Notes under the pieces: model-generated | The model's database searches: none | What the model was told of the DNA's origin: nothing | Seen by the model: only the letters and a program-made list of their open reading frames with translations | Source: Vermamoeba vermiformis | Lineage: Eukaryota | Direction: 5' to 3' | Length of the DNA stretch: 64,000 nucleotides | NCBI GenBank assembly: GCA_045837725.1 | Contig: JBEWZL010000132.1 | Coordinates: 186,001 to 250,000 of the forward strand | Part shown: positions 1 through 64,000 of the stretch, one piece after another | Numbering within the stretch: the stretch's first letter is position 1 | Layout of the letters: each line of letters starts with the position of its first letter | Program-made: the position numbers and the translations under genes

Positions 1-147
1 TAAATAAAAACAAAACTAATTTTCGTATTTCTATAAAAGGTGCTGAATACCAGAAAAGGAAATACTCCATGCGAATTCTACCAAAAAAATCTGCAGTTCG
101 CTCGTTCAGAATCTTCAAACGCATGCTTTATGATTGAATTGCGTATA

Positions 148-2459
148 CTACTTGCTGTTGAGTGCTTTGAGTCGTTCTCGCAGTGCATCTAGTCCCTCGT
201 TGTTGGTCTTCACCGTGTCTTCTTCTGAGATCTGCAAGAACCAATCAGATATTTCGTGCGATATATTTAGCAACGATGCGCTATCAATAGTGTTGTACTA
301 ATGTTCAGAAACGCAATGTCTCGTCGCTTTACTTCCTATCACTCGCACGTACCTTCACTTCGTTCTTTTCGTAGCGGAATTTGAGTCCCTCAGGCAGATC
401 TGACTTGGGTTGTGATACAGCGTTGGATTCAGTGCTTGTGGTCGTCGGCTCATCAGACGAACCCTCCAACACGATTCCTGTTACAACTATTAGCGATGCA
501 AAACGCTCGCAGCACATTTGTTTGATTTCCTAAACTAGCAAAAACATCAAAGAATTTATCCGCAAACGGTAAATGGATTGTCAGAAAATTTCTATTCTAA
601 TTCTGTACATACCGTAAAGGTTGTCTTCATGAACCACCGCTGTTTCAGTGGCAGGGGTTGCTTCGCTAACTACTACAGGTTCACTTGCGCGTTTCTTCTC
701 GTATTCTTCGCGACGTTTCTGACACCAGCTGCTGCTGCACTCCAGATTCGGATTCATGCGATAGCTCGGGAAAAAGTTCTTCATCGCGTTGTAGCCAAGG
801 TAATAAGACACTTCACCGAACTGCAATAAATATCTGCGCGCAGGGTCAGTCGCGAGAATTGAGTTCGTAAAGTGTAACAAGAAAATTCCTCAATTTAGTC
901 AATTTACTAAAATTGCGTGGAATATTCAAGCCGAGGTCTAAAAAGAGCGCGGCTATTTCGCCGGCGCGGCTATTTCGCGCATTATTTAACGCGTTCAGTG
1001 AACGATTTTAACAATAAAAAGGTGCCGTGATAAGGAGTGCGGCAGAAATGTTGAAAACCTTTGGAACCAGTGCGAGTAACACGCGACTAAAAATAGCAGC
1101 GCTGTATCTCGTACGGGAGATTACTTACTTGAGCGTGTTCTGCACCAACATGGCCGCGACCATTGACATCGTAGTGGGCAATGAAGCTGCGCACACACCC
1201 TGTGAATGACACGTCAACTGCAGTTCTCGAATGACACTTTGACACGTGATTTGACACCTGTCAGCAGTTCAGACCACTCACCTCACGCTTCAACGTGCGC
1301 TCGTCAATGCCACTGGCAACAATGAGTGGTGGCGCGCATTGAAAGCAGGCTGTGATACCTGGCTCAATGAGCTGAATGTGACCACTCATCGCGTCCTCGG
1401 AGACACCTGACTCCATCCACGGCTGATTTAACTCCACACAGGCCTGGGACACAGCGTTAAAGCAGCTCTATGCGTCATATTTAGTGCTGCCTAGTGTTAC
1501 CTGATTGATGGCCATGCGTGCCTCGAAATTGTCCACGCAGCCCAACACGAGGTCGACTGGCCCCTCTGTCAAACTGCCGTGCTGCAAGCGTTGACAAAAG
1601 TGTGCAAAGTGCTCGACCTAGTGGTGCATGATGAGTTCGTATATTCAATAGTATAATATATATTCGATAGCGTAGTGTGCTGTTGTACCTTGGTGATATT
1701 GTAGTTGTAGATCTCAAACTTAACATCGGGGTTGATTTGTGACAGACTTTGTTGTGCAGCTTCAGTCTTCGTCAGACCAACTTGATTGGGTGTATAGAAC
1801 AGTCTGTATTGTTCGCGGTCAGTAGCCGAATTAAAACCAGATCTGGCGTGAAGATCTTTTGCCCACGTTTATCGTACCTGTTCATGTTGGCGAGCTCGAC
1901 CTTATCATAATCAAATAGCAACAGCTTGCCAATACCGCAGCGCGTCAACATTTCAGCAGCCACTGAACCCACACCACCGAGACCAATGATCGCGACGGAA
2001 AACGAGCGGATTTTCTAAAGGCAAAATTAAAAACTGCTGGCAAATCTTCGCTAATAACTTTTGTGTTGCCGTGTGTAATCTACAGATTAATCGGCAAGAT
2101 ATTCAGAAACACGTAGAATTGAAAGAATTTTGACCAACTTGAATTAGTATGTCAATTTCTGCAAGAGAATCTAATTGCTTAAAACGTACTTCATAATTTT
2201 TTACAATACCCATGCGCTTCAGTGCCATCAATCGACTGTATATAAATGAGAGTGAGTAATTGGATCGACAAGATCTCAAAAATTGTAAAATTAATTTTCT
2301 CCTCATTTAAATAATGTTATACCTGTACGGGTTGCTATCAACCACTTCCTCGCTCATACTTTCAATTTTTTTGCGAATATTGCCCTTCTTCAGAGCTTCC
2401 ACTTCGGATTCCAACTCTTGGATTCGCTTCTTGTAATTCTCAAGTTCTTGCTGACTCAT
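148..2459 (-). CDS. UBA5: UFM1-activating enzyme E1 (multi-exon)
   Basis: Exons give [86 protein letters not shown] and [22 protein letters not shown] at 2459, TAG at 148-150. Confidence 0.95.
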
Positions 2460-2603
2460 GGTGAGGTTGCTGTTATTTAATGAGCTTGATTATGGATGTG
2501 CGAGTGCTCTGATTGAGGTAAATAGGTGCCAAAAAATTAAAATTACTTTATCGATTTTATTTCAATAATCGACCACAGATCCGCAACTTCAAATTCAACC
2601 ACA

Positions 2604-4042
2604 ATGCCTTTCCGTGCCTTTTATATCGATACTGGTGTTGAAGTCTCTGAACAAGACTTGTTAGCCCTTGGAGTTGAACACTTCCAGATCAACGCCGATC
2701 AAGTTGATAAAGAAGGCACTGAGCCCACTCTTGAAAAAATCTGCATTGAACGCAACTACAATTATAAGGATGTGGTAAGTATTATTGTACGAGCTTCGCT
2801 AGTAATTAAGAATATTCTGGATCGTCTGAAAATAATTCCTGAAACAATTCCCGCAGTAATTAATAGCGGTACTAACAGGTCCACACTACCCCTGAAACCT
2901 TGCCTAATTACGAAGAGAAGATGAAGATGTTCTTCCAAGAGTACGTACTTTGTTTCGCCGCGGCGGATCCAATCGCTGTTTAAGAGTGTCAATAGACCTA
3001 CAAAATATTAATACATAATATAATATAGACACTTGCACACAGACGAGGAGATCAGATTGTTCTTGAGTGGCAGTGGTTATTTTGATGTGCGCGACAAAGA
3101 AGACAAGTGGATCCGCATCCACTGCTTTAAGAACGACATGATCGTCTTGGTGCGTATTAGTCTTGATTATACAGCCTGCATTATATTAACAATACACGTA
3201 GCCTGCCGGTATCTATCATCGCTACTCCAATGATGAAAACAAAGGTGGCAAAGTGATGCGTTTCTTCTGCGGTGAGAGCGGATCTGCACGAGACTAAGTA
3301 CGACAGTAATAGCAATACTAACACCACATGATATATAGGTGTGCCTGTTTGGACTCCTCACAACCGCGGCACTGAGACTGATGTCATGTCGCAGCGCAAG
3401 GACTACGTGACTAAAGTGCTCAAGTCTGGTACGAGTCAGCATTAATTTCGTTCACTGAACCATTCGTTCACTGAACACTATCGAAAATTGAATCTTTGCT
3501 TTTACTTGTATAAAAACTAAAACTCTCATTCCGCCAATCTTTGCGCAAATTCTCTAATGACACGTGTCAGCTCCAGTCTCGTACCGCGAAGTGCTGGTCA
3601 AGTCCCCCGCAGAGTTCGAGAGTGAGTTCACTGCTGCACGTGCCACACAACCCGCACAACTGCTCGTCTGGGTCACCGCGGATTGGTGTCCTGACTGCGT
3701 GCAAGCCAAGCCCGTGCTCACCAAGCACTTCAATGAGCTGCAGAATGCTGTCGTGTTGAAGTGCGATGTCGATCGCAACACGTGAGTAATAGCCTTATTT
3801 GGCAAGTGCCTCCGTCACTGACACGTGAGTAGTTGGAAGGGCAATCCAGACTATCCGTATCGCACGCACCCACAGCTCAAAGTACAACGCATTCCCACAC
3901 TGATCAGATTCGGCAAGGTACGCTGATTGACACTTTTGACACTTTAACTGACCTCTCACAGCAAGGACCTCGTGAACGATTGGTGGAAGGTGAGTGCTAC
4001 GACACAGCCCTGGTTGAAGATTTCTTTGCCGTTCAGCTCTAA
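2604..4042 (+). CDS. ADI1: Acireductone dioxygenase (ARD cupin), probably fused to a TXNDC17/TRP14-like thioredoxin domain
   Basis: [30 protein letters not shown] and PVWTPHNR; intron 3429-3570 joins in frame to a WCPDC thioredoxin domain ending at TAA 4042. Confidence 0.88.
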
Positions 4043-4107
4043 GTTGTCGTTCAGTGAATGGAATAAATACGCTGTTTATTTTACAAAATGTTTGACACGT
4101 GTCACAC

Positions 4108-7100
4108 TCAGTCCGAGTCTGAGAACGAATCGTCCTCGCGCATGCTGTCTTCAATCATGCTGTCAGCCATGCTGTCCATGCTGCTGTCCATCGAACTCAT
4201 GCGGCTGTCAGTGCGGCGACTGTCACTCGAGCTCTTCTTGCCTGATTTGGACTTTTTGTCCTTTTTAGTCTTGTACTTGTCCTCGACATCGTTGAACTTG
4301 ACATTCATGTCCTCCACGGAGGCAGTGAGCGTTTGATTCTTGTAGCAGAGCTTGATGAGGTCTTCAAAGTGTTTGTAGCTCTGAATGAAGTACTCTTTGA
4401 AGCACAGCCACACGACTGGTATCAGGCCCTCGCCACTCGATACCTCGTGATTGATGCGCTTGTACTCGGTGTACAGACCTTTCTTCAACTGTAGAGTACC
4501 GTAATTAGTATCAATAGTGCCTATTGAGTGTAAAGACATACTCTGTCAGCGGTGTACTTGGTGATCAGTTTGCCGAGCACTTGATTTGAAAATGCATTCT
4601 GGAACTGCACGGTCTCGGGGGGCATGGTCTTGCTCAACTTCTCCACGCCATCGAAGAATTCCTGCAATGACAGTGTTAGCACATTGACGTCTTATTCGCG
4701 GCACACTACGCACAAACAACGTCTTGAATCGCTTCTCCACCAAGTACTTGACGTAAGTGTCGCGACTCTCCTTGTAGTAGCTCGTTGCCTTCTCCACATA
4801 GGGCTTGAGCACTGCTGCATTGCGCTTGCTGACATTGAGATAGAAGTGATGGAAGTTCTCGAATTTGAGCACGAGACAGGCCAGTGTTTCGCGGTCTGCG
4901 TCACCTTTGGCCATTTGCATCGCATAATTGGTCAGTCCTTCAGCACCGCTCTTGATCTTTTTGGCCATTTGTTTCACTTTAGACCTGCAGACAATGATTA
5001 GACTATTAATAATGGCACCGTATACGACGTACTTCTCGCCCTTGAGTAGTGTGGCAATATCGACATTGTTGCTGTTGACCTCTTCTTTCTTGGACTTGGG
5101 GGTCGCGAGCTCTAACAGCCACTCAAACAGCGCATCAACGAGCTGCAAGTAACACTTCTCCGCGAGTTCACGTGCCTCATTCGCACTGGCACCGTTCTCC
5201 TCGAGTCGTTCCATGAACACAATGAACTTCTTGACGTGTGCCAGCACTCCCGCTCGACGCACACGCACTTCGGTGTCTTTGATGTAGTCCACTTGCACGT
5301 CCTAGCCAGGTGTTAGTGCCAGCCACTGATACACTCGACCACTTACAATGAACTTGGTGATGCGTTCTAAGATCTGTTCTTTGAGCTTGGTGAGAATGGA
5401 TATGATGAACGGACTCGTCTTGCTGTACTCCTGCTCGTACTTGACTGTGTCGACCCAGAATGACATGGCATAGCTGTTGACAGGTGTCAATCAATGGTCT
5501 GCACAAATGTCACGTGACTTACAATCGATCGGTCTTGTATCCGAAGTTGATGAGGGCGGTGAGGTGCGACAAGAGTTCCTCGAAACAGACTGCCACGTGT
5601 TGTTGCAGGGCCTCGCTCTCATCGGCCGTGAAGTTGAACACATCGGCACTGAACTTCTGCTCGCTCATCACGAGGGGCAGCACATTCTTCAGGCACGAGG
5701 TGTACACTTGCGTCACTTTCATCTTCACTTTCTTCTTGTCGCTCAGTGTGCCACTCATCTTGCGCTTGTCACTCGTGTTGGACTTGGTGTCCACTTCCGA
5801 GTCCGAGTCGTAGTCCGCACTGTGACACGTGTCAATCAGATGTACGTGCAAGTGTTAAGTACTTACAATGAGCCCACACTCATGTCATCGTCTGAGCGAT
5901 CATCACCGCTGTTCGAGTCATTTGTGGCTGTTGCTGATTGGCCAGTCAAGCGTGCTGTCACCTCTGCGAAATGAAGGTGGTTAGTGTGCTAGTCACATGA
6001 ATGTGAGTATACTACCGAGTACTTACTCTCTTTGAAGCCCACACTCGTAGACTTGAACGAGACTACCAAGGTGTCAGTACGGTCAAATTCATGAACGGTA
6101 ACTTACACTTAGAGCTCTTCTCGCGCATGATGGTCTTTTTCAGTGAATGGAAGTAATCGCGCAATTCTTTTTTGTACAGTTCAGCGAATTTCTGCACGTA
6201 AGCTTTGCGCACATTTTCACACTCTTCAAAGTCAAACTCTTTGAGGCGATGAATGAGTGTCTTGTAGGCTTGAATGGGCTCCATAAAGCTCTTTTTGTTC
6301 ATGTAGATGATCTCTGTGCTGTCATTAGTCCTGACACATGGCGGCTAATCGATCCGTACCTGAGGACTCAGTCGGCATTCGCTTTGGCAGTCCTTCTTGT
6401 GCCTTGTTGAACAGCGCGTTGAACTGCTCGGCAATGTACTTGCTGAATCGCACTGAGAATGCCGTGCTCAACTTCTTGAACTGTTCCATTTGTTGACTGA
6501 ATTGGGTGCATGTCAGTGCGTGACACGTGTTAAACAAGTACGTACATGATAGCGAGCATTTCAGTGATGCCAGGCTTGTGCTGCGCTTTCATCACTTGGT
6601 CGAGTTTAGAGGCAGCACGCACTGCGCTGTCGAGGCCCTTGCCCACCGCGAAATCTCCGCTGCGCAGTGTCTGAGTGGTGGCTTCATCGAGTTGTACTTT
6701 GGCCTGATAGACGTACTGTTAGTGACACTGGCAATAAAAGTATATGGCAGTATACCATGACGTCATCAATCTCCTGCAGCAGTGCTTTCTGATTGCGCGT
6801 GATGAGGTCCATCGTGTTGTTCTTCTTTTCAATCTGTTCGATGTACACGCTGATGGTCTGTGCAGTGCCAGGGTTAGTATTGTTACATCGATACTAGTCC
6901 ACTACGAGGGACGTACATCGAGCTGGTCTTGATACTCCTCCAAGTGCGCATCCACATTTGACAGTTGTTTGCTCGAATTCTTCAGCAGTCCGTTCATTTG
7001 TTTCACGCGCTCGGTGATTGCGATCAGATCGTGAATGTTTTCCTAATAAGGCAATCAACACACGAACGAGATCGATGGCACTTGGCACTTACAGTCTCGA

Positions 7101-8352
7101 GCACCACGAGCTCTTTGCTGAGCTGTTCAGTGACCACATTGATGTCGCTGTAATTGGTCATTCGTTTGCGCAACATGTCGTCGATCAACTTCTCCTCCTC
7201 TTCGGTCATCAGCTCTTTGTGGTACGACACGCTCTCCGTGCTGCTCGCTATGCTGGGATTGCTCTCTTCGACCAACAGCCGCAGCTCCAAGATGTCAATG
7301 TGTGTCTGGGGCAGAAAGCCTTTGAACTGCTGATAGAGCTGCAACAGTGTCCACATGAACATGTGTCGCTCAGTGGCGGTGAAGGTCTGAAAGTAGTGTG
7401 GCTTGTCAAAGGCAATCGTGAACCGCGTGTCCTGCGTCGTGTCAGTGAGTGCACTACGAACACTAGATATGTATATCGAGCCTTACATTGTCATCATCGA
7501 CATCGACCATCTTCAACTCCTCGGACTGCCACGTCTTGGTGATGCTGTAAGTACCGTGCACCACGCGCACACGATGCACTGCGAGTCTGTCACCGCTCTT
7601 CACAGTCACTGCCAGTACCTCTTCGCCACCCTTCGCTGCGGCACTGCGTCCTGCACGGGCCACTCTGTTGCTGCGCACCACTCGCGCCACGGCCCGCACA
7701 TCTTCAGCGGTGCTCGCTTGGCCGCCGAACAGCTGCGCACTGAGCTGCTTGACAATCTCCGCGGGACTCAGGGACCACAACTCGCTGCGTCGATTGGTCT
7801 TGCTCGTGTCAGTCTGCGCCCCGAGCACTGATTGGCTCTCTTGCTCCTCCGCACTCTGCAGCGTGAACAGCGCATCCGTGTCGTCTTTGAAGGCAGAGGA
7901 GTTGTTGACTGACAATACGAACTCCTTGTCGAGCAGTCGTTGCGCGAGGGCCTTGGCTTCGTGCTTGTTGAGTGTCAAGTCCGACTCGAGCCACAGACTC
8001 AGCTGTTTGCCTGGAGGAGCAGATCTCGGTCAATTATTGTTATTGGACACTATTATAATGCTGAGATAGCTATTATTGCTGTGTAAAATGTGATGGAAGC
8101 GTAATTAAATGATAAATTTGAAAAATGCCGTTTAATAATTAATTGCGCATAGAGCACTTGTCATACCATCGAATGCATTCTCGACTTCTTTGTCTTTGTA
8201 GCGTCGAATTTTTAAATTAATTCCGACACCTGGTTGTCGCAGTCTATTGAAGATTTTTTGCAACTATCCGTTGGATCTCGATCAGCATTGCGTCGCACAA
8301 TAAGAGGTATAATTAAATTAATTACCTGCGCATCAGTCACTTTGAAACTCAT
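4108..8352 (-). CDS. EXOC1: Exocyst subunit Sec3 with an N-terminal DEP-like domain
   Basis: PH-like region (YSITKTWQSEELKMVD), coiled coil, FENFHHFY and C-terminal LIPVVW..FKEYFIQSYKHFEDLIKLCY typical of Sec3; many short introns. Confidence 0.88.
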
Positions 8353-8585
8353 TTTTTTAGTATACTAACGTTAGATCTACTAAAACATCCCCGAGACAAT
8401 TATACACAATAAATAAATAAACTATAGATGTGCTGAATATTATACTACAGTATGTATAATAATAGCCAATTTTCTGTGGGGGGAGTTGAAATTTGGCAAG
8501 TAGGGCCGGCAAGTACAGTTTTTTTGACGTCCCGAACTATGATGCACCAATACTAACAGTCGAGTTATATTCACCTCATTATTTC

Positions 8586-10007
8586 ATGTTACATTCGGCC
8601 CGACTAATCACAAGGCGTTCAGTGTCAGTTCTGCGCACAACTGCCGTGTCAGCGAACAAGATCTGCTCTCTGTTTAATGCTCAAAACACAAGCACAAGAA
8701 AGACTAAATATATTAATAGCGATGTATTGTATAATGTAGCATCCAAGACATTCATCAATCAGCCAGTGTCCAGATCTTATTTTACCACCAAATTAAGTGC
8801 TGCACGAGCCAAATTAACGCCAGGAACAATATCACCCAAGCGCTCAGTGCCAGTACGTAATTTTTACTAATTTTTTTGAATATTACCCGATAATTAAGCC
8901 GGATCTAAGTTGTTGGGAATTGTCCGCTACTTCCAATCCAACGTGAATGCCTAATACTTTATCCTTTAGGAGCACATACCACGCCCACCCTATGTACTGA
9001 GTGGTGAAGTGCCTATCTTCCCTCCATTTGTAAATCCAGATCGACTCAAAACTAAAACACCTGAGGAGATAGAAGGCATCAAAGCAGCATGTCGTATTGC
9101 TCGCGATACACTAGCATACGCTGGCTCGCTAGTGAAGGTATGTGCAGCAGTATTATACGGGTTGGCAGTCAAGCTAACACTCCTCAAGGCAGGGATCAGC
9201 ACCGATGAAATTGACCGCCTAGCACACGAGTACATTATAGCTGCTGGGGCCTATCCCTCGCCACTAGACTATGGTAACCCTGGATTCCCCAAATCTATAT
9301 GCACATCAGTGAATGAGGTACGAGTGATTGTGCACACGTGCGCTGTAACTCACCGGATGTACTCAGGTCATGGGCCACGGCATCCCAGCTACGGACACCG
9401 TGCTGCAAGAGGGCGACATCATCGCTATTGATATCACTGTATATTACAAAGGATTTCACGGTGACTGTTGCGCGACATTCCCAGTCGGAGCCATCTCCGA
9501 GCGAGCGCAACGGATCATCGACACCGCCAAGCTCTGTCTCGCTGCTGGCATTGAACAGTGCGGACCTGGCAAACCTCTCGCTGGCATTGGACAGACTATC
9601 AAGTACGTAGTGGTAAAGCCTAGTTCGACGAGTGCTAATATATCGCAGTCCGATCGCAATGCAACATGAGTGCCAAATATCGCCTATAATCGCAGGACAC
9701 GGCATAGGACGAACATTCCACGAGCCACCAGACATTATTCACGTGTACAATACCTTTCCTGGCAGGATGAGGGCCGGCATGGTGTTCACCATAGGTATGA
9801 ATTGCAGCAAAATTAGGAATTATTGTTTTAATAATTATTTGACCAATTTCAATAATTGTAGAGCCAACGGTGATAGATGGTGAAGATCCGACCGAAGTAT
9901 ATTGGGACGATGGCTGGTCTCTGGTATCAAAAACAGGTGGTTGGTCTGCGACCTTCGAACATACAGTGTTGATCACTGAAAACGGTGTAGAAATTCTCAC
10001 TAAATAG
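8586..10007 (+). CDS. METAP1D: Methionine aminopeptidase type 1D (organellar)
   Basis: [52 protein letters not shown] and FEHTVLIT; basic, Ser-rich N-terminal presequence. Confidence 0.9.
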
Positions 10008-10069
10008 ATGTTGGATGGATCGACTTGGATCTTTTGCGTCGCTTGTGCCACACTTTCGTACGAAGTATT

Positions 10070-10322
10070 TTCGTTTTGGCGCGAGATATTAGCCCGAACC
10101 GGGACCATTCGGCCAATATTTTTGTGTTGGCGCCAAATCAATCGATGAAGATTTAAAAAATTGCGCCATTTTGCGCCAAATGAAAGATTTAAATTTTCAG
10201 ACCGTTGGAATTTGGCGGCTTATTTTTTTTTCTGCCTAACATTTTAATGCGGCGCGCACAAAAATTCTGTCGTCCTTGTTGGCCATTTATCGTAAGATTT
10301 GATGGACAAAGACACTATTTAA
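10070..10322 (+). promoter_or_regulatory. Cell-cycle-type promoter upstream of the 3R-Myb gene (E2F-like, CHR-like and MSA-like sites)
   Basis: TTTGGCGCG (~10075), TTGGCGCCAAA (~10127), TTGCGCCAAA (~10171), TTTAAA copies and GACCGTTGGA (10200; reverse complement TCCAACGGTC). Confidence 0.55.
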
Positions 10323-12820
10323 ATGTCAGAGCCTACTGATTTGCACAACAGTGAATCAAACGCTGCATCTGAAGACACTTCGTAAGTAGCCGCCATTAAG
10401 GTTTCAGCCGATGCGGTCCGCCAAATATTTAAAATCATAAGAAAAGACATACAATCCATTGATTACATAAAATAATTGAACCGGACACTCTGAGTAAAAA
10501 TTAATTATCGCATTTGACTAACCCCACTTTTTCTCCCTTGCTAGTGCTGCAGATAAAAGCGCAAAAAAGAAGCAAAGACAAAAGGCACCCAAGGGCAAGT
10601 GGACCGAAGAAGAGGTAAGTTTCGTTGCGGTTGGGAGACCAACGGGATTTAAAAGATATCAAGAAAATCCAGAGTTCCCCTTACTGTGCTCAAATTCATT
10701 TGCCGTTAATTTCCTATAATTAAAATATTATGTCCTTTATATTCGTGGACTTGTTTTGCCATTTTATACCCGTGGTTCGGTAGTTTGATCGAACCCAACC
10801 CGCTGCAACTGTCCGTAACTAATCAATGGATTGACTGCTTAGGATCGACTACTCCAAAACGCTGTAAACGAATTTGGTGCCAAAAACTGGAAGAAAATCG
10901 CAGAAGCAGTACCAGAGCGCACGGATGTGCAGTGTCTTCACCGATGGCAAAAAGTATTGAATCCAGAGCTTGTTAAGGGTCCTTGGACTAAAGAGGTAAA
11001 TATTTCAAACATATTGACGTACTTTAGACCCTTATCGATTGATTACTTAATACTAATCTGTTATTCGTCTGTACAGGAAGACGACCTTGTGATTGCCTTG
11101 GTAAAACAGCATGGCGCGCAGAAGTGGTCTTTAATTGCCTCTCATTTGAAAGGAAGAATCGGAAAACAATGCCGAGAACGGTAGGTGGATTAATTAAATT
11201 GGATCGGTCGGCCGTAAAGTTTGTGAAACTCGATTTAATCATACAATTTATTGCAGATGGCACAATCATTTGAATCCCGACATTAAAAAAGGTACTTGGA
11301 CCGAAGAGGAGGAGCAAATCTTATTCGATGCACACACCCGCCTCGGCAACAAGTGGGCTGAAATAGGTACGCAGCACACCCGTGCCCTAAATAAGCTGAT
11401 TTATAACATTACAAACAGCGAAATTGTTGCCTGGTCGCACAGACAATGCGATTAAGAATCACTGGAACTCCACGGTCAAGAAGAAGACGAGATTGGAAGG
11501 CAAAAGCGTGTCTAGCTGCGAGCCGAGCGATGACACCAACGCATCACAAGAGTCAAAATTAGCCACGATCAAAGCAGAGCCATTGAATCCTCTGCCAGTA
11601 CCTATCTTGCCTGAGACTACTGATAATGAGGAGACTAAGCCAAAGAAGCGCGGACGCAAGAGAGGTACTAACTGAACGCGCGATCTGATCCGTTAAAATC
11701 GTGATTCTGACTGTTAGTTACAGGAGCTAGTGTGGGCAATGCAGGACCTCGCAAGAGAAGAAAGAGCGATCAAAGCAATGCCAGCACAGCCAGTCTGCCG
11801 AATGAAATGGAGATGACGCTCGCCAGTGGTGTGAATCTGAGTCAAAACACTTCAATGAGTCTCAACGACAGCATGGTGATAGATCTCAATTTGACCTCAC
11901 CCAGCAGAGTGCTCGCTGACAGCAGTCTCATGGCTTGGGATTCGTCGCGTGAATTGTCGCACATGGATACCAGCCAGAGCCGCGGTCACAGCGAGTTGGA
12001 CATGACTGAAGACGACGAACTGAATCGATCGCACAGCTCCATCACTAATCTCCTCAGCAACGAGCTCATCCTCGACTTTTACGAGGAGTCAGATCTCGGT
12101 CTGTTGTCACCACAAAAGTTGCGCACACCACTGTCACCAATCAGTCTCGTCAGAACACCCAGCAAGACTCGCGCCAAGTTCAAGAGTCCACCATCAATTC
12201 TGCGACGACGAAAGACACCTGTCAAATCACCGCCACTCAGTCCATTTAAGTCTCCTGCCCGTCATTCGCTGCTCAGCCCTGAAAAACAAGCGCCGTTCTC
12301 ACCGACACAATTCTTGGTGCAGTCACCTGTGCGCTTCTTCTCACCCTTCAAATTCGACGATCCCAATGTCGTAGCTGATATGATTGAACCCTCCACTCCT
12401 CCACGTGCTGCTGCCCCTGTTGAGGCAACGGCAGCTGTCACAACCTCTGCGGCCCCCTCGCTAGCTGCTCCGGCAATTTTGTCCGTCGCTGCCTCCCCAC
12501 AGGCCCCGACTACCTCTGCCGTGACCATTCAACTCCCTCCTGTTGTGCAGCCCAAGCCCACGAACGAAATTCTGATTGGTGGTTTTGGACTGGGCAGCAA
12601 GATCCAAGCAATCAACAAGAAATTGAATCGCGAGGAAGACAAGGGACTTCAAGCCTTGCAAATGCTGCGCCAAAAGACAGCAAGTGCCGACTTACTGCTG
12701 AACAAAGCTGAGCAGTATTTGAACAAGACACCGAAGAAGACTGCCAACATCGCACTGGACCACAAAGAAAACATTGAAAACTTCAACCCAAAACCACTCC
12801 CCTCGAACATTGCTGTATAA
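10323..12820 (+). CDS. Three-repeat (R1R2R3) Myb transcription factor
   Basis: [53 protein letters not shown] and [16 protein letters not shown]-terminal [10 protein letters not shown] and PFSPTQF with many SP/TP sites. Confidence 0.95.
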
Positions 12821-13161
12821 TTATCATCCCTCTCCCTCACCCTAATGTGTAGTATTTATTGATCCCCATGATCATTACCCAACCACAACTCTGTAATCTA
12901 TCCCCCTCCCCAAATGTACAATAAAATGTTTATTAAAGCGATTCACTTGTTGGTCGGATGAGCAATGCAATGAAACACACTACCAGAACCACAACAGGCA
13001 TCACTTTGCTAGCACCAGTTGATATTAACTTTCCTCTAGGTGCGGAGGTCTTTGGGGTAGTTTGATCTGCCATTGGTTCTGTGAAAGGAACTGGAAGCCG
13101 TGACTCCGAATACGAAGAATAAATGGTTATACTTTTCGCTAATATTCGTTTACTATTTACA

Positions 13162-15114
13162 TCAACGCAAGTACACCAAGAATGCCCCGTCACCGACAAG
13201 TTGATACTCGAGTTGTCTGTTGTGCAACAGATCTTCAACAGCAGGCCGCAGCTTAGCCTTGCCACCCATGCTGTGTTTGCCCGCACCAGTGATCACGCGC
13301 AAGAACTTGGTCTTCGTGTCAGCATAGAGATCGAGCAATTCACGGAGTACTTGGCTCGCTTCTTTGACTTGCAAGCCGTGCAGATCCACTGAGCTGATGG
13401 TCTGACCCTCAGCACGACTAGTGTGGTGTTAGTATATATATTCAATCTATTAGCTGCGATGCTTACTGCAACAAGAAGATGTAATTGGCCAATAACTTGA
13501 CTGCGGCACTCATCTTCACTTCGTAGTCTCGACCCTTGTTGCGCAGTGCATTGGCTGCTGCACCATCGCCGTGACAATACGCGCTGTCGAGCAGTGAGCA
13601 ATCAGCGTGACTAGCAATGAGGTGCGATACATACCTGCAGGCAGCGTGGAAGTACTGATTGCGCGCCCAAATGGACTGTTGAATCACGTGCATTTGTTCT
13701 CGAATCTTCGCGCGCAGGTCAGTGCACGACTGAGATGCAGCACGTGATTTGGGCCCTGGCACAACGGATGTATTGCCTTTTTTGTACATTACCGTCTTGA
13801 AGGGTGCTTCTTTCGGCGCAGAAGTCACCTTCTGACGCGTGTCACTGGTCGATTCAGTCGATGCACGGACTGGTTCTTTTTTGTCCAAATTAGGCAAGTT
13901 GTTGTTGCTGACTGGCGCGTTGTCACCAAGTCCATAAATGGTATTCAAACACTGCACTGTCCTCGCCACGTGAAAGTTATTTTCAGTGAAGACTGCTGCG
14001 AGGATGTCATAGTCTATTTTTGGAAATTGCCGCTGCAACTGGTCTAATTTTAGCTTGGCACTCAACTCCTCGCCGTTGTCCCACTGATTGATGCGCGCTA
14101 CTTGCTGACGATTGCCTAAATTGGTATTGTTGTTGTTGCTGTACACTGCCTTAGCTTTGCGCTTGTTTGAGCTCTTTGAGTTGTTCCGCAGCAGTGTCTC
14201 AACAGCTGCTGGCACATCGCCACTGTGCTCATCGAGTGCGCGTTGCAGTGCCGTGGTGTCGAGTGTCGGGAACATCTCTTGCATCACTGACCAATCACTG
14301 CTCGGCTCGTCGGAAATTTCGTCGTTTGTGCTGGGCTCTGCTAACTGCGCGTGGTGTTAATTGGGTGAATAGCCTAATAAGGAAATCGTACCTCCATAGA
14401 CAGCAAGTGATCGATCGTTTTGCTCAAATCTTTTCCTTGTTCAGTGAAACACGAGATGAGCACGTGATTGTCGTACTGCGGAAATATCGATCGCAAGAAT
14501 TGTTCCGATGTTTCGACACGTGTCAAAGGTGCACTCGTACTGAGAGCGGTCAGCTGAGCGATGCACGCGTCCTCGTTGTAATTCGCCTCTGCCGCTACGA
14601 GTGCAATGATTGGTGCATCGATCACGTGCTTGAATTTGTGCTGCAGTCGCGCGATGAGTGAATCCGAGCTCTTTTTGACCTCTTTCGTCAGCTCTTCTAT
14701 TTGTCGACACACTGCTACTTCATCGCTCTTATTCTCTTCAATTAATAGGCGCAGTAGCTCATCATCGACGAGCTTTTCATCGTAATTGGCGCGCAATCGA
14801 GTGAAAAGCGCATCTGACAAGGAATAATTTAAATTTAAATGTATTATTATTCAGAAGTCTTATTACGTACCAGTGCGCTGTTCGGTCTTTTTCTTGGCAT
14901 CAGCTTCACTGCTCAATTTATCGAGAGCTTTGGTGCACTTGTTAACGTCGTAGTTGTAGTCTTCGAACAGCAGTGCGATAAAGTCGTGGTCGAACTGATC
15001 CTCGTACATATCAGTGAGATAGTCGAGGTTCTCTTGCGCTTTTTTTGACAGCACTTTCGCGCCATCAATGGTAGCAGATGCGCTGCCTGGCTTGGGGTTC
15101 AGCGATTTGCTCAT
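13162..15114 (-). CDS. Multi-CUE plus Smr-domain endonuclease (Cue2/NONU-1/N4BP2-like)
   Basis: Repeated CUE-like units (EMFPTLD..AVETLL, SIFPQYD, RQFPKID) and a C-terminal Smr domain (DLHGLQVKEA, VITGAGKHS). Confidence 0.85.
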
Positions 15115-15295
15115 TGATTCTTTACGGTCCCATGTACATCGTGGAGATGGTAGTATGATAGCTAGTGTTATATAGTCATAAGATACGTGATGTCCCTTGG
15201 AAGATGAATCAGAAAATGACGTCGGAATCGAATCGAATTAAATTTCAACTGACGTGCGCGAGTACCATAATAAGACTGTCAATATTATCTTACTC

Positions 15296-16119
15296 ATGCA
15301 TTTAAATAGAGCAATATTGTTGATAGTTGCCCTGCAGCTGCTAGTACAGCGCAGCGCTGGAAATATTACGGCAGATCAGTTCAAATGTCTGTTTACTAAT
15401 TTACGCACCTCACCGAATGTAAATCAATATGTGGATGCCATTAATCAAGGTAATATCAATTAATCAGCTTAATATCATTTCCGAACTTAATTATTAATCG
15501 TGTCATTCAGCATCCAATCGCTATGCTATTACAATGCCGCGAAGGCTACCGTAAGTAGTAATAGCAATATTATACCATATATTAATACTGACGAATGATC
15601 AAGGCTCTTCATTGCACTCAGTGGTTGTAAGTACTTCCCAACACACACATCTCATCTCATGTGCCCTGACCAGACATGAGTGACTTTTACGAGCGATTTG
15701 TACTGCCAGAAAACACACTGTGCAAGTACGCAGTGCTAGTAAGTACCTACCCGTCCCCTCACGCATTCCTCACCCGTCACTAGGGTGGTTGCGCGTATCG
15801 TGGTCGCGGCGCATTCTTCGTGATGGGCAAGCCATTCTATCAACAGCTCACTGCGCACTTTGGCGTGGACTTTGTTGCTGCACCGAATGTACGTAACTGG
15901 AGCACGTGATTGACTTGACACGTGTCACTCACTGACCTCTACCAGCGCCTGTCAGAACTGCCCTATGCGATACTGTCAGCAGGGTGGTGGTGGCACGAGC
16001 TCAAGTTGAATGTGCTCGCGGATGTGGAGAACTTGGAGTCACTCACGCGCGCACTGGGCATCAGCACCAGCACCAAACTCGTCGAGTTCTGGGGCCGCAC
16101 ATTGAACTGCATGCGGTAG
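15296..16119 (+). CDS. Secreted GH19 chitinase/endolysin-like protein, probably catalytically inactive
   Basis: Signal peptide; spliced exons give YAITMPRRL, YRGRG, FGVDFVAAPN and SAGWWW..LNVLAD, resembling bacterial/phage GH19. Confidence 0.7.
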
Positions 16120-16290
16120 TGAACTATGGTGTCATGAACGAGTCGTAGAGTGCATTTTCATGAACGGAGCTATTGCCTGTATGTTATTTTGTGTGATTGG
16201 ACGAGTAAAGGACAGTTGAGTTCAGCGCTGTGTTTGCTACCACCCATGAGCTGTGCGCAGTACCTGTGATTGTTTCATAGCCCTCTATAA

Positions 16291-18855
16291 ATGTGGAAGT
16301 GTATTGGCCTGCAGATCTGCAGTCCGTTAGGTAGAGAGTTCGGATCGGCGTTATGCTTGCAATACCGATAGAACTAACATACTTATTTTAATAGCCAATC
16401 AAATTGTGAATAAACGAGTAAATAATGTAAATAGAACAGAGCAACAACGATTATTTAATGTAAAAAACAGAAAAATTAATCAGGTAAGCAGATCCACTTC
16501 AAATTACGATATCTTAATTTCTTTAATTCATAAATATTATAAATAGAATTAAAAAAATGATAAAAACTAAAATTGTATTTAGATCCCCGCTTGGATCCGA
16601 TCGTACTCATCACATCCGAAGTTTGTTAAAGAACAAGAGGAGTTAATAAGAAATCAAGTGTTAGAATATGAAAAGAAAAGGTCAAGTGGTGTAACAGATG
16701 CCGAATTAGCTTCAAATGATTGGCTGTGGCCGCTAGATCGTAAAGTGGATGTACCCCGCGAATTTCCAAACCCGAACGTGGCACTATCAATGCGTCTACT
16801 GGCACAAGAGAGAGCGCAACACACTGGCGAAGAGATTGATATTGAGGATGATGAGGCACTGGCGGACGAAGATATCGATGAGGACGAAGACTTGGACGAG
16901 GACGAAGAGGACGCACACGAGGACCAGGTGGAGGACGAAGAGCACGCGCAGAGTGAGGTGACTGAACACAAAGAAGAGCCTGTTGAGCCCGCACAGCTCA
17001 CCAACACCAAGCCCGCGGTGCCCGTGGCGTGTGGACTGGACGTGTTTGACGCGCGCCTGAGTGCAGCCAATGCGAGTGAGTTCGGTGCACTGGGCTTGAG
17101 ACCAGAGCTCGTGGAAGAGCTGCAGCGCCAGTTCAACATCACACAGCCCAGCGACATTCAGACCGTGAGTGTGCCCGTGGTGCTGCAAGGCCACGACGTG
17201 ATAATTGCAGGTCAGACAGGCACTGGCAAGACCCTCGCCTATCTGCTGCCACTCATGCAACGACTGCGCGCACTGCAGACACGCGCTGATTACAAGCGAC
17301 GGGGTCAGCGCACTCGCGTCATCATTGTCGTGCCCAATCGCGAGCTCGTCACACAGATCGTGGTATGACACCTGTCAAACAGACCGCAGCAGCGATCGAT
17401 TACTAATGACACGTGAGTAGGACGTCGCGTCTAAATTTGACCGCGTAGTGGTGTTAGATCACAACAATTCCATGAAAAAACAGCCTGCAGATCACGTGGT
17501 CGTGTATGGCACTGGTCAGGTACACTACTGGCAGTTAATTATAGAGGTGTTAGAGGCCGCACTAACACTGAATGTTAGGGACTGCGCACCATACGTCGCG
17601 AGGCCATTGACTTGACCAATGGCGTGGAGCTGTTAGTGAGCACCGCCGATCGATTGATGGAGCACGTGACCAACAAGCACCTGTCACTCGAAGACACCGT
17701 GTGCGTGGTGTTCGATGAAGCTGACACGCTGTTCATGAATCCCACGCAGCGACAGCACATTCAAGCCCTGCTCACTGAACTGCGTCACGTGGTTCAGCGA
17801 CGTCACGATACAGGTGCTGCTATTAATAGCAAACGACAGGCCAAGATCGAAAAACTGCAGCGTGCAGTCACGGGCGAAAACTTGCCTAAAAAGGATATCA
17901 GCGTGAGTCAGCCCATGCAGCATCTCTTTGTATCTGCCACAATCTCCCGTGAATTTGCGCAAATGTTGTTAGAGAACTTCAAGGTAAGCACGAACGTTCT
18001 TTCCTAATTTGGCAATCGCTGACAGCCAATCGCAGCACGCCAAGCAAGCCATCACCAGTCACGTGCACAAAACAGTGTCAAAGCTGCGACAAGAGTTCTT
18101 GTTCGGTGCTGCTGGCGACTTCAAGCGACGTGAGTGCTATTTATAGACCACTAATCACGTGACAACCACTGAATGACACGTCTGCAGGTCTGCTGTTTGA
18201 CACGCTGAGCAAGCACAAGAACAAGCGCACGATCATCTTCTGCAACACACTCGAGCACTGCAAGGCTGTCTATCATCTCTTGGACAAAAAAGGCTATTCG
18301 TGCGCCGTCCTGCACGGTGATGCTCCTTCGAAGAGACGCGCCGAACACTATACCTCGTTCAATGCTGGTGAGTGTCGCATATTGATCGCAACGGATGTGG
18401 CCTCGCGTGGTCTGGACATGCGCGCTAACGTCGAGCACGTGATTCTGTATGATTTCCCGCGCAACGCCATCGATTACATTCATCGCATTGGTCGCACAGC
18501 TCGTGCAGGCAATACTGGTTATGTCACTGCATTTGTTGGTCGCGCCGATCAGTCTCTCGCGGAACAGATCAAGGTAAATCAACCGCAAATTCAATTCTCA
18601 AAACTGATTCCTTTGTGTAGAAAGCATATGCTGATGGCAAGAGCTTCGAGGATATATTTAGACGCGTTGGTAAAACGACAGTACGTAATTCTCAGTCTCG
18701 GACAATTAGATCGCACTAACCGGACAATTTTTAATTTGTTGTAGCGCGAGAGAAAGGTCAAACAAAAAACGCCGAAAACGAATAAGAAGCCAACATTTAT
18801 TATTGACAAAGCAGGCAACATTGTAGAGTACACGCCACCCGAGAAACAGAAATAA
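16291..18855 (+). CDS. DEAD-box RNA helicase, probably organellar
   Basis: Q motif PSDIQ, GQTGTGKT, PNREL, DEAD, SAT, TDVASRGLD and HRIGRTAR; 5' exons inferred. Confidence 0.9.
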
Positions 18856-19066
18856 ATCGACGCTTGACATATCTTGACAGCTGTAGATATGCTCGTATTA
18901 CGAATGAATGCGTATGAGCTTCCTAATTCGAATTTAAATGTTTGAGTTCGGTCGCGCGCCTGCTATCTTCCAAATTAGGAAATTGCAATCCTCGAGGATT
19001 TTACAACGGTTGTTCGGACAATATTAATTACAAGCAACACATACAAACACCATAATATCAGCATTC

Positions 19067-20969
19067 ATGGCAGATACGCTGGTGGAAGCTAAGGAATTGA
19101 TCGGCAAGTACTCGGTTGCAGATGTTGCAAAGCACAACACGAGCGAAGACTGCTGGATCATCATTAAAGGACGCGTTTATGACGTAACGAATTTTCTCGA
19201 TGACCACCCTGGTGGCCCAAGCGTGCTTGCTGACGCAGCAGGTAAAGACGTAACTGAAGAATTTGAGCGCGTGGGGCATCCAGAAAGCGTGCAGAAGACC
19301 ATGAACAAATACCATATTGGCCTCATTGAATCTGCAAATACAAATAGCGAGAGCAGCGCGACTACAGCAACGAGTGAATTGCTAGTGGAAAACGAGAAGA
19401 AAGTGTTTGACAAGAAGAAGAACGGATGGGAACGATTCCGCGACTGGACTGACCGCAATCCATTCGTCTGGTACGTTGTAGCGTCGGGCATTGTGCTCAT
19501 GGTCGCTTGGATTGCTGCAGGTAAGGCGTAACAATACTGATCTGTCGTCACGTGCTTCGGATCTGATCCCTAATTAGGATTCGGTGAGAAAGCTGGCTAT
19601 GGAGGACGCTTTGAGATTGTAGGTTTTATACCTAATGTCACAGCATATGCATATCGATTGAAAGATCCGACCACTTGGCAGCTCATTGCACCATGGTAAG
19701 CGTTGAGGGCTACATCCAGCGAGCACTAACACTGACGGTACAAATTAGGGTCGGATACGCACCGCATCAAGTGCTGCACTTCTATTTTGTGTACCGCGCA
19801 CAGGCAGCAGCTCCAGCGTACAGCGACGAGTGGCGGTGGTTCAATTGGGACATGTTCAAGCTCAACTTCTTCTTTGTAGCTGTCAAATTCACCTTCAGTC
19901 ACTTCTTCTACAACGGACTGAGTGCTGTGCTGCCGCTGTGGTGCGTATTAACTGCTACTCCCTTAACCCTGCTTTGTGTTAATCGACAACAGGTTCGGTG
20001 TGGGCACTGTAGCAGTCATGTTGATGGTCGTCATAGTCATTAGACTGCCCGTCAGAGGTCTGTTCTTCGGCCAAGGACGCACCAAGTTCCTGCATCCGGT
20101 AAGTGCCGCATTCATGAATGAACTATTCACTGAACGAACTGACCATTCAGAAACTGTTGATGAAAGAGCTCGCAGACTTCGCGAAGAAATACCACGGCTA
20201 TTACATCAGCTTTGCACTGATCAATGACTTTTGGTACCACCCCTTTGAGGCCACTCCTGGGTACGAATAGCGGAGACATGCATGCATGAACTGCTTGTAC
20301 TGACGCAGTTATCAGTCACATGTTGGGTCTGTTCAACGACTTGCTCTTGTTGTGGCAGTCCTCAGCACTCTATCACCGCTCACATCGCAACAAGTACTGG
20401 ACACTCTTGCTCGAGACCATTGTCTTGCTGCACTCGGGCATCATTGCCATTCCTCGCGACACCTTCCTCGCGGTACGTAGTGACTAGCAGCGTGATACGT
20501 GTCAAATGCTGACATTGCCATGTAGGAGACAGCTGGTCGTGCCAAGGGCATTGCGTCGATGTTTGCATTCGGGTAAGTGACTCCCCCACAGCACTTGTGT
20601 TAGGCCCTATTACTGACTGCAGTCAGCTACGCCCTCATCTTCGTGGTGACGCAGATGTGGGATCTAGGCAACACTGTGGCCGCGCGCTGGGTGATCAGAG
20701 CCCTCTGTCTCGCGGCTTTTGTCACCGCATTTGTGCTGTACTACGTGCTGTCCAACTACGCGCGAGATATGTGGGAGATCATTCGCATTCCACTCATCGA
20801 ATACGGCGTTGTCATCTTCTTCATCTTTGCATTTGCAGGTCTGGCACGAATCGTGTGGAAAGGCACCAAGAAAGACTCGGTCGGCAGAATATTTTTAACT
20901 TCATTCTTCACGGTGATTTGTCTCGCGGTACCGTTTGTCATTCTGTCCTTCATTTTGAACGGTATCTAA
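19067..20969 (+). CDS. Cytochrome b5 domain fused to a His-rich polytopic membrane domain
   Basis: b5 motifs WIIIKGRVYDVT..HPGG and VGH; intron 19521-19578 continues the frame into multi-TM exons ending at TAA 20969. Confidence 0.8.
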
Positions 20970-21102
20970 TCGGCTCGTGTGTAATAATACTTCACTTGTA
21001 CAATTGTAACATTTTCGCGAACTAAACTGCAAACAGCAGCAAAACTGTTGTTTTTTTCACCGCTCGTTCAATCTACCTGTGTTCGTCAACACAACACCAC
21101 AC

Positions 21103-21490
21103 ATGGCATTGGCGTGCGAGCTCTACTCACCGGAACCAGTGCGCGTCACTCCAGGGACGAACCATGACCTCGTAGTCCTGTCAGTGAGACACTTGGACCT
21201 GCACGAGCTGATGTGCCAACAGATCCGCTTCGTGGAGCAGCTCGCAGCAGCAGACTATTTTGGCGTGACCAAGGTGCTGGCCTATGTGCCGCGAACAATG
21301 CGCGTACCGATTGAGCACGGTGAATGTGCGAATATATTGCCCGTGATTGCTACTGTGCCGCGCACTCGCGATTGATTGGTGATTAATAAATATTATTTTC
21401 GGATGATTTGCAGCTGCAAATGAATTCATCTTTGTTCTGACTGCAGGCCACGTGACCTGTCAAGTTGGCATCGCCTCGCTGTGGAAATAA
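21103..21490 (+). CDS. Small (~97 aa) hypothetical protein with one intron
   Basis: ATG at 21103, host-like codon usage, GT..CAG intron ~21319-21413, ends GIASLWK*. Confidence 0.55.
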
Positions 21491-21538
21491 CTTCCGATTT
21501 AATACTTCCTGTCCTATGTACATATAAGGCAATGTTCG

Positions 21539-22916
21539 CTATTGTTCGAGCTTTGACAGTTCAATCGCCCTCCGCATGTCCTCGTCCATGTCTTGCATGT
21601 CAAACTCCTCATCACGTGGTGCGTGACTGTGTTCTAATATCGGTGAGCTGTACGATGCCAGCTCATCACGTGATTTTTCATGAATTGGCTGTTGCTCCAC
21701 TTTGGAAATTTCTTCTTTGGATTGATTGACTTCCAAATTTGGCAACAACACCTGGTCAGCGGCTTTCAAAAAAGTGACTTGCTGGTAGATTTCGCGATAC
21801 TCTCGTAACAACAGCGCATTCTCCCTAATGAAGTGTTATTCATGAATCAGCATGTGACACGTGTCATTCGCCGTACTCGTCAAGCGTGTTAATCGCTGTC
21901 ATCAGTCGCTCAATCTCCGCATCATGCTCGTCACACAATGCCACCACAGAGTTGTTGCGCACTGTGTCGTAGGGATTGACGAGCACGTGATCTCCATGCG
22001 CAGCTGGATTCGGAAATTCTCCGATGAGACTGAAATCTTCGTCGGAATAATTAATGTCGTCCAGGTGTCGCTCGAGAGGTTCGTGCAGTGACAGGCCCGT
22101 GTCATTCACGAGCTTGCATTCGATCACGTGAGTGCGCAGTCGTGCCTCGAGTTCTAATAATAGCTCTTTGACTTCCTGATTTGGTAATGTAAATTCTGGC
22201 AAAGTTTTCTGCTCTGACACTTCATCAATCTCGGCATTGAGATCGATCACTTCGTCGTCGGTGCCACCTGTCACGTGACCAGTCAGCGCGGGGTGTCTGC
22301 GGAGAACTGTCGCCGTGTCACCAGAAACAGCACGTGGCACTGCATGCAGCACATAGCCGGCAAAGACTGTGGAATAAATGTGGTGGCGCACGCGCTTCAT
22401 GATCACGAGGGAGAACTGCACGGGAGATTGCGGGAGATCGAGCACGTGATTCATTTGCGACAACACCCAACTGCAGTGCACGTGACTGGCAAGCGTTGCC
22501 GCCAAATCTTTGCGCGAATTCGTGTTGTCAATGTGCGAGACGACGCGATAGCTGCCAAATATAGCATTTCCTTTTTGGGACATTAAGTGCGCATTAGCGT
22601 ACCAATCAGCACCATATGTAATAGACTGTAAATATTGACAGTTAGAGCAGTGAATAGGACACTAAGGCGATATTAAATATGCAGGGAAGATCAATGGGTA
22701 CGGCAGTAAGGCAAATAAAATAATATCGATAATTATAAATTAATTGCCAACACCAGCAAACATCTGACCAATAGTTGCTCCTAAAAATAGCTTGTTACGT
22801 GCCTTCACCACGTATCTGAGGCGCGTAATCTCCTCGCACGTGAGCAGCCCTTCAGTTCCCTCATCGAGTAGCGCGAGTTGCGTGAACAGTGATCGTGGTA
22901 TGACTAGACGATACAT
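21539..22916 (-). CDS. Possible Abraxas-like (inactive MPN) protein with coiled coil and C-terminal UIM
   Basis: EGTEGLL near the N-terminus, GSYRV, coiled coil and terminal DEDMRRAIELSKLE (UIM-like); the gene is clear but the family call is tentative. Confidence 0.45.
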
Positions 22917-23026
22917 GCTATTACTGACATTGCTAATGTACTCGTAAGATGAGTCGTGGTTGCCAAGGCAGATCTGAAAGATATTTGTTTCATTTTTTCG
23001 CGCGTGTCACTCTCAACACCTCAACA

Positions 23027-24063
23027 GATAGTCGTTCGACTTTCGGGTAAGGTAAATTTTACCTTCTTTTTTATTTACCTACCTGAAAAGTCGGAAGGTA
23101 ACCAAAACCAGGTTATATTTACCAAGGTAAATTGGTAAATTACCAGTGTGTAGCCTTCCTCTTACGGGCAATATGCTTGGGTGTTGAACCAATCCACAAT
23201 GTTAAATCCATTGGGGCTCAAATTAATAATTAATAGTGGAGTCAATTTAATTAATAATTACAATTCCAATTATCGGCGAAGCAACGTACGTTGCTTATCA
23301 AATACCCGTCAATTAGTAAACAACTCTTATTGAAGGTTTAATATTCCTGCAGGTCGAAAAGATCACGGCCAAGCTGAATACTAAATTTGTTGAGGCTTTA
23401 CAAAATTGTTCGTTCCAATTGGCGGATTGGATTGCAAGATCAACTTGAGCAAGTAGCGCCTCGAATAAGAACTTGCTAGTGCGGTCAAAGAACAGGTTAT
23501 TGTCCACAAAAAGATAATGCGAACAGAATTCGAGTTGCTGAAAAAGCTGATCGAGCGACTGAACCGCGAGGATTGCACAAATTGTAATACGATGAATAAC
23601 TCCCCCACGTAAGTAATGTTTCAATAGGGCTAATTAATACTAACCGACACCACAGTGCTGTTCCCGAGGTTTCGATCGAGGAAATAAAATCGCTTCTCTA
23701 GAGAAGACCTCACTACAAGCTATCGGTTCCAAATACAAATAAATCGACAAATGCAATAGTCTAATAAATTCAAAATGGCTGAAATATTGAATATAGAGAG
23801 ATTAATTGGAGAAGGGTCGCAACAGATTCAGCTTTCGAAGGCAATCCAGGACTTGTCACCTAAATAAAACCTTTTGATATACTTATCCAAGAAGCGTGGC
23901 CAATGTTACTTCTTTATAGTCAGCTTTACATCATAGATTGGCAATTGGAGGTAAATTTACCTTAACCTAAGGGAAAGGTAAATTATCCGTTTCCTACCCG
24001 AAAAGTCGGTAGGAAAAAAAAAACCAGGTAAAATTTACCTTACCCAGAAGTCGAACGACTATC
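23027..24063. mobile_element. Non-autonomous DNA transposon (~1.04 kb) with ~38-bp TIRs and 8-bp TSD
   Basis: Left end GATAGTCGTTCGACTTTCGGGTAAGGTAAATTTTACCT; the right end is its reverse complement with 2 mismatches; CCTCAACA is duplicated at 23019-23026 and 24064-24071; no intact ORF. Confidence 0.92.
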
Positions 24064-24127
24064 CCTCAACACGTGACACTATCACTGTCACTGCATTACA
24101 CGGCACTTAATTAACTGTACATGTGCA

Positions 24128-27100
24128 ATGCAGGCGTTTAATCTGGTCCCTCTCATCGCTGAACGTGATTGGAAATTTGACTCTAAGATCCAATCTGTTG
24201 CCTCGTCTGGTGCGTTGTATTAATTATATTGCTTGTGTATTAATTGCCCGTTAATAAGGAATTATTATAAATTATTTTTGCTGATTAATATGTCTTAATG
24301 ACTTTCAATTTAGATGCGCAATTATACGTGGGCACATCCGATGGAAAATTGATATTATACAGCGTGGAGATCAATAGTGATGATGAAAAGCCCACAGCAC
24401 GAGTCAAACAAGACAAAATTCGAGATCTCGGTCACGGCAAGAAAGCAGTGGTCAAGCTGGAAGTGTTCCGCGAAGTGGGGCTATTAATAGCACTGTGCGA
24501 CGGCTACATTGACGCGCTGAACATGTACAGTCTCGAGCCCGCGACCCCGCTGCCGATCAGCAAGGGCGTGACAGCCTTCACCGTGCACGTGGTGGGGGGC
24601 AGCTACTTTGTGACACTCGAAGTCAAGCGACGACTGGTCATCTACGAGTACACAGGCCGCTACGAACTCATCAAAGAACTGCAGCTCAATGAAGTGCCGC
24701 TCGACCTGGCCTGGATCGGCAGTGCCAAGCTGGTGCTCATGTACAAGAAAGAGTACGTGCTGGTGGACATCAACGACTACCATCACCCGCACAATGTCAA
24801 CACCACGCCCATCACGCTGCTGCCCAATGAGAAGCACCCTGCCATGCGCGTCATTTCTGAGAAAGAAGTGCTGCTCAAACAGGACAGTATCCTAATTAGG
24901 CAATATTATTAGTTGATCTTTGCTTGTTGCGTCATAGTTCTCCTTAATTCTAAAAATAGATCTCGGAGTGTTCCTCGCCCCGTCAGTGCCACCCACCGCA
25001 TCACGTGGCAGCATCAGCTTCAACAAGCCTGCCTCGTTCATGGCATTCAAGCGACCATATATAGTATCTGTCCAAAATAGGCAAATCGAAGTGCACAATC
25101 TGACCAATCAGAAATCAATGCAAGTAATTCCGCTCCCATCCACCGAGTATCTCGGAATATACGATGGTGGCACGTGGCGCTTTGCCGGGGCACCAATCCC
25201 CGCGAGCACACTGACGCTGTGGGCGAGTGATCACGTGACTGCCCTGGTGCCACTGCCCATCGCCGTGCAAGTCACCGCGCTGATTCGAGCGGGCAGTGTC
25301 GATGAGGGACTCGCGCTGTACAAGACCGCGCAAAAAGGAGCACGTGACACGACCCTGACCGCGAGTCGATCACGTGCTGGCGTGGGACCTGCGCAGATCT
25401 ACGACGAACAGCTGGCACAGTTTGAAGAGCTGGCGGGTGACGTGTTGATGGAGAACTTGCGCATTGAACAGGTGAGTGGCACCTGGCACGTGTCGCCGAG
25501 TACTGATCGCTTGCTATATTAGGCAATGGCACACTACAGTCACGCGACACGCTTGGATCCGCGCAAGCTGATTGGTTACTTCCCAGACCTCGTGTCGCGC
25601 TCTAATTCAGTGAACCGCGCAGTGCCGCAGCCGCCAATCACCTACGCGGAGATTTTGAAGCGCAACGGTCAAGCACAGCAAGAGACACGTGTCAAAGAGC
25701 TGACGGCACTCGCCAAGTCATTTTTGATGCGCTATTTAGAGGACATTAAGCGCCAGCGCAAATTCGATGCTGTCACCATCAAGGTATTACCAAATATGGC
25801 AATGATTGACCGCAATCACTCATTTCCTAATTAGGACATTGACGTGGCACTGTTCAAGCTGTACGCGACGGAATATCACCCCGAGGAGATTGCACCGAAT
25901 GCACCGAAGCCAGTGGCACCCCCGTGCGATGTGAATGCTAAAAATATCTCCGATCTGATCACGCAGGACAGCGAGCTAAATATAGAAGAGCTCGAGCAGT
26001 ACTGTCTGCAGGGCCAGTACTACAAGGCGCTGGCACTCATTTATCGCCACACGCACCGCTATCGCAAGGCCCTCGAAGTCTGGTCCAAGTATGCCACTTG
26101 CCTTATTTGGTCATGCGTCACTGACACGCTAATTTTAGACTCGCCACGCACGAGTACGTCGATCCGACCACGCACGGCTTCAGCACCACAGCCCCGCACG
26201 GCGTTCATGAAGCGAGTGAACTGCTGTCGACGGTGAGTGACGTGGAGCTGATCAGCGAGCACGCGCCCTGGCTGCACAAGCTCTCTACCAGGGCACTCGT
26301 CACCGTGCTCACTGCCCCGCGCAATGTGCCACTGCCTCCTCGCGCCGTGCTCTCGTGGATACGCTCCACCACGTGGGGCAATGAATTGGAGGGCACGTGG
26401 CTGGAACACGTGGTGTCGCAGGGACCTCCGCAGGGTTCAGTGAAAGACTGGGAGTGGAGTCACACCGAGCTGGCACTGTGGTACTTGCAACAACTGCGCG
26501 CTCTCACTGGCACCAGCTGTAAGTGATGCTATTTATAGCAACAGGGTCCTGACTTACCATTGCCAAATTAGGGAACAAGACCTTGCCCTCGCGCAGTGAC
26601 TCGACCTCAGCCGCGGCCTCGGCACTCAGCTCCGCAACTGTGCGCGCCAAACTGCAGCGGCTATTAATAGACTCGCGCTACTACAATCCACTCACGGTGC
26701 TGCAGCTCGTGAATGCCATCAGTAATCCCGCTGATTCTCCGCAAGATCGATCGCAAGGGCCGCAACTGACCGAAGAGTGCATTACCTTATATGGCAAGAT
26801 GGGTGACTACGAAAAGGCGCTGGATCTGATCGTGTATCAGCTCAAGGACTACGACAGAGCGGAACAATTCTGCGTGTCTCAAGATGGACATCATGTCGGT
26901 GCAGGTCTGAGTGTGACACCTGTCAACGAGAATGACGCGTCCGCTGCCCAACGACCTCTGCCAGCGAGCAGTGTGATGCTGCTGCACCTGCTCAAGCTGT
27001 ATCTAAAATTAGAACAGTCCGATCCGATCACCAAGTACGTACCACAACGTGTTCTATTTTTAGCAAATGACTGACACGTGACAGATTGCCAGAGCGCGCG

Positions 27101-27487
27101 CTGCACTTGCTGAACAAATACCCGCACGAACTGGACCCCGTGAGTGTGCTGGCACTGGTCTCGGAGGACGTTCCGATCATGACTGCCATGCACTTCCTCA
27201 AGGCCTCCATGCGCCGACACGTGCAGCAGTCACGTGAGCTCGCGATTGTGAATCAATTGGAGCGCGTGCAGCACTTGAGCGTCAATCTGCGCAAGATGCA
27301 GTACACGACGCGATCGGTGCGCGTGACACGTGACTCGATCTGTCCCGTGTGTCGCCAGCCCATCGGTGACAAGGTGTTTGCCTATTATCCGAATGGGGTC
27401 GTGGTGCACTTCAAGTGCTTCAATCCCAATGAGCCGCACAAGTGTCCCGTCACTGAACGAAATTTCAAAGCCAATCCCATGCCCTGA
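24128..27487 (+). CDS. Vps39/Vam6/TGFBRAP1-family HOPS/CORVET subunit
   Basis: CNH beta-propeller (LYVGTSDGKL), clathrin-like repeat and C-terminal CPVCRQPIGDKVFAYYPNGVVVHFKC zinc finger. Confidence 0.92.
24887..24959 (+). other. Probable U12-type (minor spliceosome) GT-AG intron
   Basis: 5' site GTATCCTA and branch-like TCCTTAAT at 24941-24948 close to the AG; splicing gives KQDNLGVF. Confidence 0.75.
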
Positions 27488-27689
27488 TGGGTGGGCAGTG
27501 CATTGCTGAGGGCTATTTTTAGCCCACCCTCTCTTGTAAATAACACGCACGTGCTGTAAAGAATTGCTGTCAAATTTTATTCGCGAGCGGAATAACTGTA
27601 ACAAATACTATTAATAGCCCTGGTGGATTTGCACACCTCCCAGGCGAGCAGACAGAGGTCAGTCAATGACACGTGTCACAGCGCGAGTC

Positions 27690-28669
27690 CTAACTCTGCC
27701 ACAGAATGCGTTGTTCGGGCAGCAACGGCTCTTTCTCGCGGTCCAGCGTCACGAGCACCGAGTCCCCGCCCACCACGCGGTACAGCAGTGCCAGCACACT
27801 GCCCAACACGAAGCCTGCGGGCAGTGCAATCACCATGTAGAGCTCCAGCGCGGTGAGGGCGGTGTCGAGGGCCAGCTGCACTTTTAATACGCCGAACAAC
27901 AGTCCGAACATGATGCCTGCAAAGATGGCTCCGAACAGCAACACGATCAGCTGCAAAGATGTCAATGCGAGAGTGGCATAATATTAGTAACAGTCAACTA
28001 CCTGCTTGCTGGAGGGCAAATAGCCGTGCGGACAACAACCACATCCGAGCTTCTCAAATATGCCGAGCGTGATGAACTCGAGCAGTGTGAAGGTGAATAC
28101 GAGGCTGAGACTGATTGCTATCTGCGAGAAGAGCACTAAGTGCAGCACTTGCGCGTGATTGTCCGTGTTCGCGTCGTTGATGAAGCGGATGGCGAGACAG
28201 CTGACGGCAGAGAGGAACACGGACACTGTCAGACTCGCCACCACTGCTCGCTTGGCACGGGAGGTGGAGGTCTTCAATACGCGCCATATCATCACTCCTG
28301 AGATCATCATGAAGCACACGGCGAATATGAGCGAGAACACCAGCGAGTGGTAGATCTCGATCAGACTGCAACACGTGTCAGTGCGTGTATGTATATGAAT
28401 AGATGCAGTAATTAGATGTAGTAGCGCATAAACGCATTAGATAGGGCATATTAATAAATTATTTTCCTAAATTTCTGCTTTCAATTTTGCGGATTTTGTT
28501 TTGACACGTTGTAATAGGCCAATAAATCACTCGATTCTATAAGGCCATGTAGCATGTAATAGCAATCACCTAATGCAATCACCTACCAGTTCGCAGTGAG
28601 TTCTCCGAGCACCGTGCCCAACAGTGCGCCACACACCATGGCCAGCACCAAGCGACAATCGCACTTCAT
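27690..28669 (-). CDS. Hypothetical polytopic membrane protein
   Basis: Several hydrophobic helices over three or more exons and a C-terminal acidic dileucine-like EKEPLL. Confidence 0.7.
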
Positions 28670-28910
28670 GGATGCAGCTCTGAGGTGTGTGGTACGAGGT
28701 GTCGCGTGTGCGTGGTGTGACGGGCACTGCTTCGCGAAGGTCATCTACCAGGGCCGGGAAGTTTCTGCGGGATTTTTGCGGTGAAAAAAAATACTCTTTT
28801 CAGAACGAATTAACGAAGACTACAACGCGTAGCATTGATTTATAACAAGTTAAACGCACTTGTTGTACATTTTTTTTATTATACATATTTCAGCCACAAA
28901 ACACCTCACG

Positions 28911-31900
28911 AGTACGTTCTCGGATCCACAAATAATTATTAATTATTTTAGAAAATTATTAATAATTCAACGATGACGGTTATTTTTGAATAATTGATGC
29001 GTATCATATAATAATGATGTCTTTTGTATTATAGTGTCAAATAATAAACTAGAAGAATTTTTGGATGACGAAAATGTAGAGTGCCCAATGTGTATGGAGA
29101 CTCTCGATATAACTGACAGATGTTTCAAGCCTTGCAAGTGCGGGTATCAGGTACGTGCAGTTAATAGCATTGAATTCATTGTTTCCGCTATTTTATCAAT
29201 TTTTTTTAAATTACTGGATTTCGCGCTAATTACTCCTGAACAGCTGTGCAGTTTCTGTTGGCATCATATTAAAGAAAATCTCGGCGGCAAATGTCCTGCG
29301 TGTAGACAGCCATATAATCCCGAGAATTATGAGTTTATAAAACCAAATCCAGAACTGTAAGTCCGATCGCGGTTTCAAACCGCTCATCACGACTTCAAAT
29401 AATTGTCCTTACTGATACTATATAATTATCATAGTGTTCAGAAGCTAGAGAACGAGAAGCGACAACAAGAACGAAACAAAAAAGCACATCCGCACAGCGA
29501 AGAGCGTCGTCAATTAGCGAATATGCGCGTAGTGCAGCGCAATCTCGTCTATGTGACGAACTTAGCGATGAGCATAGCCAAAGAGGACATATTGAAGAGT
29601 GCGAGCTACTTTGGCCAGTACGGCAAGATCCTCAAAGTGGTGGTGAACAAGAACACGGTCTATCAGAGTCCGCAGGGCCCGAGTGTCTCCTGCTACATCA
29701 CCTATCACCGCGCTGACGAAGCACTCCTCGCCATCGTCAGTGTCGATGGGGCCACGCTGCAAGGTCGGATCGTGCGCGCCTCGTTCGGCACCACCAAGTA
29801 CTGCCAGCACTTCCTCAAGGTCTACAACGGCCCTCTCACTGGCCTGCCCCCTGGTCAGACCCTGCAGTCCTCGGGGCTGCTCAACAGCGGGGCCGTGGTG
29901 CGCGTCACGTGTCCCAATCCCGAGTGCATGTACCTGCACGAGCTCGGTCCGCTGCAGGACTCGTTCACCAAAGAGGACATGGCCATGGGCAAGCACCTCG
30001 CCTCGCTCGATCCCGTCATACAGCACATCCTGCAACAGGCCAAAGAGGCGCCGCTGACGGTGAGTGGCAGCTACAAGTCCGCACTGCCCCCCGCACGTCA
30101 AGATCTGCTGCAGCCGCTCTACGAACAGATGGCTGCTGAGCGCGCCAAAGAGGAGCGCAGTGCACTGTCGAGCAGCAGCGAGCACGTGACAGCCACGCCG
30201 AACAGTGCCACGAGTGCCCTCAAGACCCCCGCGAAGAATGTGTGGAAGACACTGCCACCCACCAACCCTGTGTCGATTGCGAGCACGATCAGCGAGAAGA
30301 GTGCCAAGCCACTCAGTGCCTCGATGACTGTCAAGCCTGTCAGCAAGCCCGAGCCCGTGCTGTCCACCTCACCCAAGCTCAGCAGCAGTGTGGCACTCAC
30401 GCCCAGTCCCCCGCTCAGCTCGAGTGCGGCACTGAACACGAGTGAGTGGCCAGATCTGCTCAAGGCCAGTGCTGTCAATGGCAAGGACGGCGAGCAGCCT
30501 GCGAGTGAAGAGGAGGAAGTGGAGCGTGTCGTGGAGCCTGCGAGCAAGAAGAAGAAGGGCGCCAAGCCACCACACCACTAGCAGCGCAGCGAGTACTAGC
30601 AACAGTGCACCGAGCAGTGCCAGCTCCAGCGAGTTGAGTGCCAGTCAGAGTGCCTTGCCCGCGACAGCACGCTGGGCCAAGAAGCAGAAGCACGAGCTCA
30701 CCGCCAGCTCTGACAGCGTGCCTGCCAGTCCTGCCCCCACCAGCACCACCAAGAAGCACGTGATTGTAGTCGAGCAGACAGAGAGTGCCACCAAGTCGAG
30801 TGAGACAGCCGATGACAGCTGGCCCTCTTTGGCTGCATCGGGCACTGCTCCGAGCAAAGAGAAAGAAGAGCGACGCGAATCACGTGGCAAGAACAAGAAG
30901 CGACGCGATGAGAGCGAGACTCCTGCTAATAATAGTGCCGCTGCGGCTAATAATAGCCCCACTCAGGCCACACCTGCTGCACCGACCAAGCCAGAGAGTG
31001 ACAGCAAGAAGAAGAGTGCCACCAATAGTGCTGCTAATAATAGCGCGGAGAGTGAGCGCAAGACAGAGGCGAGTGCTAATAATAGAACCACGAGTGACAG
31101 CACTGTCAAGACCACTCCGACAGCAGTGCCACCCAAGCCCCGCACGGTGATTGATCTCGATGCCGTCCCCGCAGCGAGTGACAGCGATGCCAGCAAGCAC
31201 AGTGCCACCACGGAGAGTGTGGATCAGTTGCAGTGGATCAGCGCGCACGTGAGTGATCTCGTGCTCAGCGACAAGGACACGGTACCACTCGCTGCGCCCA
31301 ACACTGCCCCTGTAGCCCCGCCCCCCGGCACGCACACCCCTGGCGCACTGAGCTCGCTGTTCCCCTTCGCCAGCAACAGTGTCTGGACACCACTCAAGGG
31401 CGAGGCACCCACCGCACTCAGCAGTCTCGAGGCCTCGCTCGCTGCACAGCCCACACCTGCGCAGACCTCACCGCGTCAACGCTCCAGATTTCAGTTCGCC
31501 AATCAGAACAGCGCTGCTGGCACGAACGAGGCTAAAAATAGCAGCAGCGTGCCCGTGACGAGTCATCTGTTCAACGAAGAAGATCTGCGCAACACCTTCA
31601 AGGCCCTGCTGCCCAATGTGAACATCTCGTTTGACAGCAACAACAGCTTCAAGGGCCCTGAGGACAGCACTGGCACCACCCCTGCTGTCAACACCGCCGC
31701 TGCTGTCAACATCAATTCACTCACCGACTTCCCGAGCTTGAAGAACACCGCGCTGCCCCCGCACACGCAGCCCCCGCAGTCGCAGTTGATGGCGCAGTTG
31801 TTTGCCGCGCACCCCATGGGACACTCCGCGCCGTTCAACAACGCCCCGTTTGGTGCTAATAATAGCAGCAAGATGTACGGCACGAGCGAGAATCAGCTCA

Positions 31901-32475
31901 ACGAACTCAACCACACGCTCAACAGTCTCATGTTCCCCGCGCAGAGCACTCCTCCGCCCTACACGGCCCCCAAACAGGGCAGTGGCACGTGGCCCGCGAA
32001 CACCAGTGGCGGTGTGGCCCTGGACAGCAACAATCCACTGCAAGCACTGCTGGGCATGAACGACTCGATCTGGCAGGGCAAGCAGTCGCACGCAGCACCG
32101 AGTCAGGGCCCGCCACCGAGCACCAGTGCGGCTAATAATAGCAACAACACCTCTGCGGGGCTGTTCTATCAACAGCTGCAACAACTGCAACAGCTGCAAC
32201 AGATGCAACACCAGCAGCAGCAACAGACGCCGCAACAGCCCTACTTCAGCACCTTCCAACAGCCGCTCGTCACGCAGAACTTGTTCCTCATCAATCAGAT
32301 CTCGCAGCCTGGCCCGCAACAGTGGCCGCAACAGCAGACTCAGTTCAGAGCTGCGCCCAACAACAGCAACACTGCCCCGAGTCCCTGGGGTGCCACCACT
32401 CCGCTCTCCTATCCGCAGCAGCATGCCATCAACAATTTTCCGCCCAACGGCATGCCGCACGGATTCAATCTATAA
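28911..32475 (+). CDS. CNOT4: CCR4-NOT E3 ligase NOT4 (RING, RRM, CCCH), with a frame break near 30570
   Basis: CPMCMETLDITDRCFKPCKCGYQ, CPACRQPY, RVVQRNLVYV, ASFGTTKYC and CPNPECMYLH; the low-complexity C-terminal half lies in a different frame. Confidence 0.92.
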
Positions 32476-32555
32476 ATAGCCGCGCGAACCTCTTGTACAT
32501 AGAATTAAACACTTGAACACCACAGCTGCCTATATATATACATATATTGCTCGTC

Positions 32556-33764
32556 ATGTCGATATTCGTCACGATTCCGAGCTACAGGGACTCGGGTAAG
32601 TGAAGTGCGCGCATAGCACTGCATCCACTAATACACTGTTACAGAGTGTCAGCACACGATTGCAGATCTGCTCCACAAAGCGAAATTTCCGCAGCGCGTA
32701 TCATTTGGAGTCTGCTTTCAATACGACAAGGAGGCAGATCAGCACTGTCTCGCGCACTGGCCCAAAGAAATATTTTCAGAGCAGGTATAATGATCGGGGT
32801 GTATGACTGCAAGTTAAAACTAATATTCGTGGCTTAATACTTAAATTTGCATTATTAATAATTAATTTGACTTCCAGATCCGCGTTGATTACGTGGACTA
32901 CAGAGAAGCCACTGGACCTTGTTGGGCTCGATATAGAGCGCAGCAATTATATCGCGGCGAAGACTACTGGTTCTCTATTGACAGCCACATGCGCGCTGTG
33001 GAGCACTGGGATCAGCTGCTGATCGACTTGTTGCAGCAGTGCAGCTCCAGCAAGGCTATTATAACTGCTTATCCGCACGACTATACACTGCCCAATCAAC
33101 TCTCTGCGTACGTACTTGCACGAGTGAGCACATCCGCGTTGCAATTCTGAGAATTGACCTCTGATTCAGTGAAACACGGCCGATAGTGACCTGCGCCAAG
33201 CCACAGCTCGGGCCCGATCACATGTTGCGCGTTGAAGGCAAGCTATTAGTAGCTCCCACACCGCAGCCAATCCCCGCGCTATTTTGGGTGTCAGGCTTCA
33301 GCTTCTCACGTGCTCAAGCCCTGGTAGAAGTGCCGTACGATCCGCACCTGCCCCAACTGTTCTTCGGCGAGGAGAGCTCGATGACTGCGCGCTTGTGGAC
33401 GAGTGGCTGGGACTTCTACGCGCCTGGTCGCGTGGTGCTGTACCACCTGTGGTCACGTGATCATCGCCCCTCGTTCAGAGAAAACAAAGACATCAATCAC
33501 GCGCAGAAACGCTCGCAGCAACGTGTACATTACATATTGGGAAGGCTTGAGCACGTGGAGGACGAGTCTATCCTGCTAGAATTAGACAAATATGGCATTG
33601 ACACACGTTACAAAACACGTGATTTGGCGGACTTTCAGCGGCACTCTGGTGTCAATTTCCGTACTGGCGAGATCACAGAATACGCACAGCGAGGAGGCGT
33701 GGACAAGAAGCTATTTTTAGACTCCATCTTTGACTTGATAGCACAGTATTCAAATAAACAATGA
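32556..33764 (+). CDS. Skp1-hydroxyproline GlcNAc transferase-like protein (Gnt1/GT60 family)
   Basis: SIFVTIPSYRDSEC, GPCWARY, IDSHMR, EVPYDPHLPQLFFGEE and ARLWTSGWDFY; no signal anchor. Confidence 0.88.
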
Positions 33765-33769
33765 GCCAT

Positions 33770-35130
33770 GGTTTTAATTGGCTTCATTACTCATGTCATT
33801 GACCCAACCTTACTAGTACCATGGAGTTATACATTATAACCTGTTGTTGACCACAATTTCTCGCAGGATTGAGCATAAGGCCCAAATATTCAACATTGAC
33901 ACAAGTGCCAACCATACCTGGCACTCTGGTGTTGTTATTGTTTGCAACTGCCAGGAGAGATTGCCTCACCAGTGTCCTCCAATCTGAAAAGAATGCATGA
34001 ATAAATGAAGGGTCTTTAAGACATGCTGGGGATGGCTCACATCCAGGGAAGGACTTCATCCAACTGCCATACATGCTACCAACCCAGCCAGCTTGAACAA
34101 CTAAGGCCTATTTCTGTTGTAGTGGGGAGAGGCCACTATACCCTCCAATGGCTATGCAAACGCAGCCCTACTGGGAGAAACATGGGGCATTCAAAAGCAA
34201 ATGATGGGATGCTGCCTAAGTGTTGCTCAATAACCAGATCAGCCAGAACAGTCATGTAATACCAAAAAAAGAAGAGATCCAATTCTTCGAGAAGACACTC
34301 CCACAATAAAGCAATGTTCTACTTAGAACGGCGTTGGAGGATCATCTGCCATCCAGTGTGGATGGAAGATGGCCAGTCCGGCTCGGCTCGGTATCTTCTG
34401 GCTATCCGCCGTGTGAAATTGTTTGCAACCACGGAGAGTCCCTTAATCCCACATACTTTTTTGTATGCCTGGACCTGCCAGTGCGAAACCAATGCAGATC
34501 ATGGTTCACCGCCCTCTACCAATAAGAGAGTGGTGAGGCAAATGCAACCCCAATCAGGATTTTTTGCCGACAGCCACTTGTCCGACGGATCATGCCGAGC
34601 TAGTTATCACATCCTGGCTCTTGATCCATCTGGATTGGCATCCTAAAGATGAGAAGCCCAGCCAAGGGCGAGATGTCTGGCCCAGCTAAGTTATCCAGGC
34701 GGACCCAAATATTGTAGTGACATAAATTTGTATTTTTTGGCGGACGAGACGTCCGCCACTACATGATGTATGGTTGGCGGGCACAGTCCGTGGCATATGT
34801 CCAATTTTTGCCGGACAGGATGTCCACCTTAAGAAACAGATTTGACCTCTGTGGTGGGCAAAAATTGTACGTCCACCATTGCTGCTGACCATACATTGGC
34901 ACCCAGGGTACTGTGGCATCTTTGAGCATTCTGGCTGAATGCCTCGCATGTTCTACGAAGAACTCATGAGAACATCTAATCTGACGTCCAAACCCATCAG
35001 CAGCTGCTCACTTGGGCAGGATGACCTCCAAATAGACCATCAACACATCTATACTGTTGCAGGCTTGGATGCTACGAAATTGATTTACACTGTGATTTGG
35101 TGCAATAACCTTAGCTGAGCTGACAAGGAG
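33770..35130. other. CpG-depleted, compositionally foreign insertion (decayed transposon or viral relic?); boundaries approximate
   Basis: 1.4-kb gap between convergent genes; only 3 CpG in 33781-34320; lacks the host palindromes; only broken ORFs. Confidence 0.55.
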
Positions 35131-35154
35131 AGAACAACAACTGTACACGATTTA

Positions 35155-36312
35155 TTACAGACCACTGTATCTAGGGCCATCAATAGGCTCAGGGATCAGC
35201 TTAGTGTATTCTGTGCGCCGTTTGGTCTCGGCTGAGGCGCGCACACGTCGTACAGCGCGTATCACGATCCAGAGCACGAAGAGCACTGCGAACAGACCTC
35301 CCACTACCAGCACGACGTAGAACAGGACAGTGGGTGAGCATTCCTGTTTGATATTATTACATTGAGTTACACGTGCTCGAGCACTAGCCTTAACGTACTG
35401 TTTGTTGGGCAGCAGATGCGAACAGAAAGCTGCAGGGCTCAGGAGTGACCGTGTCCACGAGACAATAGTGATTCATCGGACACGGCGTTGGTTCGAGCAT
35501 GCCCTCGTGCGGACAATAATAGCCGATCGGACACGAATCCGGTTCAGTCATCTGTTGGCGCGGACAATAGCGGCCAGCAGGACAGGGTACAGGTCCTGGC
35601 AGTGCAGTCGAGGGACAGTACCACCGCGCTTGACACGCCACTGGCTCGCGCGTCTCTAGATCCGGACAGTACGTGCCTGCTGCACACGCGCGACACGCTG
35701 CACGCGAAGTAGCGCCGCGATCAGGATTGTAATAGCCCTGGCCACACGACTGACAGCGCACACTGCCATTGCGTGGTTCATATGAGCCTGCGCGACACTC
35801 GGTGCAGTTGAGCGAGCCAGCGCGATCTGCGTAGCTGCCTGCACGACAAGCGAGGCACGCCGAGGCATTGTACTGGTCGTTGTAGGTGCCTAGTGGACAG
35901 AGCGAGCAGTTGAGAGGCATCATACAGTAGCCTGCAGCGCATGTGCCTTCTAAGCGAGCAGTGGATTTGATCAGCTGTTTGTTGGTGCAATTCGCTGCAA
36001 TTTAGAATTAAGACGTGTTAATTTAATAATAATAGCAATAATTATTATGCACCACGCACCTGTTGAATATTCGCCAGGAGAGCAGCGAAGACAAAGCGCA
36101 GTCAAATTTCCTTGCGTGGCATTGAATTGCGTGGCGTTGATCTGCTCGATCACGTGATTGCTGTGCGCTGATTGGTCAGCAAGGTCTATCACGTGCTCTG
36201 CAGTGCGCTTGACATCGTCGATCAGGGTGATCTGCGTGAGAGTTTTGTTGACGACCGTGTGACTCAACACGCACACCCACAGTGCGAGATACAGTGCAGT
36301 GCGCATGTACAT
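35155..36312 (-). CDS. Type I membrane protein with Cys-rich GCC2/GCC3 (ephrin-receptor-like) repeats
   Basis: Signal peptide, repeated CPxGxYCP units, a TM helix and a short tail with YTKL. Confidence 0.85.
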
Positions 36313-36486
36313 ATATATATATATAACTATGCTAGTGTAGTGTAATGGGCTGTGAATGTACCAGCTGTGTGCACGACAGCTGCGCGTGAATGATTAATGA
36401 CCGCGACACTGCTCTGCAACACCACACCTCACTAGTCAATCATATTAATAGTGTACTAGATATATAACACCTAGTCTATTTGCACG

Positions 36487-37523
36487 ATGAATCGCACTGC
36501 TGTTCGTACCGTCGAGAAGCGAGCGCGCAGATCCAACAACACCGCACAACTCGGTGAGTGTTGCTGATCACATATAAATACTAATAATTGTACTATTACA
36601 ATAATTATATAGAATATATTCTTGGAATATTACCACTATTATTCGCATTAATCACGCAACTGCAGAACAGATGGGTGCGCACTACATGGCCGCACTGCCC
36701 GCAGATCTGCGTCCCTCAGTGCCCAAAACACGCAGCATGGAGTCCTATATTAAGAGCTTCATTACGCAGCGCAGTGACGCGCAACAAGTCTACGCGCAGA
36801 AGATCCAGGCCCGCGGTGTGCTGACACTCGACAACCCTGCCACTGCGCCACGACCGGCACGTGATCGCGTGGAGAAGAAGCGACCGCGAGTGCGCGGAGC
36901 TAAAAATAGCCTTGCTGTCACGTGGCAGCTGTGCACCCAACTGCACGCACTGTGGAGCAGTTACATGCGCGACTTGCTCGGTGAGCGCGTGCACGAACAG
37001 GAATTCATGAACAAGGTGCTCAAGGCAGATCTGCACGGCTGTGTGCTCAAAGGTACGTATACCAGGGTATATACCTCGTGTCCAAATATGGTCATAACCG
37101 CCGTGCAGTGATTCAAGCGCGCAATGTGGCGCAGATTGGCGTGGAGGGCGTGGTGCTCAGTGAGAGCGAGCGCTGCTTTCACTTGGCGGTGCTGGCACCT
37201 GGCACCAAGTACATGAAGGACAGTAGTGCCATGCAGACCAGTGACAGTAGTGGCATGCAGACCAGTGACAGTAGTGCCATGCAGACCAGTGACAGTAGTG
37301 CCGCTGCATCACTCCCCACACCAGTGCCGCGCGTGCTCACCGTGCCCAAGCCCCACACCGTGTTCGTGTTTCAATGGGCGGACAGACTCATTACCATATA
37401 TGGCAATCACTTCATTCAGCGCAGCGCCGACCGATCGGCCAAAAAGTACGTCCTTACTTAATTTGGCAAGCCACTCACGAGTCTATTTTTAGATTCAAAG
37501 GCAAAGACACCATCGAATTGTAA
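36487..37523 (+). CDS. POP4: RNase P/MRP subunit p29
   Basis: LHALWSSYM, KADLHG, GVEGVVLSES, VPKPHTVF, IYGNHFIQRSADRSAKK and FKGKDTIEL*. Confidence 0.92.
37219..37302 (+). repeat. 24-bp coding tandem repeat, ~3.5 copies (DSSAMQTS), inside POP4
   Basis: GACAGTAGTGCCATGCAGACCAGT repeated with one mismatch. Confidence 0.9.
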
Positions 37524-37602
37524 CGCGAGTTAGCGTTTGACACGTGTCAGTCACCGCAGAACCCCTTATTAGGCAATTCCTTTATTTGGCTATGTACATG
37601 AA

Positions 37603-38607
37603 TTACTCGCGCTTGGGCACGATGTCACCTGGCACTGCCACGTCATCGTTCTTCTTGTGCGCCATCAGCTCTTCTTCTGCGCGCGGATCATCGTCCTCGT
37701 CACGTGCTCGATCACGTGCCTGGTCCGGTGTCAGTTCGCTCTGTCGCAGGTACCACGCGAGTGCTGCCACGGCGACAAAGCACGTGACGAGCAACAGATC
37801 TGCCGCGTAGATGAGCAGCGTGAGGCTAATAAATGACACCTTGCTCCAATAATAGAACAAATACGACAGGCCGTGCAGATTGGCCTCGAGGTGCAAAGTG
37901 CCACCGTAGATCTGTACGAGTGGGTGTGACAGCGTCAAATTGAATCGATCGAAGGGCTGCAGGCGCTGATCGTAGAGGAGGTTGTCGAATAACTGCAAAG
38001 TCACGTGATGTTTCTCTTCGAGGTGCGTCAGACCGAGCGAGATCGGCACTGCAAAGATGACAGCATAGATGACACGTGTCACTTGACTGCGGTACGGCAC
38101 CACCACCGAGCGAATTTGTTCCGCCAGCACTGTCTCACCGCGCACTGCACGTGCTGACACGGAGAATGTTCCGAGCTGACGGTTGACAGCACTGTCCGGT
38201 ACGGTGAGATCGAGCCAAATATGGTAACCAATGTCCGAATTGGGCGTGTCGGGCCAGGACTTGAGCGGTGCCAGCAGCACGGAACTGTGCGGCAAGGTGT
38301 CCAGGGCAGTGTCACGTGATGGGAATGCGTGGTACTGCCAGTGAATCACGTGCTGCTGTGTCACGTGACTGTGTTGCAGGCCAGTGAGTGCCAGCAGCCG
38401 CGACGAGAAGAGCCACGCTTGCAGCGGTGCAATGAGCGCGAGTGTGACGCTGAGAGTGAGCAGAATGAGCGCGGCCACACTGCCCCACGTGAGCAGAGTG
38501 ACAGTAGTGGTGGACAGCACGACACCTGCGCGGTGCAGTGCGGTCACTGCGCGCGTAACGAGTGGATGGAGCAGCGCATTGATGGGCCGCAGTAGAACGG
38601 AGAACAT
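37603..38607 (-). CDS. BSCL2: Seipin (lipid-droplet biogenesis)
   Basis: Two TM regions flanking a lumenal domain with YHIWLDLTVPDSAVNRQLGTF, VPYRS and GLSYLFYYW; intronless ORF. Confidence 0.88.
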   Translation of the reverse strand: MFSVLLRPINALLHPLVTRAVTALHRAGVVLSTTTVTLLTWGSVAALILLTLSVTLALIAPLQAWLFSSRLLALTGLQHSHVTQQHVIHWQYHAFPSRDTALDTLPHSSVLLAPLKSWPDTPNSDIGYHIWLDLTVPDSAVNRQLGTFSVSARAVRGETVLAEQIRSVVVPYRSQVTRVIYAVIFAVPISLGLTHLEEKHHVTLQLFDNLLYDQRLQPFDRFNLTLSHPLVQIYGGTLHLEANLHGLSYLFYYWSKVSFISLTLLIYAADLLLVTCFVAVAALAWYLRQSELTPDQARDRARDEDDDPRAEEELMAHKKNDDVAVPGDIVPKRE

Positions 38608-38953
38608 GGCTGCTAGGAGCGATAATATGCTCTGACGTAATCTATTGTTTATATATACGAACCATTAATATTTGCGTATAATTGCAATTATAATTAATTC
38701 AATAATTCAATTGTTGGATCGGGATCTGCAATCGAACCAGCAGTGCTTACTTAGTGAACATTGTCCACAAATATGATACAATTACTATACTATATATATA
38801 GTATCAATGCGTTCGTGCCACAACTGTCATGTGTTGTTGGCTCGTGCGAGAATGTAGTGAAAAAGATTTGCAAAATAATCGCGTAGGAGTAGCTCACTTT
38901 GCGCAACAAATAAAGTGTGGCTGTAGTTGTATATAGTACTGCAATTAGTGACA

Positions 38954-39709
38954 ATGAGTGCATCGGCAAATAACGCCAACAAGACAGCAAAGCGCAATCC
39001 GATCGTGTTCTTTGATGTTAAGATCGGCAGTCAAGACATTGGGCGAATTAAAATAGAATTATTTGCTAATGTAGTGCCAAAGACTACTGAAAACTTCAGG
39101 TACGTACGAAGAGTGTAGCGATGACGTGGACATTAATAATAATATTATTGTAATTTATTTATTCATAATATAATTATTATTATTTGGTTCTGATCATCGC
39201 AGTTACACCTTTACAATACTAGACTAACACCTCCCTTTTATTCTGCAGACAGTTCTGCACCGGTGAATACAAGTAAGTACCCCACGATCCACACCACACC
39301 CCGCCACTAACAGCTGCGCAGAGTGAACAACAAGCCAGTCGGCTACAAAGAGAGTCAGTTCCACCGCGTCATCAAGGGCTTCATGATTCAGGGCGGCGAC
39401 TTCATCAAGGGCGATGGCACGGGTTCGCTGACCATCTACGGCAAAGAGAGCTTCGAGGACGAGTCCTTCGCGCTGAGTCACAACCGCGCGGGACTGGTCT
39501 CGATGGCGAACAGTGGTCCGAACACGAATGGCAGTCAGTTCTTCATCACCACCGATGCCTGCGAGTGGCTCGATGGCAAGCACGTGGTGTTCGGCCAGGT
39601 CGTGGAGGGCATGAAGATTGTGCGCGCGATTGAGAACACACCAGTGCACCCCAACAGCAACAAGCCCAAGATACCTGTCACCATCGCGCAGTGCGGTCAG
39701 TTCTGTTGA
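38954..39709 (+). CDS. PPIH: Cyclophilin H-like peptidyl-prolyl isomerase
   Basis: [41 protein letters not shown] and [10 protein letters not shown]. Confidence 0.9.
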
Positions 39710-39761
39710 GCGCTTGCCTTATTTGTACAAATTCTCCCGTGTATCTATAAATAGTCTTTTT

Positions 39762-40687
39762 TCACTGCACGGGCTCCTCGTCACTGTCGCTGCTGTCACT
39801 GCTGTCACTGCTGTCACTTGAACTCTCGCTCGTGTTCATGGTCATCAGAGGTCGCTGATTGACACCTGTCACATTCGTGTCACTCGCCTCACCTGCGCGC
39901 GGTGCTGTCGTTGACGTGTGAAATTTGCAGAATTTGCTCGGCTGATTGAAGAAGTGAGTCAGTGGTAACACTTGCCAAATAAGGCAATTACCTTGTTCTT
40001 GAGCACGGGATTGGAGCACTGTTTGCCACCCGAGTCCGTGTGCGCGCACCAGACCCACTCGGAGTTGGGATCGAGTGGCAGATGGCGCCAACAGTACTGC
40101 GCGCCGTGTTGAGCACGTGACTTGCACTGGCGACCACTCAGCACGGCACTGCACGGCACCGTGGGCTCTTCGCTCTTCTTCTCTTTGGGCACTTTGACGC
40201 GCCGTCTCTTCTCAACTGCCGCACTAGAAGCAGTGGGGTGCATATTATTCGTGCTCGTAGTGTTCTGTTCGGGGCCTGACTCGAGCACCCCATCTGGTTT
40301 GAGTACCTCATCGCGAGCACTGTTCGCCAGTTTCGCGCGCTTAGTAGGGCGTGTGGTCTCGATGAGTGGTGGTTGCGTCAATAATTTCCTGCAGAGTGTT
40401 ATTAATACTAAGCCGATCTCAAGCCAGTACAAATTGCAAGCAGAGCTTTGCAAACTCTGAATCGAATGTTGAGTATTTATAATCGATATTCCATACGTAC
40501 TTATATTTGTAACGCAAGACATTAATTTTTCTGTTCGCTTCAACCAGATCCTCAGAACAAATGAATGAATACTGCCGTTCATCTGCGTTAGTCGCGCTCA
40601 ATAATGATTATCTGCACTTGCCTCTAATAGGTCCAAATACTTCTGCAATAATGCTTCGTAAGCAGTGCGATATTGTTCGACGCTCAT
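39762..40687 (-). CDS. C3Hc3H-type zinc-finger protein (INO80D/KANSL2-like) with N-terminal coiled coil
   Basis: C..SGRQC..AQYCWRH..DPNS..WC..QCSNPV..FCKFH. Confidence 0.7.
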
Positions 40688-40785
40688 TTGGTGTTCACTT
40701 TCAGCTAAAAAGGATCTGGTTGCGCATTGACAGTTGAGTTACCGCTCGTTGAACAACACCACTATATATACAGACCCTATTCAAC

Positions 40786-41668
40786 ATGTCTGAACCAACA
40801 AGCAAGGACAGTGAGATGCAGGAAGCAAGTCAAGAGGAGCTCAGTGCGCAACCAGAGTTGGATGCGGAGCTCGAACACGCAGCGCTGAGTGACAACAGCG
40901 AATACGCACGACGAGGCATAGTATATATTAGTCGTATACCACCTGGCCTCACCCCCTCCTCTCTGCGCGACATTATGCAGCAGTTTGGTCAAGTCACGCG
41001 GATTTACTGCACTCCTCAAGGTATGTGCCGAACTAATATTTAAAAGTACAATTTATTTGCACGTTACATTTATTCTCCTATTTTATTATGCTATTAGAAT
41101 TAATTTTCGAATTTTAATGCTTGGATCCGATCCAGATCCAAACTCGAAGAAAAAAGGTTCGTTACGCCGCTACATTGAAGGCTGGATCGAGTTCTCAGAC
41201 CGCAAAGATGCGCGTCGTGTGAGCAAGAGCCTGAACTGCACCCCCATTGGCGAGTGCTTGCCGACCAAGAAACGTCGTCGCGTCAGATTTGCAGCAGATT
41301 TGTGGACCTTGACCTACCTCGGCAAACACGTCAAGTGGCACCACCTGACGCAACAACTGACCTATCAGAAGCGCATTCGCGAGAAGAAGTTGCAGCAACA
41401 GATCCAACAAGCCAAGCGCGAGGCCAATCAGTTCTTGGACAATGTGGAGAAGAGTCACATCCACAACTTGATCGAAGAGAAGCGGCGCAACAAGCTCGTG
41501 AAGCAGCAGCGTGCCGGCAGTGCGGAGAGTGCAGCAGAGGCCGCGCCGAGTGGTGGCGCAGGGCAGTTGAGTGCCATCAAGCGCAACTTCCGTCAGAAGA
41601 AGCAAGTCAAGGGCGATGAAGACGAGGCCATTGACGAGCAGATCTTGCGCCAAGTGTTCGGCAAGTAG
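40786..41668 (+). CDS. ABT1: Pre-rRNA processing factor ESF2/ABT1
   Basis: GIVYISRIPP, EGWIEF..KDARRV..LN, DLWTLTYL and KWHHL. Confidence 0.93.
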
Positions 41669-41845
41669 CTGCGGGGTGCATATCAGTCTGCAGGTGCATA
41701 TCAGTAGTCGTGTATATATCTGCCACTGCTAGTCCTGCTGGCGGTGTGCGTGGAGCTCAGATGTAGTTATTTTTTGTTTTCATCGCAACGGCCCTAGAGG
41801 TGAACAGAGTGGACCTCATTGTATATAATACCTGTCATATAAAGC

Positions 41846-44274
41846 ATGTTGGCCTCTCTCTATCGCGGTGTATCTCGCTCTAAGCTGTGGCGCGGTCAGA
41901 GCAGATCCGCAGCCAAGATCTGCTTGTCACTCACGTACTACTGCACTAATTGCTATGAATATTATATGTGTGACTAATAGTGTGTTATGGACAGAGCGGT
42001 ACGATCTATGAACACCGAAACTAAGCACTCGCGAAAGATGAAACGATCTCTTGAAGAAGTGAACTTAGATTCACCCTACAAATACGCATACTCAGTCACG
42101 AGACATGTACGCATATAATATGGATAGTGTGGACTGGCAGAAAATTATAGAGAATTAATGTAATATTTTTTCAGATGCCTTCGAGTATTAGCAATGCTGT
42201 GTCTGATCCTCCCGTGGCTGTGAAGCAGAACTATTGGGTAAATAATTACTATATTATTATAACGCTTTATTCGCAGTATTTGGGCAACAACAACTCGAAA
42301 CAGCTTGCATCTGATATTTAAATAATTATTAATTGGCGCTATTCACTCAAAGGAAAATCCTGAAATATTGAGTCAACCGACGGGCGATGGTACAACTGAA
42401 GCATGCGTAGTCAATGTCATATTGAACCGTCACCAATATCAGAACTCGCTGGATGCAGATTTCATTTACATTTTGCGCAGTCTGTTGCAGGTACGTGCGA
42501 CTGCTACGACCATTATATATATGTACACATACATAACCCCCCCTCGCAGCGATACGAACACAACACGATGCAGCACACGATGCTGTTGCGCGGACAGAGT
42601 GACGAGTACTACTGCGCGGGACTCGATCTGCTCGCACTGTACCGCGCCAAACAGCTCGGCAATGTCGCACTCGCAGAACTCACCATCAAGGCCCAGCAAG
42701 AGCTCATTGCTGCCATGCACGCGCTGCAGACGCCAGTCATCGCCCCCGTGACAGGTGTCGCGGTCGGTCTAGGAGCCGCACTGAGTGCCCCGCACAGCGC
42801 GCAGATTGTGCTCGCGACTGAGACTGCCGTGTGGTGCGTGCCTGCCACTCAGTTGGGTCACGTGCCTGACGCTGGTCTCACGCACACACTGTCGCGCCTC
42901 GGTGCCGTGGGCATGTACTTGGCACTCACTGGCAAGCGCGTCGAGTCCTCCGATCTGACGTACGTCACGTGATTTTGTGAGCTAATTATAGCAGCACTGA
43001 CACGTGTCATCTGACAGGCACCTCGGCATCGCACAGGGCTACTTGGCGAGTGAAATGATCGAGTCCTTGGAGCGCGAGTTGGGAGGCTTGAAGAGCAGCG
43101 ACCTCACCGCGGTGTGGCGCGCGATTGGCATGGTGGACCAAGAGCCCGAGCCCTACAAGCTCGGCGAATATCGCGAGGTGATTGAGCGCTGTTTCGACAA
43201 GGAATCTGTCGCGGAGATTGTGGCCGCACTCAAAGCCGAGGACAGCGAGTGGAGTGAGCGCGTGTTGACACGTCTAAATAAGGCAAGTCCTGTCGCACTG
43301 CTCGCCACGCACCGAGCTCTGCGCGCAGCACAGCACATGACACTGCACCAATGTCTCACGATGGAGTTCAATATCACACAGCGCCTGATGGTACGGTACT
43401 GCGATTGACACGTGTCAAACAGGTGACTAACAGCCACACACAGCGCACCAAGGACTATTGGGAGGGCATTGAAGCACGTGTGGTCGAGGGCAGAGAGGCC
43501 GTGTGGTCCTACGACTCGCTCGATGCCGTGCCCAGTGCGGTGATTGACGCGCTGTTCACTGAAAACAAAGTGACACCCGTGCACACATCACGTGACGCGG
43601 TCAAGATGTTGCACCCGTACAACAATGCCACCGTGGACCCCAAGAGCAGTGCCCCCGCTGGTGTGCGCTTCCAATCCGTGACGAGCAGTGCCGCACTCGA
43701 ACAGTTGCTGCAGACACCGCAAGAAGTGGATCTGAGTGCACTGCCTGCTGCGTATTGGAGTCTGGAGCTCGTGCCACCACCCCTCCGACCTCGTGCCGAC
43801 CAACAGCGCGCTAAAGACGATTTGCTCGCGTCAGATCCGCTGTCCGAGGTCGAGAAGTACTTGGAGAACATGAACCCCGAGAAGAACGACAGATCTGCCA
43901 CGCCCGAACAGATGCGCGAGGAGTTGAAGAAAGAGCTTGAATTCAGACCCAATATACTCGCCAATTACGACACATTCGAGTACTCACTGCGCGAATTGCT
44001 CTCATCGCAGGCCTTCAGAGAGCGACCAGCCATGTTCAGACCCGTCGCGCCACCCAAGGGCTTCAGTCCTGGTCTGAGCACGGTGCCGGTGCTGAGCAAC
44101 TTTGTCGTCAAAGAAGAAGACGTGCAGCTGCCGTGCTTGTTGCGCGAGAAGAATCCATTCACCAACTTGGAAGAGGTGCCTGACAAGCCGCGTGCTGCGA
44201 AGAGCGAAGAAGAGACGAGCGGTGAGACAGCTGAGGGTGAGTCAGCACCTGAGGGCGAGGAGAAGAAAGAATAG
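41846..44274 (+). CDS. HIBCH-like crotonase-fold protein with C-terminal extension (possible mitoribosomal mS47)
   Basis: VILNRH..QNSL, YCAGLDL, GMYLALTG, IERCF..SVAEIV, SPVAL and DYWEGIEA. Confidence 0.8.
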
Positions 44275-44400
44275 GCATCATAATAATAAGGGCGTATAGT
44301 TTTGAAAATGAAATAAAAAGCGGAAATGATATTTAAACATTTATTATTCACATTGAGCTGTTCGCTGCTCGCATAGACTAGAGAGCTAAGTATATATATA

Positions 44401-47400
44401 TTACACGACTTCGAGTTCCAGCGGCTTGGTGCACCAATAGAAGGTCTTGGACTCGACGTCTTGACAGTTCGCAATAAACTTGTACGTGCCGCGCTTGTGC
44501 ATGCACAACACCACGGGGTAACTGACGGTGGCTGAGGGCTGCACTTCCGGCAGCAGAATGTTGTCGAGTTTGGAGATCCACGAGAAGGCGAGGTCATCGA
44601 ATGCTGCACCTTGACTGCCACGCGGTGTTGGCGGCATGTAGAGTCGATTGGCGGTGCTCGTGAGCTCCGTGCTGTACGGGATGAAATTGAGCACCAAGGG
44701 CCGTGACATGTGCGGACTGTAGTTCTTGATCTTGATGCGCACTGTGATCACGCGCGACACCTCCACGAGCTGCTTGAACTGTTGCTTCTCGCTGCTCTGT
44801 TCGCTGCCCTCGAGATTGAGCGTCACTTCAATGCGTCCTGAGCTATAGGCCTCGGGGGGCACATCGGCACTGCTCTCCGGCACCACATCCACGTGATTGT
44901 TCACGATGCGCTTCGTGTTGCTCAACAAGAGACCGCGTAGCTGCGAGGCATCGCGAATGTTGATCACGTCGAGGTACAACAGACCGCGGCGATTGTCGTG
45001 CGAGTGCCACACAATGCGCACTTGTTTGAGCAGCTGTCGCTTGACGAGTTCTGACAGCTGTGTCTCGGTGGCGAACTGTTTGTTCTCAGAGAGCAGCAGC
45101 TCTTCTTCTATCAACTGCTTGAGCACGACAGCAACGCGTCTGATGGAGTTGGGCTTGATGGTGATGAATGTCGCGGTGTGACTGCGCTGCAGTGCTTGTT
45201 GGAAGAAGGGCGGGTAGCTGTCATCGTGCGCACCTGAATCGAGCACGTGTGCGTAGAGCGAGAAGTGCTGCTGCGCGGTGTTATTGTGCACGTCAAACAC
45301 CAACAGACATGACTCGCTGTCTGCGTGCGCGGGGATCACGTGGGGCACAAAGTCTTTGAGCACATCGCGCGAGCTGTGCTTGTCCGTGGCGAGCACGTCA
45401 AAATTGATCACGTGGAGCTCACGCTGCGGATTGATATTGAAATTGAAGCGCAGGCTTGTTTTGCGACGCAATTGGGGCTGACTTTGTGTGCCGTACTCGA
45501 AGGTCAACACTGCTCGTTTGCTGCGATGTGATTGGTCAGTTAGCTCTAGCTGGATATTGACACGTGGCACTTACCAGAATCGATTGGCGAGGATAGGCAC
45601 GAGCAGTGTGAAGGCAGTGCGTGCTTTGAGTGGCAAGTGTTCGCTCAGTTGGCTCTCTAGTCGCTTCACTTCAATGCAGTGCGGACGTTGTGAGCCACTG
45701 CGCGTCAAGGCGGCGGTGAGTGACACGGGCTTGGAGGCTGTCGCTGCACGTGCCTCGCGTGTGAGATCACCAGAGTCACGTGACGGCAGTTGCAGACTCG
45801 GATGTCGTGTGTGTCGCGTGGGTCGTCCAGCGTCGAGTGAAGTGCGTGTGGTGGTGAGTGTGGTCTTGGTCACGTGCTCGTCGACCAATAGCGACGAAGT
45901 GTTGGCCGAGAGTGTCAGATCTGCAGTGCTGTCCACGAACTCTTGGTGCAGTGTCAGCTCCACGTAGTCTATATTTGCACCGCCGCTGTTCTCCATGTGC
46001 AGCTCGTACTCGAGATATTCGCCGTCAAACATGCTGAGATCCACGTGGGTGGGAATGGACTTGTGCACTGCCAAATAAGGAAATGGATCGACGAGCTCGA
46101 CGGTGCAGGGTCCGAGCTGCTTGTTGAGTTTGTGCTGGAAGTGCAAGTTGAGTGCCGTGTACTCGAGCAGGCGCGGGGTGAGCAGCCGCTGCGTGACGTG
46201 TTTGGTGACACTCAACTGCTGGGTCTCGAGCTGTTGGCGCTGTTGTGCGAGCACTTGCTCAATGTCCACGTGATCTGCACGCACGAGTGGCACTTTGACA
46301 CTCAACAAGAGCACGTGATGCGTGTTGGGCTCGAGTTTGACCTGCCCGACAGTGATGCCTGCAGCGGTGGTGCTGTCGAGTGTGACAATCACGGGCGGGG
46401 TCTGTGCGGCATCCTTCTTGCGGCCCGAGAACACAGTGCCCTGCGCCTGCACATCTTGCGGGGTCAGCTTGGCGGTGGTGAGCTGCAGCACGTGACTGAA
46501 GTTGGCGTGCAGCGTGACATTGACCAGATTGAGCGGGAAGTGATAGGGATTGATCAGCTCCATCTGCCACGTGAACACGCGGTGCTCGTCGAGTGCCACC
46601 AGCGGATAATTCATTTCTCCGCTCTTGAGCTGCTCTTTGTTCTTGTACGCGGAATATCTTTTGCTGCCACTCTGCGCGGGATTGGCCGCAGGGACGGGTC
46701 GATCAGGACGATAGAGAAATGGTCCGTAGTCTTGCTGCACACTCTCTTGCGCCTCTTTCTCTTTCTTGCTGATCAGACGCGTGATCTGATCGCGCTCTTT
46801 GTGCGCTATAAATGGCTCCAAGGCATCGATCGTCAACAGTCCGGCCATATTCAGCTGTTGCAGTGGCATGGGCTTGGTGATTTTGAGCAGATCTTTGGCG
46901 ATCACTTGCTGCTTCTCTTTCTCCACATCGGTGCCCAGCTTGCGCAAGAAGTACGCCAAATAGAGAATGGTGCGCTTAGGATCGTCCATCTCCTTGCTGA
47001 TCGCGATCAGTCGCTCCAAGATGGCGCGGTGCAGCTCCAGATATTTGGTGCCTGTCTTCAACAATTTTTCACGCCGTGAAATTTCAATTTCATTGCTGGG
47101 CGCGTCTTTGACACTCTTGCGCGAGTCACGTTCCGCCCCCGAGACGAGTCCAGCGACGAGTTTGATGTCGGGCAGGGGCAGGTGATAGTACGGTGCGATG
47201 GCGCGGAGCAGTGAACTCGCCTTGTCGTGCAGCAGAATGTTCTCGCAGAGCTGTGCGCACTCGCGAATGAAATAGGCGAACTTGCGCTCGTAGCCCATGT
47301 GCTTGTAGATCTGCGCGATGGCATTGCTGAGCTGTATCTTGTCCTGAATCGAGAACGAGTCCGCGTCGTCGCAGTACACGCGCATCAGCATCGTGTTGCT

Positions 47401-48796
47401 CTCGAGATTGAACTCGCTCGACTCCTGCACGTAGAAGCGCGCCAGTTTGAGAGTGCCTTCGACCTCCAACACGAGGGCCTTCTTGCGCGCGTAGTAGCTG
47501 ATGGCCTCGAGCATGGCGTCGATGATCTGCTTGCGGAGATTGATGCGCTCTTCGCGCTGTGCCTGCACTTCTTTGCTGGTGCCGAGTCGGTGCTGCGCTT
47601 CATCGACCTCCTCTTTGAGACTCAACAGACACCCCGCGTGACTCTCAATCGCGGCACCAGTCCACTCGAGATCACCAATGTTCTTGCCCTGCTCGATGGC
47701 CTGTTGATAGCTGCAAAACAGACGGGTTAGCGGCGTATACCAGCGATATATACCGTTGCCAAATAAGGCGCGACGTACTAGAGGATCGCATCGGTCGGTG
47801 AGCCAGCCAGCAGCGCGTAGTCACCGAGCTGCTTCACCAAGCGACCAATGCGCCGCTTCTTGGCTGTCTTGGCGTCCTCTTGCGGTGCATCGCGATCGAG
47901 CGGCGTGTTGAGCGTGAACTCGTCTTTGACCGGCCCTGCTGTGCCCGAGAGATTGCCTAATATGGTCGACAGACTCGTGGTGGCACTCGCCTCTTCTTTC
48001 TCGCGCCGCGCAATGATCTCGCGCACATTCTTCTCGAACTGCATGACAATGTCGTAGATGAGATAGGTGAGCTCGTTGGTCAGATAGAAGGCGATGTGCG
48101 ACTGATCGTGCATCTGATCGGGCAGCACTTTGAGACTGTCGATCCCGGGATCTGTTTGATTGGGCTGCGGCTCAAAGCACAGACACATGGCGTGCACGTT
48201 GAATGCGGGACTGCTGGGCCCAGCTGTCACAGTGCCACTGTCTTTCTTGGCGCCCTTGTTGTTAGGCGTGTTGGTGGCTATATTGAGCGGCTTCAAATTG
48301 CGCGCTGCTAACTCGCTCTGAAATTCTGCAAACGTCTTGCGCAGATCTGACACTGTGTGACAGTCCACGAGACCAATGACCTGCAGTGTAGATGTTATTA
48401 TTAATGGGTGCTAATTGATAGCTGTGTAGAGGCTGGAATACTTACACCAAATATTTTGCGACAGATCTGCAATTCATCCCAATCGTGCGATTGCGGATTA
48501 TCGTGAGTAATAAATCTCAAATATACTCGATCTTTTTGCCAATCGCGATGTGGAAATACGCCTTGGAAAATTAATTATTAATTTTTGAAATAAATTTTCA
48601 AGTAATTATTGTTTAGTGCTTGGTTGTACTTACATTTTGAAGACACGTCTCGCGTTACAGTCTCTAATTCTATTACTTTAATGGACTTTAATAGATTATA
48701 ATACTCTTCGAACTTGTTGTCAGAAATGTTGCCGATCGGGAGCAACAAGATCTTGATCTCTCTCGACGATTGAATGGTCTGATCGACACTCAACAT
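44401..48796 (-). CDS. TRAPPC9: TRAPP II subunit Trs120
   Basis: IKILLLPIG, WDELQICRKIFGVIGLVDC, GRLVKQLGDYALLAGSP.DA, GYERKFAYF and GPFLY. Confidence 0.92.
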
Positions 48797-48985
48797 ATCG
48801 AAGAGCTGTGTAATATAGATGCGCACTAAATAACAATGACGTCGCTCTTATGCACGTGTCTAACTGAAATGCGACTTGAGCGGAATTTCAATTTGACCTG
48901 CCACGTGATCGATGACATAGTATTGGTCCAAAGATGTAATATATGAACAACATATTCACAAGATTTATTTACATCAGCGCACCTC

Positions 48986-51830
48986 TCAACAGCGCTCAAA
49001 CACTTTGTACAACTTCTCCAAGGCCGCGACTTGAATCACCGTGCCGTCATTCGCGAAGGCACGTGGTGGCACCATGACACTGCGCAGGGCAGGCATGATC
49101 ACGTGCTCTACGGTCCACTCACGGGTCTCGAGCTCTTTCGTGCGCTGTGCGACTTCTTCAGCCGGCAGTGGATGCAGTGCATAGAACTCCGCCAACTCGC
49201 GCGAGAGTGTTTCAAAGCACTCCTGCTCGTCCTTCCACTCGACCTATCGACTGCTATGTGAGTATAATGGGCTGACAATAGCTCGTTGAAGTACGTACCT
49301 CAGTGCCGAGGCGCAAGATGAATGTGGCGAGTGCGTCAATGTCCGGCACGTAGTTGTCAATCAACAGCGGCAGTCCAACGAGATTGCCATCGTCATCGAT
49401 CTGAATGTTGAAGTACTCTTTCAACATGGCGGCTCGTGTGCGCAACAGCTCCACAATGTACTGCAGCCAATCAGCATCAGATGAACACACGATATCGATG
49501 GAGGAGTACTTACAGTGGCAATAGTCTCCTTGTCGCCATCATTCGGATCATAGCCCGAGAGTGGGTGATCGAGTGCGAGCAGGACGAGGTCGTGCACAGG
49601 GGCAGGATTGGACAGCTTGATCGTGGACATGCAGGCAAAGTTCTGCAGCACGGACTGGTACATGAGCTCTTTGCTGAGCACGCACATGTTGCACAAGTAG
49701 AGCTTGGTCTTGTACTGCAACAGCACCGATCGATCGTCAACAGCCCCCACAAAGGTGTAGTTCTTGAATATCTGTTGCAGGCCCGCGTGTCCTGCCTCTT
49801 TGACCTCACTCAGCAGATTGAGCACCGAGGTCAGTTGGGGTCTCTTGCGCTTCTTCAGCTTGGGCTTGCTGTGATACATATGTTAGTGACATGTCACACA
49901 TCCACACAACACCACTTACGCCATGGTGTGGTCGGTGTCCTCGCGATTGTTGTCGTTGTACGTCAAGTCGCTGCTCGCTTCATCATCTTCGCGCGGTCGT
50001 TTTTTGCCTTGTTTCTTGTTTGCAGTGTCAAAGTCCTCATCGACATCCATGGAAGCACCAGCGAGGGGCAGTTTGGAGGACATTTGATTGGTGTTGTTGT
50101 TGGTAGTGTTGGCTGGTGACATGAACGAGTGCAATGTTTGACTGCGCGCATCAGTCCGCACCATCTTGTTCTGATAGACAGGCTTCGTAGTGTTGGTATT
50201 GTTGCTGTTCGTGTTGTTCATGCTGCTGTTGGTGCCACTCTCCACGATATCATCAGCCATCACATTGGGCACCAGTGTTTGCTGCCGCGAGTGTCATTCA
50301 TTGAGTTCAATAGTGTCGCGAGTACGTACCTGAGTGTTGAATGTGCGCGCAGCATTGGTTGAATCCAGTTTCTGCACGACTTGCTCGCGGATCTTGTCGA
50401 TAATTTCATCCTCGTGCAAGAAGCGCACTTCACTCTTGGTTGGGTGCACGTTGACATCCACTGTGCGCGGATCCAAGTGCAAGCTGATGTACATGAAGGG
50501 GTGATTGCCCTTGGGGAGGTACAACGAGTAGACTTGTTCTATCGTCCTCTTCAGTGTGGGCGAGTCCACCAAGCGGTCTGTGCAATCAGTGTTACGACGA
50601 GTGTATTGACACGGTGTTACTCACTGTTGATAAAGAGGATAAAGGAACTCTTCTTCGAGCGATAATTCGGTGAGGTCACATAGGCGTCAACAGTGAACTT
50701 GAGCTGGTCGTCTTTGTAGTTGATCTCAAAGATGTCATTCGCGACTTTGGGTCCGAACAGCTGTTTGATGCTCTCTTTCATCGTGCTGCAGCGCTGCGTG
50801 TGCACATCAGAGGTATTCTCGCCCATCTGACTGGGTGTTAATATCAGGCCTTAGTGTCACTGTTGTGCGTACCTTTTTCAGACTGAACGACACACTGTAA
50901 TTGTGCAGGGCATATTTAGTGACTACATCGACAATCTTCAAGTACTCGTCGTTGGGCTGTTTCAGTGCTTTCTTGCGCGAAGTGATGTTGTAGAACATAT
51001 CTTCAACTGTGATTTGCGTGCCCTTGACACCTGCGCACGGCTTTGGATCTGCTGATTCGCCGTTCTTGCCTACTAGTTTGCCATCTTGGTAATACGCTCT
51101 GCAATCAATAATATATTATATCATCGTATCTATCATGCATTAATACCGTTAGAACTCACCTGTAAGCGCACGTCGCGTCAGCTGTCATGGTTACAATCTG
51201 CACGTGCGCAATGTGACTGATAGACGCAAGTGCTTCACCTCTAAAGCCAAATGTAGTGATCTTTTTCAAGTCTTCAAATCTAGGTGATAGTGATTGTTAA
51301 CAGCTAGTTATCAGTAAACGATGTGCACATACTTCTCGAGTTTCGAAGTCGTCCAACGTTCGCAAACAATCGGCAAGTCCTCTTTCTGTTACAATGAGTA
51401 AGACAAGCAGCGCCTTGTTGACAAATACACATACCTTAATGCCGCAGCCATTGTCTTGGATTTGCAGCATTTTGATGCCACCACCTTTAACGACGATCCG
51501 AATATTTGTCGCGCCGGCATCTAAACAATTTTCCATCATTTCTTTTATCGCATTGGCTGGTCTGTGAATAACCTCCCCTAAAAATAACGATACGGTTCAA
51601 TTTAAAAATTCCAAGTAGCAGATCTGAAATAAATTCTCATTACCTGCAGCAATTCTGTTCACTACAGTTGGGTCTAATTTTTTAATTCTCCTTGGCTCTG
51701 AAAAAGAGCTGTCTAAAAGTGAAGAGTCGACAGTAAGATTGGTCGAATTGCCTTCCGTTGTATCATCCACCTCATCGTCTGACCTCTGCTCATCCACATT
51801 ACGCTCTATAATCTCCGTGTCTTCATCCAT
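48986..51830 (-). CDS. MLH1: DNA mismatch repair protein MLH1
   Basis: [54 protein letters not shown] and C-terminal LYKVFERC. Confidence 0.97.
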
Positions 51831-52029
51831 GGTCAGCGTTCGCGGAAATGGCAATGTTGCCGTGCGGGTGATTTGGCTTGAAAAAAGTCCGAAGAAAATT
51901 TGCCCTGCCCGACAATTTTTGACGATCAAATTTTTTGGTTCGACCAATTTTTGACCCCTCCAAAAGTATCCTTTCGTTCCTTTGTCTATTTAGCACGGTA
52001 AGAGGCCTAGTCACACAAACACAACCACC

Positions 52030-53029
52030 ATGGTATGTATAAATGGCATATTCAGCACTGCTAGCAGCGATTTGTAGATATCGAAGTTGACGAACGGGCA
52101 TCCAGAATCTTGCATTCGAAGTCAAAAATACTATTAACAATAGATGTATAATATCGCATTCAGTTATTATTATTTATACTGTGCGTTACTATTGTATTTG
52201 TAGTTTTGGCTTCGAATCAGATTTTTATTATCGTTCTTTATCTTTATTATAATTATTATCGTTCGTCAATGTAATAATTTACGTTATTATAATATGAAAC
52301 GAATTATTATACAACAAATGCAGATAATTGATACTAAATAATAATTTTTTTTTAGGGTATCGACCTTGATCGTAAACACAAGAAGAACACTAACCGTAAA
52401 GTCGCCAAGTCTGACGATCCTTATCTTAAGCTTTTGATTAAGGTACATGTTAGGCAGTGGAAACATGATAATGTTGAATCCAAAAATTATTGTGGATCGT
52501 CTACGCCAATTTTATCACCACACCCAATAATATTTATTAACGCGAATTATTGTAGCTTTATGCTTTCTTGGCCCGCAGAACCGAAGCCAAGTTCAACAAG
52601 ATCATCCTCAAGCGATTGATGATGTCCAAGATGAACCGCCCTCCTCTTTCCTTGTCCCGTGTTGCCAAGTTCTTGAAGGGCAAGAACGAGAAGACCATCG
52701 CCGTTGTTGTTGGTACCGTCACTGACGACGTTCGTTTGTTGGACGTTCCCAAGATCAGCGTTTGCGCACTTCGCTTCACCGAATCCGCTCGTGCTCGCAT
52801 CGTCAAGGCTGGAGGTCAAGTTTTGACTTTGGACCAATTGGCTATTCAACGACCCACTGGTGCCAACACTTTGTTGTTGAGAGGTCCTCGTAACGCCCGT
52901 GAATCCGTTAGACACTTCCGTGGCATTCACGGCAAACACGCTGCTCCTTATGTCCGTGGAGAGTCCAAGACTGGTCGCAAGTTCGAACGTGCCCGTGGTA
53001 GACGTAACAGCCGTGGCTTCAAGATCTAA
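52030..53029 (+). CDS. RPL18: 60S ribosomal protein eL18
   Basis: ATG, intron, then [29 protein letters not shown] and FERARGRR; strong codon bias. Confidence 0.97.
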
Positions 53030-53243
53030 ATTTGTGCTGACTGTTATTAAAATAATAAAAACCAAAACCCTATGTGAAAAGTCTAATATAGAAGCGACTC
53101 TTATACTAGCATTTAACAGTTATTTAATGGCACTATACACATGGGTGATCCAAGCAGATCAGAATGAATGAGTCGCTGCACTACGCACACAATATTACAA
53201 CGGCAGTACTCATAGTAATAATAGCTCGCTTATTGTGGCTCAT

Positions 53244-54313
53244 TTAGTTCTTGCAACAGCCACCCTTCTCTGTCGTCGTGTTGGTCGGCTCTTCAATAAT
53301 AATTCTGGGCTTCGTAGTCGCGCTGGGCAGCTTGGTGGCACTGGACTCGCGCTCGACAATGCCTGTGGACGATAATTACGGACTGTTAGGTACTGCCCTG
53401 TTAGGTATACGTTCGCGCTTGTACGTACGCTTGGTGAGATCCAAGAACAGTTCAGCAATGCCTTTGTCTAGCTTCGCAGAGGTGTGGTAGTGTTTCGCTC
53501 CGACACTCGCAGCATATCTAATAGGAAAGAATAGGGCTTAGTCTCAGTGTCACCGATAGAGTCGCTGCACGTACTTCTCGGCCTCGTCCACGGTGACCAC
53601 GCGATTAGCTTCAAGATCGATCTTGTTGCCCACAATGGCGAGTTCAATGTCTTTGCCGAGCATTTTGCGCAGCTCTTTGACCCAGTTCTGTACGCGCACA
53701 AATGAATTGCGATCTGTAATGTCATACACGAGAATAGCACCTAATGCAACTCATTAAGCACTAGCAATAAGTACAATAAGATGGTGATGGCACGTACCAT
53801 TAGAGTCGCGATAGTAAATAGGACCTAACGAGCTGTAAACGAAAATAAATTAGTGGATCTGGCGCGAATGGTGTTAAATAATAATATTTATTAACAAACG
53901 GTACTATAGAAATAATAATATTATTTTAATTAGTGACTTACTGAAATCTTTCTTGTCCTGCTGTGTCCTATAATTGAAACAAATATTAGTCGAAAATTAC
54001 AGCGAATAGTCTCAAAATATGCTTATAATTATTAATAAAATAGCAGTGCGTATTTACCCAAATAGCCAAGTTTGCACGCTTGCCATCCGGCAGATTTATG
54101 CGTTTATTTTGGTACGAGGCTTGCAATGTTGTTTCGTGTGTAGGATTGAATTTGTTGACTGTAAATCGCAGAAATAATGATGTCTTGCCCACACTACCTA
54201 TTAATAGCATCGAGGAGTTATAATTTTGCTTGCCACAATTAAAAGAATCATTTTTGAGGTCGATCCGCACCTTCACCGAGTAGTACGACTTTATATTGCT
54301 TTAAATCTGCCAT
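53244..54313 (-). CDS. RAB21: Rab21-like small GTPase
   Basis: KVVLLGEGSVGKTSL, TTLQASY, WDTAGQERF..LGPIYYRDSNGA, GNKIDL and GGCCKN*. Confidence 0.92.
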
Positions 54314-54483
54314 ATTATAAATAATTATGTGGTGTGTATATATTACAAGTTAATAATGACAATTATGTCGCTGTGTTTATGTGAAAATGCGAAAATTGGC
54401 TCTGCGCCATAAAATTGATAAACTAAAAGCTGGTTCTCGGCAAGCAGTGCACTTCTGTTATTAATAGTCATATATAGTACACC

Positions 54484-55012
54484 ATGTTGCGTACTGGCTT
54501 GAACGGTATCATCAAATCGACTATGCGTCGAAGCAGTGTCAAAACAAATCTTCGATCGAGTGTTGTCAGCAATACAAAACAGCAAAATAAACAGCACCAC
54601 GGCAACAAAGGTGCTAGTATGGCTGCATTGATTGTTGTCGGACAGAAAAAAGTCTCAATTGTGCAAGAGGACAGCAAATCTCGAAAAATAGGGTAAAATA
54701 TTATTTAATTTTTAATTGCTGATTTGTTGATGCTAATTTAATATGTAATAGCGGCAATTACGATAGCAGAAAGCCATGGACATTTGATATTTATTTCCCC
54801 TTTTTCACAGGTAATTATTTTTTATGTAATATTTGTATTTTGCGCCAAATTTTTGTTTGATTTTTCTAATTAATAATAACCACTTATATACTCATGTTCA
54901 ATATGAAATTGCATTTGTAGTTTACAAATTCCCTTTTTTAATTTTTTTTGCTTGCCATCCACTTTTACGAACGATATTCTTTCTACCTATATTAGATGAT
55001 GATGGTACTTGA
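54484..55012 (+). CDS. ~94-aa mitochondrial-presequence-like microprotein ending DDDGT (alternative terminal exon gives DDDGV, stop at 55071)
   Basis: Exons 54484-54692 and 54752-54810, then 54996-55012 or 55055-55071; splice phases are compatible. Confidence 0.65.
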
Positions 55013-55850
55013 CCAAGCCAAACAATACCTGACCCTCTATATATTCAACACTAGATGACGATGGCGTTTGATTTTTGCCGAATATTCTTGTCACAAACGC
55101 TTTCAACTTGCGAATTTAATTAAATAACCCAAATGGAGTGATACGCTTTTAATACCAATAACTATACTCAACCCTTCATGCACCATTCATGCCCAGTCTT
55201 GTATTCATATGCACTTGTAATATATTCCCGTTGTTATTAAAATCGTGCCACACCAGATCTGCCCTTGAGAATTGTTTGTATCAAAGATCAAGTCAGGCAC
55301 GCATGATGTAATAGTATTTGACTTAGAGCACTGCCACTGATGGCAGGTGGTGTTGACGATTACACATCCAGTTGTAGTAACACCTTTTGAGACGAGCGCG
55401 ATGACAGCGCCATTCATGTGCACAGCTCGTGTTTCATCCCACATGGTCCTGGCTGTTGAGTGGCAGTGACGGTCAGTGCTTCAAAGCGTGGCACTTCGCC
55501 TCACACCTTGCAACCTAGTGCGATGTGTACCACAACGATCACGCGATCATATCCATCATATCGGCGGCAGTCACATGCCGCACAACACTATGCACACATT
55601 GACTGCACAAAGAGGATGTGTGTGGAAAGTGTGCAGTCGTCCACTGAGCTGGGCTGTGTGCTGCTGGTACGTGGTGTGACACTCTTTGACGCGTGTCTCA
55701 CATCCTGTTTCTCACCCGATTGTGTTGAGTGTTTGTTTTGCACTCGTCTTAACTGAGTACCACAAGGTGGTGGAGCGAAGGAACAGAGCTAATAGCTGTA
55801 AAGCCATCGTGCAGTGTTCACATCGCGCATTAAATGTTCTGTACAGTCGT

Positions 55851-56975
55851 TTATTTGTTGCATTTACATGTCGCTGATGTGCCACAGTCACAAAAGAATC
55901 TGAAGAACAGATCAGTACCAGACCACGCGTCAGTGCAATAGCTACATACCCTGTGGATGTCACTGGCTCACTCAGCTTGTGGCCTGCGTGACAAATGCGT
56001 GCACAAACATCGCAACAGCCCTCAGAGTCGATCAGGCCACACGTGTAGCACTGGAACCAGACCTGTGGCGCGTATTCACGACCAGTGGCAGTGAATGTGC
56101 ACTTGTTGTTCTTGCGCGCATTCTCGACGCGTTGTGTCATCGTGTTCTGCTTCTCTTTGGCAATGGCCTGGCCCAGAGTCTCCATGATGAACTCCATCTG
56201 TGCATTGCTGATGGGTGCGTCAATGTCAGGGTCCTCCATGTGTTCGAACAACCACTCCATGGCGAGGTCAGGGTTCATGCTGTGACACGTGTCAATCACC
56301 GAGTGCTAGTCGACTGTCAAAGTGTCACTTACGAATTGAGCAGCAAGGCTTTGTTAGCTCTGTTGGCAGGGAAGCCCATGTCAATCATGGTGTTGAGGGC
56401 CTGCTCTGCGTGTGGGAATGCGCGCTTGATCTCTTGCTGTATTCGCTGTGCGGGTGTGAGCTGTGGTGGAGGGGGCATAAAGGACGAAACTATGTCCTGC
56501 ACCATGCTCTGGATCTGCTCTGTGGTAGGCTGGGGTGCCACAGGCTGTCAAACAGTGTCAGTTAGATAACACGTGCTATATATAAGCTCCTTACTGTCTG
56601 TGGTGGCGGTGCTTCAACTTTCGGCTTGGCTGTCAGCTGCAGAAATTTGAGTTGAATTCGTCGTGGTGCTAGTCTTCAATTACTTACTGAGTATAAAAAC
56701 AGCACGTGATCGTTTTCATTTACTGGCCGAAGTCCTTGTTCATCTGTAATATCTCTTCCTTGAAAAATCAATTTGGTTTCTGGTGGGATGTACAGTCCTT
56801 TGGTCGACAAAATTGCTTTAATTTTATTTTTGATGGCATTGATCTAAAATATATTTTCATTAATTATGTGATATTTTAAAATTGAGCAATTAAATTTGTT
56901 AATTACCCCTTCATTTTTCTCGACTTGAATTCTAAACGGATCTTTGACTGCCACTGTGCGCACCCAAATGTTCAT
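55851..56975 (-). CDS. UBL-UBA-UBR-box protein (UBAC1-like N-terminal half)
   Basis: KLIFQGRDI (UBL), MIDMGFP..ANKALLLN..AMEWLFEH.EDPDID (UBA) and CTF..Q.WFQCYTC..CCDVCARICHAGH..FFCDCG (UBR box). Confidence 0.85.
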
Positions 56976-57207
56976 ATTGTATTAATTAAGTATACTACTG
57001 TAGTTAACTCACCAAACACTGTGCTGTGTTGGTATTGCGGTGTGAAAATTTCGAATTTGAACAACAGTACGGAGCACAATAACTAGCTCAGTTCTCAGAA
57101 TTGAAATGTGTGCTCTATTGTAATGAATACTAGCTATTAATAGGCGCTGTTAGGTAAGTGGTGATTTTAATTACAAAGTGCTCGTTGTTGCAGTACACTC
57201 TCGTCGT

Positions 57208-57984
57208 TCAATCAAAGTCATCGTTCGACTCTTCACTGCTCGACTCCTCTTCAGCCGAAGAGCTCTTCTTATTGTTGTTGTTGTTCGTGGCCTTGGTGTT
57301 GGACTTGTTGTTGTTGTTGTCTTCCTCTGAGGACGAGGACTCCGAGGACACGCTTTCCTTCTTCTTTTTCTTCTCTGCCTCTTTAGCCTTGTCCTTGCCC
57401 TTCGCAGGAGTGGTAGTGCTAGAGCTCTTCTTGCTCGGTGAGGCAGGCACGGAGGTCTTCTTCTCCTGCGAGCTCTTCACTGACGGCAGATCTGCGCCAT
57501 CTGTCTTCTGTCGCTTGTTGCTCTCTTTAGCGGGCGAGTCATCGCGCTTTCTCTTCTTTGGCACCAAATCAGCCTTGACGTAGCAGCTTGCTACACGTTC
57601 AATTTCTCGGCTAACGAATAATTAGTGTTAGCGGACTAAAATGACAGATCTGATCCACGTACTTGGCTCGGGTAGTGCCGATATGTTCTTTGAGCTTATG
57701 AATATCGAGACCGAACAAACTAAGGCCCTCTTCTAATTTAGCCAATTCGTCGGTGGACCAGAAGCGCTCGGCAATAAACTTCTTTTTTCGCGCTGAACGA
57801 ATTATTAATTCTAAATATTGTAATCGCTTGTAATATCGGTAATAAATTTATAACTTGTTAAATAAAATATATGTTGTCATGAACACGCATAATAAGCTAT
57901 TAAATACGTACCTGAGCCGGGGGCAGGGCTCGCGGCAACGGAAGTAGATCCAACTGAGCCAGGCGTCACTTGCAGTTCAACCAT
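57208..57984 (-). CDS. Small nuclear protein with a SANT/Myb-like domain and a Lys/Ser/acidic tail
   Basis: FWSTDELAKLEEGLSLFG..IGTTR and NLS-like PKKRKR. Confidence 0.6.
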
Positions 57985-58590
57985 TTGTCCAAATAATTTG
58001 CCAAGAGCTTCAAAATGTTCTGCAGCATCGCGGAAGATTGAGCCAAGCTTTGCAGCAAAACGAGATTAAAATGAGCATCACTTCGCGATCGCATCCGCAA
58101 ACAAGAACAAGACTAAACTTACCTTGGCAACGCGTTCAGTAGTTGCTGCGTCCATATTAAAAATTGCAATACTAATACCGAATAGTTCGCGATATTTGTT
58201 TGCAAAAAAAACAGTTCGCTGCAACGGCTATTTTTCGAGCGATGAAAAAACACAACTTCGACAAGCAAGATGGGGTTACTATATACTTTTATTTTGATAT
58301 CCACAATGAGTTGAGCATTTGCAGGGTGAGTGCATGCTCCTTACAAAAAAAAACATAGGTTGATATTACATGAGTTCTACGAGCTTTGTACAAGGGGATG
58401 TTGTACAATTTACAATGTTACATGTTTGATTTGAATAGAAATTCAAAAGCGTTGTTATTATTTTTGGTTTTTTTGGTTATTATTATAAATGTCAAGGGTA
58501 TTTTTCAATTTCTCTTCGAAATGAATTATAAGCAAAATATTAAATCAAAAAGAAATAGAAAAATAAAGAGATGTATAATCTCTTGCCCTA

Positions 58591-61500
58591 TTATTTGATG
58601 GGACCCATGATCTTCTCGAGGCGAGCAATGATGTGCTTGCCGTAAGTGTACTTCTTGAGCGTGTTGATGTGGGGCTTGATCTTGTTGATGATCTTCTCGC
58701 GCTGTTCCGAGTCGCAGAGATCAATAATCTTCTGAATCACGTAGTTGGCGTATTGGTCCTTCATCATCACTTCGAGAGGGATGACGCCGTCGGGTGTTTC
58801 AGTCAAGATTTCGTCAATCATGCGAATGCGCTCTTCAGTGGTGCCGTGCTGCACACACTTCTCGATGACATTGCTCGCAAACTTGTGTTGACTGAGCTGC
58901 AAGTGTTTGCCGCGCAGTTGAATCACAATGCCGTGCTGATCTTCGGGTCGTCCGTGTTCGAGGACGTGTTGAATGACGTAGTTGCCGTACTGGTCTTGAA
59001 CGAGACTCAAGGTGCACTGCAACAACTCCTTCAAGACTGGGGCCTGCAACAAGACTTGTTCTTCACCGCAGTACTCGAGAATTCGTTGAATCACTCGGCA
59101 GCCGTAAGGATGTGTGGCCAGTTGATAGACACGACCAACAAATGTGTCGATGATGAATTGCACGTGTGAGGGCGGGACCTGTTCGATCACCTTTTGAATG
59201 ACGTGATTGCCGTTCTGGTCCTTGATGCACTTCAGCACGTGGCCTTCAAGCTCACGGACGAGTTTGGCTTGCTGATCGACACTGATGACTTCGAGGGCCT
59301 TCTGTACAACACGGCAGCCGTACATTTGAAGTGAGAGCTGCAAGACGTGACCTTGCAAGACATCGCCGAGCATGCGCTTCTGATCGGGAGTGCCGTGCTC
59401 GAAGAATTTCTGAATGACGTAGTTGCCAAAGACATCGGTCATCAATTGCAAGGCATGAGGATAGATCTCTTTGAACACCATCTGTTTCTCAGCAACACTG
59501 GCGGTCTCGAGCTTCTGTTGAATGAATCTTGAACCGTGTTGATCGCCGCTGAATTCAACAAAGTGGCCCACAAGATCCTTGAGCTCGTACTTGCGAGTGT
59601 TCTTGCTGTTGCGGAACTCTTCCAGCAAAGTGGAGCGGACGGGATGGTTGGCTGACTGAGGTTGGGCTTGCTTGGCATGTGCGGCAGGAGTGGCGTTGGT
59701 GAGTGGAGTGGGAGCAGGGTTGACAGGGAACTGTGAGGCAGCATTGGCGTAGTTGTTGCCCATGGAAGCTGAAGGAGGCATGTTGTGAGAGGGAGCGAAG
59801 GCAGCGTTGATGCTGGGAGTGGCGAGAGGGTTGTTGAATTGGCTGAATTGGCCAAACGAGGGTTGATTCATCTGCGAGTGGTAGCTCGGTTGTTGGGGAG
59901 GTTGAGCTTGCACGGGCATGCGTGTGCGAGGTGCTTGAACATTGGAGTTGAGGACGTATTGCTGTTGATAGAGGGAGGCACCAAGATTGAGATTGGGGTT
60001 CATATCATTGGGATCGTAGTACTCTGCGGATTGTGGCATGGGCATGTGTTTACCTGCGCCGTTGGATCCGGTGCGGTCGAAAGGAATACCGACAGGTCCG
60101 AACATGGCAGATTGACCGACTTGCTTGGCAGGTGAGCTGGGTCGTTGCGGCACATTAGACTTGGCATTCCAAGGACCTCCTTGACCCACAGAAGAGTACT
60201 GCGAGTTGACGGGCACGGGGATCACACCTTGCACAGGGACGGGCATTTGAGTGGGATTGCCATACATACCCTGCTGGTGATTGCCAAAGTTCGAGTAGGG
60301 GCCGTAGCCAGGCTGGTTCTTGTTCATGGGCAATTTGCCGCTGCTTGTCAGACCCATAGGTGTGGGAGTGTTGCCACGGCTGTTCTTGCCCATGTGCTCG
60401 TTCTGCAGTGAGAGACCTTGCATCTGTTGGCTCAAATCATCGTTCTGGTAGATCGAGTACGAGCCCGACGACGAGAGAGGATTGCCTGAAGGAGGCGCTT
60501 GTTGGGACATCAGATCTGTCAAGCGAGAATTGCTAGCTGTCTTCTTGAACGGCAATTTAGCATTGGCAAGGATCGGCGAGGGTGTGCGAGGGAAGTCTGA
60601 TTGAATTTTGTCCACAAGAGACTTCGGTCTGCCTCCCATTGGATTGTGGATGCCGTTACGCGGATCGTCTTCCAAATATTTCCAGCTGCCATTGTTATCC
60701 TCCGGAGCAAGATCTACGTCATATTCACATGAGAACTGTATGACTAATAACTATCCAAAAGCTGCTCTTACCTTGTCCGTCTTGCTGATCCTCGGGGTAT
60801 TCCTCATCACCATTTTCCTAAATAAATTTGTAAGCATGCATCCAATCAAAATTCTAGTATCCTCGCTGTATTAATATGATCATTTTGCTTGTTGATAATA
60901 ATATTTCAATAATTTCTTCTCGATCCGACAACTTACTTGAAACTCTAAATTAAATAAACGTTAGTATTGATTATTACAACGGTATTATAAATAAACATAC
61001 TGTTCGGTCCATTATAGAAGTTTTGTTCCCAAGAAATTAATGGAGGAGGCAAGCGGGGATCAAGCGGCCGTTGCGAGTAATAGTAGGCGTAGTAATCTGG
61101 AGTGTAGCGTACGTCGTTCGTTATTTCAGTCATAGGGGGTACATTAGCCACTACTTGTTGCTAAAAATAAAATAATCTTAAAACGTTGTTTCGATCGCAA
61201 ACTGAAAGAGGTTATTGGATTTGTAGCTTTTTTTTCGAATAGAAATAATTGCATGTATTTATTTATAATATGTGCTGTACGTAACTGTAATTATTTGATG
61301 CTAAATGAAACATCGATTATTTTAGAAAACAATGAAAAATTCAGATTTTAAAAAGATGTAGATTGGGCGCACAGCTGCCGACGAAGGCATTAAGCCCATT
61401 ACACGTCAATATTGTAATAAACATTTATAAAGCAGCATATTCGTTATTCAAATGATCGCGCCGAAATAATGTACAGCGAGTTTAATAAATTGATTTGCTC

Positions 61501-61815
61501 TTTTAAAAGAGACGGTATAATAAGCATCTAAATTGCAATTTACATCAAAATAATTATACAATAATATAATTTGCGACGTTGCATAATTGAAATTGTGTAA
61601 AACCGTACCTGTTCGTGCATCTCGGCCTGATGCAGATGGAAAAGGGGCGGGGCAGAAGCAGGTCGCCCTGTTTGTTGTGCTATTTGAAAATGTGTTTGGG
61701 CGACATTAAGATGCGGCTGCTGCGAGGCGTGCTTGCCGTTGCTCTGCTTGTCTAACGTCTCATCTCCATCGTGCAAGATGTTGCCAATAAGTTGCGTCTC
61801 AGGCAAAGTAGTCAT
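58591..61815 (-). CDS. Pumilio-family (PUF) RNA-binding protein
   Basis: Eight Puf repeats ([24 protein letters not shown]); N-terminal [21 protein letters not shown] and [17 protein letters not shown]. Confidence 0.96.
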
Positions 61816-62264
61816 GGAATGCTCTGCTACAAAGAGACACACCAAGTGCAACTAATTGAATAAATATATAATAATAATAAAGAGAGAGGATAGTAACCAA
61901 CTCCACGCAAGAGAACCGATAAAAAACAAGTCGCAAAACGAACAAAAAAAACCACCGCACAAAATTTCCTCCCTCGTCACCTGATTGGCCCTGGTCGAGG
62001 TACGTTACAAACACCAAGTCTAAAAATACCTGTGCGGTATACGTGCGTGTTGCCACAAAGACGCTCGCTCTGTTCTCGCTCTGTTGGGAAGATCCCGCTA
62101 AAATGAAGTGCAATGAGGTCGTATAATGTTACTAATACCACGATCGCGCGTTATTGTAGGCGATTATCGTTAATGGGCGCTGTATTGTGCGGTACGATCA
62201 ATAAGAGACCTCGGGGAAGGTTTTGGTGAACTATACAACAATAACTTTATTACACAATGATATA

Positions 62265-62688
62265 TTATCCTTCTCGCCACTGATAATTGCATCCACTATC
62301 AGCGCATTTATAGAATAATGTTGCCGGTTCGTCTGCTGACCGGATTTGCATCTCGAAATAGTAGGCCTTTAGCTTTCCGCACCGCGGGCAGCGAGCTGCA
62401 AAAAAAATATTTTAGAATTATCGCCGATATACATATACATAAAATAGCCATATAATAATTTTAACTGATTATTATGAATTATTATTTGCTTCTCCTACCT
62501 TGCGAATCTATATTCTCCCATGTACGTTGGGCTTGAACCTCGTCAGCCTTCTTTCTCTCCAAATAAGTTTTTTTACTCATGCGCTTTCTAATATCGAATG
62601 TGTAGGGACATGTTGGGCAGTACCATCGCGATCCAACACCATCCGTTTCAACCATCAAAAGGTTTGAACAACGCGGACAAAACAGCAT
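62265..62688 (-). CDS. POLR3K: RNA polymerase III subunit RPC11
   Basis: MLFCPRCSNLL, CPTCPY, CPRC and QIRSADEP..FYKC..C.YQWRE. Confidence 0.95.
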
Positions 62689-62887
62689 TATGAAGAGTAT
62701 ATATTACAAGTACCGTGGTCGACTATATTTACATACCGGTAACAGCTGATTACGCTATTTTTCTCGGGACTAAACTAGAGCTTTTCCTCCCAGCAAAATA
62801 TCGGGGAGGCAGGCGTGAAATTTTTTCAAAGTCAGTAAAACTGGTGATGTGGCTCTATTCTCTCTTGTAGTAACATTAATTAGCACG

Positions 62888-64000
62888 ATGGCCTTGAGAT
62901 CTTTTGGACGCGGTTCTAACATTCACACTGCTTTCACGCCCTCTCAACAGGCCTCGCAAGTCATCCAAAACTTGCACACGCAGATTCAACAAAAGAAAGT
63001 TAAAATTGTATGTAATAATTTAGAATATCGCTGTATTATGCAGAATTAATATTTACAATAATTTAGCTTGAGTTAGAACGTGTGATCGAACAAAAAACAA
63101 GAGAGAAAGAAGGTTTTGCAGCAACACTTCGTGTCATTAAACGCGAATTAGATGAAATTAATCAGAAAAAATCTAAAATCGTGGAAGAGAAGAATGACTG
63201 GCAACAACAAGCTGATACATTGACGCAACAACGAGATCAGTTGGTAATAAAAAATTCCGTTTTATTTTTTAAATTTACAAAAAATCGAACTAAATATCAA
63301 CCAAATTTTTTTTATCGAGCACCACGTGCTGACTATGTTTATTAGAATGCCAAAGTTGAGGCTCAAAAAACGGATCAAGGCATCCAAGGCAGCGTTCAAG
63401 GTCGTTACGATTCTGTCGTCAAGAGACTCAAGTAAGTGCACGAAAACAACTATTTTCAGACACATTTGTATTAACTTAACAATGGTAAGGCAATTGGATG
63501 CAGATCTGTCAACCTCGCACAACAACCCCTCAAAGGAGCGCGATATTCAATTAGAAATCAAGAAATTGAATGCCACTAAAGTGCACCTTAAGTGAGTACC
63601 AATGAATCAGCTAGATTACGCGAGCATTTATCTGACTGAATTGACAGGGAGCTCGAAGAGTTGGTGCAACAAGTGCGCCGCATGAAGAGTGAGGGTGACA
63701 AGTTGCAAGACAAGATTGACGTAAGTGCACTATTGACATTATCTAGGGACCCAGTTCTCATTATTGCGTGAAAAGAAACTTGCCGAAGATATCAAGCAGC
63801 TGACCGACAAAGAGAAGAAGAAGCAAAATGAGGTCAAAGAACTCGAGACCAATATCAGCGCCATTGATCGCACTGATCTCGAGCCTCGTCAAAAAGAATT
63901 GGGTCTGTTGCAGCTCGAAGTCGAAAAACACCATCAAGACCTCGCGCAAAAGAAAGAAGAACTCGACACTGAAAAGCAGTCGTTCTATCAAAAACAACAA
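62888..64000 (+). CDS. Coiled-coil protein, truncated by the window end
   Basis: Spliced exons rich in E/K/Q heptads; no family recognised. Confidence 0.7.

Follow-up and report, generated by a model that had tools for sequence, protein, structure and literature searches.

CACGTG as an iterated palindrome of gene bodies in a 64-kb window, probably from an amoebozoan lineage

In a single 64-kb stretch of DNA (the window) and in the orthologous locus of two relatives, L001 and L002, which were sampled solely there, we explored the distribution of the hexamer CACGTG. The excess of CACGTG in the window is real and goes beyond composition, and it is best read as a DNA-level iterated palindrome of gene bodies, probably in an amoebozoan lineage.

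CACGTG excess and its imprint on coding sequence

Between positions 1243 and 63328 we counted 119 copies of this palindromic motif, against 24.8 expected from dinucleotide-preserving shuffles of the window (N = 100, mean 24.76, sd 5.15, largest 37) and 14.4 under a mononucleotide model, in agreement with an earlier note on this DNA, which had tallied roughly 100 or more copies where about 15 were due by chance. With an average spacing of about one per 540 bp, CACGTG was the top-ranked hexamer by count (runner-up AATAAT, N = 80), made up 119 of the 275 ACGT cores and had the highest z-score under Markov orders 1, 2 and 3 (expected 24.3, 29.9 and 54.6); a fourth-order (maximal-order) model expects 89.6. 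CA and TG dinucleotides were over-used (1.35 and 1.47), GG and CC under-used. The excess is limited to perfect CACGTG and one-letter variants are not depleted as a class; only AACGTG and CACGTT were clearly scarce (8 and 8 vs about 21 each expected), and CATGTG and CACATG were low under the dinucleotide model alone. Perfect copies stood to one-letter variants in a ratio of 0.35–0.65 in the genic classes but of 0.04 in AT-rich DNA, and one-letter variants to two-letter ones in a steady ratio of 0.13–0.16 in genic and AT-rich DNA alike.

The motif bends synonymous and even amino-acid choice in ORFs. These (23 kb) contained 62 copies, compared with 24.1 in synonymous-codon shuffles (N = 500, maximum 35), 10.9 under codon permutation and 34.9 (sd 3.9) in shuffles keeping protein, codon usage and all dinucleotides (N = 150, maximum 44), so that the excess survives the very kind of shuffle under which, the earlier note had said, it might disappear. 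Copies were found in all three reading frames, as well as in introns and 3' regions, and an approximately tenfold synonymous skew toward CACGTG in two of the three frames extended across ORFs generally: [SPTA]-Arg-[VADEG] contexts were written NCA-CGT-G in 24 of 57 cases (about 2.4 expected) and x-Thr-[CW] contexts xxC-ACG-TG in 8 of 11 (about 0.8 expected), the rare codons CGT (20% of Arg) and ACG (21% of Thr) being about ten times over expectation when completing the motif. His-Val dipeptides numbered 39 (16.9 expected, 2.3x; Val-His, the reverse order, 16) and 30 of them were written CAC-GTG (19.1 expected); overall, CAC accounts for 84% of His codons and GTG for 58% of Val codons. Oligonucleotide bias in ORFs was strand-symmetric overall (correlation of z-scores between words and their reverse complements 0.66, tetramers).

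The flank preference of CACGTG, R-[T/G/A]-CACGTG-[A/C/T]-Y in the window, is motif-specific. Among 238 half-sites the leading flanks were AT (40), GA (38), AG (36) and GT (35), enriched 3.4x, 2.3x, 1.7x and 2.3x, respectively, relative to other CAC triplets. On the sense strand, 5' flanks (GT 14, AG 13, AT 11, GA 9) and reverse-complemented 3' flanks (GT 14, AT 12, AG 9, GA 8) showed the same set (RT, GA, AG) on both sides, which argues for two-fold symmetric recognition at the DNA level, and this strand symmetry suggests that double-stranded DNA is what is recognised. Of the extended forms, RTCACGTGAY was preferred most, RT half-sites amounting to 75 of 238, with GA and AG almost equally frequent and hence no single flank consensus.

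Compartments, genes and a 12-mer class

The observed count exceeded expectation 3.9-fold in coding-like DNA, 7.1-fold in intron-like gaps and 6.2-fold in other DNA with GC of at least 0.42, while AT-rich non-coding DNA (15.6 kb) had no excess (2 copies vs 2.1 expected, ratio 0.9); the description of the motif in the earlier note as saturating thus holds for exons and introns, not for the whole window. Density climbed with local GC (rho 0.44) and was highest in short introns, at about 7 per kb (9 copies in 21 strictly called introns, 1,291 nt). On a crude gene map, convergent-gene gaps held 17 copies in 4.6 kb and divergent-gene gaps 7 in 11.0 kb. A TIR-bounded AT-rich element (23027-24063) had no copy, and AT-rich DNA was generally without the motif.

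Gene-to-gene density ranged from 0 to 10 per kb, with significant over-dispersion (chi-square 74, 33 df, p = 5.5e-5). Roughly 15 of about 25 genes had at least two copies, which ran along whole coding regions with no clustering near gene starts. The dense genes were seipin, Vps39-like, TRAPPC9, Sec3 and enoyl-CoA hydratase, the poor ones RPL18, PUF, Mlh1, DEAD helicase and RNase P p29, and motif-poor genes were low both in contexts able to encode CACGTG and in the share of them used (PUF, 2 of 6). Seipin used 10 of its 12 such contexts, with ten copies in 1 kb and in all three frames; the earlier count was about 11. The reported absence from RPL18 was borne out, and that from the Myb gene only for the Myb-domain exon (10843-11184, no copy), since the ORF immediately downstream (11711-12817) has one at 12402.

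A 12-mer built on the motif, TGACACGTGTCA, occurred 11 times in the window against 0.01 expected, and GTCACGTGA and its reverse complement nine and seven times, respectively. The ten positions previously listed for the 12-mer all carry it, three with a shift of one base (4093, 38070 and 43406), and an eleventh lies at 15916. Copies of the 12-mer go with introns and the 3' ends of genes (Table 1) and form a class of their own, younger and specific to this lineage. They overlap TGACAC, the branch-site word, and in many cases continue into the acceptor (TGTCA(C)AG); several 5' splice sites read CAC/GTGAGT. Introns bearing the motif (N = 8) folded no better than shuffles (z -1.24 to +1.13, mean about 0), and the same was true of introns without it (N = 10). 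Within short introns we also observed GCCTTATTTGG, a CArG-like, transcription-factor-like word (11 vs 0.69), and its presence there suggests that introns of this compact genome may host protein-binding sites.

Table 1 Features of the window bearing or lacking CACGTG and the 12-mer.
Feature	Positions	Strand	Details
58-nt intron, two CACGTG	42960..43017	+	predicted from sequence (GT..AG, branch motif and an uninterrupted frame); one CACGTG directly after 5' splice site (GTACGT-CACGTG); 12-mer CTGACACGTGTCA at 42998-43009 on branch-site word
49-nt intron	5474..5522	-	CACGTG just past GTAAGT; variant TGACACCTGTCA (5478-5489) ahead of acceptor
53-nt intron	56280..56332	-	ends ...GATTGACACGTGTCACAG; 12-mer 56283-56294
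12-mer, intron 3' end	5823..5834	-	...CTGATTGACACGTGTCACAG
12-mer, intron 3' end	3558..3569	+	...CTAATGACACGTGTCAG
12-mer, 5' half of short intron	43406..43417	+	enoyl-CoA hydratase-like gene
12-mer in putative intron	15916..15927	+	further CACGTG at 15903
Variant TGACACCTGTCA directly after putative 5' splice site	17366..17377	+	putative intron ends TACTAATGACACGTGAGTAG (CACGTG at 17410)
Variant, 3' end of putative intron	39860..39871	-	TGACAGGTGTCA on minus strand
12-mer, short convergent gap	4093..4104	.	thioredoxin-like (plus) / Sec3 (minus)
12-mer, convergent gap	27667..27678	.	Vps39-like (plus) / ORF 27693-27983 (minus)
12-mer, 145-nt convergent gap	37538..37549	.	RNase P p29 (plus) / seipin (minus); CC variant in L001, nothing in L002
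12-mer in seipin	38070..38081	-	Val-Thr-Arg-Val; sole one clearly coding; common to L001, absent from L002
12-mer, context uncertain	21855..21866	.	at end of minus-strand ORF 21867-22661; possibly intron
Variant TGACACCTGTCA within Vps39-like gene	26914..26925	+	context uncertain
Variant TGACACCTGTCA in unannotated GC-rich DNA	1252..1263	.	3 nt past CACGTG at 1243
AT-rich divergent (promoter-side) spacer	38563..38947	.	example; no CACGTG, within motif-dense region
Seipin ORF, densest gene	37603..38607	-	single exon; Pfam PF06775, 3.2e-28
CNH/Vps39-like gene	24289..27484	+	15 CACGTG in exons and introns; Pfam CNH, zf-Vps39_C
TRAPPC9/Trs120-like gene	44404..47820	-	13 CACGTG, all within 3' two-thirds; Pfam PF08626
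Pumilio (PUF) gene, motif-poor	58594..60750	-	2 CACGTG in 2.2 kb
Mlh1-like exons, motif-poor	49424..51115	-	0 CACGTG
RPL18 exon	52556..53029	+	0 CACGTG; alone not significant at 2.4 per kb

Relatives and competing explanations

L001 (13 vs 1.6) and L002 (20 vs 4.6) likewise had CACGTG as their most frequent hexamer, with the same GC dependence as in the window, and the excess is thus a clade property. Per-gene levels in L002 resembled those in the window: seipin has ten copies in both the window and L002, and the gene at 40.9–42.4 kb has none in either. Single sites turn over and are at most weakly conserved: 13 of 26 were kept against a local background of 34% (p ~0.06), and synonymous third positions were identical in 28 of 34 cases inside the motif vs 994 of 1,465 outside (p = 0.09). 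With conservation only marginally above background, a neutral drive fits these numbers as well as selection does. Multi-nucleotide and non-synonymous changes were among the gains (for example, L002 GCA-CGT-GAC vs window GCC-CTG-GAC). Of the three 12-mers that lie in introns of the aligned region, none was kept in the orthologous L002 introns.

Such a neutral molecular drive, the main rival though we consider it unlikely, would make CACGTG through sequence-specific repair, through mismatch correction linked to methylation or through gene conversion with a bias; in DNA that is GC-rich, transcribed or recombining, the functionless motif would arise at a rate above that of its decay. Elhai reportedly proposed this kind of model for HIP1. 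It would account for sites that barely exceed background conservation while density is kept in three lineages, for gains by multi-nucleotide and non-synonymous changes, for a density that tracks local GC and for the strand symmetry of ORF bias, as expected of a DNA-level mutational signature; HIP1 provides a precedent, the abstract of PMC4390886 postulating such a repair system. Nevertheless, one-letter variants other than AACGTG/CACGTT are not clearly low and stand in an equal ratio to two-letter variants in genic and AT-rich DNA, AT-rich spacers beside dense genes have no excess, so that the drive would need to be confined to particular regions, and strong differences between genes over a few kilobases are hard to obtain from a general repair bias.

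It is improbable that the copies are ordinary regulatory E-boxes, that is, homotypic clusters for the regulon of one bHLH-ZIP factor (membrane traffic, lysosome or lipid) which, for lack of intergenic room, sit within genes. The identity of the dense and poor genes is consistent with such a regulon, as is an enhancer-cluster-like conservation of per-gene density amid site turnover, and the favoured forms GTCACGTGAC and ATCACGTGAT are presumably similar to TFE/CLEAR and SREBP E-boxes. However, a motif present at least twice in roughly 15 of about 25 genes is too widespread to mark a regulon, the copies lie along whole coding regions and not near gene starts, promoter-side spacers lack them (on the crude gene map), and the tenfold synonymous skew holds for ORFs generally.

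Even more doubtful is an RNA-level signal, with CACGUG or UGACACGUGUCA acting in the primary transcript for splicing, 3'-end formation or surveillance. The restriction of the excess to transcribed-looking DNA with a peak in introns, the contacts of the 12-mer with branch-site word and acceptor, the CAC/GTGAGT splice sites and the three 12-mers between convergent gene ends would suit it, but flanks are alike on both sides of the sense strand where asymmetry would be expected, the densest stretch is the intron-free seipin exon, folding of the eight introns with the motif does not surpass that of shuffles, and the aligned intronic 12-mers (0 of 3) are not conserved in L002.

A by-product of preferred codons, CA/TG-rich dinucleotides and splice-signal words alone is very improbable and largely refuted, since the His and Val codon bias, the skewed dinucleotides, the fourth-order expectation and the copies that are splice signals are outweighed by an ORF count above all 500 synonymous and all 150 dinucleotide-keeping shuffles, by the rare-codon skew, by the first rank under Markov orders 1 to 3 (high-order models being inflated by the motif's own sub-words) and by the same excess in non-coding GC-rich DNA.

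A possible reader of gene bodies and known iterated palindromes

We tentatively favour the possibility that an abundant dimeric reader of the E-box type uses the CACGTG copies of gene bodies as its sites, their density being kept by weak selection. This two-fold symmetric protein would bind CACGTG in double-stranded DNA. Given the preference for RTCACGTGAY over other extended forms, it would most likely be a bHLH-ZIP-like E-box binder acting as a homodimer, and it would work on chromatin that is transcribed and richer in GC but leave AT-rich promoter spacers alone. Weak selection, rather than biased repair, would hold the density per gene and not individual sites, so that sites come and go while the level of the gene stays. 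Coding sequence fits the motif in via synonymous choice (NCA-CGT-G, xxC-ACG-TG) and extra His-Val, and introns, less constrained, hold it at the highest density. The 12-mer, TGACAC[G/C]TGTCA, may have arisen where the CACGTG core was extended on TGACAC, the branch-site word of introns, and would have spread recently in this lineage through introns and short convergent-gene gaps.

Classical E-box factors act from promoters. Against an E-box reader, CACGTG is missing precisely from the promoter-side AT-rich spacers, about one site per 540 bp far exceeds the needs of a regulon, and the flanks lack one consensus. Separately, the correlation between density and GC could point to a recombination- or repair-linked process.

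The HIP-like palindrome proposed in the earlier note is upheld by the occurrence of CACGTG in three frames, introns and 3' regions, by its survival of shuffles, by forced codon and amino-acid choice, by strand-symmetric flanks and by its rank in the two relatives; the proposal needs amending in that the motif is not uniform (AT-rich intergenic DNA without excess, genes over-dispersed), conservation of individual sites is weak at best and the 12-mer forms a class of its own. In contrast to HIP1, one-letter variants in the window are neither depleted nor biased to outer positions; in its statistical behaviour, the CACGTG of the window is similar to the cyanobacterial iterated palindromes, themselves unexplained.

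Excess of CACGTG and its imprint on codons and proteins

The 64-kb window held 119 CACGTG copies, against 24.76 ± 5.15 (maximum 37) in 100 dinucleotide-preserving shuffles. When all hexamers were compared, CACGTG ranked first by count and, under Markov models of orders 1, 2, and 3 (expectations 24.3, 29.9, and 54.6), also by z-score, and 119 of the 275 ACGT cores in the window were flanked by C and G. For coding DNA, we compared the 62 copies present in 34 high-scoring ORF segments (23,247 nt) with three null models. Permutation of all codons gave 10.9 ± 3.1 copies, permutation of synonymous codons within each ORF, which keeps both protein and codon usage, gave 24.1 ± 3.5 (maximum 35 in 500), and the strictest null, made of synonymous swaps with every dinucleotide count fixed, gave 34.9 ± 3.9 (maximum 44 in 150). 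An earlier note on this DNA had staked its claim of an excess on a codon- and dinucleotide-preserving shuffle, and the excess outlived it. No clear period, nucleosomal or helical, was found at short range in the pairwise CACGTG distances of the 64-kb window, where chance alone would give about as many neighbour gaps of 12–16 nt as the five observed. A general perfecting of palindromes was rejected, the palindromic 8-mer excess being made up of a few specific words and AT-rich words.

All three reading frames contributed CACGTG copies in ORFs (30, 24, and 8 copies). His-Val dipeptides numbered 39 against 16.9 expected from amino-acid frequencies (Val-His, 16), and 30 of these 39 pairs were spelt CAC-GTG (19.1 expected). 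Likewise, the spelling NCA-CGT-G was used in 24 of 57 [S/P/T/A]-Arg-[V/A/D/E/G] contexts (about 2.4 expected, CGT making up 20% of Arg codons and NCA 13–27% of the NCA families), and xxC-ACG-TG in eight of 11 x-Thr-[Cys/Trp] contexts (about 0.8 expected). Therefore, both synonymous choice and protein sequence are bent toward CACGTG. Overall, 62 of the 107 ORF contexts able to encode the word were used, and in motif-poor genes such contexts were few and the share of them used was low.

Dinucleotide usage in the ORFs was uneven, with GG (0.58), CC (0.71), and TA (0.46) depleted, CA (1.35), TG (1.47), and GC (1.23) enriched, and CpG undepleted (0.96). Several palindromes were nearly absent from the window (CCTAGG 0, CCCGGG 1, TCTAGA 2, TCCGGA 2, and ACCGGT 2 copies, against 12–17 expected).

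Compartments, genes, and flanks

We assigned the window to compartments with a crude self-trained coding map (codon log-odds in a sliding window), the boundaries of all classes being approximate. Coding-like DNA (29.2 kb) carried 69 copies (observed/expected within the class 3.9), intron-like short gaps between same-strand coding segments (3.3 kb) carried 11 (7.1), and other DNA with GC ≥ 0.42 (15.9 kb) carried 37 (6.2). The word had been described in the earlier note as saturating exons and introns, which holds, and it also lies in 3' gaps. The window as a whole is not saturated: AT-rich non-coding DNA (15.6 kb) had two copies where 2.1 were expected (observed/expected 0.9). Among 21 introns called strictly from sequence alone (GT..AG ends, a branch motif, a continuous frame, and a stop codon upon retention; 1,291 nt), eight contained nine copies, or about 7 per kb. 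Gaps between convergent genes had 17 copies in 4.6 kb, and divergent, promoter-side gaps had seven in 11.0 kb. In the three genic classes, the ratio of perfect CACGTG to one-letter variants stood at 0.35, 0.65, and 0.43, falling to 0.04 in AT-rich DNA. Since the ratio of one-letter to two-letter variants was 0.13–0.16 in every class, only the perfect word is affected. By position, one-letter variants were rarest at the outer letters (76, against 144 at positions 2/5 and 129 at positions 3/4), and the depletion of one-letter precursors that would signal conversion was not found, save for AACGTG/CACGTT.

Density also differed between genes, and CACGTG was over-dispersed among ORFs relative to Poisson (chi-square 74, 33 df, p = 5.5e-5). 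It reached 9.4 per kb in seipin and 7–10 per kb in parts of the Vps39-like gene, was 0.9 per kb in Pumilio, and was zero in the Mlh1 exons, the 5' kilobase of Sec3, and the first DEAD-helicase exon; RPL18 (474 nt) also had none, which is not significant on its own. The 3' quarter of the window (49–64 kb) was far poorer in the word than the middle. Thus, CACGTG marks GC-richer, transcribed-looking stretches, to a degree set per gene.

The window is eukaryotic, gene-dense DNA, with Pfam matches to seipin, TRAPPC9, Pumilio, Sec3, Vps39-like, DEAD helicase, Mlh1, RPL18, cyclophilin, Myb, and others. The closest named relatives of its Pumilio domain were amoebozoan (Ceratiomyxa 73%, Arcella 70%, Stereomyxa 69%), followed by early fungi at ≤66%, on which basis the organism is probably amoebozoan. 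Rfam and tRNA scans of the window gave no match.

When the 69 coding-like copies were oriented in the sense direction, their 5' flanks (GT 14, AG 13, AT 11, GA 9) were mirrored by their reverse-complemented 3' flanks (GT 14, AT 12, AG 9, GA 8). The CACGTG signal is two-fold symmetric and lies at the DNA level, since a signal at the codon or RNA level would be unlikely to yield such flank symmetry. The flank preference belongs to CACGTG and not to the background, because the flanks were enriched relative to CAC triplets without a following GTG (AT 3.4-fold, GT 2.3-fold, GA 2.3-fold, AG 1.7-fold). The RT flanks (AT plus GT) made up 75 of 238 half-sites, GA (38) and AG (36) were also favoured, and the most enriched extended form was RTCACGTGAY. 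Moreover, the oligonucleotide bias that remained in ORFs after synonymous shuffling was strand-symmetric (r = 0.66 between tetramer and reverse-complement z-scores), and CACGTG is the extreme of this DNA-level signature.

A second iterated palindrome, CAGATCTG, was counted 19 times in the window against 1.5 expected and was often lengthened to GCAGATCTGC, its core AGATCT occurring 48 times against about 15–22. Unlike CACGTG, it was enriched in AT-rich non-coding DNA (13 vs 3.4), and intron-like gaps had none (0.7 expected). Separately, two 50-nt inverted repeats, 90% complementary, enclose 937 nt of AT-rich DNA (GC about 0.38). The element resembles a small, non-autonomous DNA transposon, and the earlier note may have counted it among its foreign inserts. 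It contains no CACGTG.

The 12-mer class and the orthologous locus in two relatives

The 12-mer TGACACGTGTCA, which has CACGTG at its core, occurred 11 times in the window against 0.01 expected; positions given for it in the earlier note were correct to within one base, and we found an extra copy at 15916. It is a class apart from the hexamer, and a younger one. GA/GA flank pairs of CACGTG numbered 13, against about three if half-sites were independent, and the arms TGACA and TGTCA met at a 2-nt spacing 16 times, other spacings giving 0–2. The centre of these 16 pairs was CG in 11, CC in four, and GG in one, and never any other dinucleotide, GC included. Nine of the 16 lay in delimitable short introns (called from sequence), three between convergent genes, one in seipin coding sequence, and three in uncertain contexts; none was in a promoter spacer. 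The left arm TGACAC coincides with the branch-site word CTRACAC, found in seven of the 21 strict introns, and, going by the conserved U2 snRNA sequence, this extended branch word may pair further with U2. The palindrome TGACAGCTGTCA, a TALE-homeodomain site of the MEIS/TGIF class, has the same arms at an identical 2-nt spacing, but the centre of the 12-mer is CG or CC/GG and never GC. A literature search, covering result entries, found no description of the 12-mer in any genomic context.

Introns of the window were very short, mostly 45–68 nt, with GTAAGT, GTACGT, or GTGAGT at the 5' site and the branch word yACTRAC(AC) near the acceptor. The palindrome GTACGTAC (eight copies vs 0.5) is a 5' splice site after AC or G, on either strand. 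A CArG-box-like word, GCCTTATTTGG (CC-A/T6-GG), had 11 copies with at most one mismatch in the window against 0.69 expected, several of them a few bases past the 5' splice site of short introns. Its presence in the same short introns as CACGTG suggests that these introns may carry protein-binding sites.

Positions of the 12-mer class and of other sequence elements in the window
Feature	Position (strand)	Remark
12-mer running into the acceptor as TGTCA(N0-7)AG	3558, 5478, 5823, 39860, 42998, 56283	about six of 16
12-mer at intron 5' end or middle	15916, 17366, 43406	
12-mer in short gap between convergent genes	4093, 27667, 37538	
GCCTTATTTGG	3792, 26100, 39975(-), 47759(-)	plus seven one-mismatch copies
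CAGATCTG	16313, 36703, 37027, 45917, 57488	examples
Short introns	4489-4541(-), 13418-13466(-), 49869-49919(-)	examples
Transposon-like element	23027-24063	one CACGTG 7 nt past right end (24070)

We aligned seipin with five close homologues and used this alignment to scan metagenomes, which retrieved two contigs, each covering the orthologous locus only. L001 (2,075 bp) encodes a seipin protein 91% identical to that of the window; L002 (8,682 bp), whose seipin is 79% identical, is collinear with window positions 37105-45802 (76% nucleotide identity over 8,485 aligned columns). CACGTG was the commonest hexamer in both, with 13 copies in L001 (1.6 in shuffles, maximum 5 of 200) and 20 in L002 (4.6 in shuffles, maximum 12), and in both it rose with local GC, as in the window. 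Therefore, the CACGTG excess is older than the split of these lineages; the contigs represent the same locus in other species and thus speak to breadth across the clade, not across the genome.

Per-gene density was alike in the window and L002, with ten copies in seipin in both and none in the gene at 40.9–42.4 kb in both. Single CACGTG sites turn over, and their conservation was not significant: 13 of the 26 window copies in the aligned region were intact in L002 (one more by codon alignment), against a background of 28.8% for all hexamers and 33.6% for hexamers within 60 nt (p about 0.06, n = 26 sites), and synonymous third positions were identical in 28 of 34 cases inside CACGTG against 994 of 1,465 elsewhere (p = 0.09). 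Non-synonymous and multi-nucleotide changes were among the gains (GCA-CGT-GAC in L002, GCC-CTG-GAC in the window), and between the two sequences one CACGTG had moved by a codon and an additional His-Val lay near the C-terminus. The GACACGTGTC-core class has five copies in the aligned 8.7 kb, namely four perfect 12-mers and, at 45558, one copy with a single mismatch. L002, which lacks the 12-mer altogether, has kept none of the five, those in introns (42998, 43406, and 45558) included. L001, which is the closer relative, has the CC variant at 37538. An introner or mobile-element origin of the motif-bearing introns was rejected, the same introns being present in L002 with a different sequence; hence the 12-mers changed in place and did not arrive with mobile introns.

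Between window positions 36001 and 46000, eleven runs labelled with five other organisms (B–F) contained 34–47% of the sampled words, a share close to the exonic one; most of these runs are guessed to be RNA and one is of unknown kind. In a water metagenome, 29% of the sampled words of this stretch were present. The organism thus seems to be widespread, accompanying or contaminating other samples. It is in culture, and DNA and RNA runs are available for it, three raw RNA runs under the same species label among them. From viral contigs, two motif-pair scans gave 118 and 23 loci, and no relative of the window was among them (the 23 judged by blastn, the 118 by composition alone). One locus of 11.8 kb (L061) in a 61-kb contig from a viral collection, with GC 0.64 and a composition unlike that of the window, has CACGTG as its commonest hexamer (45 copies vs 9.1 by dinucleotide expectation), which may be a case of a virus with an iterated palindrome of its own.

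Candidate readings and likeness to known systems

Any agent behind these data must read the perfect palindrome in double-stranded DNA and with two-fold symmetry, act in gene bodies while sparing AT-rich spacers, be untied to individual positions, and have a strength that varies between genes and is conserved between species. We favour, tentatively and with somewhat less than even confidence, an abundant protein of the E-box class that reads the word as a homodimer, and for which the CACGTG copies would be binding sites; their per-gene density would be kept by weak selection. RTCACGTGAY is the preference of bHLH-ZIP proteins of the Cbf1, USF, TFE, and SREBP type. Against such a reader, CACGTG is missing from promoters, where classical E-box factors act, the flank preference is not one consensus, and site conservation is not significant. 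Searching the literature for bHLH repertoires of Amoebozoa gave no usable result.

The main rival, possible but doubtful, is a neutral drive through biased repair, methylation, or gene conversion, akin to the bias proposed by Elhai for HIP1 (PMC4390886). Such a drive fits both the turnover of sites and the link of CACGTG density to GC, but one-letter variants are undepleted, AT-rich spacers are untouched, and neighbouring genes differ sharply. That the copies form an ordinary regulon of intragenic E-box clusters would suit the functions of the CACGTG-dense genes, but the word is too ubiquitous and we consider this quite improbable. The enrichment in introns fits a signal acting on RNA, a reading we regard as very improbable given that the flanks are symmetric, that the densest stretch is the intron-free seipin exon, and that eight motif-bearing introns fold ordinarily when compared with shuffles (z −1.24 to +1.13), as do ten motif-free introns. 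A pure composition artefact is excluded by the shuffles and hardly deserves any credence.

A broader possibility, which we rate as unlikely, is that CACGTG is a eukaryotic 'self' word of the HIP/DUS/Chi type, by which an amoebozoan lineage marks its own gene bodies through a dimeric DNA-binding or DNA-modifying reader, with a density set per gene. CACGTG is lacking from AT-rich spacers and from mobile or foreign DNA, so that such a word could tell native transcription units from invaders, or organise gene-body chromatin. If this were true, the pressure behind it would have rewritten synonymous sites tenfold and doubled His-Val dipeptides. 

Whichever reading holds, CACGTG is a DNA word that overrides codon preference and shifts amino-acid sequence, yet is confined to gene bodies and tuned per gene, which points to a so far unrecognised reader, writer, or repair bias on transcribed chromatin. 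In this clade, a word of this kind distorts gene finding based on codons, the discovery of motifs, and selection tests on synonymous sites.

Iterated palindromes and genome-specific over-represented words are known from bacteria, as HIP1, uptake sequences, and Chi. Our literature search, over result entries, found no iterated palindrome in a eukaryotic nuclear genome, no case of CACGTG as top hexamer, and no report joining amoebae with the motif. The likeness to cyanobacterial HIP1 (GCGATCGC) and the alternate HIPs, drawn in the earlier note as a HIP-like system, stands in over-representation, relatives, an extended form and, in part, reading frames: all are short GC-rich palindromes, hyper-abundant inside and outside reading frames (though not, for CACGTG, in AT-rich intergenic DNA), left unexplained by codon or peptide use, and common to related genomes. 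It breaks down in the size of the excess, which is just 4–8-fold for the CACGTG hexamer against 15–300-fold reported for HIP1 (PMC5861425). The function of HIP1 is itself still debated (PMC5861425, PMC4390886). CACGTG further differs from HIP1 in sitting in a eukaryotic nuclear genome, in being missing from AT-rich intergenic DNA, in the non-significant conservation of its sites, and in its outer-position variants, which are the rarest where the one-letter deviants of HIP1 are biased to the first and last positions. The HIP1 type further entails a cognate orphan DNA methyltransferase with methylated sites, and a chromosomal periodicity of 10–90 kb.

The E-box or G-box CACGTG is bound by yeast Cbf1 (RTCACRTG), USF, the MiT/TFE proteins ('CLEAR' GTCACGTGAC), SREBP, and Myc-Max. 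An E-box-class reader agrees with the identical palindromic core and with the mutual independence of CACGTG half-sites expected of a homodimer, and in part with the purine-T 5' of CAC, the most enriched flank. Contrary to bHLH-ZIP E-boxes, the copies lie in gene bodies, mostly exons and introns, and not in promoters, at about one per 540 bp, and their GA and AG flanks come close to RT in frequency.

The self-marking words of bacteria (Neisseria DUS, Haemophilus USS, and Chi) are, unlike CACGTG, non-palindromic, and are tied to known machines, namely competence receptors and RecBCD; we know of no eukaryotic counterpart, and our literature search found none. Like them, CACGTG is a genome-specific word that has built up against codon preference in coding as well as non-coding DNA, is kept as a density and not as single sites, and is lacking from foreign DNA.

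Follow-up and report, generated by a model that had tools for sequence, protein, structure and literature searches.

Factor-type motifs of several families, including MEF2 sites, accumulate in gene bodies around putative short centromeres of Vermamoeba vermiformis

The sites of MADS proteins of type II (MEF2) and type I (SRF/Mcm1), CTA(A/T)4TAG and CC(A/T)6GG, are common to the regulons described so far and to the amoeba Vermamoeba vermiformis, and the accessible portion of PMC3640940 reports for Dictyostelium two SRF-like and two MEF2-like genes, the same numbers that we found in this genome. Unlike regulon sites, those described here lie in gene bodies and not in promoters, stand alongside sites of other families, and are tied to the distance from a short segment that we call the core. 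In budding yeast, a site of the E-box type, the Cbf1 site at CDEI, is tied to a short centromere (PMC9371891, available text), and the borders of the pericentromere are formed by convergent genes (PMC7614391, available text). Yeast has one CDEI within a 120-bp centromere, whereas here hundreds of sites from several families are found outside the core, in exons, over approx. 80 kb. In Dictyostelium, an amoebozoan, the centromere is marked by a confined methylated transposon, DIRS-1, in telocentric clusters of this retrotransposon (PMC13510849, as far as its accessible text goes); the cores resemble it in having a confined transposon, however they are internal, 1–4 kb long, and carry a 650-bp inverted-repeat element. 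According to the part of it that is available, a 2026 centromere atlas does not represent the Amoebozoa (10.64898/2026.09.17.752431).

Another related case is that of the bacterial DNA uptake sequences, a motif that amasses in coding sequence and raises particular tripeptides about twofold (PMC2817400, accessible text). Accumulation in coding sequence and tripeptide excess are also found here; however, several eukaryotic factor motifs are involved, the tripeptide excess is 5–10-fold, the gradient is steep, and instead of one motif over the whole genome at least six families are concentrated around cores. HIP1 and Chi are comparable to the uptake sequences. In C. elegans, periodic A/T clusters in introns (PATC) have been proposed as a gene-body shield in repressive chromosome regions; in contrast, the sites reported here are aperiodic factor sites and the exons are rewritten too. 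Literature searches, covering mostly non-subscription texts, returned no comparable system, i.e., no paper that describes centromeres surrounded by carpets of factor sites.

The window, i.e., the whole stretch of 64 kb analysed from contig JBEWZL010000132.1, contains 31 copies of CTA(A/T)4TAG versus 0.60 expected (100 dinucleotide shuffles, maximum 3). An initial annotation had claimed a strong excess of this motif; it is present at each of the 28 coordinates given there (13, plus eight in a NOT4-like gene, plus 7), and three copies had been overlooked (22154, 25976 and 27003). The matched 10-mer that had been proposed as a control, CAT(A/T)4ATG, occurs once, and the spacing of four bases is exact, since CTA-W3-TAG is found 4 times and CTA-W5-TAG 0 times. 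The excess also holds genome-wide, with 4865 copies against 1510–1784 for three control motifs; with 484 per Mb, the window exceeds the genome average of 112 per Mb (4865 in 43.3 Mb) about fourfold. The identification of the motif with the consensus of MEF2, a type II MADS protein, agrees with the accessible text of PMC3640940. In 167 kb of domain DNA, the exact site appears 106 times and each of its 22 single-mismatch variants 0–19 times, a dominance that is the signature of an optimal site. MEF2 matrices in databases show a preference for G/T before the site and A/C after it. A G/T flank was found at 417 of 498 MEF2 half-sites, versus 91 of 170 in controls, and KCTATTTWTAGM occurs 1143 times against 107 reversed. 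The SRF-type sites have flanks that extend the SRF consensus, and their core is AT.

The 31 sites are distributed as 16 coding, one across the stop codon of the NOT4-like gene, 10 intronic, of which four supply the AG of a 3′ splice site, and four in 3′ UTR or spacer, as called with our own gene finder and RNA joints. Most of the sites belong to a GC-rich, motif-rich domain of mostly conserved housekeeping genes (10000–54000), a putative pericentromere with gradual edges, where GC reaches 0.52–0.54 at its peak versus about 0.40 on the flanks, and where MEF2, SRF, E-box and TALE-type sites peak together. The exons and introns of the Vps39-like gene (CNH, zf-Vps39_C; 24134–27487, plus strand, 5′ end approximate, introns from RNA) contain eight MEF2 sites, and sites of the SRF, E-box and TALE types occur there several times. 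The MEF2 sites at 24481–24490 and 26661–26670 are coding, and the in-frame reading CTA TTA ATA given for both in the initial annotation is correct; 25976–25985 (L-N-I-E) and 27003–27012 (L-K-L-E) are also coding. A predicted intron has its 3′ splice AG in the last bases of 24950–24959, and the RNA-confirmed intron 26089–26138 in those of 26129–26138; 26529–26538 lies in the RNA-confirmed intron 26519–26571, whose end is an SRF-type site, and 27054–27063 in the RNA-confirmed intron 27035–27084. Two sites (27513 and 27608, spanning 27513–27617) follow in the 3′ spacer of convergent genes. The next gene (29088–32475, plus strand) has an RRM by Pfam and what we take to be a RING domain, and is presumably NOT4; its eight sites (30926, 30947, 31034, 31076, 31532, 31856, 32132 and 32470, within 30926–32479) are translated as A-N-N-S/R and A-K-N-S, and the one at 32470 spans the stop codon.

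Outside these genes, coding sites are found at 14044–14053 (CUE-domain gene, minus strand), 17820–17829 (DEAD-box gene, A-I-N-S), 22154–22163 (minus-strand gene), 33711–33720 (L-F-L-D, 45 bases away from the core) and 36900–36909 (POP4/p29-like gene, A-K-N-S). Intronic ones include 1087–1096 (predicted intron of a minus-strand gene, uncertain), 18137–18146 (predicted), 22781–22790 (in the RNA-supported minus-strand intron 22626–22802), 37483–37492 (the last bases being the 3′ splice AG of the RNA-confirmed intron 37446–37492), 42982–42991 (predicted, with an adjoining TALE-type site) and 54198–54207 (intron of a Rab-like gene on the minus strand, of which it probably forms the 3′ splice site), while 39745–39754 is in a convergent 3′ spacer and 57134–57143 is intergenic. 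The same pattern is followed by 26 SRF-type CC(A/T)6GG sites (3793–47965, first at 3793 and last at 47956; CC-W5-GG 3, CC-W7-GG 1), by 16 TALE-type TGACA-SS-TGTCA sites (1252–56294) and by the E-box CACGTG, with 119 copies in the whole window.

In 80 domain genes, coding MEF2 sites number 67 versus 1.4 in synonymous shuffles, SRF sites 62 versus 5.2, TALE-type sites 36 versus 0.6 and E-boxes 336 versus 80.5, in contrast with the pooled control motifs (5 versus 3.3); the excess persists under codon-order shuffles as well. The encoded proteins are affected too, the tripeptides HVI, HVT and SRD being present 41, 48 and 48 times versus 4.0, 5.8 and 10.0. Promoters and 5′ ends are avoided: there are 0.45 motifs per kb in divergent spacers (2 in 4413 bases), 1.25 in the first 200 bases of genes and 6–9 beyond 800. 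The sites are also lacking in genes whose codon use is strongly biased. The pooled sites show no periodic spacing up to 600 bases, with a slight bump at 120–160 only. It had been suggested in the initial annotation that MADS proteins act here as general chromatin organisers rather than promoter-specific factors. The location away from promoters agrees with the second part of this suggestion; a role specific to MADS proteins is not supported, given that at least five other factor-type motifs behave like the MEF2 motif, and neither is a general genome-wide role, as each large contig has a single domain, surrounding a repeat-marked core, in which most of the excess is found.

The core of the window (33765–35154) is 1.4 kb long, has a CpG observed/expected ratio of 0.42 and 0 copies of all four main motifs, and separates two convergent genes, a GlcNAc-transferase gene (PF11397; 32556–33764, plus strand) that ends at its left edge, and a gene for a Cys-rich membrane protein with spliced RNA contigs (35155–36306, minus strand) that ends at its right edge. 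An initial reading of 33765–35105 as a polymorphic insertion was dropped after the core analysis. The core transposon is MITE-like and measures about 650 bp in its complete form; what is left of its terminal inverted repeat lies at 34758–34836 (plus strand), where query positions 279–357 match many other contigs. This small inverted-repeat transposon is confined to cores and was found on 67 contigs, at a single locus in every case, where the contigs are not whole chromosomes or telomere-to-telomere, some of them are very small or stop at the core, and about a dozen of the loci rest on one or two exact 14–16-mer matches. Searches of the core ORF in Pfam and databases found no parent transposase, no target-site duplication is evident in 10 copies, and Rfam returned no family in four core-bearing loci.

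A CpG-poor segment of about 1.2–4 kb (observed/expected 0.30–0.57) was present in all 37 fetched tiles, versus 0.9–1.2 in the flanks of the 35 tiles with real flanks; such segments also mark retrotransposons on the arms. Cores have a GC content of about 0.42 and 0–5 main motifs each, are situated internally (0.15–0.50 of the contig in 23 contigs of at least 300 kb), and lie between convergent genes in 25 of 33 cases, versus 37 of 142 ordinary spacers. Our gene finder labelled 38% of core bases as coding; the term gene-free is based on the RNA depth of one core, that of the window, with no depth in bin 34301–34964 and almost none in 33637–34300 in four runs, and on one core ORF that has no Pfam or database match and is present in cores only. 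The idea that flanking genes avoid core-like words was rejected, the correlation being slightly positive. From these sequence features, among them the confined transposon and a loss of CpG that is a sign of heterochromatin, the core is likely a short centromere.

The motif CTA(A/T)4TAG is one of at least six factor-type motifs that accumulate up to about 40 kb from a core, in introns as well as exons. Motif density peaks at 2–5 kb from the core and decays symmetrically to background level by 40 kb; that of MEF2 falls from 15 per 10 kb at 2–5 kb to 0.3 at 40–50 kb. On core-mapped contigs, 92 of 120 strong MEF2 sites lie within 40 kb of the core (42 left and 50 right), and on contigs of known length 66 of 80 do, versus 19.4 expected. 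Even inside 45 kb, distance predicts density (rho −0.50, 75 genes). Cores were found, as predicted beforehand, on contigs C12, C30 and C121. Two observations count against a core-centred explanation, namely that the distance to the core is above 100 kb for 21 of the 120 strong sites, and that no core was found for the domain-like stretch at 10–38 kb of contig C198. A fixed distance to the telomere was rejected, the values ranging between about 36 kb on C78 and about 254 kb on C232. Gene class alone was also rejected as the cause, since conserved genes distant from cores (95–260 kb) are motif-poor, with 0.3–1.3 motifs per kb, although Pfam matches are more frequent in domains (36 of 69 longest exons) than on arms (29 of 88, with 88 of 128 arm exons searched).

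Genes for the matching factor families are present. MADS genes are encoded in the genome, with an exon on contig C87 that matches MEF2A at 1.6e-30 and SRF at 3e-5, and identical MEF2 proteins occur in transcriptome-derived sets. TALE, bHLH and DNMT1-like genes were also found, as well as a CenH3-like gene on contig C205 that has a loop-1 insertion and whose best PDB matches are Cse4/Cnp1 at 3.6e-19 versus H3 at 2e-15. Our preferred explanation, to which we give a probability of about 0.45, is that weak selection for predicted factor occupancy keeps centromeric chromatin out of the flanking housekeeping genes. The core would be methylated and carry CenH3; MEF2, SRF, bHLH and TALE proteins would occupy the gene-body sites and, once bound, would stop the spreading of centromeric chromatin into these genes, so that weak, additive selection on total occupancy would produce the carpet. 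Promoters and heavily transcribed genes may have no need of such protection. The motifs would thus likely help neighbouring housekeeping genes to stay active, despite the altered codons and amino acids. Tentatively, the genome may have about 60 tiny transposon-marked centromeres, each with an 80-kb carpet of factor sites embedded in essential genes, exons and introns alike, where MEF2, SRF, bHLH and TALE proteins would form a distributed boundary and the proteome would have been rewritten to carry the sites. Thousands of weakly selected sites where recombination is usually low make this a demanding model.

The main rival, a molecular drive without function, in which frequent and biased gene conversion or repair near the core favours factor-bound and G/C alleles, is possible, if less likely. 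Bound alleles would suffer fewer cuts or mutations and serve as donors, so that sites would build up where the protein tolerates them, be purged from promoters, and be missing from heavily transcribed genes that evict factors. The joint rise of many unrelated factor families with GC on the same gradient would be expected from it, and a GC rise that shares the geometry of the motifs is a classic sign of biased conversion, which weighs against selection. Coding sequence of the arms already shows a 2–35-fold enrichment of the same motifs, and the correlation between the k-mer biases of domain and arm is 0.76–0.94; therefore a genome-wide bias amplified near the core fits as well, without function. 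The lack of periodic spacing and of a clear orientation pattern, the two SPO11/TP6A-like genes of this genome and the precedent of uptake sequences amassing in coding sequence (PMC2817400, accessible text) also favour drive. On the other hand, GC at fourfold sites rises to 0.70 in domains versus 0.49 on arms and in introns to 0.44 versus 0.34, yet it is nearly flat in intergenic DNA (0.39 versus 0.37) and only about 0.42 in the core. Crossing over is usually low at centromeres, we know of no demonstration of occupancy-biased conversion of such strength, and a literature search found no paper on it. That the carpet depends on position and the core is another unique site targeted by the transposon, such as a dominant early replication origin, a nuclear anchor or a centre for pairing or recombination, seems improbable. 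The link with centromeres comes from sequence evidence only, convergent spacers also tolerate insertions best, and many described pericentromeres are unlike these GC-rich, gene-dense flanks. However, the cores are similar to the methylated DIRS-1 centromeres of Dictyostelium (PMC13510849, accessible text) in that each of the 67 contigs has a single locus, which is internal, has lost CpG and contains a confined transposon; the variable telomere distance stands against such a site, and a replication-origin skew was rejected, with no consistent switch of GC or AT skew at the core in two contigs.

A mechanical role, with the sites as roadblocks to transcription entering the core or as anchors of cohesin loops, in the manner of Cbf1/CDEI extended over tens of kb, appears very improbable. 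The E-box, which is the most frequent of the motifs here, is of the Cbf1 type, yeast Cbf1 serves as a roadblock (PMC9371891, available text), the genes next to the core are directed into it in 25 of 33 cases, and strongly codon-biased genes have no sites; however, the core itself is nearly devoid of them, and genes pointing toward and away from the core have similar densities, both up to 10 kb (228 in 34.0 kb versus 116 in 21.6 kb) and beyond (198 in 77.3 kb versus 215 in 59.5 kb). Ordinary causes, i.e., promoter regulation by MEF2, a by-product of branch point and acceptor (CTAAT...TAG), a low-complexity Asn/Ser repeat in NOT4 or base composition, are extremely improbable, being largely refuted already by the shuffles, the promoter counts and the decay with distance. 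Four of the 31 window sites do finish at a 3′ splice AG, and tandem duplication can give rise to copies in NOT4, one more of which is present in run X1; however, 16 are coding, an AT-rich motif peaks in GC-rich DNA, and arm introns, with the same splice signals, have 1.8 sites per 10 kb versus 12.0 in domains. A query with the C-terminal part of NOT4 found no orthologous DNA from close relatives; one with its RRM found 79 loci of distant eukaryotes (35–52% identity) without motif excess (8 MEF2 sites in 431 kb), which is a weak control because NOT4 elsewhere need not adjoin a centromere.

These results provide coordinates for about 60 candidate centromeres, open to direct testing, in a supergroup that is unrepresented in the atlas. 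They also indicate that chromosome position reshapes coding sequence, since it is the DNA motifs, rather than the protein, that account for rare codons and for His-Val, Ser-Arg-Asp and Ala-Asn-Asn-Ser peptides. A functional carpet would confine a centromere in a novel manner, and a neutral one would represent, in a eukaryote, a molecular drive that favours alleles bound by factors. In both cases, there are consequences for the interpretation of motif scans, codon bias and selection tests in the genomes of protists.

The genome of V. vermiformis (43.3 Mb in 309 contigs, with short introns and TTAGGG telomeres) was analysed at the sequence level over about 0.9 Mb. The MEF2-type motif CTA(A/T)4TAG occurs 31 times in the window versus 0.60 expected, and it ranks first among all 64 palindromes that share the (A/T)4 centre. 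Genome-wide there are 4865 copies, versus 1515, 1510 and 1784 for the controls with GAT, CAT and GTA half-sites; therefore, the excess claimed in the initial annotation persists against matched 10-mers, including the CAT form it had named. Motif-rich DNA totalling 167 kb contains 106 copies of the exact 10-mer and 0–19 copies of each of 22 single-mismatch variants. Among 249 sites from 869 kb sampled, G or T flanks 417 of 498 half-sites (91 of 170 in controls), and the central (A/T)4 is AAAA/TTTT in 103 uses, TATA and ATAT in four. By these sequence features, CTA(A/T)4TAG is a protein-type, factor-binding-like site, and its flank preference agrees with MEF2 matrices. The MADS proteins invoked in the initial annotation have candidate genes, i.e., two MEF2-like, one of them on C87, and two SRF-like, one of them on C294; the best named non-animal match of the encoded MEF2 is from Planoprotostelium, with 81%. 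The MEF2 consensus is documented in PMC3640940.

The SRF-type motif CC(A/T)6GG is present in 9040 copies genome-wide versus 1887 for the reversed motif; its flanks are TT(T/G) and its core is AT. Single sites are ordinary MEF2 and SRF motifs. TGACACCTGTCA is found 1060 times versus 1 genome-wide, and of the 31 pairs of TGACA half-sites spaced by 0–5 bases in 220 kb of C132, the contig that holds the window, 28 have a spacer of exactly two. An excess is likewise seen for CACGTG (E-box), CAGATCTG, CCAATCA and TTCASTGAA. We take TGACACCTGTCA and these four to be sites of TALE, bHLH, GATA, NF-Y and STAT/CudA-like factors, respectively; genes for TALE (10 matches) and bHLH (5 matches) factors are present.

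Along C132 and two other contigs, C3 and C11, motifs and GC describe a single bell-shaped domain of 50–90 kb, and listings of three patterns gave a single main cluster on each of C3, C8, C11, C12, C13 and C30; C6 has no such cluster in these listings. The centre of the three sequenced domains is a gap of 1.3–1.8 kb with short repeats in common; in the window this core lies at 33765-35154, where RNA depth is nil in four runs. A genome search with the gap sequence and four short patterns, plus fetching of predicted sites, placed the core element on 67 contigs, with a single locus per contig that never extends over more than about 10 kb. With its 55-bp terminal inverted repeats, the element measures about 650 bp, and each core has 1–3 decayed copies, the window core retaining one element end only. 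Core segments measure 1.2–4 kb, with CpG observed/expected of 0.30–0.57, GC of 0.39–0.46 and 0–5 motifs (37/37 among the tiles listed), versus CpG of 0.9–1.2 and GC of 0.47–0.58 in the flanks (35 listed tiles with real flanks); the tiles of C14 and C273 are nearly entirely core. Cores lie between convergent genes in 25 of 33 cases. Two genome-wide listings gave 163 strong MEF2 sites (100 of 125 and 63 of 63, respectively); 120 of them are on contigs whose core was mapped by then, and of these 92 lie within 40 kb of the core, symmetrically on both sides, and 21 beyond 100 kb. MEF2 density per 10 kb falls from 15 at 2–5 kb from the core to 0.3 at 40–50 kb, and GC from 0.52 to 0.40 beyond 100 kb.

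In forward tests, the stretches fetched from C12 and C30 each proved to contain a core, and C121 has one at 306-308 kb, adjoining its cluster; C198:10-38 kb yielded no core. Minor clusters of about 0.40 GC without a core occur at L224-L225 (C209:590-610 kb), L228-L229 (C121:382-402 kb), L230-L231 (C236:270-290 kb) and L031 (C3:240-250 kb), and are possibly relics of lost centromeres. In the C209 cluster, a 1.4-kb segment (601.6-603.0 kb) is CpG-poor and does not match the element. The core of C3 carries a 172-residue ORF (L039:6297-6815) with an identical copy in the tiny contig C14 (L184) and weak relatives solely in other cores (C282, C7, C142); Pfam and database searches gave no match for it.

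The core is most probably a short regional centromere, because it is a single internal locus per contig, has lost CpG in a genome that encodes DNMT1-like genes, confines a transposon, and a CenH3-like gene is encoded on C205. About 60 cores in 43 Mb would imply chromosomes near 0.7 Mb, which matches the largest contigs encountered (0.61–0.80 Mb). Divergent H3 genes were seen in L237 (C83), L238 (C205), L242 (C244) and L241 (C149), three of them with loop-1 insertions, and an H3 variant in five copies (L207-L211) near contig starts. Retrotransposon-like ORFs, which we take to be of tyrosine-recombinase type and LINE-like, and strongly CpG-poor segments were observed on the arms at L023 (C3:1-5 kb), L009-L010 (C132:106-120 kb) and L026 (C3:91-94 kb). 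Bacterial-like or unusual arm genes at L016 (C132:178-183 kb), L018 (C132:265-267 kb) and L019 comprise two GmrSD-type ORFs, a long-exon transketolase and a SIR2-like domain.

Gene models came from our own small gene finder, which over-joins some genes; nine introns supported by RNA served as its seed, so their recovery is not an independent check. With domain edges drawn by eye, the domains have 68 MEF2 sites in coding sequence (132 kb), 34 in introns (28 kb) and 7 in spacer (17 kb), versus 14 (233 kb), 16 (91 kb) and 5 (35 kb), respectively, on the arms. One hundred rounds of synonymous-codon shuffling, done gene by gene on 80 domain genes, bear out the over-representation inside genes first proposed for the window: 67 MEF2 sites were observed versus 1.4 after the shuffle, 62 versus 5.2 for SRF, 36 versus 0.6 for the TALE type and 336 versus 80.5 for the E-box. 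The E-box expectation drops to 14.5 under codon-order shuffling, hence amino acids are affected too; the tripeptides HVI, HVT, DHV and SRD are 5–10-fold above expectation in domain proteins, and absent from the top tripeptides on the arms. MEF2 sites contain 30 of 145 CTA codons. These motifs are in excess on the arms as well, though less so (MEF2, 11 versus 1.3 expected). Divergent spacers have 0.45 motifs per kb; within genes, density rises from 1.25 per kb over the opening 200 bases to 6–9 past base 800. Sites become fewer as genes use more RPL18-like codons (a hand-picked set; rho -0.40, 65 genes), and the five introns of genes rich in these codons, a small sample, have 0 motifs in 316 bases versus 4.5 expected.

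A three-repeat Myb gene (window 10323-12820) and RPL18 (52030-53029), 18–24 kb from the core, have no scored motif. Gene 5' ends (first 400 bases, e.g., window 28960-29430) are AT-rich and motif-poor, with ApT at 8–9% versus 5% in domain gene bodies, like the 6mA zone of other protists. CCGG is depleted in domain coding sequence (84 versus 301 after synonymous shuffling; arms, 164 versus 323), and depletion of the telomere word GGGTTA is stronger in domains than on arms. The NOT4-like gene has a frame shift at window 30567, where the contigs of RNA runs X1 and X2 are one base shorter, probably a one-base assembly error or a rare allele; at 30922, X1 has an additional 15-base tandem unit that brings one extra MEF2 site (A-N-N-S). 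Window 23030-24064, upstream of the Vps39-like gene, is occupied by a different inverted-repeat element of 1 kb, with a target duplication of 8 bases; an X1 contig ends there, which suggests that the site is empty in that strain. A POP4-like exon includes a short tandem repeat (D-S-S-x-M-Q-T-S; window 37215-37310) that is shorter in X2. A further run, X21, contains a relative with 85–90% identity.

Analogues of a multi-factor carpet within exons, graded around a putative centromere, appear to be partial only, and a literature search in which subscription journals were poorly covered returned no description of one. PATCs are one such analogue. Others are yeast Cbf1/CDEI (PMC9371891), the convergent pericentromere borders of yeast (PMC7614391), the DIRS-1 centromeres of Dictyostelium (PMC13510849) and bacterial uptake sequences (PMC2817400). 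Hi-C did not locate the centromeres of Acanthamoeba (PMC9528979) and a 2026 centromere atlas includes no Amoebozoa (10.64898/2026.09.17.752431).

Mere tolerance of the sites cannot produce a 48-fold excess, so some positive force must lie behind the carpet. Weak additive selection for factor occupancy, which we give a probability of about 0.45, would explain why many families are involved, why density is graded and why promoters and busy genes are spared. At the sequence level, the same facts would follow equally from conversion or repair biased towards bound alleles and G/C alleles, which would also explain the weaker bias across the arms; we regard this process as unlikely, though a serious competitor. 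That the factors act as a roadblock or cohesin anchor is very improbable, as genes pointing towards and away from the core bear a similar site load. Under selection for occupancy, factors bound at the carpet sites would shield the flanking housekeeping genes against centromeric chromatin, each site adding a weak advantage.

Follow-up and report, generated by a model that had tools for sequence, protein, structure and literature searches.

The window is the whole stretch of DNA that was analysed, 64,000 nt of Vermamoeba vermiformis. A three-exon gene on its plus strand gives two 94-aa products, which end in DDDGT-stop or DDDGV-stop. The host genome is intron-rich and 43 Mb in size, and the gene is single-copy at the DNA level according to the genome search. 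At least one related locus exists (L004, the sole one among the metagenome matches listed), and the comparison is one of two sequences. The parts of the gene up to its last stop codon are as follows.

54484 (+): ATG of the microprotein, from the sequence
54484–54692 (+): exon 1, 69 codons plus 2 nt, from the sequence; covered by contigs in four of four runs
54693–54751 (+): intron 1, 59 nt, phase 2; junction in three of four runs
54752–54810 (+): exon 2, whose last base is the first base of an Asp codon, from contigs and alignment
54811 (+): phase-1 donor, from the sequence and junctions
54811–54995 (+): short form of intron 2, 185 nt, phase 1, from junctions
54996–55012 (+): coding segment of mini-exon A, 17 nt, which completes D-D-D-G-T-stop; junction in X1, X2 and X20
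55013–55054 (+): spacer, 3' UTR in isoform A and intron end in isoform B, from the alignment with L004
55055–55071 (+): coding segment of mini-exon B, 17 nt, which completes D-D-D-G-V-stop; junction in X1 and, with two contigs, in X20

The RNA evidence consists of contigs assembled from 4 of 23 public runs, which come from four studies and include X1, X2, X4 and X20. The junction from 54810 to 54996 was observed in three of the four runs and that from 54810 to 55055 in two of the four; the contig depths are unsuited to ranking the isoforms, and rare forms are lost in contigs. Using the acceptor at 55055, intron 2 is 244 nt long according to the public-run contigs. GT..AG ends are present at every junction seen (intron 1 and both forms of intron 2). 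The preliminary description had placed the donor and the two acceptors at these positions and had proposed the RNA junctions as the check. The sites are present in the sequence, and spliced contigs reach both DDDG segments, so that the gene survived the refuting test set there. It had also regarded the segments as duplicated alternative last exons. The two 17-nt segments and their junctions were confirmed, but the contig spliced at 54996 continues across mini-exon B to 55193. Thus the two sites, 59 nt apart, are tandem acceptors with one 3' end, and not separate last exons.

One contig of X1 is unspliced in intron 2, and it may represent a retained intron, pre-mRNA or DNA. Given this contig and a conserved frame at 54811–54860, a third, intron-retaining isoform may exist. 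In the comparison of 54811–54860 with L004:1473–1546, the frame into intron 2 retains GNY and ILRQI across a 6-nt indel. The 5' part of intron 2 is 72% identical to L004. A second conserved intronic block is located at 54901–54946 (42 of 51 columns) and holds a conserved AG at 54920. This AG was considered as an acceptor giving a longer hydrophobic DDDGT form and was rejected: the form is in frame in the window and stopped in L004, and no junction was observed.

The N-terminus of the microprotein is basic, Ser/Thr-rich and presequence-like, with no acidic residue until position 61. The amphipathic moment is modest, falling from 0.54 to 0.3, and is limited to about 15 residues at the start. From the N-terminal composition only, we infer that the microprotein would be targeted to mitochondria. 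Exon 1 encodes a short hydrophobic patch, ALIVV, which is located 42–46 residues from the C-terminal end and is common to the C238 paralogue described below. Exon 2 encodes a variable linker followed by the aromatic patch KPWTFDIYFPFFT, which is invariant in L004. At the C-terminus of the 94-aa protein, Trp79, D90–D92 and G93 are present. No hydrophobic stretch of transmembrane length was found in the 94-aa product.

Conservation of the gene

L004 retains the length of the gene, the intron phases, both mini-exons and the last 18 residues, whereas the 11 residues ahead of the invariant 18 (the linker) are largely replaced. Exon 1 is 87% identical, with 44 codons identical, 17 synonymous and 8 non-synonymous, and a 28-residue stretch of it is unchanged. 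Four-fold sites differ at 10 of 27 positions in exon 1 and at 19 of 38 in the neighbour gene. Mini-exon A is identical at 16 of 17 nt, the sole change being synonymous, mini-exon B at 17 of 17 nt, and the spacer 55013–55054 at 42 of 44 columns. Intron 1 (40 of 74 columns identical) resembles ordinary introns; the eight neighbouring introns are 52% identical to L004, near the alignment floor.

As described previously, copies A and B differ within DDDG only at synonymous positions, and two such sites were found. The preliminary description took this as implying selection on the peptide. By themselves, two synonymous differences carry little weight as evidence, since conservation of the DNA extends over the entire region. 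The last 18 residues are, however, invariant in L004, and two further predicted genes end in DDG-x-stop; these observations, from one relative and two predicted paralogues, support selection on the DDDG-x tail. The pattern acceptor-DDDG-x-stop has two matches in the 43-Mb genome, both at this locus, and one in the reversed control. About 0.7 single chance matches are expected, and the odds of a second copy less than 100 nt away are near 1e-6. The junctions, the conservation in L004 and the N-terminal composition support the earlier view that the microprotein is real, under selection and alternatively spliced, and that its start resembles a presequence. The gene is under selection at both the peptide and the RNA level.

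Acceptor region and RNA folding

The non-coding sequence that surrounds the two acceptors is unusually conserved. The element and two predicted stems are located as follows.

54947–55081 (+): conserved core that takes in both acceptors, with 130 of 137 columns identical to L004; likely an element that controls splicing
54953–54959 (+): intronic heptamer complementary to mini-exon A (and B), tentatively predicted stem
55094–55101 (+): octamer complementary to the Gly-Val-stop codons of mini-exon B, tentatively predicted stem

In the non-coding part of the core, 97 of 103 positions (94%) are identical, compared with 194 of 381 (51%) in the last 42 nt of the eight neighbouring introns, whose ends are approximate by a few nt (Fisher p 5e-18). 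The conservation of the acceptor region is a fact. Because the non-coding DNA near the acceptors is 94% identical against 51% in neighbouring introns, the choice of acceptor looks to be under selection. Acceptor B has a consensus branch site, CTGAC, at 55029–55033 (position −26). Acceptor A is preceded by an AG-free zone of 73 nt, and no YTRAY branch site lies nearer than −58. In seven of the eight neighbouring introns the branch site is at −16 to −21.

RNA structure over the mini-exons is a lead from folding models. Both mini-exon stems are predicted alike in the window and in L004, and the single difference in mini-exon A amounts to a G-C pair in place of a G-U pair. The heptamer stem gave shuffle p values of 0.06 in the window and 0.03 in L004, and the octamer stem gave 0.06 and 0.10. 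In the local pre-mRNA fold the octamer stem has a pair probability above 0.85, against 0.07–0.21 in the mature mRNAs. A diverged strain in X20 has lost 10 nt between the arms of the octamer stem, with no listed change within the arms. The outer arms differ between the window and L004 yet remain complementary (shuffle p 0.003 and 0.008, for arms picked after viewing the fold). Folding of the whole region is no better than that of shuffles (z −0.02; also −0.96 and −1.41; range 0.18 to −1.41), and no two-sided covariation was found among 34 pairs in the two sequences compared. An Rfam search over 54200–56000 gave only one match (E 2, far below the gathering score), so that no known structured RNA family, such as a riboswitch, SECIS element or snoRNA, was recognized there.

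Pairing with 55094–55101 is predicted for the very codons in which B differs from A. Thus the change from Thr to Val may be a by-product of RNA pairing.

3' end and neighbouring genes

The features beyond the stop codons, and the flanking genes, are as follows.

55072–55253 (+): shared 3' UTR; contig ends at 55247 and 55253 in two studies
55216 and 55236 (+): TGTAA and ATTAAA, likely polyadenylation signals, both retained in L004
55254–55256 (+): proposed third acceptor, AG kept in L004, without a junction; downstream frames unrelated in the two genomes
55257–55850 (no strand): gap, likely intergenic plus the 3' UTR of the convergent gene; unconserved, single-copy
55851–56860 (−): convergent neighbour with UBA and UBR-box zinc finger (Pfam UBA_7, zf-UBR); stop at 55851–55853, 5' end approximate
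53250–54312 (−): divergent neighbour, Ras-family (Rab-like) GTPase (Pfam Ras); 3' end approximate

The two contig ends lie just past TGTAA and ATTAAA, which are likely the polyadenylation signals of the microprotein gene; they give a weak hint of a poly(A) site near 55250. The 3' UTR is about 180–240 nt long depending on the isoform, of which about 180 nt is shared. No exon junction downstream of either stop was seen in the contigs of the four runs, from which rare forms may drop out. Tuning by nonsense-mediated decay, for which the preliminary description had proposed a test, is therefore unlikely with 3' UTRs of this length. No downstream ORF was found on the microprotein mRNA, and the 3' UTR contains no conserved ORF. 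Readthrough of the stop codon, or a selenoprotein, was rejected: the frames past both stops are shifted between the window and L004, and by the 10-nt loss in X20.

The possible third acceptor of the preliminary description, at 55256, finds no support in the RNA contigs (no junction to 55257 in any of the four runs); it also lacks a branch site (no YTRAY within 60 nt before the AG), and the frames in L004 are unrelated. As the AG is conserved, and the C238 gene has a distal predicted acceptor, the site is kept as a candidate, though an improbable one.

The long 3' region of about 800 nt that had been proposed resolves into the shared 3' UTR and a 594-nt gap. The gap is covered by no contig, with zero depth over 55310–55901 in all four runs, which is not proof of silence. 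Its counterpart in L004 is 340 nt long and cannot be aligned (best match 9 nt). The gap sequence is single-copy in the genome and gave no Rfam or Pfam match. A 91-codon minus-strand ORF at 55205–55480 was considered as a gene of the gap and rejected, with no Pfam hit and no L004 counterpart. The gap 55257–55850 is not part of the finding.

Both neighbouring genes are syntenic in L004. Relatives of the UBA/UBR-box gene also bear a ubiquitin domain; with a ubiquitin-like start, the gene has an unusual shuttle-like architecture. Four relatives were found among 38 candidates, three of them at 43–46% identity. Spliced contig ends of the GTPase gene are present in X4 and X20. The ATG codons of the GTPase and the microprotein are arranged head to head, 171 nt apart, and the intervening 54313–54483 is likely a shared promoter. 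Short blocks in it are conserved in L004, e.g. around 54340–54350 and 54405–54425. The minus-strand frame at 52556–53029 is presumably ribosomal protein eL18; it gave no Pfam or PDB sequence match, possibly owing to a library gap. Elsewhere, one 18-mer occurs six times (G000:C126, C143, C150 and C291; L008, L009, L012–L014 and L017), which suggests a repeated element. Further identical matches recur in C278 and C297, and in C200 and C221.

Predicted paralogues

The genome was searched for further genes with the same tail. The pattern acceptor-DDG-x-stop has 11 genomic matches, and 11 in the reversed control. As the motif counts are not above the control, the matches were put through a gene-model script. 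Two of the 11 gave short spliced models with an acid-free, basic, hydroxyl-rich start. As a control, 500 arbitrary mini-exons (from 1089) were tested, and 3 gave such models, one of which is the C238 gene itself. In the whole hunt, 81 non-self acceptor-type matches were modelled, and three positives in two genes were obtained (1 of 38, 1 of 7 and 1 of 36); 4 of the 34 matches from one pattern list had no locus and were left out. Six unspliced matches, and L006, L007, L016 and L025, were judged by eye to be chance or pieces of other genes. The codon pattern of ALIVV was uninformative, with 184 matches in the genome and 243 in the control. The two genes are as follows.

G000:C238, about 90380–91238 (−): predicted paralogue of 101–102 aa (ATG 91238; L065:1300–2167), from a gene model
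G000:C298, 36869–37384 (−): predicted 131-aa gene ending in DDGV-stop (ATG 37384; L024:1501–2016), from a gene model

The predicted C238 protein shares the IIK-T start, the ALIVV patch and the KP-aromatic patch with the 94-aa microprotein. Its alignment score was reached by none of 2000 shuffles, with or without the tail, and exon 1 alone gave a BLASTP E value of 0.002. Predicted acceptors of its last intron lead to DDT-stop, DDGG-stop and DAST-stop, and the unspliced frame ends in DGG-stop. Two GT sites, separated by 4 nt, are both candidates for its donor, and the tail is acidic with either. The C238 gene is thus predicted to be a sequence paralogue with its own tandem mini-exons.

C298 shares the build and the tail only (shuffle p 0.70, no detectable similarity elsewhere), and its membership is predicted solely from its build. 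Its last intron, 63 nt, is open and in frame; retention adds 21 mostly hydrophobic residues and keeps the tail.

All three genes have intron phases 2 then 1, and the last intron splits an Asp codon. In the first 30 residues, each has no D/E, 6 R/K and 9–10 S/T. The two predicted proteins have in common with the microprotein a presequence-like start, an aromatic patch and a DDG-x-stop mini-exon. Together the three genes suggest an undescribed family of peptides in this genome, which are likely mitochondrial and regulatory. The family may be larger than three genes, because the search took in only some tail patterns. No clear RNA element is common to the paralogues beyond short AT-rich words and the exon starts.

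Homologue and literature searches

The homology queries were exon 1 and exon-2 profiles, from which tail-only relatives or short divergent peptides may escape. The exon 1 search gave two candidates, both near-identical proteins. The exon-1 profile matched only P0002 among 1.84 billion representatives, and the exon-2 profile matched none of eight candidates. With these queries and profiles no homologues were found past relatives of 87–95% identity. Profile and word searches gave no plant proteins, no Pfam family matched the microprotein, and scans of viral and prokaryotic contigs gave no match. The first hits of an Atlas search were at 0.76, and none was usable.

In the literature searched, mostly outside subscription papers, no description was found of a DDDG-x-stop microprotein or such a family, or of the C-terminus of NFD6/NOXY2. 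PMC13351739 and PMC13578949 contained no relevant term, and PMC8390513 and PMC3083342 contained gene lists only.

Comparison with known systems

The nearest known kind is probably that of the plant NFD6/NOXY2-like proteins. These are about 100 aa long, with a mitochondrial presequence, little globular content and a conserved middle helix. They have several alternative C-termini from tandem acceptors, some with an acidic-Gly tail. The three genes described here encode 94, 102 and 131 aa, and their N-terminal composition would fit a presequence. Alternative short C-termini were found here by two junctions and are predicted for C238. In contrast, the middle helix is not evident in the microprotein, and the profile and word searches showed no sequence link with the plant proteins. 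At5g47455 is presumably a member of the plant family. NFD6/NOXY2-like is a named plant family (PMC12903786), and PMC8358658 describes mitochondrial defects and mitochondrial aggregates in noxy2 mutants; SR-protein-dependent intron retention of At5g47455 is reported in PMC5362245. The noxy2 phenotype possibly parallels the presumed location of the microprotein.

In its layout the microprotein resembles MifM of Bacillus subtilis. According to PMC4423224, MifM is 95 aa long and carries a targeting segment at its N-terminus; it also has a critical Trp and a run of DEED, after which the stall sites A-G-S follow. The microprotein has 94 aa, a targeting-like start, and Trp, an acidic run and small residues near the C-terminus; homology is not claimed. 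MifM has a transmembrane segment, stalls in elongation and controls the downstream yidC2 via an mRNA hairpin, whereas the microprotein has a presequence-like start, would act on a eukaryotic ribosome in a hypothetical stall, and has no downstream ORF. With MifM, SecM and VemP it would share a targeting start, here presequence-like, joined to a conserved end of tunnel length (18 residues). As the regulated downstream gene on the same mRNA is absent, the microprotein falls outside the class of bacterial arrest peptides.

XBP1u brings its own mRNA to the ER, where IRE1 splices it. Like the microprotein, with which it has no sequence in common, it has an aromatic-rich C-terminal segment near the stop, and such a segment could hold a targeting signal on the ribosome. 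EMRE/SMDT1, like other mitochondrial microproteins with acidic tails, has a presequence, about 100 aa, and hydrophobic residues followed by an Asp-rich C-terminus, and is similar to the microprotein in these traits. It differs in its transmembrane helix and Pfam model; the microprotein has neither a transmembrane-length stretch nor a Pfam hit. We know of no case in which tandem mini-exons alter the last residue.

Possible functions of the microprotein

We tentatively favour, at somewhat less than even confidence, the explanation that the microprotein is imported into mitochondria and acts there by means of its C-terminal motif of aromatic and acidic residues, which would serve as a signal for binding or turnover. 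The basic N-terminus would be a cleavable presequence, and the middle would be an unstructured linker. The free C-terminus would dock on a partner, protease or enzyme of the matrix or inner membrane. The conserved RNA element would set the ratio of the branch-site-poor acceptor A to the consensus acceptor B. This ratio would tune the last residue together with 59 nt of 3' UTR, and the last residue would in turn tune binding or turnover. Action in trans after import is favoured for two reasons: a stall would have no downstream ORF to control, and part of the middle is conserved as well. The equal motif counts in the genome and the reversed control argue against this explanation.

A co-translational stalling sensor is a serious rival, though less probable. 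With the aromatic patch in the exit tunnel and DDG in the peptidyl transferase centre, the ribosome would halt on reaching the stop codon or shortly ahead of it. The mitochondrial import machinery would take hold of the exposed presequence, and the pull of this machinery, or the supply of eIF5A or polyamine, would release the pause. Such a pause would affect either the stability of the mRNA or the release of the peptide, and its strength would be tuned by splice choice. The invariant last 18 residues directly abut the stop, which speaks for this explanation. According to the sources, DDG is an eIF5A-dependent stall tripeptide (PMC8807479, PMC9718836), pausing without eIF5A occurs both at D-first motifs with Pro/Gly and at stop codons (PMC5499558), and stalls on mitochondrial proteins undergoing co-translational import are relieved by eIF5A (PMC11551009). 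The distance of ALIVV from the end is in the range of peak pulling force for XBP1u constructs (PMC6624018), and the layout parallels that of MifM as described above. These parallels with MifM, XBP1u and eIF5A are analogies, not tests. However, the DDG pauses in these sources were reported for cells or extracts depleted of eIF5A, and motifs of this sort are frequent. The mRNA has no downstream ORF to regulate, the 28 unchanged residues of exon 1 are mostly outside the tunnel at termination, and the distance from patch to tail varies across the three genes.

An extended form of the stalling sensor would make these presequence microproteins a eukaryotic counterpart of MifM. They would stall the cytosolic ribosome at DDG-x-stop, be freed by import pull or eIF5A, and thereby report import capacity, the RNA element choosing between the mini-exons to set the pause; plant NFD6/NOXY2 possibly follow the same principle. 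We consider this extended form unlikely.

In another explanation, which we consider quite unlikely, RNA-level control is the main selected feature. The acceptor element would regulate the output of one peptide through splicing efficiency, intron retention or mRNA stability, and the Thr/Val difference would be nearly neutral and derived from base pairing. The non-coding core (94%) is better conserved than the coding exon 1 (87%), both genomes are predicted to form the two stems, with the G-U to G-C change in mini-exon A, the post hoc outer arms diverge yet stay complementary, and the unspliced contig is present in X1. On the other hand, the region folds no better than shuffles, none of the 34 pairs shows two-sided change, and the paralogues have no clear common element, yet C238 has tandem mini-exons with differing last residues.

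The least probable explanation of all is a basic and disordered microprotein outside mitochondria, in the nucleolus, in the cytosol or on the ribosome, with an acidic tail that would bind a cytosolic partner or serve as a C-terminal degron. In its favour, the amphipathic moment is modest and extends over only some 15 residues at the start, and basic Ser-rich starts are also known from RNA-binding proteins; against it, all three genes start with an acid-free, Arg/Lys- and Ser/Thr-rich 30-mer, the usual presequence pattern.

Implications

The microprotein would be one of the nuclear-encoded organellar microproteins. Its anatomy is real, unusual and testable. It is rare for alternative splicing to be conserved so as to alter one terminal residue, and regulated splicing is usually considered to be sparse in compact protist genomes. 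The three-member family has no database relatives and is known by its build and a tail of four to five residues, and this is a type missed by annotation and homology search. A tail that indeed stalls ribosomes under import control would make the microprotein the first monitor of mitochondrial import akin to SecM/MifM. Should the NFD6/NOXY2 link prove true, a plant family of obscure mechanism would span eukaryotes, with its working end pinpointed. The Thr and Val isoforms, together with the paralogues, are natural variants for probing the role of the tail.
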